Positions 1-64,000 of a stretch of DNA of 64,000 bases are shown here, in pieces (the first letter of the stretch is position 1; each line of letters begins with the position of its first letter). A model generated the notes under the pieces. The model worked only from the letters and a program-made list of their open reading frames with translations. It ran no database searches and had not been told where the DNA came from. Position numbers and translations under genes: made by a program. Source of the stretch: a virus (lineage: Duplodnaviria; Caudoviricetes); IMG/VR virus record IMGVR_UViG_3300029288_005750, positions 10,813 to 74,812 of that record. One strand, 5' to 3'.

Positions 1-160
1 GAGACATGTTAACTTTTAAGTGGTTAAGGTCTCCGGTGATTACTATTCTATTGGGTTTTTGTTTTTTTAAATCGTCAAACAATCTATCAAATACTTCTTT
101 GTATTCAGCATGTCTACTTGAAAATCTGATATGAATGTCTGATAAATGAGCTATTTTCAT
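1..160 (-). CDS. SbcD/Mre11/T4 gp47-like metallophosphoesterase recombination nuclease, N-terminal part (runs off window)
   Basis: Not in ORF track; hand translation from ATG at 160: MKIAHLSDIHIRFSSRHAEYKEVFDRLFDDLKKQKPNRIVITGDLNH, with DxH and GD calcineurin-like motifs; directly downstream of primase. Confidence 0.85.
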   Translation of the reverse strand, partial: MKIAHLSDIHIRFSSRHAEYKEVFDRLFDDLKKQKPNRIVITGDLNHLKVNMS

Positions 161-169
161 ATATTCTAT

Positions 170-1168
170 TTAATTTAATATTCTTGATAATTTATAAATA
201 AAGTCTATTTTTTTTCTATTTTTTAAAAGCTTAATTATAGCTTGAACTCCATTTTGCTCATAATGATAAGAAATATCTCCTAGCCCTTTTAAGTCTATAA
301 AATAAACATCCAATCCTAAAGAAGAAAGTTGTTCATAAATTTCAAAACTATCTTTAATAGCATCTTCATCTAAGCATATAATAACAGTGGAATTATGTTC
401 AATAAGTTTGGATATTAATAGCCATGATGGTGTTTTCCCTAACATAGGTATTGAGTTTGGTATTCTAAACATGTCAAAAACACCCTCCACAAGATACACT
501 GGCAAATCCCAATTTATATTTCTCTCATTAAATATTATATCATATTTTTCTGGAACATTTTTGCTTAAAAAAACTTTTTGGTCTGGTTTATAATATGGTG
601 GCTTTACTTTTTTGAGAAAGGTTCTAGCTTCAAAATAATTAATACTTCCACAATCATTTCGAGATGGTATTATTATTCTATTTCTATAAGCTCCAACTTC
701 AGTATATCCTATTTCATAGTCTACTAATTGATTAAAAGTCAGTTTTCTTATTTTTGTCATGTAATCATATGCTATTTTATGCATTGTAGATTTTACAGTA
801 GATGTAATCAAGGTATATCCTTCTGGAAGGGGGCATGTTATTAAATTATGATTTATAGTGTTCTTTCGGAAAACATTAACAAAGTTTCCCATATATTCTG
901 GCATTATAAGTTTTAATCTTTTATAATCCTCTGATGAGCCATATTTATGAACTAATTTATGAACAATTCCACTATCTTTACATTTCCAACATTTAAAAAT
1001 ATTTTCTTCTGTATTAAAGGCTAAATTAAATTTATTTATATCATTTCTACAATCATGACTAGGGCAATTAAATTCCCATTGTTTCCTTGCTTCAAAATCT
1101 TTTGAGGATTTTGGTTCCCCAAGAAAATTTTTCAAAATAGATAATATAATAATTTTTTGGTCTTCCAT
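170..1168 (-). CDS. DNA primase (Zn-ribbon + TOPRIM, phage gp61/DnaG-like)
   Basis: CPSHDC...FKCWKC zinc motif; RIIIP; YLVEGVFD and CLDEDA TOPRIM acidic motifs. Confidence 0.88.
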   Translation of the reverse strand: MEDQKIIILSILKNFLGEPKSSKDFEARKQWEFNCPSHDCRNDINKFNLAFNTEENIFKCWKCKDSGIVHKLVHKYGSSEDYKRLKLIMPEYMGNFVNVFRKNTINHNLITCPLPEGYTLITSTVKSTMHKIAYDYMTKIRKLTFNQLVDYEIGYTEVGAYRNRIIIPSRNDCGSINYFEARTFLKKVKPPYYKPDQKVFLSKNVPEKYDIIFNERNINWDLPVYLVEGVFDMFRIPNSIPMLGKTPSWLLISKLIEHNSTVIICLDEDAIKDSFEIYEQLSSLGLDVYFIDLKGLGDISYHYEQNGVQAIIKLLKNRKKIDFIYKLSRILN

Positions 1169-1175
1169 ATAATTT

Positions 1176-1208
1176 GCAAATATAGCACTAATTAATGTAA
1201 AATCAAAA
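1176..1208 (-). promoter_or_regulatory. Bacteroidota-type housekeeping sigma promoter upstream of primase
   Basis: Minus strand reads TTTG-attttacattaattagtgc(19 nt)-TATATTTG, matching the TTTG-N19-21-TAnnTTTG consensus. Confidence 0.65.
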
Positions 1209-1216
1209 AATAGAAT

Positions 1217-1252
1217 AAAAAAACTCCCAAATGCTATATTTGGGAGTTTTTT
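1217..1252. terminator. Intrinsic (bidirectional-looking) terminator
   Basis: AAAAAAACTCCCAAAT-gctat-ATTTGGGAGTTTTTT perfect inverted repeat with A/T tails, just after the lipoprotein stop. Confidence 0.8.
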
Positions 1253-1266
1253 GTGTTATTTTTAAT

Positions 1267-1428
1267 TTATTTTTTTACAACATCTGTAATAATTGGTACA
1301 GTAACTACTGTATCTATATTAACTATTGTTGAATCTGTTTTTATTTCCTCCTTTTTAGCTCCTTCAGAGTTGCAGGAAAATAATGCAATTACTGAAATTG
1401 CAAATAATAATGTAATAAGTTTTTTCAT
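1267..1428 (-). CDS. Small lipoprotein (53 aa)
   Basis: Below ORF-track cut-off; MKKLITLLFAISVIALFSC|NSEGAKKEEIKTDSTIVNIDTVVTVPIITDVVKK, a signal peptide II with LFSC lipobox; own upstream TATTTATA and downstream terminator. Confidence 0.8.
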   Translation of the reverse strand: MKKLITLLFAISVIALFSCNSEGAKKEEIKTDSTIVNIDTVVTVPIITDVVKK

Positions 1429-1501
1429 TTTTTTTATTAAATTTTAATTTAGTTTAAGTTGATTATAAATATAAAAAAAAAAGTAAAAAAAATCAAGTTA
1501 A

Positions 1502-2044
1502 TTAAGAAATTTTTATTTTTTGCTTTTCTAACATTTTAATAAAACATTTTCCAATTATATAAGAATCTGTCATATCATAATTCTCTTCTAAAAGTTTTCT
1601 ACTTCTTTCCCCATATTTCCAATTAATTTGTGGTTCCATTTCAACAACCTTTTCCCATATTTGATGTTTTGTAGATGCACCTTCTTTTTTTATTTTAAAC
1701 CCAGGCAAAACAGTTGCCCTTGCATTGTTTACATTGTAATAAATTGGTACTACTTTAAAATGATTATATAAGAAAGAACTAATCATTCCATTAAAAAAAT
1801 TTAATATAGAAATTGTGTGTGCACTTGAAAATTTACCCTGAAATTTTTGCAGGGGTTCCTCTATAGCAATAGCTTCAATTTTAAATTTTAACAAATGAGA
1901 AATTTTTTCTTTAAACTCTTCTAATTTTTCAAATAGTCCTTTTTTATTGTCAAATTTTACATAATTTAATTCTATTAAAGTATTTTTTTCATTAAATACT
2001 GAATAACCTACGCAACTTGTACTTATGTCCAAAGATAATAACAT
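1502..2044 (-). CDS. RuvC-like Holliday junction resolvase
   Basis: LSLDISTSCVGYS (Asp), IAIEEP (Glu), C-terminal DMTDS (DxxD) RNase-H-fold catalytic set. Confidence 0.85.
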   Translation of the reverse strand: MLLSLDISTSCVGYSVFNEKNTLIELNYVKFDNKKGLFEKLEEFKEKISHLLKFKIEAIAIEEPLQKFQGKFSSAHTISILNFFNGMISSFLYNHFKVVPIYYNVNNARATVLPGFKIKKEGASTKHQIWEKVVEMEPQINWKYGERSRKLLEENYDMTDSYIIGKCFIKMLEKQKIKIS

Positions 2045-2092
2045 TTTAATTTTTTTTAGTTATTAAAATATATAAAAAAATAAATTATAAAT

Positions 2093-2135
2093 CAAATAAA
2101 AAGGGAAATCTTTTTAAAATTTCCCTTTTTATTTG
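2093..2135. terminator. Intrinsic terminator ending the minus-strand structural run
   Basis: CAAATAAAAAGGGAAAT-ctttttaaa-ATTTCCCTTTTTATTTG 17-bp perfect inverted repeat. Confidence 0.75.
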
Positions 2136-2152
2136 TTTACCTTACAAAATAA

Positions 2153-3349
2153 TTAGATATCAATTTCTAAAGCAAAGGATAACATTCCATCATAAGTTTT
2201 TTCAACTGGTCTATCTATTTTTGCAACTGCAATTAGTTGTTCGTGAATATTATATAAACCAATTTGATTAATAAAAATTGAGTCAAAATTTGTTGTATTA
2301 TTGGATATTTCGGCCAAATTTCTTGACAAAGGCCAAGTTGGATTTTTTGATATAAAAAACTCTCCTGGCATTGCAATGCAAACAACAGAATTTACATATC
2401 TTATACTAATATCTTGATATGTTAAAGTAGATGTTACACTTGTGAATACAATTCTTGATGTTCCACTTGTGGCACCTGCATTTGACCCTTTTATTATATT
2501 TGTTCCAGCACCAGTATCAATATACCCTGGTTCATAAACAGTACTTCCAGAAGTCCATGGAATATTATCAATTATGTCTGGATGTGTTAAGACTATAAAT
2601 CCTTTATCTAAGCAAGCAAACCCGACAGGAATATCATAATTATATCCACCTGCCACACTTCCAATTGAACTATCTGTTCTAGGGTAAGACTGGTATACTG
2701 ATACTGCTAATTTTACAGAAGTCCACGGTCTTTGGTCTTTATTAAAATCTAAATCTTTTATTTCTGGATTATATGCTACAGCAGAAGGTCTATCTCTATA
2801 ATCTGTTGTTGGGTCCCATGTAGTTACTTTATCATGACTTACAGTCCCATTTTCAGTTGTTCCAGTATATGGCTTATTTATATCATCTGAAAACAAAAAC
2901 GCTACATTATTAGGGCCGAAATATTTGATAGGCGAATCTGATACTTTAGCTGTTCTTAATTTATCAGAATAAAAACTTGAAATTATTGTTTTATATGTAT
3001 TGCCATTCTGTGGTACTTTCAAAGTAATTGACCTTCCGTCAATATACTCGCTATAGTAATTTTCACTAATTGGAATTACTACAATTTTATCTACATTTAA
3101 TTGAAATAATTCTGGATTAGATTTAGCCATAGTATCTCCACTATAAAAAACTGAATTAGAACGTTTATGTGGCATATTAAATGTTGCAAAATAGTGTCCA
3201 TATCTAGAACTAACATCTGTTCTATCTGCTAAAGTATAAGAAATTTGTGAATTAGATAAGCTAGTCCATGTTGCCACTTCTTTTCTTATAGAGGTTATTG
3301 AATTTACCAGTTTTTTGTTAATTTCTGCCATAATGTTGCTTGTTGCCAT
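2153..3349 (-). CDS. Virion tail/baseplate protein with tail-collar-fibre-like C-terminus
   Basis: C-terminal INQIGLYNIHEQLIAVAKIDRPVEK motif; paralogous to C-half of 4592..6655. Confidence 0.6.
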   Translation of the reverse strand: MATSNIMAEINKKLVNSITSIRKEVATWTSLSNSQISYTLADRTDVSSRYGHYFATFNMPHKRSNSVFYSGDTMAKSNPELFQLNVDKIVVIPISENYYSEYIDGRSITLKVPQNGNTYKTIISSFYSDKLRTAKVSDSPIKYFGPNNVAFLFSDDINKPYTGTTENGTVSHDKVTTWDPTTDYRDRPSAVAYNPEIKDLDFNKDQRPWTSVKLAVSVYQSYPRTDSSIGSVAGGYNYDIPVGFACLDKGFIVLTHPDIIDNIPWTSGSTVYEPGYIDTGAGTNIIKGSNAGATSGTSRIVFTSVTSTLTYQDISIRYVNSVVCIAMPGEFFISKNPTWPLSRNLAEISNNTTNFDSIFINQIGLYNIHEQLIAVAKIDRPVEKTYDGMLSFALEIDI

Positions 3350-3390
3350 AATGCTATATTTTTATATTACTGCTTAGTTTATTGTTAATA

Positions 3391-4068
3391 TTATTCAACT
3401 GTTGGTTGTGCTGGTGCTTGTCCTGGATAATAAATAAATTCAAAAGCAAAAGTTGAAGCTTTACCCAAAACACCACTTAAATTTCCCCAAAAATTAAAAG
3501 AAAATGATGCACTTTGAGTAGCCCCTGCTGAACTAAAAGTTTTTGTTTTATCTGTTGTTGGAACAGCACTTGAAGATTTGTCTTCAGTATTGTTTGGTAA
3601 AGTGCTTACATATTTTATAAATGCAGTAATAAAATCTGTTGGGACTGCTGTGGTATAATCTTGATATTTAGTTAAATAATTATTATTTTGTTTTGCTGGA
3701 ACACAATACACCATATTATAATACTGAGGATTATATTCATCTGGTCCGTAAAATTTAAGAGCGTATACGCTATTTGGAATGGGAAGATACCAAATTCCGT
3801 TTTGTGGACCAATACACGAAATTAATCCAGTAAAATTGGGTTTAATAAAATATTTTTCAACAGCTATTTGATTATTATTTATATTTCCGCCAAAATAAGT
3901 TATTAGTTGAATTGACTTTGCAATTGGAGACTTACTTGGATGTTGATTTTCTAAAATTGTATTTGTTGTGGTAGTATTGCTATCTACTGTGAGTGCTTGG
4001 TCTAAAGTAACTCCATTGTTTGAGGCAGATTTTTCTGCTGTTGTTGAAAAAATTGTTGATGTTGCCAT
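3391..4068 (-). CDS. Hypothetical S/T-rich virion protein
   Basis: 225-aa ORF co-oriented within the structural run; no recognisable motif. Confidence 0.5.
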   Translation of the reverse strand: MATSTIFSTTAEKSASNNGVTLDQALTVDSNTTTTNTILENQHPSKSPIAKSIQLITYFGGNINNNQIAVEKYFIKPNFTGLISCIGPQNGIWYLPIPNSVYALKFYGPDEYNPQYYNMVYCVPAKQNNNYLTKYQDYTTAVPTDFITAFIKYVSTLPNNTEDKSSSAVPTTDKTKTFSSAGATQSASFSFNFWGNLSGVLGKASTFAFEFIYYPGQAPAQPTVE

Positions 4069-4082
4069 ATTTATTTAATTAA

Positions 4083-4556
4083 TTATACACTTGTAGTGGA
4101 ATTTATATTACTAGTTGTTTCTACAAAAGTAGGAAAACTATTTAAATTTATATTTAGTATGTTACCTGCTATATTTGTTTCTAAAATATAAGGAACATCC
4201 ACAGTTAAATTGTCATTTCCCGTCAGTCCATTAACTCCATTAACTTTTCCATTAACAGAAATTAAATTATTTTCTTCATGAATTATTGTACCCTTAATAC
4301 AATCTTCATTTTTACCAGAAATATTTGCAATTTCGCCAGTCTCAAAACTGTTACCATAGGTTATATTATAATTATAATCTGGGTCAGACATAGAAAAATA
4401 CACTATTTTAAAAGCATCTATAGTTACATTATTATTATTTGAATCTGTTGTTAATGTAAATCTATTATTGTTGATGGGGTCAAACAAATATTTTCTCCCT
4501 AAGTCTGTTAAAAATGCGACTCCATAAATTGTACTTGATGATAAAATGTTTCCCAT
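4083..4556 (-). CDS. Virion protein with tail-collar-like N-terminal motif
   Basis: AFLTDLGRKYL...YFSMSDPDYNY matches the N-terminus of 4592..6655; TATTTATA upstream. Confidence 0.55.
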   Translation of the reverse strand: MGNILSSSTIYGVAFLTDLGRKYLFDPINNNRFTLTTDSNNNNVTIDAFKIVYFSMSDPDYNYNITYGNSFETGEIANISGKNEDCIKGTIIHEENNLISVNGKVNGVNGLTGNDNLTVDVPYILETNIAGNILNINLNSFPTFVETTSNINSTTSV

Positions 4557-4591
4557 AAATTTTTTTTTTATAAATATATTAAAAAATTTTT

Positions 4592-6655
4592 TTAAAAATC
4601 TAATTCTAATTGAAATGCTAAATATCGTGATTCATTCTTTTTAATTGGATAAGATGGCTTAGAAACTGCGACAAGGTCATTGTTTGAGTTGAGAATTCCT
4701 ATTTCTGTGAAAAAAGTACTATCATTATATAAACTATTAAAAGAACTATTAGAAGCAGAAGAATTATATTCATCATTTTTAGCATAGACTGTAATTATAG
4801 TTTTAAAAACATTTGCCATAATTCCTGTTGTTAAATTTCCATAAAAGAATGATTCATCTCCAAAAGTTAAGCCACTAGCATATAAAGAATCTACATTAGA
4901 TGTAAATGCCGAAAATTTCCCAGTTAATGCATATGTTGTTCCTGAGTTATAATCTGCTTGAGTAATATTAAAAACATGACTTTGTAAGTCAGATGGGCTT
5001 ATTGTTAAACTTCCAGTTTCTCCAGTATATATTCCATTACCAATTCCATCAGAAATTAACTTCCATTTATTTGTTGGTAAATCACCAATTAATGTACTTG
5101 CAGATGTAACTATTTCTTGAAGTAATATTTGTACCGAATTTGCATTCCATCCAGTTCCTGTTAATCCAGACATACTAGAACTATTTCTCATATATGGGAA
5201 TGAAAGAGCAGGAAAATTAATTCTTAAGACAGATGCTAACCCAGTTTCAGAACTAGTTTCTCCATCTATTCTTTTTATATATCCACATGGTGAACTTTGC
5301 GGATATCCATAACTAATATTTTTTTGATACGCATTACTTGATGTTAAATAAGTTACATAATATGAATAATCAGTCTTACACAATCCAGTCATACCTCCTA
5401 TTGTAGATGGCATTAAATTAAGATTTAATTCTGGTAATGTATAATTTCTATTAGATTTGTATGTTAAAACTGTCAACAATTCTTGGTCAGTTATTACAAT
5501 TATTTTAAGTTTATGATATACTCTCCCAACAACAAGTGAACTGCTTGATATTCCATCTCTTAATTCTCTATAACTTGTTTGAGAAACTGAATCAAAAATA
5601 TCGGCTCCATAGTAATCATATAAAATAATTCCATAATTTAATTCTTGTCCTAAAGTTGTAGTAGAATTTCTATGCCACATTATATTTGGAATTTCTAATT
5701 TAACAGTTCCAGATACTAATTGTTCTGCATAGGTATTGCCAGAATATTTATTTGTATAATGAATTATTCCAAAAGCTTTTATATCATTATTGAATCCCAA
5801 ATATTGCTTTGTGCCATTGTATTCAATAGACCCATATGTTGTATATCCACTCATTGTTGAAGCTGTTCCCATTTCAGAAGATGTTCTTATTATATTCATA
5901 TTCCACACGCCACAATTAACTGTAACAGCAGACCCATAATAGGATTCTATTGCGTCAAATGGATAAAAATATGCTTGAATTTTTTGTTGTGAAGACCCAA
6001 CAATTGGAGAACTACCAAAATTTGGCACACTTCTATCTAAGTCTAATCTTAATCCACTTCTTCCTTGTACTCTATACCATAATGACACATTTGGCCTACC
6101 ACTATATACATAAGATGAATCATTTGTTATTGCACTATATTGAGGTGGTTCCCAAGGAATATATACTAAATCCCCTGTTTTTGCTGAGTATTCTCCAGAA
6201 GAAATATAAATTTGTGTTCCCCCACTTGGAATGGTCGATGAATAGTCTATTGATGCTATTCCCAGTGGTTGTCCTTGTCCTCCAGCTGATATTATTGACC
6301 AATTTCCAGAACTTCCAGTAAGAAAACCAGTACTATTTGTCATAGCAGAGACAATTTGTCTTGCACTTGCTAAATTTTGAGAACTTATTGGAATACTATT
6401 TAATGAACTAAATGCTGTTTTAGAATCTGTCGATGTAGCCGCCAAACTATATAATAGTTTTGGGTGGTCATCTTTAGGTGCCAAAATCTTGTTTCTACAA
6501 ATATCATAATTGTTTATACTCATTGCATAATTAACTTCTCTATCAGAAAGAATTATTTTATTAAAAGTTAACGCTCCTAATGACAATAATCTTCTTCCAG
6601 TGTCAGTAAGCTTGATATTTATAAAATTTGAAGGTTCTTGAACTATATAACTCAT
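4592..6655 (-). CDS. Large virion tail/baseplate protein (tail-collar-fibre-like N and C motifs)
   Basis: IKLTDTGRRLL N-motif and TEIGILNSNNDLVAVSKPSYPIKK C-motif; start moved to MSYIVQ (6655) because the TATTTATA motif lies at 6670-6677. Confidence 0.6.
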   Translation of the reverse strand: MSYIVQEPSNFINIKLTDTGRRLLSLGALTFNKIILSDREVNYAMSINNYDICRNKILAPKDDHPKLLYSLAATSTDSKTAFSSLNSIPISSQNLASARQIVSAMTNSTGFLTGSSGNWSIISAGGQGQPLGIASIDYSSTIPSGGTQIYISSGEYSAKTGDLVYIPWEPPQYSAITNDSSYVYSGRPNVSLWYRVQGRSGLRLDLDRSVPNFGSSPIVGSSQQKIQAYFYPFDAIESYYGSAVTVNCGVWNMNIIRTSSEMGTASTMSGYTTYGSIEYNGTKQYLGFNNDIKAFGIIHYTNKYSGNTYAEQLVSGTVKLEIPNIMWHRNSTTTLGQELNYGIILYDYYGADIFDSVSQTSYRELRDGISSSSLVVGRVYHKLKIIVITDQELLTVLTYKSNRNYTLPELNLNLMPSTIGGMTGLCKTDYSYYVTYLTSSNAYQKNISYGYPQSSPCGYIKRIDGETSSETGLASVLRINFPALSFPYMRNSSSMSGLTGTGWNANSVQILLQEIVTSASTLIGDLPTNKWKLISDGIGNGIYTGETGSLTISPSDLQSHVFNITQADYNSGTTYALTGKFSAFTSNVDSLYASGLTFGDESFFYGNLTTGIMANVFKTIITVYAKNDEYNSSASNSSFNSLYNDSTFFTEIGILNSNNDLVAVSKPSYPIKKNESRYLAFQLELDF

Positions 6656-6787
6656 TTTCTCTTTTTTACTATAAATAAGCAATAAAAAAATATTTAATTT
6701 TTTTTTTAAAATAAATAGTTAATCATTAAAAACATTTTGATTTATTTTAAATCTTTTTTTGTCAATATTTATAAAAAACAAAAACTA

Positions 6788-9331
6788 ATGCCCATTTTTG
6801 ATACAATACCAAATTCTGCCACTACATTATCTATAAATTATAGACCAGGACAAAACAAAAGGTTGGTAGCTTCAAAATCCGAAGCTATATTTACTTTTGG
6901 CGATTTTACTATAGAAAAAAATTATACACTTAATAATTTAACTGCTAACACTCGTTATGCTCAATTTGGAGGATTTGATAATCTTGAAACTTTAAGTGCC
7001 GTAAGTTTTTCTAGTGATATTTCTATTCCATATGTACAACACAATGAGTTAAATTTGCCAAAAAAGATGCCTAAAAGTTATTCTTATTTTTCATCTTTTT
7101 ATACTAATGTAGCATCATCAATTAACAAAATAATAGCAGATTTTCCATATGCTATTTTATCTTATAATAATGGAAATGTAAATATTTTTGATTATTCTGA
7201 ATATTATAATACAATAACTTTTGAAAGAGTTTGTTCTTTTAAAATTCCAGTTTCTGGATTAACTAATCAAGGAAATATTGCGTTGGTTTCTGCAGATACT
7301 TCAACAAACAGTTTCAGTTTAGCATATAATAGTAATGATTTTTGTATACAATTAAGTGGGCAAACTGGACAAACAGAAGTTTTTAAAATAAAAAACTATT
7401 CGTTTTCTGGAACATATTTATATTTTGAAATTTATAATTTTTTAGAAAATAATAATATTTTAACTACATACACTGATGCATTATATATAAAACCAACAAA
7501 AGAAAGATTATTTAATTATAATAAATCAATAACAGCTTTAGAAACGCAATTGTTAAACGATGGTATTTTTTTAATTCCAGCAGTTGACACTATACAAAAC
7601 GATTCTTTTGAGCAAGCTTTTATATGGCCTAGAACAATAGATGGATTTTCCCCAGATTCATACGGAACCGCATTTGAAACTTATAAAACTAACATATTAG
7701 CTGCAGCTGAAAAGATTGACGAGGAAAAAACAGATATTTTTATAAAAACAGTAACCCCAGAAAACTACTTAGAACTTGATTCTGATAATAAAATTTATAG
7801 AACAATAATTCAAACATATGCTTATGAATTTGATAAACTTAAAAATTATATAGATGCAATAGCATATGCTCACAGTATAGAATATAATAATGAAGAAACT
7901 GTTCCAAAAAAATTCTTAATTAAATTAGGGAATCTTCTGGGTTGGAAATTGACAGAAGGATTTAGTGAATTAGATTTATTTGATTATTTAACAACTGATT
8001 TAGACCAAAAATCAAATTCTTTTTCTTATTTTAATGTTGAGATTTGGAGAAGAATTTTAATTAATATTGTTTGGTTGTATAAAAGAAAGGGAACAAGAGA
8101 CGCAATAACATTTATATTTAAATTATTAGGTGCACCAGATTGCTTAATAAATTTTAATGAATTTGTTTATGATATTAATAAAGTAACTCCAAACATAACA
8201 GAAAAAGTAGATAATGATGGATATATTAATTACAATTCAAGTATATATGCATTTCAACAAGGTGGAATAGGTTCAGGAAATGGAGACGCATATATCAATC
8301 AATGGAAACCAGAATTTAATCCATTTAAAAGAAATGATAACAATAAAGTACAAACAGGAGACACAACTTATGGAACAAGAAATATTATAAACACAAAAGA
8401 AATATTAATTGGATTTTCTCCAGCACAAGCAATAGAAAATGATGTTTGGGATTTTTTTAAACAAGATTGTAGTTGTTGGGCAGAAGGAGGAGCCTGTCCT
8501 CCTTTAAGCTCTATAACAGTACCTCAAGAATTTCTAACTTTTACTTGTAATAATATAAAACCAGTGAGTATAACGTCTATGACTTTAAGTCAGTATATAG
8601 ACTATGTTTATACAAATTCTATTAACCCAACAACTAGAAAAACTAGTGTACAAAATCACACAACCTGGGGATACCCCGAATTAAAAAATATATATTTAGC
8701 TTATTATTATTCAACATATCCAGACAGTAATAGTCTAACTATGTGTAAATTAGAAGCATATCTTCAATTGCTGGAGGTTCAACTTGGGGATTATATATCA
8801 CAATTGATTCCATCTACTACAATCTTTGATGACAATGTTTCTACAATTTATAAAAACACTGTTTTTCATAGACAAAGATTTGTGTACAGAGAAGGTGTTG
8901 ATAGCGGGTCTATGTTTAGAAAAAATTTCCCCACAGAAGTAACTCCAAGTATTAAATATCCTATAATAAATGATGGAAAAATACATGTTTTTGCTGGACA
9001 ATCTAGGCTGCCTAATGGCCTAATAGATGAAACTGGAACTGTTTGGAGACTTTCAAAAGATATTCCAGCAGAAAACATTTATCCATCAGCAAAAAATAGA
9101 ATTGGCAATATTAATTTACAAAAAAATGAATTTATAACTCCAAAATTAAAGAATTTTGATATTAATTCAATTTATATTACCACTAGAAAAACTAACTTAA
9201 GTCCATATAAAATAACATGTAGAATAAATATAAATTCTATAACAACAATATTGGGGGCTGTAAATATACCTAATGGAACTATAAGTGAAACATCAAGTAA
9301 TTTAATAACTGAAAAAATATTTATATTTTAA
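6788..9331 (+). CDS. Baseplate wedge protein (P2 gpI / T4 gp7-like domain)
   Basis: LGNLLGW...WRRILINIVWLYKRKGTRDAITFIFKLLG motif; ATG 6788 follows TATTTATA at 6766-6773. Confidence 0.65.
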   Translation: MPIFDTIPNSATTLSINYRPGQNKRLVASKSEAIFTFGDFTIEKNYTLNNLTANTRYAQFGGFDNLETLSAVSFSSDISIPYVQHNELNLPKKMPKSYSYFSSFYTNVASSINKIIADFPYAILSYNNGNVNIFDYSEYYNTITFERVCSFKIPVSGLTNQGNIALVSADTSTNSFSLAYNSNDFCIQLSGQTGQTEVFKIKNYSFSGTYLYFEIYNFLENNNILTTYTDALYIKPTKERLFNYNKSITALETQLLNDGIFLIPAVDTIQNDSFEQAFIWPRTIDGFSPDSYGTAFETYKTNILAAAEKIDEEKTDIFIKTVTPENYLELDSDNKIYRTIIQTYAYEFDKLKNYIDAIAYAHSIEYNNEETVPKKFLIKLGNLLGWKLTEGFSELDLFDYLTTDLDQKSNSFSYFNVEIWRRILINIVWLYKRKGTRDAITFIFKLLGAPDCLINFNEFVYDINKVTPNITEKVDNDGYINYNSSIYAFQQGGIGSGNGDAYINQWKPEFNPFKRNDNNKVQTGDTTYGTRNIINTKEILIGFSPAQAIENDVWDFFKQDCSCWAEGGACPPLSSITVPQEFLTFTCNNIKPVSITSMTLSQYIDYVYTNSINPTTRKTSVQNHTTWGYPELKNIYLAYYYSTYPDSNSLTMCKLEAYLQLLEVQLGDYISQLIPSTTIFDDNVSTIYKNTVFHRQRFVYREGVDSGSMFRKNFPTEVTPSIKYPIINDGKIHVFAGQSRLPNGLIDETGTVWRLSKDIPAENIYPSAKNRIGNINLQKNEFITPKLKNFDINSIYITTRKTNLSPYKITCRININSITTILGAVNIPNGTISETSSNLITEKIFIF

Positions 9332-9341
9332 TTTTTAAAAA

Positions 9342-11054
9342 ATGGCATTAATATACGACTCAACTAATCATATTTTTTTAAAACAGGAACAACAAAAACA
9401 TTCTGGAATGCCAGCATGTTCTAAAGAAAGTCCAGCGGAATCTTTTTATGTAAATCATTTTATCAACATTTCTCAGGACAGTAATTTATTTTTTGAATTT
9501 GATACTCCTTTATTTTATACGTTAGGTGGAACCATAAATTATTATGGACAAGATTTTTGGTCTATTTTTACAAATATATCTAGACCATTTATTAAATATG
9601 TATTTACAGCCAATACAGAGCATTTTGGAACTGGAACAACAATTGTACATAATGTTTACAGAATTTTATATAAAGATTATTTAGATTATGGAGCTGAGAT
9701 AATAAGAACTAACATTGAACAAAATAAAAATTACACTCTTGAGACTGTAGAAGAAACCGTTGTTGATGATAGTGGAAATTCTAAAACAACTATAACTACA
9801 AAAAAAACATCTTCATCTAGTACTTCCGAAAAGGCAGCCCCTACAAATTTTTCTGAAACAATATCTAATTTAGAAGAACAAGCAGGAGAACAAAATTCGG
9901 AATTAAAAAAAATGTTAAATACTCCGATTTTAACAATTACTGCAACCACTACTGGAATATCATCATCAAATTATATTTTGTTTTTAGATGAATATCAAAA
10001 GAGTATAGGCGATTTTCAACAGCAAATGTTTCAAGATTATGCACAATATTTTATAACAACACAATTTGAATTTAATAGAGAACAAGCAATTGGATTGCGT
10101 GATTTTTATCAATTAAGCTCTGGAAACACACTTACCCCAATTGATTATCAGCAATATTATCAAGAAACTACTCCTGCTAATGGACATATAATAACAGGTG
10201 GTACATTTTCTGGAATTACTGTTTATGGAAATTTTTTTACTTATTTTTTAATTCCAAATAAACCCAATTGGCAAAGTCCATATGTAAAAGGGCAATTGTC
10301 AACTTTTTCTCCAACATTTTTTTGGTCTAATACTAATGATGGGGATAGTTTTTTACTTCAAGTCGTTTATGATTCTGGAGATAGTCAATCTTTTAGTGGA
10401 GTTGTATATTCTTATCCAATAGAAAAATCAAATTCTTTATTAAGTACAAATGATATGCTAGATTTACCAGATGGAGATTGGTCAATAACCAGAAAAACAA
10501 CAGACATAGTAAGAGAATATTCCGTACCGTTAGCATATGGAAAAACATTTTGGTATAGAATAGGGAATGTTAAAGAATTGATAAACATATTTGGGGTAAA
10601 ACAGAAAGTTATATCATTTTCAAGTATAGAAAGTGCAATAACATCTTCAGATACATATAAAGACCAAGTTTATATTCAATCAGATAGCCCACATACAGAA
10701 GATAGTTCAATATTAACTTATCCAGATTATTTAGATGATGATAGTTCAATACTACAAAAATACAACTTAAGTGGTACCGTTTCTGGAAGTGTTATTACTG
10801 GAGCAACAGTAGTACTGGGATATCCTAATGGAAATTATACAACACAGACAACAGATTTACTTGGTAATTATTTATTTACGCAAGTGACTCCTGGAATATA
10901 CGGAATTACTGTGTTTTATACTGGGTATGATACTTATGGACCACTTATGATAAATGTAAGTGGGAACACAATTGTACCAACAATTTATCTTGGTTGGGTA
11001 TGGGGTAATCAAACTGAAACATGGGGGAGCTTAGCAGACCATCTTTTTATTTAA
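9342..11054 (+). CDS. Virion protein with C-terminal carboxypeptidase-regulatory-like (Ig-like) domain
   Basis: LSGTVSGSVITGATVVL...TTQTTDLLGNYLFTQVTPGIYGITVFYTGY pattern. Confidence 0.55.
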   Translation: MALIYDSTNHIFLKQEQQKHSGMPACSKESPAESFYVNHFINISQDSNLFFEFDTPLFYTLGGTINYYGQDFWSIFTNISRPFIKYVFTANTEHFGTGTTIVHNVYRILYKDYLDYGAEIIRTNIEQNKNYTLETVEETVVDDSGNSKTTITTKKTSSSSTSEKAAPTNFSETISNLEEQAGEQNSELKKMLNTPILTITATTTGISSSNYILFLDEYQKSIGDFQQQMFQDYAQYFITTQFEFNREQAIGLRDFYQLSSGNTLTPIDYQQYYQETTPANGHIITGGTFSGITVYGNFFTYFLIPNKPNWQSPYVKGQLSTFSPTFFWSNTNDGDSFLLQVVYDSGDSQSFSGVVYSYPIEKSNSLLSTNDMLDLPDGDWSITRKTTDIVREYSVPLAYGKTFWYRIGNVKELINIFGVKQKVISFSSIESAITSSDTYKDQVYIQSDSPHTEDSSILTYPDYLDDDSSILQKYNLSGTVSGSVITGATVVLGYPNGNYTTQTTDLLGNYLFTQVTPGIYGITVFYTGYDTYGPLMINVSGNTIVPTIYLGWVWGNQTETWGSLADHLFI

Positions 11055-11069
11055 TAAATTGCAAAAAAA

Positions 11070-11945
11070 TTATTGTTGTGATAAATCATTAAAGTTCTGA
11101 TTACGGTTAATGATTGTTCTTTGCTCTTTATAATCAATATTACCATTAGAAAATGTTTTTTTTCTAGTTAATAAATTATATTGTTTATAAAGATTGTTAT
11201 TTTCATCGAATATAGAAAATAAACCTGTTTCCATATCTCTTGTTGAATTCCCGAATACTCCATAACTTATAGTTTTAAGGGTTTGGTCAACCATTTCTAC
11301 TTCTATCATAATTGGGTCAAAAAAAGTATTAGAAACAAGAATCTTTTGCCCAGCTTTTCCAAGGTCTGCTCTTGCAGTATTTGATATTAAACTAACTTCA
11401 TCTGGAGTTAAAGTTAAAAATAAAGATGCGCCATTATCATTTAAAGTGTAACTTGTTGTTGACCCCTGTACTGATTGGGTTGTATTTTGTGCTGGACTTA
11501 CAGGGTCACTACCTGTAATTATTTTATGAAAATTTTTTATTTTTATTCCATTATCATCGAAATACTCTATTTGATATCCTATTAAACTTCCAGTTCCTTG
11601 AAATTGTAATTTTGGAATAACAATTCCTTTTCTAGAAATTTGTATATTTTCGTTTGTCTCTGTTACAATAAAAGAACAATCTATTATATTTGTTTGAAAT
11701 GTTTTTGGTTTTATTAAAACTACATAAAACCCAAGGGCTTTAAAAATAGAAGCAGGTAATTTTAATTTATATGCGCCATCAGCTCCAAACATTTTTGCAA
11801 AATCACCATTCGAAATATTAGAGAATAATGGTTTTAGTTGATTATCTGTAATAGCTTCTCTAGATGGAGAATATGCATACAAAACATCAACATCATTATA
11901 ATCTACATCCGCAAGTTTCTTAGTTCCATAAATTCCTATTGCCAT
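11070..11945 (-). CDS. Conserved-looking phage structural protein
   Basis: 291-aa ORF in baseplate region; upstream TATTTATT at 11960-11967. Confidence 0.5.
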   Translation of the reverse strand: MAIGIYGTKKLADVDYNDVDVLYAYSPSREAITDNQLKPLFSNISNGDFAKMFGADGAYKLKLPASIFKALGFYVVLIKPKTFQTNIIDCSFIVTETNENIQISRKGIVIPKLQFQGTGSLIGYQIEYFDDNGIKIKNFHKIITGSDPVSPAQNTTQSVQGSTTSYTLNDNGASLFLTLTPDEVSLISNTARADLGKAGQKILVSNTFFDPIMIEVEMVDQTLKTISYGVFGNSTRDMETGLFSIFDENNNLYKQYNLLTRKKTFSNGNIDYKEQRTIINRNQNFNDLSQQ

Positions 11946-12000
11946 AATTAAGATTTTTAAATAAATAACTAGAAATAATTTTTTTAATTTTTATATTTTA

Positions 12001-13266
12001 TTAATCATATTCAATTCCATTATTACCATTTTGTTCCCATACTATTTCTATTGTAACTATTTTGTCAGAAGGATTGAATTCTAATAAATTAGAAGTTAAA
12101 AATGGAGAGCTAATAATAGCACCAATATTTGGATTATCTGGAGGAGTTGGCGACATATTATTAATCATAGAAAAAGTAAAAGCTTCCCCATTTTTTCTTA
12201 TACTGTTAACTGTCCACCCAGTTGTACTTGCTATATATCCTCCATTTCCGTCTGGTATTGGGTCTCCTGGAATACATTCAATTTTTTTAAATCCTGCATT
12301 ACATCCAACATTTTTAAATTGGTCTCCATATTTTTCATCAAATATAACGTCATTAGTTTGATTTACTCCAATAAATTTAATTGTGGGACCTATTAAATTG
12401 TAAAATACTGGATGCCCTCCAGGTGGTCTGGACATAAATTTTTGTTTTACTATTAATATCGCACCTTGTTCGTATCTTAAAGTCATAGATTTGTTTTCAT
12501 TCATTATAAGTGTATAGCTATTTTGTTCAAGTGTTGGGTCTATAATTTGTTTTTCATTATTTATAACAAACTCCACCAAATTAAACGATTCGAAATTGGG
12601 TGGTAAAGTTGGAGATATAACAGTCTGTAAAACAAATAATGTTACAGATTCTCCTTCATGGTATTTATTTCTTAATGGGAAAATATCTATTATTGGTATA
12701 GAATCAATTCCAGGTGCTATTCCAGAACAAGTAATAAAATTTTTTATGTATGTAAGTGAATATGGAGTAATCTCTGACAGTATTGCTTTTACAAAAGTGT
12801 TTTGCTTAATGTTAATTTGAAATGTATTTCCTGTTGTGGTAACCGCCCCTTCTTTAAAGTTGTTTATTGAAAATCCTTTAAAATTCCAATAAGATGAAGT
12901 ACTTAAATTAATCCCAGAAATTATTTCTTCTGCCCTAAATAACGTATCATTAGGAAAAACCTCTACATTTATATTATTTGTTGGAGCAGTAGTAAATGTG
13001 TTACCACCATCTGGAATTAAACCAATAGAAAAATTAAAAGTATATTCTTCTGGTATAGGACAAGCGCCATTGCTAGAAAAAGGAATAATAAAATTGGGAG
13101 AATTAGGGGTATTTTCTTCTATTTTACCAGTTGGTTGTTCATTTATTTTATATACTTCATATATCTCACTAAATATATAATTTCCAGTATTATATGTACC
13201 AACATTTCTTCCACGGAACAAAGCATTGGATATTTCACAGGTCTTCGTGTTTTCATTTCCAATCCA
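12001..13266 (-). repeat. Copy A of ~1.25-kb intragenomic duplication (copy B 14780..16030)
   Basis: Long near-identical DNA stretches, e.g. ctgttaactgtccacccagttgtactt and gtctggtattgggtctcctggaa; both proteins end GNNGIEYD*. Confidence 0.95.
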
Positions 13267-14226
13267 TATTTTAGTATTATCATATACAATATCTGACCAA
13301 TATTCATTTTCGTTAATCATAAAATTGGGGTCAATAAAACATTGAATAAGTTGTGTGGTATTGCTTAAACTTGAAAAGCTTTCTTGCTGAGAAATAGATT
13401 CAACGCCAGGAGTTTTTATAAAAGAATTATCAAAGCTCTTTTCGCTTGTACCTTTTAAATTGTTTAAATAATCTTTATGTCTTAATATATCAGTTAAATT
13501 TTGAGAATAAACAGTATTGCTACTAAGGGATTTATTGACAATATTATTACATGCCTCAAAAGCTATTCTTGCTGTTTGTGTAAATCTTTTTAGTAAAAAG
13601 ACATTTATAAAATAATTTTCGCCTTCTGTTGGAATGTCGACTAATTTTTCTTCAGCATTTGTGTTTCTATCTCCATTATATACATCTAAAACTGCATTAG
13701 TAAATGGAAATTTTATTGGAGAGTTTGCTGGGGTAGTTGAATTTGGTTTTTTCCAAAAATAATAATTATCAAAAACATTTTGTTTTATAAATTTGTGCCC
13801 ATCTCCATCTAATAACTGATTTCTAATTGAATTATTAAAAATATCTGGATTTGCAGAATAATTAGAATTAACTCCTCTTAAAATAGAAGTGTTATAAAAA
13901 CTGTTAAAAGAATCTGCCAATTTTTCGTCATCATAAAAAACTGCCTTAAATTGTGCTGTTGGAATAAAAGTATTTGCTGCTTTATTGTCTATTAATGCCG
14001 CATTCATTAAAGTGGAGGAAGTTAGAAAAGAATAATATGCTTTAACAACCTTCTGATTGCTTTCATTTGTTAAGAAAGCTCTTATGTTTGAAAAATCTAC
14101 TATTTTTTCTTCTTGATTAGTTTGGTTCAAATAATAATTATCTATATATTTCAAATTACTTTCAATAAGTGAATTTGAAGTTCCTGTAAATAATTTATTT
14201 TGTAATATATAATAATTTTGTTCCAT
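12001..14226 (-). CDS. Virion protein with duplicated C-terminal module (InlB B-repeat-like domains)
   Basis: C-terminal ~420 aa closely paralogous to 14780..16672; YxxGxxV/I...F.GF...N..I.A repeats. Confidence 0.55.
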   Translation of the reverse strand: MEQNYYILQNKLFTGTSNSLIESNLKYIDNYYLNQTNQEEKIVDFSNIRAFLTNESNQKVVKAYYSFLTSSTLMNAALIDNKAANTFIPTAQFKAVFYDDEKLADSFNSFYNTSILRGVNSNYSANPDIFNNSIRNQLLDGDGHKFIKQNVFDNYYFWKKPNSTTPANSPIKFPFTNAVLDVYNGDRNTNAEEKLVDIPTEGENYFINVFLLKRFTQTARIAFEACNNIVNKSLSSNTVYSQNLTDILRHKDYLNNLKGTSEKSFDNSFIKTPGVESISQQESFSSLSNTTQLIQCFIDPNFMINENEYWSDIVYDNTKIWIGNENTKTCEISNALFRGRNVGTYNTGNYIFSEIYEVYKINEQPTGKIEENTPNSPNFIIPFSSNGACPIPEEYTFNFSIGLIPDGGNTFTTAPTNNINVEVFPNDTLFRAEEIISGINLSTSSYWNFKGFSINNFKEGAVTTTGNTFQINIKQNTFVKAILSEITPYSLTYIKNFITCSGIAPGIDSIPIIDIFPLRNKYHEGESVTLFVLQTVISPTLPPNFESFNLVEFVINNEKQIIDPTLEQNSYTLIMNENKSMTLRYEQGAILIVKQKFMSRPPGGHPVFYNLIGPTIKFIGVNQTNDVIFDEKYGDQFKNVGCNAGFKKIECIPGDPIPDGNGGYIASTTGWTVNSIRKNGEAFTFSMINNMSPTPPDNPNIGAIISSPFLTSNLLEFNPSDKIVTIEIVWEQNGNNGIEYD

Positions 14227-14228
14227 TG

Positions 14229-14765
14229 CTATTTATTTATAGATATTGGAAAATAAAAAGATTTAGAAACTATGCTATGTGAATTTTTTTCAATTTTTTC
14301 TAGTTTATCTAATCCATTCTCTTCTTGCTTTTTTCCTGTAACATCATTAACAGTAGTAGTTATTTCATTGATAAGTATATTATATCCAATTTCATCAAAC
14401 CAAGAATAAACATCTGAATAATTTTTTATTGAATTTGCATAATTTTGATTTAAATAAATTATCATTTCTGAAGTTAAATCATTTTTGTTATTAATTTTTA
14501 TTCTCTTTACTGAACTAAAAAAATCAAAATCAATATAAAATGGATTAATTGTTTGTTTATCAATTTTAAATACTTTTTCATCTCTTTTTACATCAACATA
14601 TTCAAACAATTCACAAGTTTTAGTTAAAAAAATATTTATATAATAATCTCTTTTACGATTGAACGTTTCTCTTTCATAAACATCTTTGTTAGATTTTGTA
14701 CTTATAACAGGCATATCTTTTTCAAGATATATTTTTCTTTTTATATAATTTTTATTTAAATTCAT
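14229..14765 (-). CDS. Hypothetical protein
   Basis: 178-aa ORF tightly packed between the paralogues; DYYINIFLTK resembles NYFINVFLLK in 12001..14226. Confidence 0.5.
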   Translation of the reverse strand: MNLNKNYIKRKIYLEKDMPVISTKSNKDVYERETFNRKRDYYINIFLTKTCELFEYVDVKRDEKVFKIDKQTINPFYIDFDFFSSVKRIKINNKNDLTSEMIIYLNQNYANSIKNYSDVYSWFDEIGYNILINEITTTVNDVTGKKQEENGLDKLEKIEKNSHSIVSKSFYFPISINK

Positions 14766-14779
14766 AATTCTACATTTTA

Positions 14780-16030
14780 TTAATCATACTCGATTCCATT
14801 GTTTCCATCTTGTTGCCATATTATTTCTATCACAACTGTTTCATCGGAAGAATTAAAATCCAGCAAATTTTGAGTTGGGAATGGTGACATAATAATAGCA
14901 CCAACATTTGGGTTGTCTGGAGGATTTGGCAATGTATTGTTAATTATAGAAAATGTGAGATTTTCTCCATTTTTTCTTATGCTGTTAACTGTCCACCCAG
15001 TTGTACTTACTATATATCCTCCATTCTCGTCTGGTATTGGGTCTCCTGGAACACACTCAATCCTTTTAAATTCTGCATTACATCCAGCGCTTTTAAATTG
15101 GTCTCCAAATTTTTCATCAAATATAATATCATTTGTTTGATTTACTCCAATAAATTTAACTGTGGGACCTATTGAATTATAAAATGTTGGATGCCCCCCA
15201 GGTGATTTAGGCATAAATTTTTGCTTTACTATTAATATTGTACCTTGTTCATATTTAAAATACATGATTTTATCTTCAGTCATTGTAAAATTAAATGTTT
15301 GTCCTCCCAATTGAGTTGGATATATTTTCTGTTCTATTCCGTTTATAGTAAATAATGTTAATCTATATGGAAATGTAGAAGCTTCAATTCTTTGTAATAC
15401 ACTGAATGATACGGGCTCTCCATTATAGTATTTTTTCCTATCAGGCACTAAATTATCGATTATGGGAACAGAATTAATTCCAGGTGTAAAAACTCCGCTA
15501 CAATTAATGAAATCTTTTGTATATATAATTGAATATGGAGTAATTTCTGACATTATTGCTCTTATAACAGTGTTCTCTCTAATACTAATTTTGAATGTTT
15601 CATCTGTTGTGGTAATACTTTTGTTATTTATTGCAAAACCTTCGAAATTCCAATAAGATGAAGTATTAAGATTTGCTCCAGAAATTACTTCCCCTTCTCT
15701 AAATAATGTGTCATTAGGAAAAACTTCTGTTTTTACATTATTTATCGGAGCCGTAGTAAATGTATTATCATTAGTTGGTGTTAAAACAACATGAAAATTA
15801 AAAGTATACTCTTCTGGTATAGGACAAGCGCCATTACTAGGAAAAGGAGCAATGTAATTAAGAGAGCTAGGAATGTTTTCTTCTGCTTTCCCAGTTGGTT
15901 GTTCATTTATTTTATACACTTCTATTACTTCCCCGAATGTATGATTTCCAGTATTATATACGCCAACATTTCTTCCACGAAATAAAGCGTTAGACATTTC
16001 ACAGGTTTTTGTATTTTCATTTCCAATCCA
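14780..16030 (-). repeat. Copy B of ~1.25-kb duplication
   Basis: Aligns to 12001..13266 from WIGNENTKTCE to the stop codon. Confidence 0.95.
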
Positions 16031-16672
16031 TTTTGTTGATTCATCTATAATATGCAAATTTTTTTTAATCCAATGTTTATTATAAAAAAAATCAAAATCA
16101 TTATTAATTTCAGTAACATTGCCATCACAATCTGTTACGGCCTCATTGAGACCATATTTTAATTGTTCAACTATTTTTTTTCCTGTTTGATTTAAAGTTA
16201 AAGTAGTAAAAATTAATTGCTGATTAACAACGTATTCAATATAATCATTTGGAGGAAGTGTCTCTATTTTCAGCCACACTGAGCATCCACTAAAAGTAAT
16301 AGGAATATTATTAATAATATATTTGCCTCTTAATTTACTATATATATTCATAAAAGGCATATATTTATTAATTATATGATTAGAATATGTTGTGCATAAA
16401 TAATCTTGCGAACTTAAACTTGGAGATTGATATACTGTTATTTTTAAATTATCACAATTCCAAGAATATGAATCTATTGCTCCATATATAATAAAATTTC
16501 TACTTTCATTTCTTTCTTGGTCATAAAATTTAGTTAAATCAAAAATATTATCATATTTATATGGGATAATTTCCTTGTTATCTCTTGAAAGGTTTATATC
16601 AACATAAAAGTCCTCCAGATTTCTGGATAAAATATCTTTGTTTCCTAATAATATTTTTTTTCTTATATCCAT
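14780..16672 (-). CDS. Virion protein with duplicated C-terminal module
   Basis: N-terminal YDQERNESRNFIIYGAI region unique; C-terminal ~415 aa paralogous to 12001..14226. Confidence 0.55.
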   Translation of the reverse strand: MDIRKKILLGNKDILSRNLEDFYVDINLSRDNKEIIPYKYDNIFDLTKFYDQERNESRNFIIYGAIDSYSWNCDNLKITVYQSPSLSSQDYLCTTYSNHIINKYMPFMNIYSKLRGKYIINNIPITFSGCSVWLKIETLPPNDYIEYVVNQQLIFTTLTLNQTGKKIVEQLKYGLNEAVTDCDGNVTEINNDFDFFYNKHWIKKNLHIIDESTKWIGNENTKTCEMSNALFRGRNVGVYNTGNHTFGEVIEVYKINEQPTGKAEENIPSSLNYIAPFPSNGACPIPEEYTFNFHVVLTPTNDNTFTTAPINNVKTEVFPNDTLFREGEVISGANLNTSSYWNFEGFAINNKSITTTDETFKISIRENTVIRAIMSEITPYSIIYTKDFINCSGVFTPGINSVPIIDNLVPDRKKYYNGEPVSFSVLQRIEASTFPYRLTLFTINGIEQKIYPTQLGGQTFNFTMTEDKIMYFKYEQGTILIVKQKFMPKSPGGHPTFYNSIGPTVKFIGVNQTNDIIFDEKFGDQFKSAGCNAEFKRIECVPGDPIPDENGGYIVSTTGWTVNSIRKNGENLTFSIINNTLPNPPDNPNVGAIIMSPFPTQNLLDFNSSDETVVIEIIWQQDGNNGIEYD

Positions 16673-16692
16673 ATCTTAATTTTTAAATATTA

Positions 16693-19600
16693 TTAATATT
16701 GAGAATCAACTAATTGACAAAGAGGAGTTTCCCATTGTGCACCATATTGTATTCTTACAAGTGGATATCCAGTAATCCAATCTCCATTCGGATTATGTCT
16801 TTGTCCTTTAGACCAATATAGTTCCATTGCACCACCATTATTTAATCTTCCAGTTGTATCAGTATTGCGATATGTATATGATGTTCCATCTGAATAAGCC
16901 GCCATATTATCTTGTTTTCCAGGATTACAGAATATTCCATTTATATTAAGTATATCACCATCACGTTCACGCATACTATTTGTATCTTTTAGCCATCCAT
17001 AATTATCAAAATTTTCATAATAATAAATATATACAGCTCTCCATATAGTATTTGCATTATATACACTACCACGAGTAGAGTCAGTCGCATCAAATATGCA
17101 ATTAACATTACATTTATCTTTAATTGGAATTTCATGAATTTTTTGCCCACTTCCATATCCAGGCCATGCAGCTGAAACTTTAAAGGTTATAGATGTCTTT
17201 GTATATTTATTATTAGTTTCATCATAAGAATAATTACCTTTTGCCAATATACTAAAATTTATCATACTCTTTCGAATTGCAGCTGGATTAATTGAGCCAT
17301 AATTTCCGTTGAAGAAGACTAATGATTGCCCAACTTCTATAGTGTGAGAAGTATCAGTATCTCCGTTCGAATAAATTGTAATATGTAATGGGGCTTCTCC
17401 TGTATTTTTAATTTCTAAATTTACAAAATATTCTTCATTATTATAACTTCCTATAATATCACTATGATGTGGTCTTACTCTTTCATTTTCATCCCTGGAC
17501 ACTGTGAATCTAAATTCCTCGATAATAAAATAGGTATAAGTAGGAACAACAGGCTGTATAGTATCATAAGACACTCTAGAAGAACCTTCAATTATTCTAT
17601 ATATATTTAATTTATCGTTAATCAAAGGTTGAGCAATATCTTTTTTACTTAAATCCATTGAGATTCTTTTTCCACGATTTAAAACAGAATATGAATTGTA
17701 TTGATTTACTTTAGGAATTAAATTCCACCATCCTGACATTGTTAAATCTTCAATTGATGAATATCCCTTATTATATACTTCTGGGTAGTTTACTAAATCT
17801 ACTTGTGTTAATAAAAGAGCTATTAATCCAGTTGGAACTGGGGCTAATCTTGGCATACTAGATGGAAATAAATAATATCCATATCCAGCCTCTAAACGTT
17901 GGTATTTTTCTGCACTTAAAACAGTTGATGTAGCTCCAACCCCACCATTAAAATTGTCTATCCCATTAAAATATCCATTTGCATAACATCCAAAATACTG
18001 ATTTTGTCCAAATTGTCCAGCTCCAATTGGTTCATATCTATACATATCAGTATTTATTGCACCTCCAATAACATCAGTTGCAAAATCAGTATATTGCTCT
18101 ATTCCGCCCATCCATGATATTCCCCATCCATTATAACCTCCATCTAACCAAGAATGCCCTGGAATTAAGTCCCCATCTGCAAATCTTGGAGATTCCAAAT
18201 TAGGTCTTTCAATTCCATAATAATTTGTAAAATTTTCTATTTTGGGTGGTTTTGGAATGGAATATGGCTCTGGATAATTTTTACTCCATGCTTTTTCATA
18301 TGGAAATTTATTTAAATTAACTCCTTTCCCCCATGCAGAATTAGAATTATCAGATGATTCATTAATGCTTAAACTATAAATTTCTTCATATAACGAACAA
18401 TGGAAATGGTCCCTATCATACCACCCCCTTTCATTGTTTGCAGAAACTAAAGCCATTCCAGTTGTTCTATATAATTCAGTTTCTTTTGTTAAAAATATTT
18501 TCAATTGATAACCCCCCAACCAAACTCCTCTTAAGTATGGACTATTTTGTGGCTCTCCAAATTTATTTGTTTTATACCCCTCATCATCATAAATATTTGC
18601 AGGAAGTTTAATTCCATGAAATCCGTATGTATAAAAAGATGCTTTATCTTTAATTTGAGAAAATTCATTAGCCCATTCCCATTGTTGTTCAGAATTTTTA
18701 TCAAGTATATTCTGAATTTCTACCATTTGAATTCTTTTTGATGGGTAAACTTCCATTTTATCAGAAATAGTTTCAGCATTTTCAAGTTTTTTTATATCAT
18801 ATCTACTCATATCTCTAACTTGAACTGTTAAAGGCGCTCTGGAAATTTCTTGATATGCTGAACTATCAATAGGATTTCCTTTATATGTAATTGGAGGAAA
18901 TATGTAAGTAATCCATTTTCTTAAATCTAAATTAATTGAAATATTTACTTCTGTATATCCAGTTTGGAAGGAATCTCCCCAACTTGGTACAACGTCTATT
19001 GGAATTGCTCGATAAAAATAATGTGGAATAGTATCTATAGATATATTTTCAAAATTTGGTGGATATGGAAAAAAATTTAAAGCTACTTCATCTTTTGTAA
19101 GCCCTTGTTTTAGCAAATCAACTTCAAAAAATAGCATTTGTGGGCCAGTTTCTATGTTGTGTAATATAAATTCTCCATTTTCATTAGTATATACCACATT
19201 AACAAAAGTTGGATGTAAATTAATTCCATCTAAAGGTGCTCTTTTTAAAAATTGATTATCAAATGATACAGATTCTGAATTAAAATAATATGATGAATAT
19301 TCTGTTGTATAAGTGTCTTCAGTAGATTTTAATGGCCTAAAATTTAATCTTATTCTATTTCCTTCATTATCTAAATCATTTACAGTTTGAAAATCTGTAG
19401 ATGAAACAAATATCCCTACAGGGACATTTCTTAGGGGGATTCTAATTTTATTCCCATTTGTGTCTGATATTTTTTGTATTGCTTCTAATTTACCAAAAAC
19501 TACTCCAGTTGTTGATTCTCTAGTTGAATATTCTCCAGAAACTTTATTGTATATATTTAGAGTATCTAAAACGTCAAAAGTTCTTTCTAATTTAATATTT

Positions 19601-20073
19601 GCATATAAATCATCCAATAATGTTTCTTCAAAAAAAACATATGATGTAGTTCCAGCAGTAAATTGAGTTTCCATGGAACTTAAAAACCTGTTTCTTATAG
19701 AATTTGTTTGTAATGAAGAAGGTGGTAAATCATAAATTTGAGTAAATGTTCTACCTGAAATATAATTTAAATTTGGGAATAATGTATCTTGTACATAATC
19801 CATTCTTGCTTCTGAATCATTATAATTTTTTTGATGGGTATTCCTTTTCCACAAAACAGTAAAAGTATTCTGTTCTACAGACACACTTTCAGTATTTTTA
19901 ATTAAAGATACCCCATCAAAAGTATTAAGTTCTATTGGAATATTTTTTGTTGAATTAAGTTTTATAACAGCAGGAATAGTAGATATAGAATAATTATTTT
20001 CATTAATATCTGTATTAAAAAAATGAACGGTGGTTCCAGTTCTACTTGCTTTTATTAAAATTTCCTCTTGCAT
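16693..20073 (-). CDS. Large virion/baseplate-associated protein
   Basis: 1126 aa; GVVFGKL...IPLRNVPVGIFV...TNENGEFILHNIETG Ig/carboxypeptidase-regulatory-like segment; follows the gp6-like gene. Confidence 0.55.
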   Translation of the reverse strand: MQEEILIKASRTGTTVHFFNTDINENNYSISTIPAVIKLNSTKNIPIELNTFDGVSLIKNTESVSVEQNTFTVLWKRNTHQKNYNDSEARMDYVQDTLFPNLNYISGRTFTQIYDLPPSSLQTNSIRNRFLSSMETQFTAGTTSYVFFEETLLDDLYANIKLERTFDVLDTLNIYNKVSGEYSTRESTTGVVFGKLEAIQKISDTNGNKIRIPLRNVPVGIFVSSTDFQTVNDLDNEGNRIRLNFRPLKSTEDTYTTEYSSYYFNSESVSFDNQFLKRAPLDGINLHPTFVNVVYTNENGEFILHNIETGPQMLFFEVDLLKQGLTKDEVALNFFPYPPNFENISIDTIPHYFYRAIPIDVVPSWGDSFQTGYTEVNISINLDLRKWITYIFPPITYKGNPIDSSAYQEISRAPLTVQVRDMSRYDIKKLENAETISDKMEVYPSKRIQMVEIQNILDKNSEQQWEWANEFSQIKDKASFYTYGFHGIKLPANIYDDEGYKTNKFGEPQNSPYLRGVWLGGYQLKIFLTKETELYRTTGMALVSANNERGWYDRDHFHCSLYEEIYSLSINESSDNSNSAWGKGVNLNKFPYEKAWSKNYPEPYSIPKPPKIENFTNYYGIERPNLESPRFADGDLIPGHSWLDGGYNGWGISWMGGIEQYTDFATDVIGGAINTDMYRYEPIGAGQFGQNQYFGCYANGYFNGIDNFNGGVGATSTVLSAEKYQRLEAGYGYYLFPSSMPRLAPVPTGLIALLLTQVDLVNYPEVYNKGYSSIEDLTMSGWWNLIPKVNQYNSYSVLNRGKRISMDLSKKDIAQPLINDKLNIYRIIEGSSRVSYDTIQPVVPTYTYFIIEEFRFTVSRDENERVRPHHSDIIGSYNNEEYFVNLEIKNTGEAPLHITIYSNGDTDTSHTIEVGQSLVFFNGNYGSINPAAIRKSMINFSILAKGNYSYDETNNKYTKTSITFKVSAAWPGYGSGQKIHEIPIKDKCNVNCIFDATDSTRGSVYNANTIWRAVYIYYYENFDNYGWLKDTNSMRERDGDILNINGIFCNPGKQDNMAAYSDGTSYTYRNTDTTGRLNNGGAMELYWSKGQRHNPNGDWITGYPLVRIQYGAQWETPLCQLVDSQY

Positions 20074-20114
20074 GCTAATGGTTAAAAATAATGTTTTAAA
20101 TAAGCTATTTATAA

Positions 20115-22016
20115 TTATGCTACACGAACTTTAATCTCTTTTTCATTATATCGAATTTCAAACATTGAAACGGGTGTACTATATATAGCATTATCAATTG
20201 GCTCTATTTGAGTTTTAAAAACACCCGAATTAATATCTTGTATTCTCTCTCCAGTTGCTTGAGAGCATAGAACTGAAGAATAAATCCCTCCTTCCAAATT
20301 ATAAAATCTTATATCTACAACATTAATAACACCAGGAACTTCTCTCAAAACATCTGTTAATTGTGATATATATATATGTTGATTCATTTGCCAATTATCA
20401 ATATTAAAAAATTCTTGAATTTTTGAAATTGCGTTTAATTTTACTTCACTTCCATTATATGTTTTATCTATAAACAAATCTGCTTGAACTTCTAAATTTA
20501 TAAATTTTCCATCATTAATTTCCACAAAATCATTAATCATTCTATAAGGAGTAAGGTATGTTACTAAATTTCTTTTTATTTCTCCTGTTGAAATTGTATT
20601 TAATTTTCCATTTGCATCTTTTGTTAAAATATATAGAATAATTTTATTATCACTTACCTCTCCATAAATTCTAAATGGACCTCCAAATTTTCCAGGAATT
20701 TGATATGCTCTTGAAATATAATCTTCTAATGTCACACATCTTTCTTGAGATGCAAAATTTGATGCGATAAAGTTTTTTATTTCACTAACAGTTGGTAACC
20801 CCCTTCCTCCTATTGCTGGAATTGGATTATTGGTTCTTATCGATGATAAAACTGCTTGATTAATTTGTGAGTCTGACCCTAAAATTACCCCATTTATATT
20901 ACTGACTGATTGCAACACTCCTTGGCCAACATTGCTTAAAGGACCACCACCAATTCTATATTTTATATATAATGTTGAATTGCCTGGTACTATTTCTCCC
21001 AATGATGGATTTAGTAATAATGATGATACATTTAAATTTGTGGTTATATCACAACAATTTTTATTTGTTAAATTTGTTAAATAATCTTGATATGAATTAT
21101 AATTTTCGTATCCTCCGCCGAAAGTTAGCTTGCAACTTCCATCAGACATAAATTCTTTAATAAATCTTTTAGAAATTTGTAAATATTTTCCTATTTTTAC
21201 TCCCCCAGTAGATGGCTCACTATCATCTTCCACAAATATTTTATCTGTTGCCAAATAATCAACTTCCCAATATCTTTTAGAAGTATTATGAAAATCTTCA
21301 TATGAAGGAGTTTTGTTTAGCCCAATACCAGACTCAATTATAACATCAACTATTTCCAAAACATTGTTTTCTGGTAAAGTAACTTGCATAAATGATTTTT
21401 CCTCTCCAGAAGCAATTTCAATTTTTAAAATTTTAGAAACCCCTGCTTTTACAACTTCTCTTTTTAAAATTCTATATTTTATAAGGTCTTGATTACCATT
21501 TAATACAGGTTGAATAGTTCTATTAGGTATTCCTTCTTCACTATAATCATTTGAAAAATCTACATCATAAACAGTTTCAAAAGTTTGTCCTCCTCCTCTA
21601 ATTTGAAGTCCTGGTCTTAAAATTGGAGCATATGTATAATCTGGGCCATTTGCTGTTGTTGGAACTTCTACTGTTATATCTACAACAGTAAGTGCCGGCC
21701 TTACTCCGGGGACTTTAAATCCAAAAGTTTTAGCCATTTTATATACAGAACTTCTTTGCTGCACTCCATCTATAAAAAGTTCATTATATTTTTTATCAAT
21801 TGAAAAAGACAATAAATCTCCCACATATGCATTTAATTCTAAAAGCGCCATGCCTGGAGAAGCAACATTAAAATCTTGCCATTGTTCTGGAAAGAATGCT
21901 TTTAAATAATTAATCAAATCTGTTCTTATTGTTTGAAAATCTCTACTCAAATAGTTTATTTGTTTAGTGCCTACTACTGATTGAGAAAATTGTGCATTTA
22001 AATTTAAATTTGCCAT
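20115..22016 (-). CDS. Baseplate wedge subunit (T4 gp6-like)
   Basis: INYLSRDFQTIRTDL...QDFNVASPGMALLELNAYVGDLLSF; YRIGGG; ASQERCVTLEDY motifs. Confidence 0.85.
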   Translation of the reverse strand: MANLNLNAQFSQSVVGTKQINYLSRDFQTIRTDLINYLKAFFPEQWQDFNVASPGMALLELNAYVGDLLSFSIDKKYNELFIDGVQQRSSVYKMAKTFGFKVPGVRPALTVVDITVEVPTTANGPDYTYAPILRPGLQIRGGGQTFETVYDVDFSNDYSEEGIPNRTIQPVLNGNQDLIKYRILKREVVKAGVSKILKIEIASGEEKSFMQVTLPENNVLEIVDVIIESGIGLNKTPSYEDFHNTSKRYWEVDYLATDKIFVEDDSEPSTGGVKIGKYLQISKRFIKEFMSDGSCKLTFGGGYENYNSYQDYLTNLTNKNCCDITTNLNVSSLLLNPSLGEIVPGNSTLYIKYRIGGGPLSNVGQGVLQSVSNINGVILGSDSQINQAVLSSIRTNNPIPAIGGRGLPTVSEIKNFIASNFASQERCVTLEDYISRAYQIPGKFGGPFRIYGEVSDNKIILYILTKDANGKLNTISTGEIKRNLVTYLTPYRMINDFVEINDGKFINLEVQADLFIDKTYNGSEVKLNAISKIQEFFNIDNWQMNQHIYISQLTDVLREVPGVINVVDIRFYNLEGGIYSSVLCSQATGERIQDINSGVFKTQIEPIDNAIYSTPVSMFEIRYNEKEIKVRVA

Positions 22017-22026
22017 TTTTATTTTT

Positions 22027-22407
22027 TTAAGATTGAATTACTAAATCTATAGAAACATTATCTTCTACTTTTAAATCAATAATAGTATAATAAAGCGTTA
22101 GATGTAAAAGATGAGCATCTTCATCAAAAACAAATTTTATGTTCTTAACTTCTATTTCTGGAAAAAACTCTATAAGTTTTTGCTTTAATTCACTAATTAA
22201 ACTAGCCTCACTTAATTCATCCCATATTTCCATAATATAATTATATAAAGGAGAATATAAAGAATTATTCATAACTCTATGCCCCTTTTTTAAGGTAAGA
22301 AATGACGTTAAATTAGCTTTTATAGCATCAATATCTATTTCTGTATATCCAAAAATTCCACCTTTATTTGTTTCTGTAAATGGAAAATTTATTCCTAATG
22401 ACTGCAT
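22027..22407 (-). CDS. Baseplate wedge/sheath initiator (gp25/GPW-like)
   Basis: GINFPF...AIKANLTSFLTLKKGHRVMN pattern; adjacent to the gp6-like gene. Confidence 0.8.
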   Translation of the reverse strand: MQSLGINFPFTETNKGGIFGYTEIDIDAIKANLTSFLTLKKGHRVMNNSLYSPLYNYIMEIWDELSEASLISELKQKLIEFFPEIEVKNIKFVFDEDAHLLHLTLYYTIIDLKVEDNVSIDLVIQS

Positions 22408-22424
22408 AATTTGTTTATTTTAAA

Positions 22425-22504
22425 TATAAATATTCTTTAAAAAAAAATAAACATTTATATTTATCATTGAGCATCTGAAAAAACAATAAAATAAGATATT
22501 TATA
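22425..22504. promoter_or_regulatory. Divergent pair of candidate late promoters (TATTTATA)
   Basis: Minus-strand TATTTATA at 22425-22432 before gp25; plus-strand TATTTATA at 22497-22504 before 22518. Confidence 0.6.
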
Positions 22505-22517
22505 AAAAAAAAAGAAA

Positions 22518-23936
22518 ATGTCAATTTTTAGAATTTATCCATCAAAAAGCAATACAATTGCTGGAAGTACTTTCAGCAGCTTAAACTCAGGACAAAACGC
22601 TGTAACAGATTTATGGTATGGTGGAGGTGGAACAGATACTGCTCCAGATAAAAGAAACTCAGTGAGTAGATTTATGATTAATTTCGATTTATCTAGTTTA
22701 CAACAAAAAATTAGTAATAAGGAAATTAATGACTCTTTAATAACATCATATAAATTAAAATTAAAAAATTCAAAGCCAAGAGACCTGGTTTTAGAAGACG
22801 ATTATGAATATGATATTTTATTTAAAAAAATAGCTACTTCGTTTGATTTAATTTGTTTTCCAGTAAATAAATATTGGGAGGAAGGAAGAGGATATGATTT
22901 AACCAAAGAAATATATATAGTAAAACAAAAAGGTAATGCACAATATTCTGGAGTTTCTAATTGGAATTATGCAACATCAACAATAACTTGGGACCAGCCA
23001 GGAATATTTACAAACCCAACAGCTTCTACTTCTTTTAATTCTACACAACATTTTGATAAGGGTGATGAGGATATTGATATGGATATAACAGATATTGTTA
23101 GAGATTGGTTAAGTGGTGGGTCAGAAAATTATGGTCTTGCAATAGCATATAGAAGAGATTATGAGTTACTAAGCACAAATACAAGATATATTTGTTCATT
23201 TTTTACAGAAAAGACAAATACAGCATTTAAGCCATATATAGAAGTTTCTTATAATCAGGTAATTCAAGATGACAGAAAACAAATAACAAATAATAGACCA
23301 TCTAATTTATTTTTATATACTTTTAGTGGTCACAATTTTGTAAATATAATAAATATTTCGGCGGTAACAGTTGATATAAAGAAAGGGGCAACTACTGTTT
23401 ACTCTGGATTAATACCTTCTCAATTATCTACTGGAGTATATTATATAAATGTTTGGATGTCTGCGGCAACAATTGGAGAAAAATACACAGATGTTTGGAA
23501 TAATATAAGTTTTAGTAATTATGATAATCAAAATATAGAACAAACTTTCCAAATACAAAAAAATTATTTTACATCAGTAAAACCATCTATAAATGAATAT
23601 GTTCTTGAGACATATGGAATTGAACAGGGTATGACAGTATTTCAAAATGAAAAGCTAAGAGTTTATTGCGATTTAAGAGTTAGTTTTAGCATTCAAAAAC
23701 CATCAACTCCTTACTCTTTACAATATAGACTAATTATGAATAATCAAACAGAAATTATTCCATGGACAGAAGTTAATCAAGCGGTAATAGATGATTGTAA
23801 AACAAATTATTTTGATATTGATGCTTCTTGGCTATTACACAATCAAACATATCAAATAAATTTTAAAATAAGTGAAATGGGAACAAATAGAATTATGCCA
23901 GAAAAAATAGATTTAAAAGTGCTAAAACCTTTTTAG
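22518..23936 (+). CDS. Virion protein with DNRLRE/CBM96-like domain
   Basis: SRFMINFDL...WEEGRG...MDITDIVRDWLSGGSENYGLAI...FFTE...KPYIEVSY pattern. Confidence 0.6.
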   Translation: MSIFRIYPSKSNTIAGSTFSSLNSGQNAVTDLWYGGGGTDTAPDKRNSVSRFMINFDLSSLQQKISNKEINDSLITSYKLKLKNSKPRDLVLEDDYEYDILFKKIATSFDLICFPVNKYWEEGRGYDLTKEIYIVKQKGNAQYSGVSNWNYATSTITWDQPGIFTNPTASTSFNSTQHFDKGDEDIDMDITDIVRDWLSGGSENYGLAIAYRRDYELLSTNTRYICSFFTEKTNTAFKPYIEVSYNQVIQDDRKQITNNRPSNLFLYTFSGHNFVNIINISAVTVDIKKGATTVYSGLIPSQLSTGVYYINVWMSAATIGEKYTDVWNNISFSNYDNQNIEQTFQIQKNYFTSVKPSINEYVLETYGIEQGMTVFQNEKLRVYCDLRVSFSIQKPSTPYSLQYRLIMNNQTEIIPWTEVNQAVIDDCKTNYFDIDASWLLHNQTYQINFKISEMGTNRIMPEKIDLKVLKPF

Positions 23937-25255
23937 TTAACTCTAATATGATTAGATATAAGATTTTGTAACCAGCCGTCAACGGTATATTTTTTTAATT
24001 CTTCTGATAAAGAAGTTTGTAATAAAGGTTTCTCTGGAGTGTGAATATGGTCAAGTAATAATCTAATTATTAAATCAAGCACTCTAATATTTTCATCTCC
24101 AAATGTAACAGGATGAAGTGAATCTGAAATTTTTTCAAAAGATTTTAAGTCTGCATTTTTTTCAAAAGGTTTTATATCATCACCTCTGAATTTGCCTCTA
24201 GGAGAATAAATGTTAATATTTGTAGAAATTAATGTTGCTTGAGAATATTTTTTTAATAAATTTTGATTATCTATTAAAGGTGGTGCAGTTATTGAGGGTG
24301 TTGATATTATATTATAATTTGCTGGTAAATTTTTAAATTCCTCTGTAGTAGAAGCAAAACTCCAATTTTTATATTTTTCTTTCGCTTCTTTAATTTTTTC
24401 ATTTAACCACACAACAGTCTGGTCTCTATTAATATAAGTATTTGTTTCGTTTTTTAATTCAAAATTATTTTTTACTTCTTTAATAATTATTGTTCCAGCA
24501 AATCTACTATTAGTATCAATTTTAATATCAACATTAATACTATTAATTATATTTGTAGAAGTTACTGTTGAAATTATTTCTGTATTTGTATTATCAAATT
24601 GTTTTAATTTTAAATAAGAAGGACATTCTATGTTTATATCAAAATTCTGACTACTAAATTTTCCAGCAATAAGTAATGCCTCTCTATTTTTTAATATTAA
24701 ATCAGCATCATTCCTTCCTTGGATTGCCACATCAGAATCCTCTGGAAAAACTTTAGAAAGTTCTATAGAACTTCCAATTTTTGTAGTTGATATAAAATTT
24801 GTTTTATTAAAAATTTTAGCAGAATCTTCATAGGATTGATATTTTAATTTCAATTTCGAAGACACAATAGGACCAATCCAATATCTAACTCCTGTGTTAT
24901 TTTTTGGATTTTCCATTATAACAAAAACCATTTCTCCGACTTGAGGTCTTACATGAAAAAATTCTGGCAGAAGTGGAACACATAAAACTAACATATTATC
25001 TGTTATTCCCCTATCTTTACCAGAATAATTGTTATAATTTTCTTCATTAGCAGAAGATGATTTTCCCTTTATTTTTCCATCATCTTCCAAAGAAACTATT
25101 CTTGCTCGTATTCTATTTTGTTCTGAATTATCATTAGTGCCATATGGCACAACAATAGCTGGATATATAATTCTATTGCTTTCTATTTCACTTCCATAAT
25201 TACCTTGACCAGAATTTTGAAGGGCTCTTTGCGCTAATAAATCATCTTTTGGCAT
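23933..25255 (-). CDS. Baseplate central spike/hub (gp5/gpV-like OB fold, C-terminal HxH)
   Basis: RIRARI...PLLPEFFHVRPQVGEMVFV...RYWIGP OB-fold-like N-terminus; C-terminal LLDHIHTP metal-apex motif. Confidence 0.65.
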   Translation of the reverse strand: MPKDDLLAQRALQNSGQGNYGSEIESNRIIYPAIVVPYGTNDNSEQNRIRARIVSLEDDGKIKGKSSSANEENYNNYSGKDRGITDNMLVLCVPLLPEFFHVRPQVGEMVFVIMENPKNNTGVRYWIGPIVSSKLKLKYQSYEDSAKIFNKTNFISTTKIGSSIELSKVFPEDSDVAIQGRNDADLILKNREALLIAGKFSSQNFDINIECPSYLKLKQFDNTNTEIISTVTSTNIINSINVDIKIDTNSRFAGTIIIKEVKNNFELKNETNTYINRDQTVVWLNEKIKEAKEKYKNWSFASTTEEFKNLPANYNIISTPSITAPPLIDNQNLLKKYSQATLISTNINIYSPRGKFRGDDIKPFEKNADLKSFEKISDSLHPVTFGDENIRVLDLIIRLLLDHIHTPEKPLLQTSLSEELKKYTVDGWLQNLISNHIRVN

Positions 25256-25257
25256 AA

Positions 25258-25416
25258 TTAGTTCTTTTTAATTTCTTCTACAATTTTTCTATATTTAAGT
25301 TCAATTATATCCATATCATCTAATATATTATAAACTATTAACTTTAATTCAGCATGTTGTTCTGCTAATTTTTTAGCATCTTCAATTAACTCTTGTTGAC
25401 TTTTTTTATTTTCCAT
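25258..25416 (-). CDS. Small coiled-coil hypothetical protein (52 aa)
   Basis: Not in ORF track; MENKKSQQELIEDAKKLAEQHAELKLIVYNILDDMDIIELKYRKIVEEIKKN fills the gap exactly. Confidence 0.7.
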   Translation of the reverse strand: MENKKSQQELIEDAKKLAEQHAELKLIVYNILDDMDIIELKYRKIVEEIKKN

Positions 25417-25417
25417 A

Positions 25418-25834
25418 TTATCTTGCTATTCCTATTCCATCTTGGGCAGTTATGGTTGCTCCAACAGCAGCCACGGGACCACCTGCATTAGCTCCGTTTG
25501 CATTAACAGTACCACCTGGAAATATGCCAACATCAACTCTCATATCATTTTGTATTGCATCAATTATTTCTTCACATAAAACAATGACAAAAGCTTCCAT
25601 TACGTTTTGTGCTCCATTTACAAGTGGACCACTTGGTAAACCAATTTCTTTAAATCTTGATACAATAGAGTTAGCTAAAACTTCAGCATTTAGTCCTGGT
25701 CTTACCTTTTCAGCTAAAATTTCATAAACATTTAATCCTCTATTTATTTCAGAAGCATCATTAATAAAAGTTAGCAATAAATCTGCAGTTTCTTCGGCCA
25801 CATTTAAACTTGAGTCTATATCTATAAATGCCAT
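25418..25834 (-). CDS. Hypothetical virion protein with Gly/Ala-rich C-terminus
   Basis: PGGTVNANGANAGGPVAAVG; upstream of the spike gene. Confidence 0.5.
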   Translation of the reverse strand: MAFIDIDSSLNVAEETADLLLTFINDASEINRGLNVYEILAEKVRPGLNAEVLANSIVSRFKEIGLPSGPLVNGAQNVMEAFVIVLCEEIIDAIQNDMRVDVGIFPGGTVNANGANAGGPVAAVGATITAQDGIGIAR

Positions 25835-25842
25835 AATAAAAA

Positions 25843-27288
25843 TTAAGTTATAGTTGGAACATTAATTACATTTTCTGAAGACTTAAGTGCTGGCATGATT
25901 TTCGTTATTAACTTAATTTGTCTTGCAGATTTATTGGCTTTTGCTGTTTGTTTACCTGGAATACTTGTTTCATATTTCTTTTTCATTTTTTCAATTTTTC
26001 TCTTAGCTCTTTCCTGTGCCCTTTTAGCTATGTATTTTTTAATCATTTTTTTTACTTTTTCAAGAACATATGCCAAAATAAAACCTATAGTCATATTTAA
26101 AATCAAATTGCATAGTATAGTCATTAAAGTAACTTTTTTCTTTTGCCCTGTAGTTAGGTTTTCTTTGTTATATCCTTTTATGATTTCACAACTTGTAGCT
26201 GGTACGAATTCCCCAATTCTTTTTCCTGTTAATTGGTCGGTTGTAACAGAACCTGGAAATACTGAATTTAATAGTCCATCAGTTAGCATTTGTAATGCGG
26301 CAGGTGCCATTCCCTGTGCTTCACCAGGAACAGCTCCAATAATACCTACAAAAAAAGGACTTAATAAACAAGTAATAGAAGAAATTAATGTTTCTAAAAA
26401 TTTTTGTGTAAAACTTTTTGCTCCAGAAGATGCATTCGATTGACTGTTTGCTCCTGTGGTTTGCTTTTGTATTTGATTTCCCACATAACTAAATACATTT
26501 GCCATTGCCTCTTGAGGGGTTACTGTTTCAGACCCTTGAAATCCTGGAGGCACAGTTTTAAATAAATACATCGGGTCATCTGGTAAATTAATTTTAACCC
26601 CTTGACAGGTAACTTGAAATGTTAAATTTCCATTTTTTACCTGTTCCATTTTCTGAAGTCTATTATATGATAAATCTCCAAAATTAATATTTGCTGGGCT
26701 TGAAACGCTAAAAATTTCATCTCCACCACAAATCGCTTCATCAAGAAGTTCATTTAGTCTATTCTCATCATTTACTAAACCATTTGTTCCAAAAGCTGCT
26801 TCTGGCTTTTTTGGCTTTCCAAAAATAAGAATCATGAGTTCTTGAATAATTCTAGTTTTTAAAGCCTCTACCACTGTTGTAAGTGTAACTTTTATTATCC
26901 CAGAATTCAGCCAATTATAATTTATATTTGTTAATTCTTTTTTTTGATTATCATTTAAATCTCCAGATGGCATGTCAAACATTACACTATTATCCAATTT
27001 TATCTTCATTGCGGTAGATAATTGAGCAGTACTACGCAATATTAATTCAACTAATTTTTCTGTTTTAAAAAGTTCATTGAGTAAAGCGGTAAGTAATAAT
27101 TGGGGGTCAATTCCCATTGCTCTTAAAACTTTTATTAAATAATCAAACATAGACATTTCATCTTCTTTTTTTATTTTAAATTTTTTAAAAAAAGATAAAT
27201 CAGTCAAATTTTTCATTGACCCAACTTGGGCAATCAACTTGGCTTGTGTCTCACTTAATGGTTGGTCTAAAGGTACTATATATGCCAT
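25843..27288 (-). CDS. Hypothetical helical protein
   Basis: 481-aa ORF; hydrophobic segment followed by a basic C-terminus. Confidence 0.5.
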   Translation of the reverse strand: MAYIVPLDQPLSETQAKLIAQVGSMKNLTDLSFFKKFKIKKEDEMSMFDYLIKVLRAMGIDPQLLLTALLNELFKTEKLVELILRSTAQLSTAMKIKLDNSVMFDMPSGDLNDNQKKELTNINYNWLNSGIIKVTLTTVVEALKTRIIQELMILIFGKPKKPEAAFGTNGLVNDENRLNELLDEAICGGDEIFSVSSPANINFGDLSYNRLQKMEQVKNGNLTFQVTCQGVKINLPDDPMYLFKTVPPGFQGSETVTPQEAMANVFSYVGNQIQKQTTGANSQSNASSGAKSFTQKFLETLISSITCLLSPFFVGIIGAVPGEAQGMAPAALQMLTDGLLNSVFPGSVTTDQLTGKRIGEFVPATSCEIIKGYNKENLTTGQKKKVTLMTILCNLILNMTIGFILAYVLEKVKKMIKKYIAKRAQERAKRKIEKMKKKYETSIPGKQTAKANKSARQIKLITKIMPALKSSENVINVPTIT

Positions 27289-27293
27289 TGTGT

Positions 27294-27653
27294 TTAATCA
27301 TTTTCTATGTTTCTCGATGTCCTACTTCTTTCTACTTCATCTATTTTATCAGAAATAGCAGTTTTCCAACCTTCAGGTAAACTTGCCGTAGCATCTTCTC
27401 CTGCTTCATCTTTATAAACAATGCTTTTGATTTCTTTAGCCACTAATGCTAATTCATTTGTAGAAAGCGAAGCTAAATTAAGAAATGCAACAGCATTTTT
27501 TCCCATTAATGTAAATTGCTCTGCAGTTTCCATCTGCTCATCTGCCTTCCTATATCTATCTAATGCTAATTCTCTTTCCTCAAGTTTGTTTTCAAAAACT
27601 TTTCTCATTAAATTTAGATAGCCATCTTTTGAAATTTCTAATTTTTCAGCCAT
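27294..27653 (-). CDS. Hypothetical protein
   Basis: 119-aa ORF with TATTTATA at 27667-27674. Confidence 0.55.
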   Translation of the reverse strand: MAEKLEISKDGYLNLMRKVFENKLEERELALDRYRKADEQMETAEQFTLMGKNAVAFLNLASLSTNELALVAKEIKSIVYKDEAGEDATASLPEGWKTAISDKIDEVERSRTSRNIEND

Positions 27654-27687
27654 AATTATTTTTTATTATAAATATGTGACTAAAAAA

Positions 27688-28707
27688 TTATTTTTCTCTT
27701 TTTTGTACAAATTCTTGCTTTAAAACCTTATATTCTATTCTAAATCTATGTAATGAATAAGTTATATCTTTTGTTTCTAATCCTGTATTTTCTTTTATCA
27801 ATTGATATACTTGATTTTTATTATAAACTCCTAAAATTTCATGATTTTTAAATATTTGAACAATTGCATCGCCCACCTTTTGGTCATTTTTAGATAAAGA
27901 ATTTTTATCTAATTCTGTTTCCATGGAATTAATAATAAAGTTAAATAAATCTTGTGAAGCATCATCTTTAACATAAGGTTTAGGGTCTTCAATTTTTTTA
28001 TTATCAGCCTCCTCTTTATTTGAATCATAATTATAAAGAATTTTTACATTTTTTACAAAGTCTTTTTTTTTACCTAAAAAATAATGTTTAGCTATAGTAC
28101 CAAAAAAAGAAAATGATTTTGTTTTTCTCCATGGATTAAAATTAGCAAATTTAAGATATAAAAAAGTATAGCAGTCTTTTTGCTGAGTTTTTGCATCTGT
28201 ATCTGGAGTAAATAATTTATAACTAAATAGAATATTCTCTACTAATTTTTTTAGTGGAGTTTCTATTTTCTCTTTAAAAATTCTTTCTCTTTTTTCAACA
28301 CGGTCTGGAATTAGTAAAACTTCATTCTTTCGTCTTTCCATTTCATCACAATAAGTTTTATTTACTGCTCTTTTGTTTTCTTTAGCTTCATCTTCTTCTT
28401 CTTTAATTCTATTTTCATAGAAAAATTCATTTAAGTATAAAAAATCAATAATTCCAGTTTCTGTGTCATCAGTCCAATAAGTTTTAACACTTTTTTCGTC
28501 AAGTATCAAACTGTCATTATCAGTAACCAATTCAGATTCTGATAAATTTTCTTCTTCAAAATCATTTGATAAATGGTTTTCATTTTCATCTGGTTCTTCA
28601 TAAAGAAAGCTTAAAATTACATCATCATCATTTTGGTCTTCAAGACTCTGTTTTTTTTTGTTTTTAACTGATTTTCTCTTCATAAATCTTGTCCCTATCT
28701 TCATCAA
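27688..28707 (-). CDS. Phage sigma factor (T4 gp55-like, sigma region 2) with acidic N-terminal extension
   Basis: LKKLVENI...LYLKFANFNPWRKTKSFSFFGTIAKHYFL resembles the sigma region 2.3/2.4 F-D/N-P...F-S/A-Y/F-F motif; possible start 28683. Confidence 0.6.
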   Translation of the reverse strand: MMKIGTRFMKRKSVKNKKKQSLEDQNDDDVILSFLYEEPDENENHLSNDFEEENLSESELVTDNDSLILDEKSVKTYWTDDTETGIIDFLYLNEFFYENRIKEEEDEAKENKRAVNKTYCDEMERRKNEVLLIPDRVEKRERIFKEKIETPLKKLVENILFSYKLFTPDTDAKTQQKDCYTFLYLKFANFNPWRKTKSFSFFGTIAKHYFLGKKKDFVKNVKILYNYDSNKEEADNKKIEDPKPYVKDDASQDLFNFIINSMETELDKNSLSKNDQKVGDAIVQIFKNHEILGVYNKNQVYQLIKENTGLETKDITYSLHRFRIEYKVLKQEFVQKREK

Positions 28708-29605
28708 AGAAATATTCTTTTTTAGCTAAATCCATCCAAAATTTTCCTTCGTTTGGAGTAACTCCACCTTTATCAGCCGAAATCTGCATAATATTATGTG
28801 GAATTTTGCAATATGTATGTTTAAACACATCATTACTTTTGATTTTAAATTCATACCCAATTCTTGGAATACACATTGCTTTTACTCCATTATAAATCAT
28901 TCTCATTAAAAATTCATAATAGTGACTTATTTTTATACTTTCTTTAAATGGATAATATTTATTGTCTTCTTTTTGCTCACTATATTCCTTTATTTCACTT
29001 ATTTTAAATATAGCACTTATTGGAACAATACAATTAAATCTATTTAATAAATTTATATCAACTTTTCCGGCCTCTTCTGAAAGTCCTTCAGCCCAAGGTG
29101 CCTCATTTAATAAACCACTAAAAATTCCATTTACCGTATTTCTTATAATTGGAAAAAAAATTGAAACATTTTTATTTTCTGATGCATAAAAACTAGCTTG
29201 CGCAAACCAATTTAGCCCAATTATATCATTTGGTTCTATTATTGAACAAAATTCATATTCATTTTCCAATGCAATATTAAATGCCTCATTAAATATTTTT
29301 GAAAAATTGTTACTATTTGAAGATTTCAAGAAATAATTTATTTTCCCATCAGTTTCTACTTTTTCTTCCTCTATTTCGTTTTTGTCATTCTTCTTTCTTA
29401 AAACAATCTTTGGTTTTTTTAAAGATTCTTCTAAAATATTAAGTTGCTCTTTTGAGAACGCTTCTGGGTATAACACCAATAAATCTACATCACATGTTTG
29501 TTTAGAAATACTATAAAAAGTTTCTTCTAATGTGATTAAATTACTCAAATCATCTATATATATAGAGACAAGTATATTACTATTTTTTAAGTCCTTCAAG
29601 TTCAT
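28664..29605 (-). CDS. Glycosyltransferase family 2-like protein
   Basis: TFYSISKQT; FSKIFNEAF; EFCSIIEPND (degenerate DxD); YEFLMRM...CIPRIGY. Confidence 0.6.
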   Translation of the reverse strand: MNLKDLKNSNILVSIYIDDLSNLITLEETFYSISKQTCDVDLLVLYPEAFSKEQLNILEESLKKPKIVLRKKNDKNEIEEEKVETDGKINYFLKSSNSNNFSKIFNEAFNIALENEYEFCSIIEPNDIIGLNWFAQASFYASENKNVSIFFPIIRNTVNGIFSGLLNEAPWAEGLSEEAGKVDINLLNRFNCIVPISAIFKISEIKEYSEQKEDNKYYPFKESIKISHYYEFLMRMIYNGVKAMCIPRIGYEFKIKSNDVFKHTYCKIPHNIMQISADKGGVTPNEGKFWMDLAKKEYFFDEDRDKIYEEKIS

Positions 29606-30767
29606 TTATTCTTTCGTTTTTATATTCATTAATAATATCTAAAATTCTTTCTTCTTCACCTGTTTCAGTGTATCTTTCAAGAGTCTTTTCGTAAGATTCT
29701 TGAATTTCTTGTACATCTAATTCCCCATTCAACCATTTATCAATAGCAATTCCTAAAAGTTCTGCTGTTTGGAAAATATCACCATTGACAGTCCAATATC
29801 CATTTTCTGCAGTCACATATTCTTTCCCTCCATATGAATTCCACCCAACAACATGAGTGCCGGACGCCATAGCTTCAAGAGGTAATGTTCCAAATCCAGC
29901 AATATCGTCAGTATATAAAACAAATGCACAATTTGATAATCTTTCTGAAAATTCTTTTCTTGATAATCCACTTAATTGAATAAATCTTACCCATCTTAAA
30001 TGAGGATAAAAAGCTTGAAATGTTTTAATAATATTAAAGGTTTTCATTTGATTTTCTTGCCCTCTATTTCCCATAAATCCAACCATTGGATATTTATCAG
30101 ATTTTTTTTCAGGTACTTTAAATAAATTTCTGTTAATTCCTTGTGATAAATTTTTTATTTTTAACCCAGGCATAACGGTATCAAGATATTCAGTTATTGC
30201 ATCTGAAACAGAAATTACATCAAATATCCCTAATCCTTGCCATGTTTCTCCAGTGTTTAAAGCATTAAGTACATAAAACCAACTTTGTGCTAAAACAATC
30301 TTTTTACAAGCTACTTGCATAGTTTTTTTCATTACATTTGGAAATCCTTCTGGAATTATAAAAAAATCTTCTGGGTTAATATTAAGCCCAGCGCATTCTT
30401 GTTCTATTCCATCATTATAAAGAATTTTTTTATCTCCTAAAGGAATAAATTCAATATTAGAATAATCAAAATCCAGCCAGGTTGGGTTAAATTTTTCAAA
30501 GACTGCAATTTCTTTATTTTTTTTCCTTGATTCTTCATAAGATGCTCTTTGGTCTTGTCTTGGTTCAAAAACTATTTTGGAATTATATCCAGCATCTTTT
30601 AAAATTTTTGCTAATTTAATTAAAACCCCAATACCGCCACTTGGACCATTTAATGGAGGGCAATAGAAATAATATTTTGATTCATTACTTCTAACTTTTT
30701 CAATTACAGATTCAACCAAAGCATTATGGTCAATTTGTGGTGTAACATCATTCATTTCTTTTTCCAT
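29580..30767 (-). CDS. Glycosyltransferase GT4/GT-B family
   Basis: PSGGIGVL; IIPEG; AGFGTLPLEAMASG acceptor/nucleotide motif. Confidence 0.8.
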   Translation of the reverse strand: MEKEMNDVTPQIDHNALVESVIEKVRSNESKYYFYCPPLNGPSGGIGVLIKLAKILKDAGYNSKIVFEPRQDQRASYEESRKKNKEIAVFEKFNPTWLDFDYSNIEFIPLGDKKILYNDGIEQECAGLNINPEDFFIIPEGFPNVMKKTMQVACKKIVLAQSWFYVLNALNTGETWQGLGIFDVISVSDAITEYLDTVMPGLKIKNLSQGINRNLFKVPEKKSDKYPMVGFMGNRGQENQMKTFNIIKTFQAFYPHLRWVRFIQLSGLSRKEFSERLSNCAFVLYTDDIAGFGTLPLEAMASGTHVVGWNSYGGKEYVTAENGYWTVNGDIFQTAELLGIAIDKWLNGELDVQEIQESYEKTLERYTETGEEERILDIINEYKNERINELEGLKK

Positions 30768-30831
30768 ATCAAATTTTTACATTTATTTAAACAAATTATA
30801 CTTATTTTTTAAGATAAAATAAACTGTTATT

Positions 30832-31839
30832 TTATTTTTTTTGTTTTACTAAACTAATTTTATCTTTTGATTTTACTTTTTTTCTTTGTAAAGGTTTTCC
30901 TTTGAGGTCATTTGTATTTGATTCTGTTTGAGAAGTAGATTTAATTATTGTTTCTGAATAAATTTCTTTTGATAAATTTAAAAGATTTTCTCCATTTATT
31001 ATACCAATATCACCTTTATCAATACTTTTACCATTTAAGAAAACATTTTTTAAAGATATTTCTCTTAATTTTTTTATTTCATTTGTTTGAATTTCTAATT
31101 CAAAATAAAAGTAATCTGGATTTAATTTTTTATAAAAATATCCTACTTCTTCAGCACCTTCTCCTATTATTTTTTTATTACCCACTTTATAAATTTCTAT
31201 AGATTTGCTATCAACATGCGTTTGCTCATGCGTAGCTTCTAATTCTGCTTTGTTTTTTTCAATATAACTGAATAAATCATGTAAAACATTTTCTGAATAT
31301 TGAATTTGCTCATAATCTGATGTTGCCTGTTCTTTTACTATATTTCTTAATTCCAAATAATTTTTAATATTAGGCTGTCCATAAATTAATTTGTTTGTTA
31401 ATTTATCATGACAAACATCTTTTTGCCCAAATAAAGTATTTAATTGTTCTGAGGACAGTTCAACTTTTGAAGGCTTTCTGTATTGATTAAAATAATCTAT
31501 TTCTTTTTCAAAAAAAGTATTTTCCTTATTATTAGATTTATTGTCAAAATTTAAAAGTTCAGAAATTCTATCTTTATTATTACCATTTTGTATATCTCTT
31601 AAGCGGTTTATTTTTTCCATCCTATTTCTTGTAAATTCGTCTAATGGAAATTTTTCATTACTTAAATTAGTTTTATTAGACTTTTCTTCACTTTCTTCTT
31701 CATAGAAATCACATATAACATCTTGAACCATCTCCTTAAAGAAATCTTCGTTAGATATTTGTTTTGCCATGATTCTAGCCAATTCTTTTTGAACCATGTT
31801 TTTCATTTCTGTTTTCACAGAGTTTTTTATTTTTTTCAT
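30832..31839 (-). CDS. Hypothetical charged protein
   Basis: 335-aa ORF, K/E/N-rich, no motif. Confidence 0.5.
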   Translation of the reverse strand: MKKIKNSVKTEMKNMVQKELARIMAKQISNEDFFKEMVQDVICDFYEEESEEKSNKTNLSNEKFPLDEFTRNRMEKINRLRDIQNGNNKDRISELLNFDNKSNNKENTFFEKEIDYFNQYRKPSKVELSSEQLNTLFGQKDVCHDKLTNKLIYGQPNIKNYLELRNIVKEQATSDYEQIQYSENVLHDLFSYIEKNKAELEATHEQTHVDSKSIEIYKVGNKKIIGEGAEEVGYFYKKLNPDYFYFELEIQTNEIKKLREISLKNVFLNGKSIDKGDIGIINGENLLNLSKEIYSETIIKSTSQTESNTNDLKGKPLQRKKVKSKDKISLVKQKK

Positions 31840-31847
31840 ATTCTTAT

Positions 31848-32618
31848 TTATTTATTTTCAAATAATTTTTTTAGTAACATTTCATTATTTAAATCCTTTA
31901 AATCTTTAAGTGTATAATCAGCTTCATCGTATTGATTATATGGCCTATCAATTTTAATTGATATTTTTCCTTCTGGTTTATTTTGAAACGCCTCTGGAGA
32001 CACATCTACTAAAACATCACAATAATTCCATTTATCTACGCTATCTTTAACAACTTGAACGTTTCTTGCTCTACACCCAGTTTTGTGAAGAAAAAAATAA
32101 TTTGCAGAAATAGCATTTGCTTTTAAATCAGTAATTAAAATTGTTTCAAATAATTTGTTCTGAAGTCCATATGCTTGAATTCTATTAAAATAACTCATTG
32201 CATTTTTATATTCTTCAGAATCTCCAAATATTCTAAACGGATGGTTCTCATACATAAATTTATCTAATGCTTCCTGTGGCGTTAGGATTTTATTTTCAAA
32301 TGAATTAAATTTGTCAAATACAATATTTGATTCATTTGTTTGGAATGCGTTTTCGTTTTCAAATTCTTTTATTTCTTTAAATTGATAGTGATTTAACAAG
32401 TCATAAGTGTCCACTGGAAGAGAAATTAATTCTTTCGCTTTTTCTTCCATTTTCCTTGTTCTGTCCTCATAATCTTGTTCAGTGGGGTTTTTAAGTTGAA
32501 ATTCATCAGTCATTTCGACAATGTTTTCATTATAAATAAAAGTTTTTCTATATTGTTTGTCAAATGCATCAATATAGTTTCTTATTACTCCATCAATTGA
32601 TATCCCTAATTTTTTCAT
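31848..32618 (-). CDS. HAD-superfamily 5'(3')-deoxyribonucleotidase-like protein (degenerate motif I)
   Basis: LGISIDGVIR; CDVLVD; IKIDRPYNQ C-terminal NT5C-like pattern. Confidence 0.6.
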   Translation of the reverse strand: MKKLGISIDGVIRNYIDAFDKQYRKTFIYNENIVEMTDEFQLKNPTEQDYEDRTRKMEEKAKELISLPVDTYDLLNHYQFKEIKEFENENAFQTNESNIVFDKFNSFENKILTPQEALDKFMYENHPFRIFGDSEEYKNAMSYFNRIQAYGLQNKLFETILITDLKANAISANYFFLHKTGCRARNVQVVKDSVDKWNYCDVLVDVSPEAFQNKPEGKISIKIDRPYNQYDEADYTLKDLKDLNNEMLLKKLFENK

Positions 32619-32651
32619 ATGTTCTTATTTTATTTTTTAATTAAATTATTT

Positions 32652-33014
32652 CTACAACCATATGGTTTTTTGAATGCCTATTTCAAACAAAAATCTTTTT
32701 TCATTTTCTGATTCCCTAATAAGAGTTTCAGAATCAAGTTTAAAATCACCACCTGGCAAATTTACATGACTAAATTTTCCTCTAAGTCTACCTAACATTT
32801 CCTTGCAAACTGCCAAAGCATACCTTTTTATCCAAATTTCCTTTATTTTTAATTTCTTTTTATATTGTCTTCTAGAAAGAATAGATGTAATAAGATTAAA
32901 CTCTTCTTCTGCAATTACGAAAGCTTCATTAAATTGCTCTTCTGAAAGTTCAACCGTTATTTGTGGAGCACCAAATCTCAATTTTATTTGATTAATAATT
33001 TCATCGTTTTTCAT
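32652..33014 (-). CDS. Short neck protein (T4 gp13-like)
   Basis: LRFGAPQITVELSEEQ and WIKRYALAVCKEMLGRLRGKF...LPGG motifs. Confidence 0.7.
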   Translation of the reverse strand: MKNDEIINQIKLRFGAPQITVELSEEQFNEAFVIAEEEFNLITSILSRRQYKKKLKIKEIWIKRYALAVCKEMLGRLRGKFSHVNLPGGDFKLDSETLIRESENEKRFLFEIGIQKTIWL

Positions 33015-33041
33015 AAATTAACTTATTAGTTTTATGAAAAA

Positions 33042-33077
33042 TAAAAAAAGCCTTTATTAATATAAAGACTTTTTTAT
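33042..33077 (-). terminator. Intrinsic terminator after A1-like gene
   Basis: Minus strand AAAAAAGTCTTTAT-loop-ATAAAGGCTTTTTTT (one G.U pair) followed by a U-tract. Confidence 0.6.
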
Positions 33078-33094
33078 TAAATATTTAAAAAAAA

Positions 33095-34651
33095 TTATTC
33101 GAAAGTGGTAAATTCAGCATTTGGGCCAATATATAATATAGTTTGGCATTTTCCATCATTGTGAATTATTACATCTGAGTGAACCCAATCAGATGCTGAA
33201 TGATTATATCCTTGTCTTAATTTGCAATTACATCCAACTTGAACAGCTCCATCAAATCTCCCAACTCCATGACCATGAGCAGTTATTATTTTGGTATTTA
33301 GTCGTTTAAATTGTTGTATATTACCTCTTGACCCGCATGTTCCATCCATTCCATGTTTACTCAATTCCCATCCTTTAACTTTATAAGAGCCATCTCTTGG
33401 TAAAACTTTGATATTTGGGAATTTTTGATTAATAATATAACCCAACAAGCCATTTGGAGCTTTGTCTTCTAATAAGATTTTGGAGTATTCAACAAATTCA
33501 AGTGCATTTTTTATATTTTTTTTAGGGTCTGAATTAATAATATATCTATCTAAAAAATTATCATGATTGGAAAAAACCACAACCAAATTATATTTTTTTA
33601 TTGTATCTAAGAAATCTAAAATTTTATTAATTTCATTTTTTAATGAACTTACATCCTCAACTTCGTTTCTATATTGCTGAATCCAATTCTTTTCTTCATG
33701 TGGGTTAACACTTTTAAAATCTGCCAAATCATGTAAAAATATTTCTTTTGGATTTAGCTTTGGTATTAATTCAGAAAAAGACCTATTTATTACTATTTCA
33801 TCATGGGCACCATAATGTATATCCCCTTTAACTATTGCAGGAATTTCAGTGTTTCTGGTTACATTTCCATCATTAATATTCCAATATAAGTCATTAAAGT
33901 TGCCATTTTCTTTAGCTGTTATTTGTCTAGCATAAAATGTTTGTTCATCTTTTATTTCAACTATTACAGCCCCATATGTTAAATGGAATTCTGAAATATG
34001 GCCAATTTTACTATCTGTAAAATTCGGTTTAGTTAAATTACCAGTTGTAAACATTATTCTTGGTTTATCATCTAAAACTGGCAATGATTTCATATGCACT
34101 CTTGGATGTCCCACAATACATGATTCACTACACAAGCATTCTAAATTTGATAAGGGGAGTATTGCCGTGGGCTGAATTTTAACATTACTTAAAACAGTTA
34201 TTTTATTATTTAAATCATGTCTATTTAGAGTGAGATATGGTACGATTTTCTCATCCCACCACTCTTCTTTTCTATTACAATCTAATATAATACTTGTTGG
34301 ATTATGATATCTGTATGGTATTACAAGTATTTCTGCGTCTATAAAGTCAGCATAAGCAAGTAAATTTTTCCAAAACCCAAGATTTATTTTTGTAGCATTT
34401 TGTGCCGCCGTTATTAAAAACTTTTTCTTTTTAGTATCATGTTGTTTCTTTTTAGCAATTTCCAGTTGTTCTGGAATAATTTCAGTTTTTTCAGAAAATC
34501 CCAATTTTGAACACCATTTTCTTACAGTACGTTCTCCTTTATTAAAAAACTTCATTAAAATTGACATCCTTTTGTCCCAGGATAATGAATTGTCTTTATA
34601 AATTTCTCTTACTTTTTTGATATCGCCTTCTGTTAAATCTTTAAACTTCAT
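33095..34651 (-). CDS. Metallophosphoesterase nuclease with N-terminal HTH, T5 A1-like
   Basis: ERTVRKW HTH; FLITAAQNAT; GDIHYG, LHDLAD, SNHD, HG, AHGH calcineurin-like motifs; start placed at MKFKDL downstream of the promoter. Confidence 0.65.
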   Translation of the reverse strand: MKFKDLTEGDIKKVREIYKDNSLSWDKRMSILMKFFNKGERTVRKWCSKLGFSEKTEIIPEQLEIAKKKQHDTKKKKFLITAAQNATKINLGFWKNLLAYADFIDAEILVIPYRYHNPTSIILDCNRKEEWWDEKIVPYLTLNRHDLNNKITVLSNVKIQPTAILPLSNLECLCSESCIVGHPRVHMKSLPVLDDKPRIMFTTGNLTKPNFTDSKIGHISEFHLTYGAVIVEIKDEQTFYARQITAKENGNFNDLYWNINDGNVTRNTEIPAIVKGDIHYGAHDEIVINRSFSELIPKLNPKEIFLHDLADFKSVNPHEEKNWIQQYRNEVEDVSSLKNEINKILDFLDTIKKYNLVVVFSNHDNFLDRYIINSDPKKNIKNALEFVEYSKILLEDKAPNGLLGYIINQKFPNIKVLPRDGSYKVKGWELSKHGMDGTCGSRGNIQQFKRLNTKIITAHGHGVGRFDGAVQVGCNCKLRQGYNHSASDWVHSDVIIHNDGKCQTILYIGPNAEFTTFE

Positions 34652-34669
34652 ATCTTTTATTTTTTGTTG

Positions 34670-34701
34670 CAAATATATAAAAAAAAAGTTAAAAATGCAA
34701 A
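34670..34701 (-). promoter_or_regulatory. Bacteroidota-type housekeeping sigma promoter
   Basis: Minus strand TTTG-N20-TATATTTG, 18 nt upstream of ATG 34651. Confidence 0.65.
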
Positions 34702-34805
34702 ATTTTTTATTTTTATTAAACATAAATTTTTTTTATTTTTTTTGTAACTTTTTTATGTTTTTACGTATTATATACATATTTAATATAAAATTTGTATAAA
34801 ATAAA

Positions 34806-35936
34806 ATGAAAACAGAAGTTGAAATAGTTGAAGAGAAGGATGACCCTCTCGGTCAAAGCACAAAATTCAAAGAAAAATATTATCCACAAACAACAAATAT
34901 CCAATGGAATGATTGGAAATGGCAACTGTCAAATTCAATAAAAACAACAGTCCAACTTAAAAGATTTTTAAAAATTACAGAAGAAGAAAACGTAGATAGC
35001 TCTAAACTTCCATTACGAATAACTCCATATTACCTTAGTTTAATCTACAATAGCCTAGAGTTAAGAAAAACTATGGTATCTACCATAAATGAACTTAAAG
35101 AAAACTTTGGAGAAAAAATAGACCCACTTAACGAAAATGAAGATTCTCCTTTGCCGGGGCTTGTTCATAGATATCCAGATAGAGTTTTGTTTTTAGCAAC
35201 AGATTTTTGCTCTGCAAATTGTAGATATTGTACTAGGTCAAGAATTATTGGAAAGGGAGTAGAAAATGTAAATTATGATAAAATTATAAACTATATCAAA
35301 GACCACTCAGAGATAAGAGATGTTATTTTATCTGGAGGAGACCCACTTACTCTTTCCGATGAAACAATTGAATATATACTTGAAAACTTAAGAAACATAC
35401 CTCATGTGGAAATAATAAGAATTGGTACCAAGGTTCCATTTGTATTACCACAGAGAATAACTGATAATCTAATTAATATTTTGAAAAAATATCATCCTCT
35501 TTTTATGAGTATACATTCGACTCATCCTGATGAAATTACAGATGAATCAAAAAAAGCTGTAATAAAACTTGCAGATGCTGGTATTGTTTTGGGAAGTCAA
35601 ACGGTTTTATTAAAAGGTGTAAACAATAATTCAAAAACATTAAAAAAATTATTTCATGAACTTTTGAAAATAAGAATTAGACCTTATTATTTATATCAAT
35701 GTGACCCAATTATTGGTTCTTATCATTTTAAAACAACAATTAAAGAAGGATTAGATATTATTGAATCATTGAGAGGATTTACAAGTGGGTATGCAATTCC
35801 GCAATATGTTATTGATGCTCCTGGCGGCGGAGGGAAAATTCCAATATTACCAAATTCGATAGTTTCGATAGACGAAAACTTTATTTATCTAAAAAATTAT
35901 GAAAATGAAATATTTAAATACCCAATTTTTCAATAA
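34806..35936 (+). CDS. kamA: KamA-family radical SAM lysine 2,3-aminomutase
   Basis: WNDWKWQ; HRYPDRVL; CSANCRYCTR (CxxxCxxC); ILSGGDPL; YLYQCD; DAPGGGGKIP PLP-lysine motif. Confidence 0.88.
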   Translation: MKTEVEIVEEKDDPLGQSTKFKEKYYPQTTNIQWNDWKWQLSNSIKTTVQLKRFLKITEEENVDSSKLPLRITPYYLSLIYNSLELRKTMVSTINELKENFGEKIDPLNENEDSPLPGLVHRYPDRVLFLATDFCSANCRYCTRSRIIGKGVENVNYDKIINYIKDHSEIRDVILSGGDPLTLSDETIEYILENLRNIPHVEIIRIGTKVPFVLPQRITDNLINILKKYHPLFMSIHSTHPDEITDESKKAVIKLADAGIVLGSQTVLLKGVNNNSKTLKKLFHELLKIRIRPYYLYQCDPIIGSYHFKTTIKEGLDIIESLRGFTSGYAIPQYVIDAPGGGGKIPILPNSIVSIDENFIYLKNYENEIFKYPIFQ

Positions 35937-35992
35937 AAAATTTTTATAATAAAATTCTTTTCATATTTATATAAAATTAAATTTATATAATT

Positions 35993-36412
35993 ATGACAGC
36001 AAGAAAATTTGCTATAAATGACATCAGAAATGTTGTCAAATCTGTGATAAATGAAGGATTTTATGATAGTAATTGGATTTCTGCTTTGCAAAAAGAATTT
36101 AATGCAAATGTAAAAGTTGATTTAGAAAAAAGTATTAAGCCTCTATATGGGGGTGGTTCATATACTATGATTGGGTATGAAGTGATTTTAAAAAATCCAT
36201 CAACAAGCATTACGGGTTTTATTTTAGAAGGACTTCAAATAAATGGAATATTTGTAAATCCAGCTATTATTGTTTTAAAAAACAACATTGCTGAACTGCA
36301 TGGGTCACTTAAAAATGATATTATTTATGGTGAAACACAAGAGACTAATATTAAAAAAATATTAAGTTTAATAAAAAATAAATTATCTAGCATAAGTAAA
36401 TATAATACTTAA
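35993..36412 (+). CDS. Hypothetical protein (possible head-internal protein)
   Basis: N-terminal IRNVVKSVINE; upstream TATTTATA at 35964-35971. Confidence 0.5.
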   Translation: MTARKFAINDIRNVVKSVINEGFYDSNWISALQKEFNANVKVDLEKSIKPLYGGGSYTMIGYEVILKNPSTSITGFILEGLQINGIFVNPAIIVLKNNIAELHGSLKNDIIYGETQETNIKKILSLIKNKLSSISKYNT

Positions 36413-37212
36413 ATTTTATTAAATAAAATTTCTTGTAATATTTTTTCAACATTTTCTACTAAATTAATATATTTTTTTGATAAAACAGAATTATTTTCTA
36501 TTCCCAATAACATAGTATTATAACTTTCTAAAGATAAGTTGTTACAAACATTTATAATATCCTTTAAATCATCAACTATAATTATTGAACTTATGTCAAA
36601 AAAATCTTTTATATTTGGGCATCCCCAATATATAGGTATAGTTTTTGTAACAAAACAATCAATTAATTTTTCAGTAAAATAATTTTTTTGTCTTGAATTT
36701 TCTATACAAATATGAAATTGTGATTCAAAAAGCGGTTCTTTTAAATCTTGCAATATCTTGTTATTGTTAAAATTTTCAACTCCCAAATATTGACTAATAT
36801 AAAAATCTATTGGGTTTATTATCTTAGTTTGTTTATAGTGTACTTTTTTTCTTAATATATGGCCATCTGTTATTTCTTTATGCCCAGTTATGTTTGATAT
36901 TTGGAATTTTTTATTTGGGAAATTGTAGTTATGTATCCAGGTTGTACCAAATGGTAAAAAATAGGAATTATTACATCTTTTTAAAATTTCTTCATCATAA
37001 GCGATTATAGCATCAAATTTATTTTGATTCTTTATAGTTTCATTCCTTAATTTACATATTGCCTCAGCTTCTTTTATATATAAAATTTTAAAGCTATCTT
37101 CATTTGAATTATATCCTTGAAAACTGTCTATAAAAAGGCGAATTGGCTTTTTATACTCAATTTCAACATTTGGCCAATCTGGATATGTATAAGAATTAAC
37201 AATTTGCTTCAT
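36409..37212 (-). CDS. Glycosyltransferase family 10 (alpha-1,3-fucosyltransferase-like)
   Basis: FHICIENSRQKNYFTEKLIDCFVTKTIPIYWG alpha-3-FucT motif. Confidence 0.8.
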   Translation of the reverse strand: MKQIVNSYTYPDWPNVEIEYKKPIRLFIDSFQGYNSNEDSFKILYIKEAEAICKLRNETIKNQNKFDAIIAYDEEILKRCNNSYFLPFGTTWIHNYNFPNKKFQISNITGHKEITDGHILRKKVHYKQTKIINPIDFYISQYLGVENFNNNKILQDLKEPLFESQFHICIENSRQKNYFTEKLIDCFVTKTIPIYWGCPNIKDFFDISSIIIVDDLKDIINVCNNLSLESYNTMLLGIENNSVLSKKYINLVENVEKILQEILFNKI

Positions 37213-37215
37213 ATG

Positions 37216-37869
37216 TTATTTTTTAGGAATAAAAATCATATCTGTTTCCCACCAATCTTCCGAATTTGGAAGATGCCATTTTTTTTCATATCTACCATCA
37301 AAAAACTTTTCAAAATCTAAATACTTATTGGTGGGCAAATCTATATATATTGGGGGAGTTTTATCCCACTCTACTTCACTTTTAATAATATCTATATTTT
37401 TATTATCAACAAAATCTTTTAAAGTTTTTAAAACAGTTAAGTCATATCCTTGTAAATCAGTGACCAATTTATCTATTCTCTGTATTTTTAGTTCTTTTAA
37501 AAAATTTCCTAAGTTTATTGTTTTTGCCTCAATTATTTTAATTGGAGAATTATGTAAAACTCCACCTTCATTTTTTAAATGGTCAAATTCTGGATTAATT
37601 GTACCCAATGTTGCTGATGGGTCCCAATTTTCAAATATATTAAATTTAACAATTTCTCCATCTTTATCTGTTAATGCATAATTAAAAAAACGGAAGCTTT
37701 TTCTCAGTGTAGACTTAAATCTTTCTTGACAAATTTTTATTTTATCAGGATTAGCGTCAAATCCATATATAATGTCATAATCATCGCATTCTTCATATAC
37801 TCCATCGCCATTATTAACTCCACAATAAACTAACAATCTTTCCCTTTGACCATAATAAGTACTTATCAT
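37216..37869 (-). CDS. FkbM-family methyltransferase
   Basis: YCGVNNG; IYGFDANP; IDKLVTDLQGYDLTVL; start placed at MISTYY. Confidence 0.75.
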   Translation of the reverse strand: MISTYYGQRERLLVYCGVNNGDGVYEECDDYDIIYGFDANPDKIKICQERFKSTLRKSFRFFNYALTDKDGEIVKFNIFENWDPSATLGTINPEFDHLKNEGGVLHNSPIKIIEAKTINLGNFLKELKIQRIDKLVTDLQGYDLTVLKTLKDFVDNKNIDIIKSEVEWDKTPPIYIDLPTNKYLDFEKFFDGRYEKKWHLPNSEDWWETDMIFIPKK

Positions 37870-37885
37870 AATATTTATTTTTAAA

Positions 37886-38506
37886 TTATTCTTTAACATA
37901 TATGTCGTCACAATCCATAACTTCTACTAGTTTATATCCCTTAGACTTCATAAACTTTTTAAATTTTAATTCATGATAATTATTTTCTACACTAAACGCA
38001 TATATATTAAATTTTTCAAAATCTATTGTTTGTAAAACATTAAATTCTCCACCTTCTATATCTAAACTGCAATAATCAATATTAAATATATTGTAAGATA
38101 TAAGTACCTCATTTAAGTTATAGCATTGGACTTCTATTTCTTTTTTTGTTCCTCCAAAAGCTTTTAACTCATATTCTATTCTTTGTAAGTGTTTTTCATT
38201 ATATTCAGATTTCAATCCACTTAGCATTTCAGAATATCCTTTAATTTCAACAAAAACATCTTTTTTCGTTTCTTTTGATATACATCCATTTAAACAAATG
38301 CATTTTCTGTTGTTTTTTAATTTTTCAAATAACGCAGGATATGGTTCTACGCATATTCCTGTCCATCCCAATTCTCTTTCAAAAAAAAGAGTGTTATTAA
38401 TTGCCAACCCGTCATTGGCGCCTATATCTAAAAAAATACCATTTTTTTTATTCTTAAAAATATTTTCATTGAGAAATTTATCTTGTAAATGTTGTCCATT
38501 ATACAT
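37886..38506 (-). CDS. FkbM-family methyltransferase
   Basis: FLDIGANDG...NTLFFE...WTGICVEP...SLDIEGGE. Confidence 0.88.
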   Translation of the reverse strand: MYNGQHLQDKFLNENIFKNKKNGIFLDIGANDGLAINNTLFFERELGWTGICVEPYPALFEKLKNNRKCICLNGCISKETKKDVFVEIKGYSEMLSGLKSEYNEKHLQRIEYELKAFGGTKKEIEVQCYNLNEVLISYNIFNIDYCSLDIEGGEFNVLQTIDFEKFNIYAFSVENNYHELKFKKFMKSKGYKLVEVMDCDDIYVKE

Positions 38507-38514
38507 AATTTGTT

Positions 38515-39207
38515 CTATTTTAAAAAGTTTTTTAATTTATTAATATTCATAGAAACATTTGTTGGCATTGTAGAATTAAACAAATAAGTCCCAGGTTTAA
38601 CATCGCTTTTTGTCTCTTTCGCTAAATCATACATTGTTTTAATATCAGTTCCTACATTAAAAATTCCAATTGCGTTTTTATTAATAAGTTGTATTATAAT
38701 TGGCACTATTTTATCAACATAATCAAAGTTCCCAATTTGATTAATATATGCATATTCATAAGTAAAAGGAGATTTTTTTTGTGTAGTTCTTATTAGTAAA
38801 TAGTCATTTGCTTTTAATTGAACATATGCATCTCCTAAAAGTTTTGTATACCCATACCAATTGGCACAATGCACTGGAACATCTTCTTCTGAGGCATTAT
38901 CAATTGAATTTGAGTATATATAATCTGTAGAAATATGAATAATTTTCTTTTTATTTTCACTACAATAATCAACTAAATTAGATAAAGCTCTATAATTAGT
39001 ATTCCAATGAGATTGTTTGTCTAAAGAATATGTATTTGTATTAGCAATGCAATTGATTATTTCATCATATTTTTCTAAAAAAATAGAATAACTTTTAAAA
39101 TCACAAAAATCCATTCCATCTTTTTTTCTGCTAATATAATCCCATTTTGTTGTTTCTTGGATAAATTTTCCAAGCAATCCGTCTCCTAAAATAAGCCTAT
39201 TTTTCAT
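38515..39207 (-). CDS. RmlD-like NDP-4-keto-sugar reductase (SDR)
   Basis: LGDGLLG; HISTDYIY; YGYTK catalytic YxxxK. Confidence 0.8.
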   Translation of the reverse strand: MKNRLILGDGLLGKFIQETTKWDYISRKKDGMDFCDFKSYSIFLEKYDEIINCIANTNTYSLDKQSHWNTNYRALSNLVDYCSENKKKIIHISTDYIYSNSIDNASEEDVPVHCANWYGYTKLLGDAYVQLKANDYLLIRTTQKKSPFTYEYAYINQIGNFDYVDKIVPIIIQLINKNAIGIFNVGTDIKTMYDLAKETKSDVKPGTYLFNSTMPTNVSMNINKLKNFLK

Positions 39208-40513
39208 TTTTAAAATTTTTTAAAATGGTTTCGAAATAATCAAAAACATCACTGTTGTAATGTGGAGATGCTCCCAAAAAGAAAACTTGGTCTAAAACTT
39301 TATTTGCTATAGGATAATTTCTAAAATTACCAAATTCTTTATATGCTGGATGTAATAATATATTTCCTGCAAAATAATTTCTCGTTTGAATTTTGTTCTT
39401 TTCGAGATATGTGACAAGTTTGTGTTTAAATTCATAATTATCACAAACTATTGGAGTGCCAAACCATGATGTTGATGCTTTTGATAATTCATTTATAACT
39501 GTAACTTCTGGAATATATTTTTCAAAAATGCTCTGTATCGTATTTTTACTTATAATACGTTTTTTGTGAATTTCTTCAAATTTTTCTAATTGGACTTTCC
39601 CAATTGCACCTTGTAAATCTAGTGGTTTTAAATTATATCCTAAATTTACAAAAAAATATTTATGGTCTATTATTTTGTCTGAATCTGGCAACCATTTACT
39701 AAATCTTTTTTTACATATTCCATTGGGAATTATATTTTGAGACCCTACACAAGAGCAGTCCCTTCCCCACCAAGCCATACTTCTAGCAGTTTTAATTATA
39801 TCATAATTGTCGGATGTTATCATTCCCCCTTCTCCAGTTGTAATATGATGTGCAGGATAAAATGAATAAGAAGACGCAGTAGCATATTCATTTAAATATT
39901 TTCCATTCCACTTACTTCCCAAACTATCGCAATTATCTAAAACAAGCATGATACTATGTTTGTTACATATATCTAAAAGAATATCAATATTACATGGATT
40001 TCCTAACACTGGGGATAAAAATATTGCTTTTGTTTTTGAATTTATATTTTTTTCAATTAAAGATAAATCAAAATTAAGAGAATCAAACTCAATATCTATA
40101 AATTTAGGTTTAAGTTTATTAATTATTATCGAAGATAATGTAGTTGGGAACCCTACAACAGAAAGTATTATTTCATCATTATCTTTCCAGTCAAATGTTT
40201 TTTTTAAAGCGGCAATAAGCATCAAATTTGCAGAGCTTCCAGAATTGACCATAACAGAGTGTCTTTGGCTAAATTTTATAGAAAAAAGCTTTTCAAATAA
40301 ATCAACATTTTCTCCCGCAGATAACCAAGACCCTAATATAAGAGATTTAATAGCTTCTGTAATTTCTCTTGAATCCCAATAGGGACCAGAATAATAAACT
40401 GGAGTAACTCCAGGAATAAACTTAGTATCATTATAAACATATTTTAATGTGTTAAAATTTTTTCCGAGACTATTAATTAAATCTTCAATTTGAATATTTA
40501 CACTTTCATTCAT
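39197..40513 (-). CDS. rfbH: CDP-4-keto-6-deoxyglucose 3-dehydrase (RfbH/DdhC-like)
   Basis: VNSGSSANL; DNCDSLGS; SFYPAHHITTGEGG (His in place of the PLP Lys); WGRDCSC...C Fe-S cysteines; DHKY; GYNLK. Confidence 0.85.
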   Translation of the reverse strand: MNESVNIQIEDLINSLGKNFNTLKYVYNDTKFIPGVTPVYYSGPYWDSREITEAIKSLILGSWLSAGENVDLFEKLFSIKFSQRHSVMVNSGSSANLMLIAALKKTFDWKDNDEIILSVVGFPTTLSSIIINKLKPKFIDIEFDSLNFDLSLIEKNINSKTKAIFLSPVLGNPCNIDILLDICNKHSIMLVLDNCDSLGSKWNGKYLNEYATASSYSFYPAHHITTGEGGMITSDNYDIIKTARSMAWWGRDCSCVGSQNIIPNGICKKRFSKWLPDSDKIIDHKYFFVNLGYNLKPLDLQGAIGKVQLEKFEEIHKKRIISKNTIQSIFEKYIPEVTVINELSKASTSWFGTPIVCDNYEFKHKLVTYLEKNKIQTRNYFAGNILLHPAYKEFGNFRNYPIANKVLDQVFFLGASPHYNSDVFDYFETILKNFKNEK

Positions 40514-40577
40514 AAATTTTTTATATTTATGATAATAATAAGAAAATTTTATTAAAATTTCAAATTTAATATAATAT

Positions 40578-41300
40578 TTATAATTTTGTTTTAAATTTTG
40601 GATTAAAAAAATAACATTCTAATCGTTCTATATTCCAAGGATTGATAGTGTCTTCTATTAATAATTCCACTACTTTTTTATAAAACTCTTTACTTCTAAT
40701 ATGAGCATGTTCTTTTAAAATCCCGAAATGTCCTCCAGGAATAAATTCATATAGATTAGGTTTTTCATAATCAAATAGTAAATTCCATATTTTATCTACA
40801 TTTATTCTAGGATTATAATCATGTGGATGTCCATTACTTTCACATACCAAAACTTTCCCAGAATCAAATTGTCGTGATGTAGACAATTCCCACATAGTTC
40901 CAACACTTAAAGCTTGAATGTTATCGCTAATATCTTTGACTTCAATTTTTTTGGGAGCTTGAAGACTATTAAAATGAAATCCCCAATATCCTCCTATTTT
41001 TAAAGCTGCACACTCATTGCATTTATCAACTCCGTCATTTATCACCTCAACTATATTTTCCCAATGGTCAAAGGGATAATCTTGAGCAAAAAAGGTTAAA
41101 TCAGATAAGTTATCATAATTTATATATATATGATTAAAAAAAGAATGAACACACCTTCCCAGGTTTTGTTCGACAAATATTTCATTTGGATTATTTGTAT
41201 TAATTCCTTTTCTATATATAGTTTTTTTGATATCTGTATTCAATTTATCCATCCAAGATAAATTTTTATCATATGCAGCAATCACAATCTCTTTAGTCAT
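40578..41300 (-). CDS. DUF3431-like (GT-A-related) protein
   Basis: IVIAAYDKNLSW...NLGR...HIYINYDNL...FFAQDYPFDH...IERL. Confidence 0.7.
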   Translation of the reverse strand: MTKEIVIAAYDKNLSWMDKLNTDIKKTIYRKGINTNNPNEIFVEQNLGRCVHSFFNHIYINYDNLSDLTFFAQDYPFDHWENIVEVINDGVDKCNECAALKIGGYWGFHFNSLQAPKKIEVKDISDNIQALSVGTMWELSTSRQFDSGKVLVCESNGHPHDYNPRINVDKIWNLLFDYEKPNLYEFIPGGHFGILKEHAHIRSKEFYKKVVELLIEDTINPWNIERLECYFFNPKFKTKL

Positions 41301-41309
41301 TTTATATGA

Positions 41310-41669
41310 TTATAGTTTAACATCTTTAATTCCTACGTTTCTTTTAGTTGTTATAGCAAATGCAGTTTTAACATTATTTGGCTTATCATCATTAATTAAT
41401 ATTCTATCACCACTACTAATTCCCATAATTAATTGGTCATAAAATATTCCAGCATCTATCAATTGTTTTTCAGTAATAATACGCATACATTCTTTTCTTC
41501 CAGTTACTAAGATGATAGTATAACCATTTCTTTCCCACTCATTAATTGCATCAAGTGTTCCTGGCAGTAATTCCAACGGATGCGTTAATTGTGCTGATAA
41601 ATTTCCATGATGTTTAATTAAAGTTCCATCTATATCGCAGAATATTGTTTTTGGTCTTTCTTTTGTCAT
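41310..41669 (-). CDS. Minimal HAD phosphatase
   Basis: FCDIDGTL motif I; LVTGR motif II; RILINDDK. Confidence 0.8.
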   Translation of the reverse strand: MTKERPKTIFCDIDGTLIKHHGNLSAQLTHPLELLPGTLDAINEWERNGYTIILVTGRKECMRIITEKQLIDAGIFYDQLIMGISSGDRILINDDKPNNVKTAFAITTKRNVGIKDVKL

Positions 41670-41680
41670 GTGTTTTAATT

Positions 41681-42322
41681 TTATATATTATTTGGAAAAT
41701 CTAAACCAGTATATAACTTATATTGGTATTTGGCTTGTATTAGTGCCAACCTTTTTCCCATTTTTGTTGAAACTATTGAATCAATATAAAAGTTACTATC
41801 ATCAACAACAATATCTGATACAGGAGTGCAATTATATACAATTGAATTCTTTATATTTTTTATATCAGCCCACTTTTCTCTGCATATTGTTCCATAATGA
41901 AGCTTTAATTTCTTTGCTGCGTACCTTATTGACGCAGCATACCCACCATTTCCTAAAATAACTAAATTATTATATTTTAAATTTTCTGATAATACTTCTT
42001 TTGCTGATATAAAATCAGTATTATATGCTTTTAAAATACCATTATCATTTATCACAGTGTTTGCTGCACCAATTGCTATAGCATCATCACTAATTACATC
42101 AACATATTTTAAAATTTCTTTTTTATATGGCATTGTTATGGCAAATCCCTTAAAATTTAAAGTTCTTGCTGCATTTACTGCTTCTTTTATGTTATTGACA
42201 GAAAAAGACTTATATAAAGCATTTATTTTATCTAATTCAAAAGCTTTATTAAATATCATACAACCTGTATTACCCGCTTCTTTAGCGAACGAGCAAAATA
42301 TTAATGTGTCTTTATTTATCAT
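41681..42322 (-). CDS. Shikimate dehydrogenase-like protein (SdhL-type)
   Basis: MINKDT start; GFAITMPYK; AANTVINDNGILKAYNTD; LGNGGYA. Confidence 0.78.
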   Translation of the reverse strand: MINKDTLIFCSFAKEAGNTGCMIFNKAFELDKINALYKSFSVNNIKEAVNAARTLNFKGFAITMPYKKEILKYVDVISDDAIAIGAANTVINDNGILKAYNTDFISAKEVLSENLKYNNLVILGNGGYAASIRYAAKKLKLHYGTICREKWADIKNIKNSIVYNCTPVSDIVVDDSNFYIDSIVSTKMGKRLALIQAKYQYKLYTGLDFPNNI

Positions 42323-43232
42323 TCAATACGTTTAAAATTTTTTCTTTTATTTTATTTTCACTTAAGCCGTATTTGTTATACAATTCAGCAGGAATACCTG
42401 ATTCCGGGAAAACATCATTAATTCCAATTCTTGTTAATTTAGAGTTTAATCCATTATCAGCAATTATTTCTGAAATTATTGAACCAAGTCCACCAATAAT
42501 TGAGTGGTCTTCAATGGTGATTATTTTAGAGTATTCTGATAATATGTTATTTAATTCTAAATCGATAGGTTTTAATGTAGTAATGTTTAAAATAGTTACA
42601 TTTAAATCTTTTGCGGCATTAATAACATCTGATAATATGCATCCCGTTGATAAAATGATGGCATTTTTACCTGTTTTAATAACTTGAGCTTTACCAAAGT
42701 TAAATTGAAAATTTTCTTCGAAAACTTCTTCTACTGGTTGACGCCCAATTCTTACATAATGTGGCGTATGTAATTCTGTATCACATAAGTATTTAATTAC
42801 GCTTTTTGTTTCATTAAATGTGGCTGGGTTTAATACAACCATATTTGGCAATGACCTCATTAAAGACAAATCTTCTAATCCCATCTGGGTAACACCATCT
42901 TTGCCAATAGATAATCCGCAATGGGTACCAATTAATATAACAGGAGCTTTAGAATATGCCAACGAAATTCTAATCGTATCATATTTTCCTGTTAAAAAAG
43001 ATGCAAAAGATGCAATAAAAACTTTGTACCCATATTCTGAAAGCCCTGATGCAATACCAATCATATTGTTTTCTGCAATACCAACTTCAAATAATCTATC
43101 TGGGAAAGCCTTCCCAAATTCCGCTATTTTTGTTGCTTTGCCTAAATCAGCATTCAATGCTAATATGTTTTTATGCTTTCTACCTGATTCAACTAGTTGT
43201 TCTCCGAAAGCTTCTCTTGTTGCTCTATTCAT
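42312..43232 (-). CDS. Transketolase, C-terminal (pyrimidine-binding) subunit
   Basis: ATREAFG; EVGIAENNM; GKDGVTQMGLED; ITIEDHSIIGGLG. Confidence 0.9.
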   Translation of the reverse strand: MNRATREAFGEQLVESGRKHKNILALNADLGKATKIAEFGKAFPDRLFEVGIAENNMIGIASGLSEYGYKVFIASFASFLTGKYDTIRISLAYSKAPVILIGTHCGLSIGKDGVTQMGLEDLSLMRSLPNMVVLNPATFNETKSVIKYLCDTELHTPHYVRIGRQPVEEVFEENFQFNFGKAQVIKTGKNAIILSTGCILSDVINAAKDLNVTILNITTLKPIDLELNNILSEYSKIITIEDHSIIGGLGSIISEIIADNGLNSKLTRIGINDVFPESGIPAELYNKYGLSENKIKEKILNVLNDK

Positions 43233-44004
43233 AATTATTTAATTCTTTTTTTGCTAAAAAATACTCTTCCTTTGTTGGTACCTTTGCATGCCACTCAGCA
43301 CCTTCCATAAAAGAAACCCCTTTCCCTTTTATAGTATTCATTATTATACATATTGGTATATCAGTTTTTGTATTTATAGAAGATTTGATTTGGGAAATAT
43401 CATGGCCATCAATTTCTATTACATTCCATCCAAAACCTTCCATTTTTATTTTAAGATTACCAAGGTCAAGTATATCTTTAACATATCCATCATTTTGTGC
43501 TTTATTATAGTCAATTAAACAAATTAAATTATTTAATTTATATTTTGGAGCCAACATAAATCCTTCCCATATTTGACCTTCTTGAATTTCTCCGTCACCA
43601 AGAATACAAAATATTTTATTATCTATTTTTTTTAATTTGCTAGCTAAAGCATGACCAATTGCAATGCTTAAACCTTGTCCTAATGACCCTGTTGTGGCAT
43701 GTATGTATTTTAATTTATTCTTATCTGGATGTCCTTGCAATGCAGAGTTTATTTCTCTAAATGTATTTAAATCATCATTGTTTAATAGCCCTATTTCATA
43801 TAATGCAGCATATATAACTGGAACAGCGTGTCCTTTAGATAATATTAATTTATCTTTGTTTATCATATCGTGTTCTGAATATAAATAAGCTATTAATTCA
43901 GCCAAAGAAAAACTCCCGCCAATGTGACCTGAGCCTTTTTTATAAACCATATCTAATATATGGTGTCTTAATTTATTAGGTTTAATTTTCATTTTCTTGA
44001 ACAT
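43225..44004 (-). CDS. Transketolase, N-terminal (ThDP-binding) subunit
   Basis: SGHIGGS; LSKGHA; LQGHP; TGSLGQG; GDGEIQEG...N ThDP motif. Confidence 0.9.
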   Translation of the reverse strand: MFKKMKIKPNKLRHHILDMVYKKGSGHIGGSFSLAELIAYLYSEHDMINKDKLILSKGHAVPVIYAALYEIGLLNNDDLNTFREINSALQGHPDKNKLKYIHATTGSLGQGLSIAIGHALASKLKKIDNKIFCILGDGEIQEGQIWEGFMLAPKYKLNNLICLIDYNKAQNDGYVKDILDLGNLKIKMEGFGWNVIEIDGHDISQIKSSINTKTDIPICIIMNTIKGKGVSFMEGAEWHAKVPTKEEYFLAKKELNNYE

Positions 44005-44611
44005 ATTTTTTTAATAATCCTACTATAATATGACTAATCTTTGATATTACATCTTCATAATGAAAATTGTTGTTATTTCCCCCTGTGTTACCAGGAAATT
44101 TTGATATACCTTTAACTCTTAAGATTAAATCAGCATATTCGTCAGATTTAGTATTTTCGTTTCTTGTTATTAAAACAGTTTTCATGTTCATAGTCTTTGC
44201 AATTTTTAAAGCCTCAACTATGTTTTTGGAATTACCAGAACCAGACATGGCAAATAATATATCATTTGCTTCGGCTTGATATTTTAATTGCTCTGAAAAT
44301 ATTTTTTCAAAACCTATATCATTAACCATACCCGTAATGGCTGCTGGTGAGTCACATAGACTAATTGCATGAAATTTATTTCTTTTCCCCTTTCTTTCTG
44401 TTTTGTCTTCAGATACAAATGGATGCATGTTTAAATCTAAAACCAAGTTACAAACAGATGCGACATTACCTCCATTACCACAAGAAAATATCTTATTTTC
44501 GTTTTTATATGCAACTAAAATCATATTATAAAATCTTATAATATCTTCAGTTGATATAGATAAAAAAGCATTGTTTGATTCTTCTTTATATAAATCTATT
44601 AACTCTTTCAT
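43982..44611 (-). CDS. SIS-domain sugar-phosphate isomerase (GmhA-like)
   Basis: CGNGGN; NDIGFEKIFSEQL; MSGSGNSKNIVEA. Confidence 0.82.
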   Translation of the reverse strand: MKELIDLYKEESNNAFLSISTEDIIRFYNMILVAYKNENKIFSCGNGGNVASVCNLVLDLNMHPFVSEDKTERKGKRNKFHAISLCDSPAAITGMVNDIGFEKIFSEQLKYQAEANDILFAMSGSGNSKNIVEALKIAKTMNMKTVLITRNENTKSDEYADLILRVKGISKFPGNTGGNNNNFHYEDVISKISHIIVGLLKKYVQENEN

Positions 44612-44719
44612 ATTTTATCATTTATGTGAATTATAATTTAAGTATAATTAAAAATTTAATAAATTTCAAGAATTTTTTTAAAAATATAATTTATTAGAAA
44701 AAATTTTATTTTGAGTGTA

Positions 44720-46252
44720 TCATTTGTGCTTAGATAAAAGATATTTGCCATATAAAAATAAAAACTTCCCATATTCTCCATTATGAAAATTTTTATATAA
44801 ACTACAAATATTCAAATATTGTAAAATTCCTAATAATTTTACATTTTCCCAAGAGTAATTGTTATTGCTACAAAATTTTTCTAATTCATTTAATAAAAAT
44901 AATAAATTTTGTCTTATATAATGAAATATATATGCTCTATTGTCTTCTATACTTATTTTGTAAAGTTTATTATTAACATCTGTACCATTAATTAATAATG
45001 AATGATACATTTTTCCTAAATCATAATAAAAATCGCCAATTTGTAAACTATTTCCGAAAGCTTCTCTCCAATCAATTAATACAAAACTATTGTCATAATA
45101 TATAATGTTTTCTGGTTGAAAATCTCCATGAAACAGACTTGGAATAGAATTTTTATAAATATCATCCCAATTTATGCTTTTTAGCATATTTTCAATTGAA
45201 TCTACTCTAATTCCATTAACATATTCTATTTTATCTATATCAGTTTTCGAAAAATATTCACACCTACTGATGGTTTTTTCATAATACATTTTTTTGCAAT
45301 TATTTATAAATTGCTCATTTTTTTCAAAATTTCTATTTCCTAAATTGTCAAACCAAAAGGGTATAATTTTTTTTAATATATTATCGTCATTAATAGTTGA
45401 CAACAGTTTTCCATTAATAAACTTATAATAATACATATTATCATGTATTCTTTCAACAATTGGGCAGGTTTTGTTTAAATATTTTACCCTTTCTATTCTG
45501 TTTTCAACGGTTTTATTATTTGAAAAATATTTTATAACTGATGTATCTTCAATAAAAATTACTTCATTATCTTTTTCTGCAACAATATTATTACTAAAAA
45601 CTTTTTTTGTAAAACAATAAGAATCATTATTACCTATATCATACCATTTAAAAAATTTAAGTTCTATTCTTTCTAAATTATTAAATCCATTCAAAACTTG
45701 ATGTTCGTTTTTTATAATTTTCTTATCATTTAAACTATTCCAAAAGACTTCATAATCGTAAATTCCGGCTATACCTATAAAACATTTATCTCCTAAACCA
45801 TAATAAAATTTATTTAAATATATATCCCCGTCTACCAGACAATACTGCTCAGATTTATCTTTATCTATTTTAGATATACCAATCCAGTTATTTTTTAAAT
45901 TAAAAAAATAGTCTTCTTCGGTAATGGTATCAACTGATGTGAATATAAATGGTGATTGTAAATGTTCTTTGCAGGATAACAAACTTAATCCAGGACCAGA
46001 GCCAATGCCATCATAATTTTCTATATCAACATATGTTATTTTTCTGTCACTATGAGTTTTATTTAAATATGACTTTATTTGGTCTGATTTAAATCCTACA
46101 GCAATTATAATCTCTACATCTTTTGGAGTTTTTTCTATAATCCTTGAGATGGCCGCTTTATTTTCTAGTGGCAATAATGCTTTATGTAAACCTTCTACTG
46201 CTTTGTTTCTAGTTCCTTTTCCTGCAGCTAAAATACAAAATTTATAATTCAT
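44720..46252 (-). CDS. Nucleotidyltransferase / APH-choline-kinase-like phosphotransferase fusion
   Basis: N-terminal ILAAGKGTR...HKALLP; WYDIGN; C-terminal FHGDFQPENI...LIDW. Confidence 0.8.
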   Translation of the reverse strand: MNYKFCILAAGKGTRNKAVEGLHKALLPLENKAAISRIIEKTPKDVEIIIAVGFKSDQIKSYLNKTHSDRKITYVDIENYDGIGSGPGLSLLSCKEHLQSPFIFTSVDTITEEDYFFNLKNNWIGISKIDKDKSEQYCLVDGDIYLNKFYYGLGDKCFIGIAGIYDYEVFWNSLNDKKIIKNEHQVLNGFNNLERIELKFFKWYDIGNNDSYCFTKKVFSNNIVAEKDNEVIFIEDTSVIKYFSNNKTVENRIERVKYLNKTCPIVERIHDNMYYYKFINGKLLSTINDDNILKKIIPFWFDNLGNRNFEKNEQFINNCKKMYYEKTISRCEYFSKTDIDKIEYVNGIRVDSIENMLKSINWDDIYKNSIPSLFHGDFQPENIIYYDNSFVLIDWREAFGNSLQIGDFYYDLGKMYHSLLINGTDVNNKLYKISIEDNRAYIFHYIRQNLLFLLNELEKFCSNNNYSWENVKLLGILQYLNICSLYKNFHNGEYGKFLFLYGKYLLSKHK

Positions 46253-46721
46253 GTTCTGTGTTTATTTTTCCAGATGCTCTATTTGAATCATCTTCATATC
46301 TTATTACATCATTTAAATGTGGTGTTGATACTTCTAATGCCGTATAGTCGGTTTTTGCAATAACCCTATGTTTTTTACCTATTGGAACAGACCACCCACT
46401 GCCTACTTTAAATATTTCAGAAATTAATTTTCCTTCTTCGTTTTCTAATAAAACCTCTGCTTCTCCAGAAATTACATAGTTAGTTTCATATTTATTTTTA
46501 TGTAATTGTAAACTACTTTGATTTCCCGCTTTCATATAAATTAATTTATAAGCATAATATTCATTTAATTCCAACCACAATTCATAACCCCAGGGTTTAT
46601 CTACTTTATAATTACTTATTGATAAATTACTTGGTTTTTTATTATCGATTTTTTCTTTATATTCTTCTAGAGTCTCTCTAATTAGAATATCTGTAATGTG
46701 ACTAAAGTTAGTGTTTTTCAT
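46242..46721 (-). CDS. Cupin (mannose-6-phosphate isomerase type II C-terminal-like)
   Basis: VDKPWGYE...SLQLHKNKYET...HRV...EVSTP. Confidence 0.8.
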   Translation of the reverse strand: MKNTNFSHITDILIRETLEEYKEKIDNKKPSNLSISNYKVDKPWGYELWLELNEYYAYKLIYMKAGNQSSLQLHKNKYETNYVISGEAEVLLENEEGKLISEIFKVGSGWSVPIGKKHRVIAKTDYTALEVSTPHLNDVIRYEDDSNRASGKINTEHEL

Positions 46722-46722
46722 A

Positions 46723-48243
46723 TTATTTGTTATTTAATAATTTATGTTTAATTACCATTAGTTTTTCAAACATTTCTTCTCCTTTACTATCATTTTTTTC
46801 TGCAACTTTAATATCAGGATAATATGATTTTGGTAGCATAACATAAAGGACAAATGTTTTTTCTAATCCATATATTTCTTCTTTTGACATCGACGGCATA
46901 TCTAATAAACTCTTATCAAAAAAAGAAATTAAAATTTCTTCTTCTCCAGTAATATATTTTTTTTCCATTGCAATGTCACGTAACTTTGTACCTGAGAATG
47001 GAATAAATGTGAACACGTTTAACGTGTGCTTGCCCTTAAGAATTTTAGATACTTTTCTATTTAATTTTATAGTTTCAAATACATCACTTCTTCTTTCATC
47101 GGGTAAACCAATCATGTTATTAATTCCAGGTGTAATATCATATTTGGCTAATTCTTTAAAAGCTGATATTATTTGCTTATTTGATAAACGTTTATTTAAT
47201 AAATCTTTTCTTGTTTTTTCAGAGCCATGTTCCAATCCAACTGCAACAGTTTTGCATCCCATTTCAGCCAATAATTTAGTTTTTTCTTCAGTAAGTGTGT
47301 CTAACCTACTTTGACATGAAAATGGAATCCCAACTTCGTTTTTATAACGAATTGCAAATTTTTTAAATAATTTTAAAGGTAAAGCGGTAAACGTTTCTGA
47401 AACAAACAATAAATGATTAATGTCAAATTGTTTAACTAAACTATTTATGTCTTGAAATATTTTATCAAATGTTTTAGTTCTATAATATTTCCCAATATTT
47501 TCATTTTTGGATAAATTCATTAATGCAGGTGCAGCGCAATATGTACATGAAAATGGACAACCTCTGTCCGTATCAATTACCATAGTTCTTACCACATTCC
47601 CAAAAAATGGTCTATAAAATCTATAATATTCATATATTGAAAAATCTGGAGTTGGTAATTTATTAATATCAATTAATGACCTAAGCTTGTTTTTAATAAT
47701 TAACCCATTTTTGTTTTTTAAATAAATATTTTTAATATTAGAACAATCTTCTTTTTTATATAATTTATTAGCTAATTCAACTAATGCTTCTTCTCCTTCT
47801 CCAATACATACAAAATTAACCATATTACTATTTAATATTTTTTCATATCCAAAAGTTGCCCCCACTCCACCAAAAATAATTGGGATATTTTTGTTTTTGA
47901 TTTTTTCAATAAATGTATATGAAAAGGGAATTGTGCTATCTAATACTGAAAACCCTATCAAATTAGGCTTATATTCCTCAACAATTTTAACAAAATCTTC
48001 ATAAATATCAACATCTTTTGCTTTAAAATATTCATCTATTTTCGTTGGCTTGACATGCCCTAATTTAGCACGCATTTCATCATTTGTCTGTGTGCTTTTT
48101 GGTTTATATATTGTACAATCAAATAATTTAACATCAAACCCATCATTTTTTAAACAAGCTGATAATATTGCTAAATTACTGGGAGCAGCGCCCAACAATG
48201 GTTCATTCGGATAAAATAATAGTATTTTAAAATTTTTATTCAT
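46723..48243 (-). CDS. B12-binding radical SAM enzyme (class B-like), paralogue 1
   Basis: IIFGGVGAT; CIGEGE; RGCPFSCTYC; VGLEHG; MIGLP; start placed at MNKNFK. Confidence 0.85.
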   Translation of the reverse strand: MNKNFKILLFYPNEPLLGAAPSNLAILSACLKNDGFDVKLFDCTIYKPKSTQTNDEMRAKLGHVKPTKIDEYFKAKDVDIYEDFVKIVEEYKPNLIGFSVLDSTIPFSYTFIEKIKNKNIPIIFGGVGATFGYEKILNSNMVNFVCIGEGEEALVELANKLYKKEDCSNIKNIYLKNKNGLIIKNKLRSLIDINKLPTPDFSIYEYYRFYRPFFGNVVRTMVIDTDRGCPFSCTYCAAPALMNLSKNENIGKYYRTKTFDKIFQDINSLVKQFDINHLLFVSETFTALPLKLFKKFAIRYKNEVGIPFSCQSRLDTLTEEKTKLLAEMGCKTVAVGLEHGSEKTRKDLLNKRLSNKQIISAFKELAKYDITPGINNMIGLPDERRSDVFETIKLNRKVSKILKGKHTLNVFTFIPFSGTKLRDIAMEKKYITGEEEILISFFDKSLLDMPSMSKEEIYGLEKTFVLYVMLPKSYYPDIKVAEKNDSKGEEMFEKLMVIKHKLLNNK

Positions 48244-48256
48244 TTTACTGTTATTT

Positions 48257-48931
48257 TTACTTTCTACCTCCGTATATTTTTGTAAAATATTCCAATTGGT
48301 CATTAATTACAGCAGAGGCTTTAGGAATAAAATCCCCTTCTATTGAATATTTTTTTATATCTACACCTTCTTGTGAAAGGCATATTCCCATAATTCTTTC
48401 TTTTACACTTGATTCAAATTTATTATTTGGCAATAATGCTTTTGACAATCCCTTTTTAACTAGATTTGATATGATATCCTGTTTATAAATACAATTTGCT
48501 CCAAATACTCCAACATGTCCAATGTTCGAAATAGGACTATACTCTGTTAAAGATAATACTTTTTGCACATATTCTAGTTCTCTGGGCATAAAAGGTAATT
48601 CATTAAAATACATTAAATTCCAAGTATTTTCATCATATAAAAATTGGGCAAAGCTTTTTTTTAAAATCATACTATCTTGTATTAAAAAATAGTATTTTTC
48701 ATTTGGGTATTCCTCAAAACCTTTCCATAAGGCTCCGGCGCCATAATTAATATTTATATAATCAGAAATTCTTATATTCGAAAATTCCTTTAATTTGTTT
48801 AAATAACTTTTATCATCGGAATTTGAATCAATTACTAAAATAGGTTCATTTGGGTGAAACTTTGAAATTGCTCCTACACAGTCGAAAATTCTACTGGCAT
48901 TCACTACATATTTGCTGGGTATTATAAACAT
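48257..48931 (-). CDS. GT2-like glycosyltransferase
   Basis: FIIP...ILVIDSNSDD...YFLIQDS. Confidence 0.6.
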   Translation of the reverse strand: MFIIPSKYVVNASRIFDCVGAISKFHPNEPILVIDSNSDDKSYLNKLKEFSNIRISDYININYGAGALWKGFEEYPNEKYYFLIQDSMILKKSFAQFLYDENTWNLMYFNELPFMPRELEYVQKVLSLTEYSPISNIGHVGVFGANCIYKQDIISNLVKKGLSKALLPNNKFESSVKERIMGICLSQEGVDIKKYSIEGDFIPKASAVINDQLEYFTKIYGGRK

Positions 48932-48941
48932 ATTTTATATT

Positions 48942-50456
48942 TTATTTATTATATATTTCATTTAATTTATTAAACATCATTAATCCTTCTTCTGTATTTT
49001 TCTCTGCTAATTTAATATTATTCCAATGCTTTTTATCAAGTTTGATATACAAATGTGCAGTTTTTTCTAACCCAGATATTTCTTCTTTAGACAATTGAGG
49101 CATGGTTAACATACTTTCTTTGTAAAAGGAAAACGATATTTCAGTTTTAGCATCAATAAAACCATTATGAATAGATATTTCCCTTAATTTAGTTCCAGAA
49201 AATGGAATAAAGGTAAATATATTTATATTGTGATTTCCATTTAATATTTTTGATATTTTTCTATTCATTTCAATTGTCTCAAAAATAAGTTCTCTTGTTT
49301 CGTTTGGTAAGCCTAACATACTATTTATTGTTGGTCTAATATTATATTTAGCTAGCAATTCAAATCCCTTAAATATTGATTCGTTTGATAATTTTTTATT
49401 CAAAATTTTTGTTCTAAAATTCTCATTCCCATGTTCTAACCCAACTGATACAGACTGACATCCCATTTTTTTAAGTAATGATGTTTTTTCTTCTGTAAAA
49501 CTATCAAGCCTAGTTTGACACCAAAATGGTAAATTAATTTCTTTTATATATCTTTCTGCAAAATTTTTAAATTTATCATATGGCAATGCTAATAATGTTT
49601 CAGAACTAATATATAAAAAATTTATATTAAATTTATTTATTATTTCTTTCGTCTCATTAAAAAATTTATCTATATTTTTAAGCCTATAGTATTTACCAGC
49701 ATTTTCATTTTTGAAAAAATTTCTTAAACTAGGAGCCGCACAATAAGAACAAGAATATGGGCAACCTCTGTCTAAGTCAAATTGTGCCATTCTAACAACT
49801 TTTCCTCCAAAAGGTCTATAGAATCTTTCATCCTCATAAATTGAAAAATCTGGAACAGGTAAATTATCTAAGTTACACAATTCTCTTAGTGGTGGTTTTA
49901 TAACATTGTTCTTTTTATCTAGATAACATATATTTAAAATGCCTTCTGTTGATTTGTTACTTTTTAAATTGTTGCATAATTCGACTAAAGATTGCTCACC
50001 TTCTCCTAAACAAACATAATTTACATATCCAGACTTTAATATTTTTTCATATGAATATAATGCTCCAACTCCTCCAACCACTACTGGAATATTTTTATGT
50101 TTTATTAATTCTAAAAAAGAATATGATATTTGTATAGTACTATCAACTAGCGATATAGCTATAATATTGGGATTATAAGAATTTATTACATTCACAAAAT
50201 CATTATATATGTTTGTTGTTTTTAATGGAGCATATCTGTCAATTTCTGTTTTTTTAGTATGCCCTATTTTTTCTCTTATATTATCTTGTGTTTCAGTTTT
50301 ATTTTCATATCTTATTGATTGATATAACGTAGAATCAAATAATTTAACATCATGACCTGCCGATTTAAGACAAGCAGACAATATTGCCAAATTACTTGGA
50401 ACTACACCAACCCTAGGCTCATTGGGAAAAAAAAATAATATTTTAAATTTATCCAT
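48942..50456 (-). CDS. B12-binding radical SAM enzyme, paralogue 2
   Basis: VVVGGVGA; CLGEGE; RGCPYSCSYC; collinear with paralogue 1; TATATTTG at 50478-50485 upstream. Confidence 0.85.
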   Translation of the reverse strand: MDKFKILFFFPNEPRVGVVPSNLAILSACLKSAGHDVKLFDSTLYQSIRYENKTETQDNIREKIGHTKKTEIDRYAPLKTTNIYNDFVNVINSYNPNIIAISLVDSTIQISYSFLELIKHKNIPVVVGGVGALYSYEKILKSGYVNYVCLGEGEQSLVELCNNLKSNKSTEGILNICYLDKKNNVIKPPLRELCNLDNLPVPDFSIYEDERFYRPFGGKVVRMAQFDLDRGCPYSCSYCAAPSLRNFFKNENAGKYYRLKNIDKFFNETKEIINKFNINFLYISSETLLALPYDKFKNFAERYIKEINLPFWCQTRLDSFTEEKTSLLKKMGCQSVSVGLEHGNENFRTKILNKKLSNESIFKGFELLAKYNIRPTINSMLGLPNETRELIFETIEMNRKISKILNGNHNINIFTFIPFSGTKLREISIHNGFIDAKTEISFSFYKESMLTMPQLSKEEISGLEKTAHLYIKLDKKHWNNIKLAEKNTEEGLMMFNKLNEIYNK

Positions 50457-50490
50457 GTTTTATTATTTGATTTTATACAAATATAATAAA

Positions 50491-51360
50491 TTAATATTTA
50501 ATCATATGTTTATATTTATCCAAATTATTTAAAAGATATTTGGGATAACTTTCATCTATTTCAACTTTTGTTAAATTTCCTCTAAAATATGGGTCAATAT
50601 TTTTATCTATATTTAACTTTATGCTATTTATTACATTGGGATTATTCATTTCTTGAGCCGAAAAGGACTCTATCTTTTTTTTAATTTGTTCTGCTCCCCC
50701 CATATAACTAAAATGCCATCCACCATTTTCTATATTATTATTAATCTGATTTCTTAATTGATTATATGAATAATTTTTTAGTATTTTAAAAGACCCCATT
50801 CTAGACCCTTTCCAATTTTTTTCTTTTAAAATATTAAGATAATAATAATAGCAATTTTGGTCAAATGAATAAAGCTTACTTGAATCAAAAAAAATGTCTA
50901 TATTTTTTAAAATTTCTGGATTTGGAATTTCGTCACAATCAGAAGAAATAATAACATCTTCATCTTTGCAATTTCCAAGTCCACGTCTTATACATTCTTT
51001 CTGAAAAAAATCTCTTCCATAATGATGTTGTGTATGTACATTAAAAGCTGTAGTTTGTTCTTTGATAAATTTATAAATTTCATTTAAATATTCTTCATCT
51101 TTTGTTTTCGGATTTTGAATGATTGGTAAATTAACAAAATCAAATGGAGAATCTTCAATTTTTAGATGAATAATTTTAGGAAGAAACTTTTTAAATCTTT
51201 CTTTATTTTCTTCGAAATAGTATGGTTTTGGTTGTCCTGTATGCGTCACTGATGCCTCTGATATAACAAAATAATCTATATACTCATTTAATATATTCAA
51301 CCGCATTTCTAATAAATCCAACTCATTAAAAAAACAAAAACAATCATATATTTTTCTCAT
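50491..51360 (-). CDS. Glycosyltransferase family 17 (GnT-III-like)
   Basis: IYDCFCFFNELDLLEMRL...THTGQPKP...SDCDEIP...GGWHFSY. Confidence 0.85.
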   Translation of the reverse strand: MRKIYDCFCFFNELDLLEMRLNILNEYIDYFVISEASVTHTGQPKPYYFEENKERFKKFLPKIIHLKIEDSPFDFVNLPIIQNPKTKDEEYLNEIYKFIKEQTTAFNVHTQHHYGRDFFQKECIRRGLGNCKDEDVIISSDCDEIPNPEILKNIDIFFDSSKLYSFDQNCYYYYLNILKEKNWKGSRMGSFKILKNYSYNQLRNQINNNIENGGWHFSYMGGAEQIKKKIESFSAQEMNNPNVINSIKLNIDKNIDPYFRGNLTKVEIDESYPKYLLNNLDKYKHMIKY

Positions 51361-51361
51361 C

Positions 51362-52273
51362 TTATAATATATTTTTAGTTTTATAGTACTCTAAAGCTTG
51401 TTTCTTACATGTTTCATAATCAAATAATTCTCCGCTTCTATCCATATAAGCAAATCCTCTTGTATAAGCATCTCCTGTAGCCCAATATCCATCACTAACA
51501 TTGTGTCTAGCCCAATATTTTGGAGCAATTATTTTATTTGCATAAATATTTAACCAAGCAGCCCACCAACCGAATGTTGAATTTGAAATAATAATCCATT
51601 TTGCCTGATTTACCGCATAAAAATCAAATCCAATGTCTACATGATGTATTGGCATTTGGAAGGGCATATATGAGGTTGCACATTGAATGTCATCTGTGAT
51701 TACTACAAACTTCATATTTGGGTTTAATTTTAACATGTTATTTACTGCATTCTTCCAATATTCTCTTTGCAAGATTACATTTACTAATCCTCTATATTCT
51801 CCTCCCCTAAAATTAATAATACATAAGTTTTCATCTAATACTATTCCTAATTCATTTAACTTTTTGTCATATTCATTTTTATAATTTTTATGAATTTCAA
51901 ACCACTTTTTTATATCTTCTTTCCTATCAATTATATAATCTTCAGATTGAAAAATTCCCCCAAGAGCCCCATTATCTCCTAACAAAATAGTATTGTCTTG
52001 TATTTCATATAAATTTTGATTTAACATTGTTATATTAACATTGTCAATGTGATTGTAATGTGTCCATTTTTCAAAAAAATGGTTTACAATTCCAGACACT
52101 GGTTTCCCAAAATTAACATTCATAAAATACATTTGATTTTTCCCATTAAAATAATCATGAGTAGGACTTGAATTTATTCCCCATTCATATCCTAATTTTT
52201 CAGCAATTGTTCTGCAAACAGCATATTGCCACATATGGTTGCCAAGGTTTCCAGTTAAATTTGTTGTAATCAT
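51362..52273 (-). CDS. Glycosyltransferase family 11 (alpha-1,2-fucosyltransferase-like)
   Basis: GNLGNHMWQYA; FQSEDY; INFRGGEY; IISNSTFGWWAAWLN. Confidence 0.85.
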   Translation of the reverse strand: MITTNLTGNLGNHMWQYAVCRTIAEKLGYEWGINSSPTHDYFNGKNQMYFMNVNFGKPVSGIVNHFFEKWTHYNHIDNVNITMLNQNLYEIQDNTILLGDNGALGGIFQSEDYIIDRKEDIKKWFEIHKNYKNEYDKKLNELGIVLDENLCIINFRGGEYRGLVNVILQREYWKNAVNNMLKLNPNMKFVVITDDIQCATSYMPFQMPIHHVDIGFDFYAVNQAKWIIISNSTFGWWAAWLNIYANKIIAPKYWARHNVSDGYWATGDAYTRGFAYMDRSGELFDYETCKKQALEYYKTKNIL

Positions 52274-52281
52274 ATTTTTAT

Positions 52282-53049
52282 TTAATAATAATAATTTCCA
52301 TCATGAATATAATAATCATTTTTTTTATAGACACAATTATATAATCCGTTTTTTACATGGTGTGCCACCATTCGTTTTTCAAAAGAATTTCCTCCATAAA
52401 TAGGACCATGATAAATTATTTCTGAAAAATTTTCGCCTAAATTATAATCAATTTTTTTTAAATTATCAACATTACCAAAAAAAAGCTGGTCAGTAAAATT
52501 TTCTCTATAGTTGAATAATTCAGTTTCAAATTCTTGTCTTTTAAGTATCCTCGCCCCTTCTATTTGCTCGTGTTTGGCAACTTTTAATCCATTAAATTTC
52601 ATTAGACAATTATTTTTAGTCCAAGCAACCATCGTAGTACTACATTTTGGATTTTTTTCAATTTCATTTATAGAATCACTTATAAATTCATCTCCTATAT
52701 TGATATCCTGCATGCAATCTGCTGCTATATTTAAAACATATGGAGTTTTAACATTTAATAAAGCAACAAAGTATGGCATTGTATAATTGTATCCAAGAGT
52801 GGAAGTATTTATATTTAATTTGAAATATTCTTTTGCCAATTCTTCATAATCTTCAACAAATACAAAGTCAAAGTCAAAATGTTTTTTTAATTCATAAACT
52901 AAATTAAGTATATCTTCCCTGGAAGAAACATTATTTATCGTAATTAATTTATTCTTTAAAAGTGCATTTTTAAAATTAAGAAACCAACTATTTTTATCTA
53001 AAATAACTTTATAATTTCCTTCATATACAATTGTGTGCAGTGTAAACAT
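52282..53049 (-). CDS. Hypothetical, probable GT-A-fold protein
   Basis: Within the glycan operon; YVLNIAAD, FTDQLFFG, SFEKR. Confidence 0.45.
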   Translation of the reverse strand: MFTLHTIVYEGNYKVILDKNSWFLNFKNALLKNKLITINNVSSREDILNLVYELKKHFDFDFVFVEDYEELAKEYFKLNINTSTLGYNYTMPYFVALLNVKTPYVLNIAADCMQDINIGDEFISDSINEIEKNPKCSTTMVAWTKNNCLMKFNGLKVAKHEQIEGARILKRQEFETELFNYRENFTDQLFFGNVDNLKKIDYNLGENFSEIIYHGPIYGGNSFEKRMVAHHVKNGLYNCVYKKNDYYIHDGNYYY

Positions 53050-53054
53050 ATCTA

Positions 53055-53708
53055 TTATATTAAAAAATAATTTTTTGAATATTTTCCATGAAATCCAAAT
53101 GTAATAATCCCTTTATTTTCTTCAATTTCTCTTTCTTTTGAAAATCTTACTGCAACCTCAAGTGGAGCATACTTACATCCTTCTTTTTCAAATAAATGTC
53201 TATTGTGACAAGTAAAAAAACCATCTTCATTATAAAAGCCAAAATAAGATTTCCATTCTAGCTCTAATTCAGTACTCAAAGATAATAATTTTTTACTTCT
53301 TAGGGAAAACCCCCCATTTCCGACTCTAATCAAATTTCCAAAAGGGTCTCTATATGAAAAATTGTCACTAGGCAAAGCCCAAGGTGCTCCAATATAATCA
53401 TATTTAAGGAATTCATCTTCCCATTTATCAGGATTAATAACAAAGCCATCATCTTGAATTATTAATGCAAATTCAGTATTTATATGTTTATATAAATCAT
53501 AAACAATAAATTTACTATATCCATTTAAATCTAATGGGATTATTTTTTCTACTATTATTTTAGAATCAGAGATATCTTTATCTGTAAGTAATTTTACTTC
53601 TTTGAAATCTATACCTCTACAAGAATATTTTAAAGCATTTATTGCTCTTTCTACGTTTACAGAAGTTACACAAACTAATGTTACATTTTCTAACTTTATC
53701 TTTTCCAT
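53055..53708 (-). CDS. DUF5672-like putative glycosyltransferase
   Basis: LIIQDDGFV...YDYIGAPW...VGNGGFSLRSKKLL...NEDGFF...FGFH. Confidence 0.75.
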   Translation of the reverse strand: MEKIKLENVTLVCVTSVNVERAINALKYSCRGIDFKEVKLLTDKDISDSKIIVEKIIPLDLNGYSKFIVYDLYKHINTEFALIIQDDGFVINPDKWEDEFLKYDYIGAPWALPSDNFSYRDPFGNLIRVGNGGFSLRSKKLLSLSTELELEWKSYFGFYNEDGFFTCHNRHLFEKEGCKYAPLEVAVRFSKEREIEENKGIITFGFHGKYSKNYFLI

Positions 53709-54419
53709 TTATTTTTTAAACTTTTTTTTAACATAATTTACCTCAAAGTCTTTTACGTTTTGTGAGACCTCACTACTTACCTGGCCATTCCAAACCCTAT
53801 TTACAACGGTTGGCGTTTTTAAAAAGATGGGGTCTCCAAATTTATCATGCATTCTTTTATAATATTCAACATCCATTAGCCAGAACAATTCTTCATCAAA
53901 AAAAGTATCTAATCCATTCTTTAAAGTCAAAACAGAAGGAGAACTAATTGAGTTTGGCTCCCCAAGATAAATTTCATCATGATAATATGGTTCATGCAAA
54001 TAATATAAGTCTTCTCCAGTTTTACTATGATAACATGTACTAACAAGCCATTTCTTTTCACCATCATTTTCAAAAGCATTTACTGTATTTAAAATAGAGT
54101 TTTCATCTAACAAAAAATCATCTTGAAATAGTATTTTTATATATTTTGAATTCTTATCCACTTTAGATAATGCATAATTTAAATTAGAAGATGATATTCT
54201 TTTCGTTCTGCTATTAAACACATATTCTATATCCAAATCATTAGCCCATTCTAAGACTTTATCTATATTTTGTAAATTTTTTGATTGGTCTGAAATTAAA
54301 ACTTTTATATTTTTATAACTTTGAGCTTGAATTTTTTTAAATGAAAAATCTAAAAATTCATGTCCTTTGTTTTTCATTTCATAACAAGGGATAACTATTG
54401 TAATTAATGGCTCCATCAT
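53709..54419 (-). CDS. Glycosyltransferase family 2
   Basis: TIVIPCYE; ISDQS; IKILFQDDFL; FDEELFWLMDVEYY. Confidence 0.8.
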   Translation of the reverse strand: MMEPLITIVIPCYEMKNKGHEFLDFSFKKIQAQSYKNIKVLISDQSKNLQNIDKVLEWANDLDIEYVFNSRTKRISSSNLNYALSKVDKNSKYIKILFQDDFLLDENSILNTVNAFENDGEKKWLVSTCYHSKTGEDLYYLHEPYYHDEIYLGEPNSISSPSVLTLKNGLDTFFDEELFWLMDVEYYKRMHDKFGDPIFLKTPTVVNRVWNGQVSSEVSQNVKDFEVNYVKKKFKK

Positions 54420-54520
54420 TTAAACAATTTTTCTTTTAATTCAATTAATTTTATTTTTTCTTTATTTTTCATGTTTTTAAGCTCTAACCAGTCTTTTCTC
54501 ATGTCATACAATAATGGGTT
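54416..54520 (-). pseudogene. Orphan 3' remnant of a paralogous glycosyltransferase
   Basis: Alternative frame NPLLYDMRKDWLELKNMKNKEKIKLIELKEKLFK* aligns ungapped to the end of 54504..55433 (11/34 identical); its TGA overlaps the next ATG (ATGA). Confidence 0.65.
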
Positions 54521-55433
54521 TATGAGAAAAATTTTCTTTTTGAATATTTAAAAGTTTAAATCTTTCTTTCTTTGTCATTCCTCGAAACTGTATCATATAA
54601 TTTTCCATTTCATACATTAACGGATTTGTCATATTTGTTGGAGGATGCCACATATGAAATATGTCTATTGATGGGTTGTCAGAATAATTTATTTCTCCTA
54701 CAACAGTAATAATTTTATCCCAAAACATTTGGTCTTCTGCAGCATAGCCAAAAAATATTTGTGAATCAAATCCCCCAACCTCGTAATATAAATTTCTTTC
54801 AACAAATATAGAACCACCTTTTGACCCCAACGCTGGCTGTCCAGCATACATTGGCAATTTTATACCTGGAGTTTTTTCTTCCAAAGTGTTAATATTAATC
54901 TTTTTATTAATTACTTTTTTAGTCAGCTCCTCAGATAAATACAATACCCGTCTTTTCCCGTAAGGCTGTATACATTTTGAATTGTTGAGATTTTTAAAGA
55001 GCTCTTCAAAAAAATTTTCTTTAACTAAAATATCAACATCATGTAATAAATAGTATTTTGCTTTATTAGAATATTTAACTCCAAAATTATATGCAAAACT
55101 TCTATTATATTGCTCTATTATATTACCTGGAGTCCACAAATAATTAACTATACCTTCTAATTGAGACTTACATTCTGAGATTTTACTGTGTTCTACAAAA
55201 GTTAAACAAAAAGATTTTGATTCTTTGGGTATAATAAATTTATTGTTATAATATGAAAATGATTTTTTAAAAGATTCTATTATTGGTATCAAAAATTCTT
55301 TTCTGCTTCTAAATCCAATAATTACATTAACATCAAACTCTGAATTATTAATCAAAGATATGTATGATTTCTCTTTTATTTCTTCATAAGAAAAATGATT
55401 TTTTTCAATAGCTTCAAAAATATTATTTATCAT
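54504..55433 (-). CDS. GT2/GT7-like glycosyltransferase (galactosyltransferase C-terminal motif)
   Basis: YNRSFAYNFGV; LLHDVD; GGFDSQIFFGYAAEDQMF; HMWHP; start placed at MINNIF. Confidence 0.75.
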   Translation of the reverse strand: MINNIFEAIEKNHFSYEEIKEKSYISLINNSEFDVNVIIGFRSRKEFLIPIIESFKKSFSYYNNKFIIPKESKSFCLTFVEHSKISECKSQLEGIVNYLWTPGNIIEQYNRSFAYNFGVKYSNKAKYYLLHDVDILVKENFFEELFKNLNNSKCIQPYGKRRVLYLSEELTKKVINKKININTLEEKTPGIKLPMYAGQPALGSKGGSIFVERNLYYEVGGFDSQIFFGYAAEDQMFWDKIITVVGEINYSDNPSIDIFHMWHPPTNMTNPLMYEMENYMIQFRGMTKKERFKLLNIQKENFSHKPIIV

Positions 55434-56412
55434 TTTGTTTATATTTAAAATAGAACTCTCCTCTGATTTTATTTCCAAGACAACTTTTTCTAATAGTAGT
55501 TTTACTATTTTTTAAACTAATTGCGGCTAATCTTAAACTTTCCCATATTTTTACTTTTTCCCCGTTTAAGTTATATTGAATTACTTGTTTATTGCTTTTT
55601 TTAATACATGGAATTTTTATTTTTAGTGCTATTTTTTTAGATTTTTTATATATCCAATAAAATCCGCCAGACCTTTTCGACCTTCCCAAACAAACTTGTC
55701 CTATCCTATTAATATTTATCTTTAAAACAAAATTAATGACTTTGGCACTACTCCATTCTTTTAAAAAATTACCATTAGTATCATATTGCAATATGGGATT
55801 GGAACACAAACTTTTAAACTCACTATGTTTTATTTTTTTGTTTTTATTCATAATAGATGATTTAAACCTCCAAACAAATCCAGCAGATGTTTTTATTCTT
55901 CCACAGCAGCAATTGCTTATTCCAGAAATTAAAGTATTTAAAAATAATGCTGCAGCACTTATGCTTTCCCATTCTTTTATAAAATTACCATTTAAATCAT
56001 ACTGATAAATTGGTTTTAATTTAACTGTTTCGTTATAAACCTTCATTCTATCATTTTTAAAACCAAAATTATTTCTAGCTGACCTGCATAAATTATATCC
56101 TAATTTTTCAAATTTATTATTTTTTTCATTTGCAAACAAAATAGAATTTAAACAAAGTTGTTCTTCATTAATTAAGACTTTTGCAAATTTTAATTTTGAT
56201 TTTTTTTTGTCATAAGGAATATTTTTAAGTATTTCAAATATAAAATTATCTTCGCCATATTTATTCCAAGCCTTTTGAAGTTTTTGATTGTCATGATTAT
56301 TATTTCTCAACTTCTTTAAGTGATATTTAAATCTTGTTTTAAAATTACAAGTGCTCCCTATATATAATTTTGAATTAATTATGTTTTTAATTATATAAAT
56401 GCCAGATTCCAT
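55423..56412 (-). mobile_element. Free-standing GIY-YIG homing endonuclease with three NUMOD1-like repeats
   Basis: SGIYIIKN...LYIGST...R...H; FIFEIL; GYN; repeats IYQYDLNGNFIKEWES / ILQYDTNGNFLKEWSS / VIQYNLNGEKVKIWES. Confidence 0.9.
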
Positions 56413-56441
56413 TTTTGTTTTAATCTATTCATTAATAAATA

Positions 56442-56489
56442 TTATAATAAATTTTTCATCTTTTCATTAATTTCTTTTAAAGTTTTCAT
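56442..56489 (-). pseudogene. Possible 5' stub of the displaced resident gene (15 aa)
   Basis: MKTLKEINEKMKNLL*, ATG overlapping the upstream GT2 stop (TAATG); ends immediately before the TATTTATT that precedes the GIY-YIG gene. Confidence 0.4.
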
Positions 56490-57292
56490 TAATAATTTTC
56501 TATTTGTTTAAAAGCTGGTTTTTTTAAAACTTCTTGATGGATTTCCCATTGAAGTTGTTGTCTTACTTTATCATCTGAAATTGGATTATCTCTGTTATAT
56601 ATATAAAGAGATTTATCATTATATTTTGTTTTCTCATATCCAGAAATTTCCATTATAGGATACATAATAGCGACATCATAAGTACAACGATAAAATTCCT
56701 CGTTTTTATCTTTCATACAAGAAAAATTGGGGTCTTGTTTTTCAATTGCATGATAAACTCCGGCTCTAAAAGTTCTAATATGAGAAACATAAAAAGGAAG
56801 TTTTCTCATTAAAGAAAATTCTTCTTTACTTTTATATGGTTGTGCAATTCCTCTTCTACCATCCGTCCAGCTAGCTTGTCCATACATTATCCAGCAATCA
56901 TTTTTACAATAAAATTCATTGATATATTGAAGTACTTTATTGTTTGGTAGCCAATCATCCCCATCTAATAGAACAACAATATCATGTGGTTGACAATACT
57001 CCATTATAACTTTATGTATATTTGGCAAAGCAGTTACATTAACTTGATTTTTGACACAGATTGCCTTTTGGTCATTATGGGGCAATTTATCCCAAGAATC
57101 GTCTGTAGAAGCATCATCAATAAAAATTGTTTTAAAATTATCATATTTTTGTGTAATAACCGAACTTACACATCTTTCTATAAACTTAGATGCATTATAA
57201 AATGGTACTATTATTTTAATAGGCAATTTATCATATTCTATAGGAGTATATCCTGGGGGAACAAAAAAAGGAGGTAATGCTGATATTGACAT
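56489..57292 (-). CDS. Glycosyltransferase family 2
   Basis: IIVPFYNA; IFIDDASTD; LLDGDDWL. Confidence 0.88.
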   Translation of the reverse strand: MSISALPPFFVPPGYTPIEYDKLPIKIIVPFYNASKFIERCVSSVITQKYDNFKTIFIDDASTDDSWDKLPHNDQKAICVKNQVNVTALPNIHKVIMEYCQPHDIVVLLDGDDWLPNNKVLQYINEFYCKNDCWIMYGQASWTDGRRGIAQPYKSKEEFSLMRKLPFYVSHIRTFRAGVYHAIEKQDPNFSCMKDKNEEFYRCTYDVAIMYPIMEISGYEKTKYNDKSLYIYNRDNPISDDKVRQQLQWEIHQEVLKKPAFKQIENY

Positions 57293-57294
57293 AA

Positions 57295-58095
57295 TTATAT
57301 TTTTTTAAATTTAAATTCTATTTCTTGATGGCATCCAATTATATTTGAAAAATCTATAGATTCATAATTTATAATTTCATTATTTAAGTATTTATCATTT
57401 AATTCTTTTACTGATAAATTATATTTATCCCCTTTTCTATTGGGATGAGTTTCATTTACAATATTATTTGGAGAATTAACTAAACAACTGCGTTTATAAG
57501 CCACCATTATTTCTTTAGGAAAGTTATCAAAAACTTGTAAATTTCCTTCTAGTGTGTTTGGGTTATGGAAATTTATAGCTTTAACTAATTTTTTTATTTC
57601 TTTTGTTCTAAATGTGTGACCATCAACGGAAAGCGGATATCCGAAATCTGCATAGCTTTTTGACCAATTCCACCAAACAAATTTTTGGTCTTGATTATTT
57701 GGGACAAGGACATTATCACACTTCATAGTGTAACAATAAGTTACATTGAATCCAAGTCTAAAACTAAAACAAAATACATTAATATCCTTTAAACATTTAA
57801 CTATATCATCTTCTTCAACTGTATTATATATAATATCGTCATCTGTAAAAAAACAAGTATATTCTAATTCTGTTTCCATTAGTTCTAAAGTTTGTTCTTT
57901 AAAATCAATCTCCTCAATCCAATTTATTTTTTGAAATCTTTCTTTTAATAAAAAATATGATTTTTTAAATTCTTCATTAGAATATCTATATAAAATATTA
58001 ATATTAAATATATTTTGTGCATTTCTTTCGATTGATTCTAATAAAAGGTGTAATTGAGGAGCTCTATCAAAGCTAAAGATTATTGCATTTATCAT
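57295..58095 (-). CDS. Putative GT-A-fold glycosyltransferase
   Basis: IIFSFDRAPQLHLLLES; FFTDDDI DxD; start placed at MINAII. Confidence 0.6.
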   Translation of the reverse strand: MINAIIFSFDRAPQLHLLLESIERNAQNIFNINILYRYSNEEFKKSYFLLKERFQKINWIEEIDFKEQTLELMETELEYTCFFTDDDIIYNTVEEDDIVKCLKDINVFCFSFRLGFNVTYCYTMKCDNVLVPNNQDQKFVWWNWSKSYADFGYPLSVDGHTFRTKEIKKLVKAINFHNPNTLEGNLQVFDNFPKEIMVAYKRSCLVNSPNNIVNETHPNRKGDKYNLSVKELNDKYLNNEIINYESIDFSNIIGCHQEIEFKFKKI

Positions 58096-58182
58096 TATTT
58101 TGTTTTTTTTTATATTTATTATAAAGATAATAAAAAAAAAGAAAATTTTCAAATATTTATTAAAAAATAACTCTTTAGAAAT

Positions 58183-58638
58183 ATGAAAAAAATTAAAATT
58201 AGCGAAAAAGAAATTAAACAAGATATCTTAAACGAAGCTTTAGTCATTAAAAGAAAAAAAGAACTTTTTAAAGAAGCTCAAAAAATAAATGAAGAACTTA
58301 AGCAATTAAATGAATATGGGCATCCAGGTGTAATGTCAGGATATGGATTTAAAGATTATACTGGACCAAGTCCAGTTATAGGTTTAGTAACACCTTCAAA
58401 TTATGAGGAAAAAAAGCCAGAAGAATGTGGATGTAAATTAGACCAATTTCCAAAATTAGAAAAGGATATAGAAGAGTTTGGCGGAGATGAAAATGATGTT
58501 TCTCCAGAAACTTCTATAGATACTAATGAAGTACAAGTGCTAAAAAGTGAGGTCGAAGAATTAAAAAGCAAATTAGCACAATTTGAAGAAAAGATTGGGT
58601 CTTTAAATGAAGCAATGTCTGATAAATTAAAAAAATAA
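58183..58638 (+). CDS. Hypothetical acidic/coiled-coil protein (possible head protein)
   Basis: MKKIKISEKEIKQDILNE; upstream TATTTATT at 58154-58161. Confidence 0.5.
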   Translation: MKKIKISEKEIKQDILNEALVIKRKKELFKEAQKINEELKQLNEYGHPGVMSGYGFKDYTGPSPVIGLVTPSNYEEKKPEECGCKLDQFPKLEKDIEEFGGDENDVSPETSIDTNEVQVLKSEVEELKSKLAQFEEKIGSLNEAMSDKLKK

Positions 58639-58694
58639 AAAATAATAATTTCATTTTTTTTTTACTATTTATAAAAAACTTAAAATTCAAAGTT

Positions 58695-59438
58695 ATGGGA
58701 AAAATAGAAATTTCTAAAGAAGAAATTAAACAAATCATAAAAGAAGAATATTCTAAAAAAATTACTGAAATAAAATTAAAAGATAAATTACGCCAAATCG
58801 ATGAAGAAATACAAAAAATAGTTTCTGAAGATATGGAAGAAGGTCTTGAAGAAGTAAAAACAGGTGGACAAACTACAACTGTTGGTCCTGATGGAATAAC
58901 AAAAGCTAAAAAGTGGGAGCCTGAATTTCAAAAAAAAGGTAGTCATTTAGTAGAAGATGATGCTACAGAAATTTCTTCTGAAGACTTACCTAGTGATACT
59001 CCTGATGATGAGCCATTACCTGACGAAAATTTATCTGACAATGATGAAGCTAAGGAAAACCTTGATATTGAAGAAATTTTAGCAAAATTGGCAGATGCAA
59101 TAGAACAAAAAATTGATTCTACTGTTGAGGAAAAAGTAGGAGGAGAAGAAGGTAAAGAAGAAATTCCAGTTACTGACGAAATCCAAACTGATGAAAATCC
59201 AGATACAGAAGAAGGTATTGATGAAAAAAAAGAAACATGTAAAGAAGGATGTGCTGAAGAAGGCGTTGTAAAAGAACAAGATGGAACAAGCGTAGCACAA
59301 GAACAAAAGCCAAAAGATGCAATTCCTTTTGACAATGGCAAAGCTGAAATTCCCAAAACAGGACAATTGGTGAGCGAATCTACAAAAAAGAGAATGCAAA
59401 TTCTTTCTGGAATCAAAAAAAATGATTTTAATGATTAA
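58695..59438 (+). CDS. Highly acidic hypothetical protein (possible prohead core/scaffold)
   Basis: MGKIEISKEEIKQIIKEE; E/D-rich; C-terminal RMQILSGI; TATTTATA at 58666-58673. Confidence 0.5.
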   Translation: MGKIEISKEEIKQIIKEEYSKKITEIKLKDKLRQIDEEIQKIVSEDMEEGLEEVKTGGQTTTVGPDGITKAKKWEPEFQKKGSHLVEDDATEISSEDLPSDTPDDEPLPDENLSDNDEAKENLDIEEILAKLADAIEQKIDSTVEEKVGGEEGKEEIPVTDEIQTDENPDTEEGIDEKKETCKEGCAEEGVVKEQDGTSVAQEQKPKDAIPFDNGKAEIPKTGQLVSESTKKRMQILSGIKKNDFND

Positions 59439-59454
59439 TTAAATAAAATAAAAG

Positions 59455-59479
59455 AAAACCGCTTAATAGCGGTTTTTTT
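59455..59479 (+). terminator. Intrinsic terminator
   Basis: AAAACCGCT-taat-AGCGGTTTTTTT between convergent genes. Confidence 0.8.
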
Positions 59480-59501
59480 ATTTTAACAAAATCGTATAAT
59501 A

Positions 59502-59672
59502 TTAATTTTCTTTTAAAAGTTCTCTTCCGTCTTCAGTAAGGACTTTAACTTCTTCTCTTTCCATTAATCCATCTTGATTAATAGATATTTTTTTAGGTTG
59601 TTTTTTTACAGGTTCCACAATTTTTTGTGGGTCTATTAAACCATTCCCCCTGTTTTCTTTATTATTTTCCAT
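59502..59672 (-). CDS. Small hypothetical protein (56 aa)
   Basis: Not in ORF track; MENNKENRGNGLIDPQKIVEPVKKQPKKISINQDGLMEREEVKVLTEDGRELLKEN; TATTTATA at 59696-59703. Confidence 0.7.
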   Translation of the reverse strand: MENNKENRGNGLIDPQKIVEPVKKQPKKISINQDGLMEREEVKVLTEDGRELLKEN

Positions 59673-59705
59673 AAATTTTTAATTTAATTTTTTATTATAA
59701 ATATC

Positions 59706-60467
59706 TTAATTTTCTTCTTTTTCTTTATATTTTTCATATCTGTTTACAATCTCAATCAAAAATTTATTCCTAACAATATCTTCTGAAGTAAAATTAAATG
59801 TATTTATTTCTTCTAATCCATCTACCATTTTAATAAAATCTAAAAATTTTGAATCTTTCTTTTTTATATCATATTGACTTATATCGCCCATTAAAACAGC
59901 CTTTGAATTTTTCCCAAGTCTTGTAATCCACAATACTAATTGTTTCATTGTTGCATTCTGTGCTTCATCTAATAAAATTATAGAATCATCATAAGTAACA
60001 CCTCTCATATAAGCGAGAGGCTCAACACATATTGCTCCAGAAGTTTTTAAAAATTCAGTATTCTGTTTTCCAATAATTTTTTCAAAGTTAGATATATAAC
60101 TTCTCATAAATGGGGCAGTCTTTTCCTCGATATCTCCGGGTAAAAATCCCAAGTTTTCTCCACTTTCTTGAATTGGTTTGGTTATAATAATCTTTTCAAT
60201 TTTTTTATCTGCTAATAAGCAAAGTGAAGCGTAACAAGTAGTAAAAGTTTTTGATGTACCTGCAGGACCTTGAACTGTTGTAAAAATATTATTTCTAATG
60301 GCCTTATAAAGCTCGTGTTGTTTTGGAGTTAATTCTATGCCCATTTTATCAATTTCTTCTTTTTTGAGAAGTAATTTTGATTTTGGTCTAATATTATACT
60401 CTTTAATTTCTTTTTTCAACTCATCTTTTACTTGAGTTCTACTATTTTGTTCCCGTCTTTTTGTCAT
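59706..60467 (-). CDS. phoH: PhoH-family ATPase
   Basis: GPAGTSKT Walker A; LGFLPGD; YMRG; LLDEAQN; ITRLG; GDISQ. Confidence 0.92.
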   Translation of the reverse strand: MTKRREQNSRTQVKDELKKEIKEYNIRPKSKLLLKKEEIDKMGIELTPKQHELYKAIRNNIFTTVQGPAGTSKTFTTCYASLCLLADKKIEKIIITKPIQESGENLGFLPGDIEEKTAPFMRSYISNFEKIIGKQNTEFLKTSGAICVEPLAYMRGVTYDDSIILLDEAQNATMKQLVLWITRLGKNSKAVLMGDISQYDIKKKDSKFLDFIKMVDGLEEINTFNFTSEDIVRNKFLIEIVNRYEKYKEKEEN

Positions 60468-60568
60468 TCTATTTTACATATTAGTTTATAATAAATATAT
60501 AAAGAAAAGGAATAAAAATCAAAAAAAGAAAAATTAAAATATTTATATATAAATAAATCCTGGAAAAA

Positions 60569-61651
60569 ATGATAAAACAAGATGAAATTAATGCTTTGCT
60601 TGCAAATGAAATAAGAAAATCTGGACTAAACGATGTTATTAAATTAGACATGGTAAAAGAAAAGGTTATGAAAAAAATTCAAGAAATGTCTAAAGATTTA
60701 ACCGAAATGGAAAATCCAGCAATAGCACAAGGGCCAACTATTTTCCCAAATCCTGCAGAAGATGAGGAAAAATTTAAAGTAGCTCCAGATATTAAACAAA
60801 ATAACATGGAAATTCCAAAAAATGGGATGGAGGCTGGGTCACAACCATTAGAAGTTCCAATAGAGCCGAAGTTGGCCATATCTCCAGAAACCCCAGATTT
60901 CTTAAAAAATGTAGAACCTGGAAAATTATTTGTATATGATTTTAATGAATTGAGTGTTGGAGGTGAAAATCTATCTAATAAACCATTTAAAACAATGGAC
61001 AATCCAAATATTTGTAAATCGATGCAGCAAATGTGGTCTGAAAATGGAATAACAAAAGCTGAAGTCTATCAAACAAAATTTGAAAAAATTGGGGAAATTT
61101 CTTTTGATTATAAAAGTGGGGCTTCTCAATTTATACAAAAAGGAGCAGACCCAGACTTTAACATACAACAACAATATAAAGAAAATCCATATGCAGCTGA
61201 CCCAGGAAAAGAAGTGGAAACTTATGTAAAAAATAATATTAATTTAGACCAAAAGGTAACTGATGTAATAACAGATATTGTAAAAAATTATTTTCTTACA
61301 AATTCTGAAAGAGCAGTAAATGAACCAGTAAAAGTAGGTAATGGGGACGAAACAAGAGGTTTAGGTGCTATTAAACCAAACGCAGAATATATAAACCCTA
61401 ATGACCCATTTCCAATAAGAACTGATGGCATATATAAATCTATTCAAGAAGAAAAACTTACAATTAAAGATTTAGTTGATAAATTTCAAAAAATAGAAAC
61501 TCCTCAAGATTTGAAAGAAACTTTAGAAGGAAAGAAAAAAACTGCTAAATTAGTTTATGAAGATAAAGAAATAAAAAAATTTGTTTTAAATGATAAAGAA
61601 TATTACCTACCATCAAATCCAATGTCTATAAGAATGTGTTATGTTAAATAA
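60569..61651 (+). CDS. Hypothetical protein (possible head-associated)
   Basis: 360-aa ORF; TATTTATA at 60540-60547. Confidence 0.5.
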   Translation: MIKQDEINALLANEIRKSGLNDVIKLDMVKEKVMKKIQEMSKDLTEMENPAIAQGPTIFPNPAEDEEKFKVAPDIKQNNMEIPKNGMEAGSQPLEVPIEPKLAISPETPDFLKNVEPGKLFVYDFNELSVGGENLSNKPFKTMDNPNICKSMQQMWSENGITKAEVYQTKFEKIGEISFDYKSGASQFIQKGADPDFNIQQQYKENPYAADPGKEVETYVKNNINLDQKVTDVITDIVKNYFLTNSERAVNEPVKVGNGDETRGLGAIKPNAEYINPNDPFPIRTDGIYKSIQEEKLTIKDLVDKFQKIETPQDLKETLEGKKKTAKLVYEDKEIKKFVLNDKEYYLPSNPMSIRMCYVK

Positions 61652-61708
61652 TTTTTATTTATCTATTTATTTTAACATTTTAAAATAATAAATTTAAATA
61701 AAAAAATT

Positions 61709-61984
61709 ATGGAAAAATTTTGGAAAATAAAAAATTTAACAGATACACAGGTAAAAATTACTGTTTGTGTTAAACCAAACACAGCACCAGGAATCATTTT
61801 AAAACCTAATCAATTTTGTATAGGAAAACAACAAATGACGGCTCCTTTAGATAAACAATCAAAAACAAAGAAAGTGTCTATTGAAGAATTTGATAATTCT
61901 TACTTTTTAGAATTGGGAAAAGCTTATGATGAATCCTTTTTAGATAAAGCTAAAGAAAAAACTAATAAATATGCAAAACGATAA
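61709..61984 (+). CDS. Hypothetical protein
   Basis: 91-aa ORF; TATTTATT at 61664-61671. Confidence 0.55.
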   Translation: MEKFWKIKNLTDTQVKITVCVKPNTAPGIILKPNQFCIGKQQMTAPLDKQSKTKKVSIEEFDNSYFLELGKAYDESFLDKAKEKTNKYAKR

Positions 61985-62339
61985 TGCATTAACATATTTT
62001 GATTTAGAATTTGAAATCTCTGGAGAAAAATTTGGAGATTTTGAATTAAAAGAAAATATTTTTTCAGAAATTAAACATTTTGAAATTGCTAAAACTATAC
62101 ACAAAATTATTTTTAAAAATATTTGGGAAATAGTTTCAATAAAAAAATTAGAATATCAAATTATAAAAAAATTAAATTTTATTGATTTAATAAAAGTAAA
62201 ATTAGATTTTTCAGAAAAATATAATGGCTGTTTTACAGATGAGTTATTTGGATGGATTTATTATAATGAAGATGAAAAAATAAAATCTTTCCGTTTTATA
62301 TTGGATATTTCTACAGGAGAAATAAAATATCTTAAATAA
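61971..62339 (+). CDS. Hypothetical protein
   Basis: 122-aa ORF overlapping the previous stop. Confidence 0.45.
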   Translation: MQNDNALTYFDLEFEISGEKFGDFELKENIFSEIKHFEIAKTIHKIIFKNIWEIVSIKKLEYQIIKKLNFIDLIKVKLDFSEKYNGCFTDELFGWIYYNEDEKIKSFRFILDISTGEIKYLK

Positions 62340-62366
62340 TTAAAAAACTATTTATATTATTTTTTA

Positions 62367-62404
62367 AGAATCCTATATTTAATTCATATTAAATATGGGA
62401 TTTT
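62367..62404. other. Long AT-rich hairpin in leader region
   Basis: AATCCTATATTTAAT-tcat-ATTAAATATGGGATT, following TATTTATA at 62349-62356. Confidence 0.5.
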
Positions 62405-62518
62405 TGCTGAGAGTAAATGGATATTTTGGATGTGGGGTAATGGAAACAAAGTTTAGGAAAGCGATTATAAAAAAATAAAGGAATAGAAATAAATAAAATT
62501 TTAAATATTAATTAATAT

Positions 62519-63991
62519 ATGGAAAATAAAACTCGTATCTTATTGATACCCAGCGATTTGATGGGTGTCGGACATTTTAGAAGTATCTGGCCAGCGCAAT
62601 CAATGCAAAATAATTTTGCAAATGAAATAGAAGTAGAAATAGGAATTGATATTGATATAAATAATATAGATTACTTATCCCAATTTGATATAATACATTT
62701 TCATAGACAATTTGGTGATTATGCAAAATTCCCAGAAATATCAAAAAAACTAAGAGAAAAAGGAATAATTATGATTATGGATTTGGATGATTATTGGGAA
62801 CCCCCAACTACACATCCCCTTTATGAAATTGTAAAAAAAGAAGGACTTTCAGCTAAAATATTAAATAATCTTAAACATGTTGATTGTGTTACTACAACAA
62901 CTGAAATTTTTAAAAAATATATTTTAAAATATAATCCTTATGTTCATATTATTCCGAATGCACTTGATATGAATCATAAAATGTGGAAATCAGAAGTTCA
63001 AGAAAACAAATCTGGAAAGTGTAGGATTTCATGGATAGGCGGTTCGTCTCATTTACATGACCTCTTACAATTAGAAGATTCAATGTTAAAAGTTAATCTT
63101 TCACAAGAATTAGAAAATAAGTACCAAATTGTTATGTGTGGATTTGATATAAGAGGTACTATTACAGAGTTTAGACCAGATAATTCATCAACTACTAGGC
63201 CAATTAAACCACATGAATCTATATGGAATAGATTTGAACAAATTTTTACAAGTAATTATACTTTAATTAAAAATAAAGAATATGCTGAATATCTTAAGAC
63301 CATAAAAAAAGAAGATTTTGAAGGATTTGAATTAGAAAATTATGTAAGAAGATGGACTTTGCCTTTAACTCAATATGGGAAACATTATGATTATTGTGAT
63401 GTTTGTTTAGCGCCATTAGAAGATATTGAAAGATACAAACAACTTCCTGACGGAGAAATTGTATCAATATATGACCAAAGACCAGGTACCGTTAAAACAA
63501 GACCTCATATTTTTAATGAAGTTAAATCAGAATTAAAAATTATAGAAGCTGGTATGAAAGGGAAAGTTTTAATAGCTCAAGATTTTGGAATTTATAAAAA
63601 ATTAATTAAAAATAGAGAAAATGGAATATTGATTCCTACTTTTGATAATAAAAAGGGGTGGCATAGAGCAATAAAAGAAATTATTTTAAATCCAGAACTA
63701 AGAGAAAAACTTGCAAATAATCTTCATAATTTTGTAAAAGATAAATATGAATTAAAGAATGTCACTAAAGAACGTGTTGATTTTTATAAAAAAATAATAG
63801 AAGATAAAAAAAATGGAATATTAAGTAACTTTGAAAAAGCCAGGAATATTATGAATATCCCACCAGAATCAGCTAAAAATGTTTTTAATATTCAACCTAA
63901 GATTAATCTTGCAAACTCAATTAGTCAGCCACAATCTTTAAAAGATATTTTACAAAAGACATCAAAAAAAACAATTAACCGTCCATACTAA
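62519..63991 (+). CDS. Glycosyltransferase GT4/GT-B family (phage RfaB-like)
   Basis: GVGHFRSIWP; IHFHR; MDLDDYW; WIGGSSHLHDL; LAPL...FNEVKSELKIIEAG. Confidence 0.8.
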   Translation: MENKTRILLIPSDLMGVGHFRSIWPAQSMQNNFANEIEVEIGIDIDINNIDYLSQFDIIHFHRQFGDYAKFPEISKKLREKGIIMIMDLDDYWEPPTTHPLYEIVKKEGLSAKILNNLKHVDCVTTTTEIFKKYILKYNPYVHIIPNALDMNHKMWKSEVQENKSGKCRISWIGGSSHLHDLLQLEDSMLKVNLSQELENKYQIVMCGFDIRGTITEFRPDNSSTTRPIKPHESIWNRFEQIFTSNYTLIKNKEYAEYLKTIKKEDFEGFELENYVRRWTLPLTQYGKHYDYCDVCLAPLEDIERYKQLPDGEIVSIYDQRPGTVKTRPHIFNEVKSELKIIEAGMKGKVLIAQDFGIYKKLIKNRENGILIPTFDNKKGWHRAIKEIILNPELREKLANNLHNFVKDKYELKNVTKERVDFYKKIIEDKKNGILSNFEKARNIMNIPPESAKNVFNIQPKINLANSISQPQSLKDILQKTSKKTINRPY

Positions 63992-64000
63992 AAATAAAAA

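Follow-up and report, generated by a model that had tools for sequence, protein, structure and literature searches.

A phage-owned island of sugar-making, tailoring and transferase genes that lacks export machinery

A block of about 22 kb, dense in glycan genes, lies within a 64,000-nucleotide stretch (the window) of the viral record IMGVR_UViG_3300029288_005750, and it raises the question of what is built there and on which acceptor. In the ORF list of the window, 25 back-to-back minus-strand ORFs of 119-526 aa span positions 36409-58221; 24 of those in the island (36409-58095) are glycan-related candidates, and the remaining one encodes a GIY-YIG homing endonuclease. Gaps longer than 30 bp occur at five places only, after 40513, 44611, 50456, 54419 and 56412, the other neighbours overlapping or lying at most 11 bp apart, and every plus-strand ORF within the span overlaps a minus-strand ORF. 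The strand-coherent glycan block described by the original prediction, which was made from the letters alone, is thus borne out. The island is genuine and carries genes for making, tailoring and transferring sugars, without export machinery. Its gene content and intact motifs, its phage context and the homologous viral blocks make it very probable that a real phage glycan pathway is encoded.

Families were called by Pfam and NCBIfam profile scans, and PHROG profiles were also used. The genes of the island are as follows:

36409..37212, minus strand: GT10-like glycosyltransferase, 267 aa (PF00852, E 5.4e-9, 36.4 bits vs. a cut-off of 23.9)
37216-37911 and 37886-38506, minus strand: two FkbM-family methyltransferases (PF05050, E 2.4e-12 and 2e-18; also TIGR01444)
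38515..39207, minus strand: short SDR, RmlD- or heptose-epimerase-like, 230 aa (PF04321, E 2.9e-15)
39197..40513, minus strand: RfbH/E1-like PMP-dependent NDP-4-keto-6-deoxyhexose 3-dehydrase, 438 aa (NF011936, E 1.5e-100)
40578..41300, minus strand: DUF3431 protein, candidate transferase (PF11913, E 1.3e-10)
41310..41669, minus strand: small HAD phosphatase, 119 aa (Pfam HAD families; motif DIDGT)
41681..42322, minus strand: shikimate-dehydrogenase-like protein, shortened, 213 aa (PF08501, E 2.4e-18; NF009202, E 2.1e-33, under cut-off)
42312-43232 (C half) and 43225-44004 (N half), minus strand: split transketolase (PF02779, PF02780, PF00456)
43982..44611, minus strand: GmhA-like SIS isomerase, 209 aa (TIGR00441, E 7e-25, under cut-off)
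44720..46252, minus strand: fused nucleotidyltransferase and APH/choline-kinase-type kinase, 510 aa (Pfam NTP_transf_3 and APH)
46242..46721, minus strand: cupin, possible sugar isomerase or epimerase, 159 aa (PF01050, PF07883)
46723-48303, 48257-48931 and 48942-50456, minus strand: triad of B12-radical-SAM, GT-A-fold and B12-radical-SAM proteins (Pfam for the radical-SAM pair)
50491-51360 and 51362-52273, minus strand: GT17-like and GT11-like pair (PF04724, E 3.8e-24; PF01531, E 3.3e-11)
52282..53049, minus strand: 255-aa protein without family match (Pfam, NCBIfam and PHROG scans negative)
53055-53708, minus strand: DUF5672 protein (PF18922, E 4.2e-22)
53709-54419, minus strand: GT2 (PF00535, E 8.1e-7)
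54504..55478, minus strand: possible GT7-like transferase, weakly supported, 324 aa (phrog_26327, function unknown, E 5.6e-13)
55423..56412, minus strand: GIY-YIG/NUMOD homing endonuclease (PF01541, PF07453; TIGR01453, 80.7 bits, above the cut-off of 56)
56489..57292, minus strand: GT2, 267 aa (PF00535, E 1.4e-18)
57295..58095, minus strand: GT-like protein, 266 aa from the ATG at 58095 (Atlas look-alikes at 0.99)

The scans recovered most of the families named beforehand: GT10, two FkbM proteins, an RmlD-like SDR, an RfbH-like protein, DUF3431, HAD, split transketolase, GmhA-like SIS, nucleotidyltransferase-kinase, cupin, two B12-radical-SAM proteins, GT17, GT11, DUF5672 and GT2. The shikimate-dehydrogenase-like gene had been omitted from that list, and the 'GT7/GT2' call at 54504-55478 finds weak matches only (phrog_1721 galactosyl transferase, E 2.8e-4; Glyco_transf_7C, E 0.047). 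For the gene at 57295, the start at ATG 58095 is indicated by homologues of 269 and 276 aa; its Atlas look-alikes are mostly viral clusters, one auto-named glycosyltransferase. The homing endonuclease is a selfish insert and no glycan gene.

As proposed originally, the block is owned by a tailed phage. The contig (14% of the phage genome by CheckV estimate) carries gp6- and gp25-like baseplate wedge genes as well as genes for a primase, a RuvC-like resolvase, an A1-like protein, PhoH and a homing endonuclease, and phage genes flank the block on both sides. That assembly joined a phage to a bacterial polysaccharide locus is hardly credible in view of these flanks, the homing endonuclease within the block, the homologous block in the complete, terminally repeated phage genome G003, and a GC content (0.234-0.291 inside vs. 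0.245-0.297 outside) that shows no break. Moreover, the left junction (36409) is bridged at flat depth by contigs from runs of two other studies, X4 (34532-36681) and X3 (35880-38258), which rules out a chimera there.

Further glycan-related genes lie outside the block:

27688..32618, minus strand: satellite group of a 339-aa protein, a GT2-like protein (313 aa), a GT4 (395 aa) and proteins of 335 and 256 aa
34806..35936, plus strand: KamA-family 2,3-aminomutase, radical SAM (TIGR00238, 326.6 bits, above the cut-off of 199.2)
62519..63991, plus strand: GT4-like glycosyltransferase, 490 aa (PF00534, E 8.1e-8; phrog_7162, E 1.1e-36)

Three outlying transferases had been noted at the outset. Those at 29580-30767 (the satellite GT4; PF00534, E 6.6e-8) and 62519 match Glycos_transf_1, and the one at 28664-29605 has no HMM match and an Atlas likeness of 0.98 to viral GT2-like clusters. 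The 335-aa, 339-aa and 256-aa satellite proteins have no assigned function; homologues of four of the five satellite proteins (all except the 335-aa one) accompany glycan genes in loci L051 or L056. The KamA gene adjoins the block; G003 has a 54%-identical copy, about 6.5 kb away from its own homologous block.

At the core of the island stands a cassette of seven genes for sugar activation, overlooked in the original prediction, which comprises the small HAD, the cupin, the LicC/LicA-like nucleotidyltransferase-kinase, the GmhA-like isomerase, the split transketolase and the shikimate-dehydrogenase-like protein. The cassette recurs in viral and cellular loci alike, among the best 80 of the 363 IMG/VR loci that match as well as among the 80 best cellular ones. 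Among these best matches, with viral counts taken over 81 loci, cupin homologues occur in 60/81 viral and 68/80 cellular loci and shikimate-dehydrogenase-like ones in 19/81 and 25/80, while the small HAD is found in 60/81 viral vs. only 2/80 cellular loci. The transketolase halves match NF004559 (E 2.7e-71 and 1.3e-80), 13 of the 16 PDB matches of the GmhA-like protein are phosphoheptose isomerases (best E 2.6e-16), and the cupin finds only weak oxalate-decarboxylase cupin matches in the PDB. The nucleotidyltransferase-kinase has 581 homologues in the protein database. In its AF2 model (pLDDT 92.6), the predicted N domain resembles RmlA-type enzymes (Z 23.3), LicC (Z 23.1), MurU (Z 20.0) and HddC (Z 20.0), and the predicted C domain APH(4)-Ia (Z 14.4) and LicA (Z 14.1). 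It is the company of a GmhA-like protein and a LicC/MurU/HddC-like nucleotidyltransferase fused to a LicA/APH-like kinase that suggests an activation route.

The RfbH/E1-like protein scores 337 bits against NF011936, under its cut-off of 423, and its top PDB match is 3bcx, a CDP-6-deoxy-4-hexulose 3-dehydrase (E 4e-65). Its 'YPAHHIT' aligns with identical letters in E1; the histidine presumably takes the place of the aminotransferase lysine. No E3-type reductase partner appears in Pfam scans of the 61 window ORFs. The adjacent SDR matches TIGR02197 and TIGR01214 far under their cut-offs. In the triad, both B12-binding radical-SAM proteins have CxxxCxxC; the protein between them has no Pfam match and is modelled as a GT-A fold (pLDDT 83.8), which Foldseek matches to TarP, WrtF, TarS and SpsA (E about 3e-5, TM about 0.45). 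Of the candidate transferases in the block, five exceed a Pfam GT cut-off, fold or language-model features speak for two more, one is weakly supported, two are DUFs and one is without assignment. The last of these, the 255-aa protein, has one homologue, in locus L006 (46% identity), and the DUF3431 protein has homologues in L006, L021 and L062.

In the pathway that we propose, the split transketolase would yield a ketose phosphate, most simply sedoheptulose-7-P, which the GmhA-like isomerase would turn into an aldose phosphate. The small HAD may strip one phosphate, the APH-type kinase domain would phosphorylate, and the fused nucleotidyltransferase domain would give an NDP-sugar or NDP-polyol, to be isomerised or reduced by the cupin and the shikimate-dehydrogenase-like protein. 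Such a route would be a non-orthologous analogue of the GmhA/HldE/GmhB heptose route. In a second branch, the E1-like 3-dehydrase and the SDR would deoxygenate; the two B12-radical-SAM and two FkbM enzymes would attach C- and O-methyl groups, and 8-11 soluble transferases would assemble the oligosaccharide. The whole chain, i.e. a phage-owned cytoplasmic glycan builder acting on phage proteins, is put forward tentatively.

The claim that only soluble enzymes are present agrees with all scans. A polytopic membrane protein, Wzx, PGT or WecA/MraY-type gene is found neither on the 74.8-kb contig nor in the complete 253.7-kb genome G003. Hydropathy scans give 0/61 polytopic membrane ORFs in the window and 0/264 in G003, and a Kyte-Doolittle scan, with the 57295 gene started at ATG 58095, reveals no hydrophobic segment in any block ORF; as a positive control, the Wzx-like protein of cellular locus L087 was picked out by this script. 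None of the five viral records, G003 included, has a match to PF02397, PF01943 or PF00953, with control matches in 10, 13 and 12 of 14 genomes, respectively. O-antigen assembly on a carrier lipid is likewise the work of soluble or peripheral transferases, so that block transferases without membrane segments are equally compatible with host-surface glycans. Exporter absence does not separate a virion from a host-surface acceptor, since the host could supply carrier lipid, flippase and ligase.

The likeliest single acceptor may be phage-made proteins, of the virion or its assembly, although our confidence in this falls short of even. A phage-specific acceptor is suggested by the transferases: among the best matches, homologues of block transferases occur in 3-9/81 viral loci (the GT10-like one in 8/81), and near the cassette in the 80 best cellular loci GT10 appears once and the others are absent; the Atlas look-alikes of two transferases are 78-100% viral clusters. 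It is also suggested by the transferase genes at 27688-30767, which lie downstream of baseplate genes on the same strand. Proteins at 2153-11054 contain 17-22% S+T vs. a window mean of 12.8%, which is ordinary for fibre proteins and no sign of glycosylation.

The near-absence of block transferases from the cellular loci and the mostly viral look-alikes of two of them count against the possible, if somewhat doubtful, alternative that the sugars and transferases extend or alter the host's lipid-linked O-antigen, capsule or S-layer glycan by way of the host's initiating transferase, flippase and ligase, as does the lack of a phage-encoded membrane step in the five viral records. A new long glycan would also have to suit host flippases and ligases, which would be demanding for a lytic phage. 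On the other hand, lipid-linked O-antigen enzymes are known in the GT10, GT11 and GT2 families, and cellular genomes carry the cassette too, in surface-glycan contexts: L087 has it with GT2 and B12-radical-SAM genes and a Wzx-like flippase 7.5 kb off, and L100 beside methyltransferases and HisH/HisF-like genes. Host cell-surface modification is, in the excerpts at hand, the published interpretation of the analogous cyanophage clusters, the closest known (PMC1079782, PMC9602691, PMC12801897). Remodelling of the envelope would imply a superinfection block, altered adsorption of progeny to debris, or changed grazing.

Compared with phage proteins, DNA is a very improbable acceptor. Mono- to oligosaccharides on hydroxylated or hydroxymethylated pyrimidines could serve restriction evasion, and precedents are described in extracts of two reports: hexose, HexNAc and heptose mono- to trisaccharides on 5hmC (10.1101/2023.12.21.572611) and poly-arabinosylated 5-hydroxycytosine in RB69 and DLP3 (PMC13326640). 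However, the entry enzymes, i.e. the ThyA family (PF00303) and C5-cytosine methyltransferases (PF00145), are each found in 0/5 records including G003 and are missing from the window Pfam scans, and 8-11 transferases with C- and O-methylation exceed the trisaccharides described in those extracts. In the Tet_JBP search, the control was without match.

It is also unlikely that the product is a soluble or lipid small molecule, such as an aminoglycoside-like or CDP-alcohol-derived metabolite or glycolipid, tailored by the B12-radical-SAM enzymes and the 2,3-aminomutase. B12-radical-SAM enzymes, E1-like dehydrases, FkbM proteins and KamA-family aminomutases are common in natural-product sugar pathways, NCBIfam gives weak AprD4-family and methylase-family matches, and the modelled LicC/LicA likeness of the nucleotidyltransferase-kinase would also fit a CDP-alcohol substrate. 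Nevertheless, no scaffold-forming PKS, NRPS or cyclase turns up when the window and the 10.8 kb upstream of it are scanned for families, and the number and variety of transferases suit an oligosaccharide better.

Comparable sugar-gene islands are already known from cultured cyanomyoviruses and big ocean phages. The island was originally held to be far more elaborate than is usual in tailed phages; this does not stand, as about 20 genes form a comparable block on one strand in Synechococcus phage RN05-S, and available portions of the reports list 24 'LPS genes' in P-SSM2 (PMC1079782) and 22 cell-wall genes, including 13 GTs, in S-SCSM2R (PMC12801897). Among other viral records with homologous blocks, L006 has 20 of the window's genes and L021 has 17. 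G003, a distant relative with direct terminal repeats, has 12 of them plus KamA and lacks the GmhA, transketolase and shikimate-dehydrogenase part of the window; its triad counterparts are 70/63/70% identical. Finally, the annotations of Synechococcus phages RN05-S and RB11-B likewise include an adjacent GT17/GT11 pair, at about 33% identity.

The block is real and correctly delimited at 36409-58095, between which edges lie 25 minus-strand ORFs with just five gaps of more than 30 bp. Almost every gene family named in the original prediction was confirmed by Pfam and NCBIfam searches. The gene list itself needed correction, as it had missed a shikimate-dehydrogenase-like gene, one member proved to be a GIY-YIG/NUMOD homing endonuclease, and the 'GT7' call is weakly supported.

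Features of the block and its surroundings (window coordinates)
170-1168, primase, phage hallmark
20115-22407, gp6-like and gp25-like baseplate wedge proteins, phage hallmarks
27688-32618, satellite group of the block
33095-34723, T5 A1-like protein (phrog_1745, E 4e-132)
34806-35936 (+), KamA-family 2,3-aminomutase
36409-58095 (-), the block
41310-46721 (-), cassette: small HAD (41310-41669, 119 aa), shikimate-dehydrogenase-like gene (41681-42322), cupin, GmhA-like gene, split transketolase (two genes) and NTase-kinase (44720-46252)
46723-50456 (-), triad: two B12-radical-SAM genes and, between them, a GT-A-fold gene (48257-48931)
52282-53049 (-), protein with no family match
54504-55478 (-), 'GT7' call
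55423-56412 (-), homing endonuclease
57295-58095 (-), glycosyltransferase-like protein
59706-60467, PhoH, phage hallmark
62519, further glycosyltransferase (GT)

Among the transferases within the block, five are firm (they pass Pfam GT cut-offs), two are supported by fold or other features, one is weak, two are DUF proteins and one is of unknown type. Sugar-nucleotide enzymes, tailoring enzymes, five GTs and up to six further candidates share one orientation over 25 ORFs. The triad's GT-A protein has no HMM match, and its model (pLDDT 83.8) shows a GT-A fold resembling TarP, WrtF, TarS and SpsA. In the ESM Atlas, the proteins encoded at 57295-58095 and, in the satellite group, at 28664-29605 look like glycosyltransferase clusters that are mostly viral. 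We rejected the GT4 protein at 29580-30767 as an SdgA O-glycosyltransferase (24.5 bits vs. a cut-off of 800), the likeness being that of the GT4 fold only. The homing endonuclease is free-standing, and its 3′ end overlaps a TTG-started reading of the 54504-55478 gene by 56 bp; it has no homologues in the 81 viral loci described below. Between 35500 and 55400 there are 160 sigma-70-like promoter sites (158.8 expected) and 6 terminator-like sites (4.4 expected); these counts are uninformative on timing or operon structure. The T4-type late promoter motif TATAAATA occurs 38 times against 26.2 +/- 5.0 expected, a number reached by 3 of 100 shuffles, and the placement of TATAAATA sites before block genes is likewise uninformative.

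Phage hallmark genes, a RuvC-like resolvase also among them, flank the block on both sides. The source record is linear and 74,812 bp long (CheckV completeness 14%), and the window comprises its bases 10813-74812; the 10.8 kb upstream carry helicase, exonuclease and SbcC-like genes. On the 74,812-bp contig no clear terminase or capsid gene was found, nor was PF03237, and one 999-aa protein has helicase matches as well as terminase-like ATPase matches. Among cultured phages, the nearest relatives of the gp6-like protein are found in Flavobacterium phage immuto and Microcystis phage Mel-JY01, at only about 29% identity. No tRNAs are found in the window, so they give no clue to the host. Two adjacent minus-strand ORFs of 622 and 429 aa upstream of the window (bases 7221-10774 of the record) match different parts of the SbcC-like phrog_77 about 400 bp apart, and could represent a split gene, a frameshift or an insertion. 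A 481-aa protein with no family match (25843-27288, minus strand) lies between baseplate genes and satellite transferases; strong hydrophobic segments occur twice in it (near residues 302 and 391), as in no other window gene.

That the block is a bacterial polysaccharide locus joined to phage sequence during assembly, which the original prediction had named as a refuting outcome, is hardly conceivable. The GC content of the window stays at 0.23-0.30 throughout with no break at the block, the homing endonuclease lies within it, and independent assemblies span the left junction (36409). Nine public runs from five studies, labelled as landfill or groundwater metagenomes, contain the stretch 31000-40900; two of them may be its source, and no RNA runs are listed among them. 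The junction is bridged by contigs from two other studies, namely a 2,150-bp contig covering 34532-36681 (run X4) and a 2,379-bp contig covering 35880-38258 (run X3), with flat depth. Joints listed in these contigs have AT-rich sides of 20-28 letters with 90% likeness, and were dismissed as cross-matches. Baseplate proteins, primase, resolvase, A1-like protein, PhoH, the uniform GC content and the left junction all place the block in a tailed phage. Positions 31000-40900 are near-identical in all nine runs (X1-X9) with landfill or groundwater labels. The nearest described analogues of the block are from marine cyanophages.

The core of the block is the conserved seven-gene cassette, for whose reconstitution the sequence alone suffices. 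The model of the NTase-kinase (pLDDT 92.6) has an N-terminal domain whose fold matches sugar-1-phosphate and phospho-alcohol nucleotidyltransferases (RmlA-type, Z 23.3; LicC, Z 23.1; MurU, Z 20.0; HddC, Z 20.0). Its C-terminal domain belongs to PF01636 and matches APH(4)-Ia (Z 14.4) and the choline kinase LicA (Z 14.1); the kinase domain was barely sampled in whole-model searches, where the NTase domain filled the match lists. A profile search of the PDB with the NTase-kinase alignment returned weak NTase matches (best 2xme, E 3.6e-5) and was less useful than the fold search. The nearest PDB matches of the GmhA-like SIS protein are phosphoheptose isomerases (E 2.6e-16), and it scores 87.9 bits with TIGR00441 (cut-off 209). 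The cupin has weak PDB matches to oxalate-decarboxylase cupins, so no function can be assigned to it.

From these folds and alignments we infer that the cassette may follow the GmhA / kinase-NTase / phosphatase route to an NDP-heptose with non-orthologous enzymes, in which the transketolase would feed sedoheptulose-7-phosphate. The bacterial NDP-heptose pathway (GmhA, HldE or HddA/HddC, GmhB) likewise combines a GmhA-like isomerase, a bifunctional kinase and nucleotidyltransferase, and a HAD phosphatase; in addition, the best NCBIfam match of the window's SDR is a heptose 6-epimerase. The window differs in that its kinase has the APH/choline-kinase fold and not that of a ribokinase-type (HldE) or GHMP-type (HddA) heptose kinase, its NTase is of the RmlA/LicC type, all equivalog scores are far below cut-offs, and transketolase, cupin and shikimate-dehydrogenase-like genes are added. 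The product of the NTase-kinase could alternatively be a CDP-alcohol. Heptose biosynthetic enzymes have been reported in viruses (PMC11461863, a commentary on Tang et al.).

The tailoring enzymes point to further chemistry. Catalytic motifs are intact in both B12-radical-SAM proteins, the KamA-like protein and the HAD. The nearest PDB match of the RfbH-like enzyme is the E1 3-dehydrase 3bcx (E 4e-65), with which it shares a 'YPAHHIT' stretch; the alignment identifies it as a PMP-dependent dehydrase of the E1 (RfbH/DdhC) type, in which a histidine of this stretch presumably replaces the aminotransferase lysine. Neither an E3-type/ferredoxin-reductase partner nor a full-length 4,6-dehydratase was found in Pfam scans of the 61 window ORFs, and a related viral locus, L006, has two full-length SDR/dehydratase-like genes. 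Together, the two B12-radical-SAM and two FkbM enzymes suggest C- and O-methylation, a reading taken from family membership, with all specific models scoring below cut-offs. The KamA-family gene (TIGR00238, 326.6 bits) adjoins the block on the opposite strand, and its counterpart in G003, a complete terminally repeated phage genome, is 54% identical, with about 6.5 kb between it and the homologous block. Decoration of the glycan with a beta-amino acid is one conceivable role, but such a product might have a different use.

We searched for relatives of the block's NTase-kinase. A protein database holds 581 homologues (E <= 1e-5), of which the 120 matches listed show 52-65% identity once the protein itself is set aside, some of them carrying Tara labels. 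A scan of IMG/VR with the single protein gave no match, whereas the alignment-based profile scan found relatives on 363 stretches. The best 80 of these 363 and one GenBank marine virus record form a set of 81 viral loci, to which the following counts refer.

Viral loci, of 81, with a homologue of each block gene (blastp, E <= 1e-6)
Small HAD: 60
Cupin: 60
GmhA-like: 26
Transketolase halves: 24 and 22
Shikimate-dehydrogenase-like: 19
RfbH-like: 14
B12-radical-SAM, two genes: 12 and 13
GT2 (56489): 9
GT10: 8
GT-A protein (48257): 8
GT11: 7
GT17, DUF3431, DUF5672 and GT2 (53709): 3 each

Window genes between 170 and 27653, including the baseplate genes, have homologues in none of the 81. One relative, L006, shares 20 window genes (30-72% identity) adjoining PhoH; another, L021, shares 17 on a contig that also encodes a gp6-like protein (30% identity). 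G003 (253,664 bp, direct terminal repeats) shares 12 together with the KamA-like gene. Its triad is by far the best conserved part, at 70, 63 and 70% identity, and it lacks the GmhA-like, transketolase and shikimate-dehydrogenase-like genes. The cassette also occurs in a 494,120-bp IMG/VR record labelled a provirus with 98% completeness, which may be largely cellular sequence.

The cassette is widespread not only in viruses, with hundreds of contigs, but also in cells. In a scan of one genome per prokaryotic species, at least 286 stretches encode NTase-kinase relatives, and the best 80 of these show a recurring order of cupin, NTase-kinase, GmhA-like, split transketolase and shikimate-dehydrogenase-like genes, with homologues of the cupin in 68, the shikimate-dehydrogenase-like gene in 25, the GmhA-like gene in 24 and the transketolase halves in 21 and 20. 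Loci with a fuller cassette are titled as DPANN archaea, Pelagibacteraceae and other Alphaproteobacteria, Nitrosopelagicus, Omnitrophica and Sedimenticola; the NTase-kinase without the fuller set occurs, among the matches listed, in Patescibacteria, Prochlorococcus and Synechococcus. The small HAD is nearly virus-specific (60 of 81 viral vs. 2 of the best 80 cellular loci) and is replaced by longer HADs in the two cellular loci scanned; it may be a marker separating viral from cellular copies. In a record titled 'bacterium TMED198', the cassette and a small HAD of the viral type are 52-68% identical to those of the window; this contig may be phage sequence that was binned as bacterial. Of the two scanned loci, that of a Nanoarchaeota has the cassette together with a GT2, a B12-radical-SAM protein and, 7.5 kb away, a Wzx-like flippase; that of a Pelagibacteraceae has it with methyltransferases and HisH/HisF-like genes. 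These contexts indicate that in cells the product feeds exported surface glycans. In the phages, the cassette comes with no export step.

Sugar-nucleotide genes and several transferases are also co-oriented in the Wzx/Wzy- or ABC-dependent O-antigen and capsule loci of bacteria, and it is in settings of this sort that the cellular cassettes are found. Unlike these, the window, its contig and G003 are devoid of an initiating transferase, flippase, polymerase, chain-length regulator and transporter. The absence of such genes and, in the block, of membrane proteins, as originally predicted, held up in both kinds of search. First, Kyte-Doolittle scans found no hydrophobic segment in any block ORF once the 57295 gene is started at ATG 58095, a start suggested by its 269-aa and 276-aa homologues. 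An N-terminal hydrophobic segment of this gene was rejected as a membrane anchor, since it arises from the AT-rich upstream spacer when the gene is read from a TTG. No polytopic membrane ORF was found, the maximum being two hydrophobic segments among the 61 window ORFs and three, weak, among the 264 ORFs of G003; a Wzx-like protein from a cellular locus, taken as a positive control, is picked up by this script. Second, Bac_transf (PF02397, initiating transferase), Polysacc_synt (PF01943, flippase) and Glycos_transf_4 (PF00953) each occur in none of the five viral records, compared to 10, 13 and 12 of 14 control genomes, respectively. These records cover about 14% of the window's own genome and the whole of G003, which permits the statement that one block-bearing phage has no exporter anywhere in its genome.

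The block was initially thought to be far more elaborate than those described in tailed phages. This is not borne out, since the blocks of RN05-S, P-SSM2 and S-SCSM2R are comparable. P-SSM2 has 24 'LPS genes', for which Sullivan et al. proposed host-surface alteration (PMC1079782), S-SCSM1 has 13 (PMC9602691), and S-SCSM2R has 22, including 13 transferases with GT10 and GT11 among them (PMC12801897); four core transferase groups are described for one lineage of large aquatic phages (PMC12619734). Like the block, the cyanomyovirus clusters (P-SSM2, S-SCSM1, S-SCSM2R, RN05-S, S-B05, S-B43) are strand-coherent, with about 13-24 nucleotide-sugar, methyltransferase and GT genes. Homologues of the GT17 protein occur in RN05-S and four other cultured Synechococcus phages (33% identity, with 99% of its length aligned) as well as in an uncultured phage of 642 kb; in two annotated Synechococcus phage records a GT11-type gene is its neighbour. 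In RN05-S it lies within an 18-kb co-oriented block of about 20 genes, as annotated also without an exporter, which encodes a cupin, cytidylyltransferase, GDP-mannose dehydratase, RmlC, five SDRs, a DegT-family and a transaldolase-like protein, as well as two methyltransferases (one FkbM-type), GT17, a fucosyltransferase and seven more transferases. The cyanophage blocks have in common with the window an adjacent pair of GT17 and alpha-1,2-fucosyltransferase-like genes (about 33%), FkbM, DegT-family, cupin and GT2.

The sugar module is where they differ: GDP-mannose dehydratase, RmlC, cytidylyltransferase and several SDRs in the cyanophages; split transketolase, GmhA-like, NTase-kinase fusion, shikimate-dehydrogenase-like, E1-like 3-dehydrase and two B12-radical-SAM genes in the window, whose backbone is non-cyanophage. 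The described cyanophage clusters share neither the core cassette nor the radical-SAM enzymes with the window; a single GenBank phage record matches the NTase-kinase (31.6% identity), and the radical-SAM protein matches only one phage, under two accessions (20.7%). Islands of this kind have been known since 2005; the core of this one is a sugar-activation cassette that is widespread but uncharacterised. New here are the sugar module, the radical-SAM triad and the non-cyanophage backbone, and the window provides an example from a low-GC phage in runs labelled landfill or groundwater.

Phage proteins are a quite possible acceptor of the glycan, which we prefer tentatively, and virion glycosylation is plausible. 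The parts are soluble and form a self-contained system, which holds for a complete genome too; two transferase-like proteins of no assigned family are similar to clusters that are largely virus-specific; homologues of the block transferases are absent from the best 80 cellular loci, except for GT10 in one; and the transferase genes at 27688-30767 follow the baseplate genes downstream on one strand. Virion glycosylation in mycobacteriophages, chloroviruses and mimiviruses also employs virus-encoded soluble transferases and no usual host export route, a feature that the block shares but that fits other acceptors too. Mycobacteriophage Maravista has two putative glycosyltransferases (PMC11256854), and mycobacteriophage glycans are on capsid and tail tube (Freeman 2023, as cited in PMC12619734). 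Giant viruses, reviewed for self-encoded glycosylation in PMC9614988 and PMC10117803, also have sugar-nucleotide pathways and methylated rare sugars. Should the virion be the acceptor, elaborate self-glycosylation as in giant viruses and actinophages would reach large phages of aquatic and subsurface habitats as well, with a bearing on adsorption, particle stability and particle recognition.

A glycan of the host envelope is a possible acceptor as well, albeit a doubtful one. The transferases of lipid-linked glycans are also soluble, the cassette has a cellular context, 86% of the phage genome lies outside the contig, and alteration of the host surface is the published reading of the cyanophage clusters. 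In that case, a lytic phage would rewrite host surface chemistry with its own rare sugars. We regard a small molecule or a glycolipid as an unlikely product. Attachment to phage DNA is more improbable still: published phage clusters place mono- to trisaccharides, including heptose, on 5hmC (10.1101/2023.12.21.572611) and arabinose chains on 5-hydroxycytosine (PMC13326640), but a ThyA homologue (PF00303) and a C5-methyltransferase (PF00145) each occur in none of the five viral records, complete G003 included. A search for the Tet_JBP family had no match even in control genomes and is hence uninformative. In the cluster papers cited here, from 2005 (P-SSM2) on, no acceptor-identifying experiment was found for large-phage glycan blocks.

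Returning to phage proteins as the acceptor, a fuller model, speculative and rather unlikely to be right as a whole, would be as follows. The cassette core would be an undescribed sugar- or polyol-activation pathway that viruses have in common with small-celled prokaryotes, often accompanied by B12-radical-SAM C-methylases, to which large phages would add a virus-specific small phosphatase and about ten soluble, largely virus-specific transferases of their own, and so coat their virions in a 'glycan shield' of methylated heptose-type glycan with neither lipid carrier nor exporter.

Serine and threonine make up 17-22% of the proteins encoded at 2153-11054, a composition that is not diagnostic of glycosylation. 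The 570-aa protein at 9342-11054 (plus strand) has an S/T run (18 of 40 residues from residue 139), the only one of its kind among the 61 window proteins, and a C-terminal CarboxypepD_reg-like domain.
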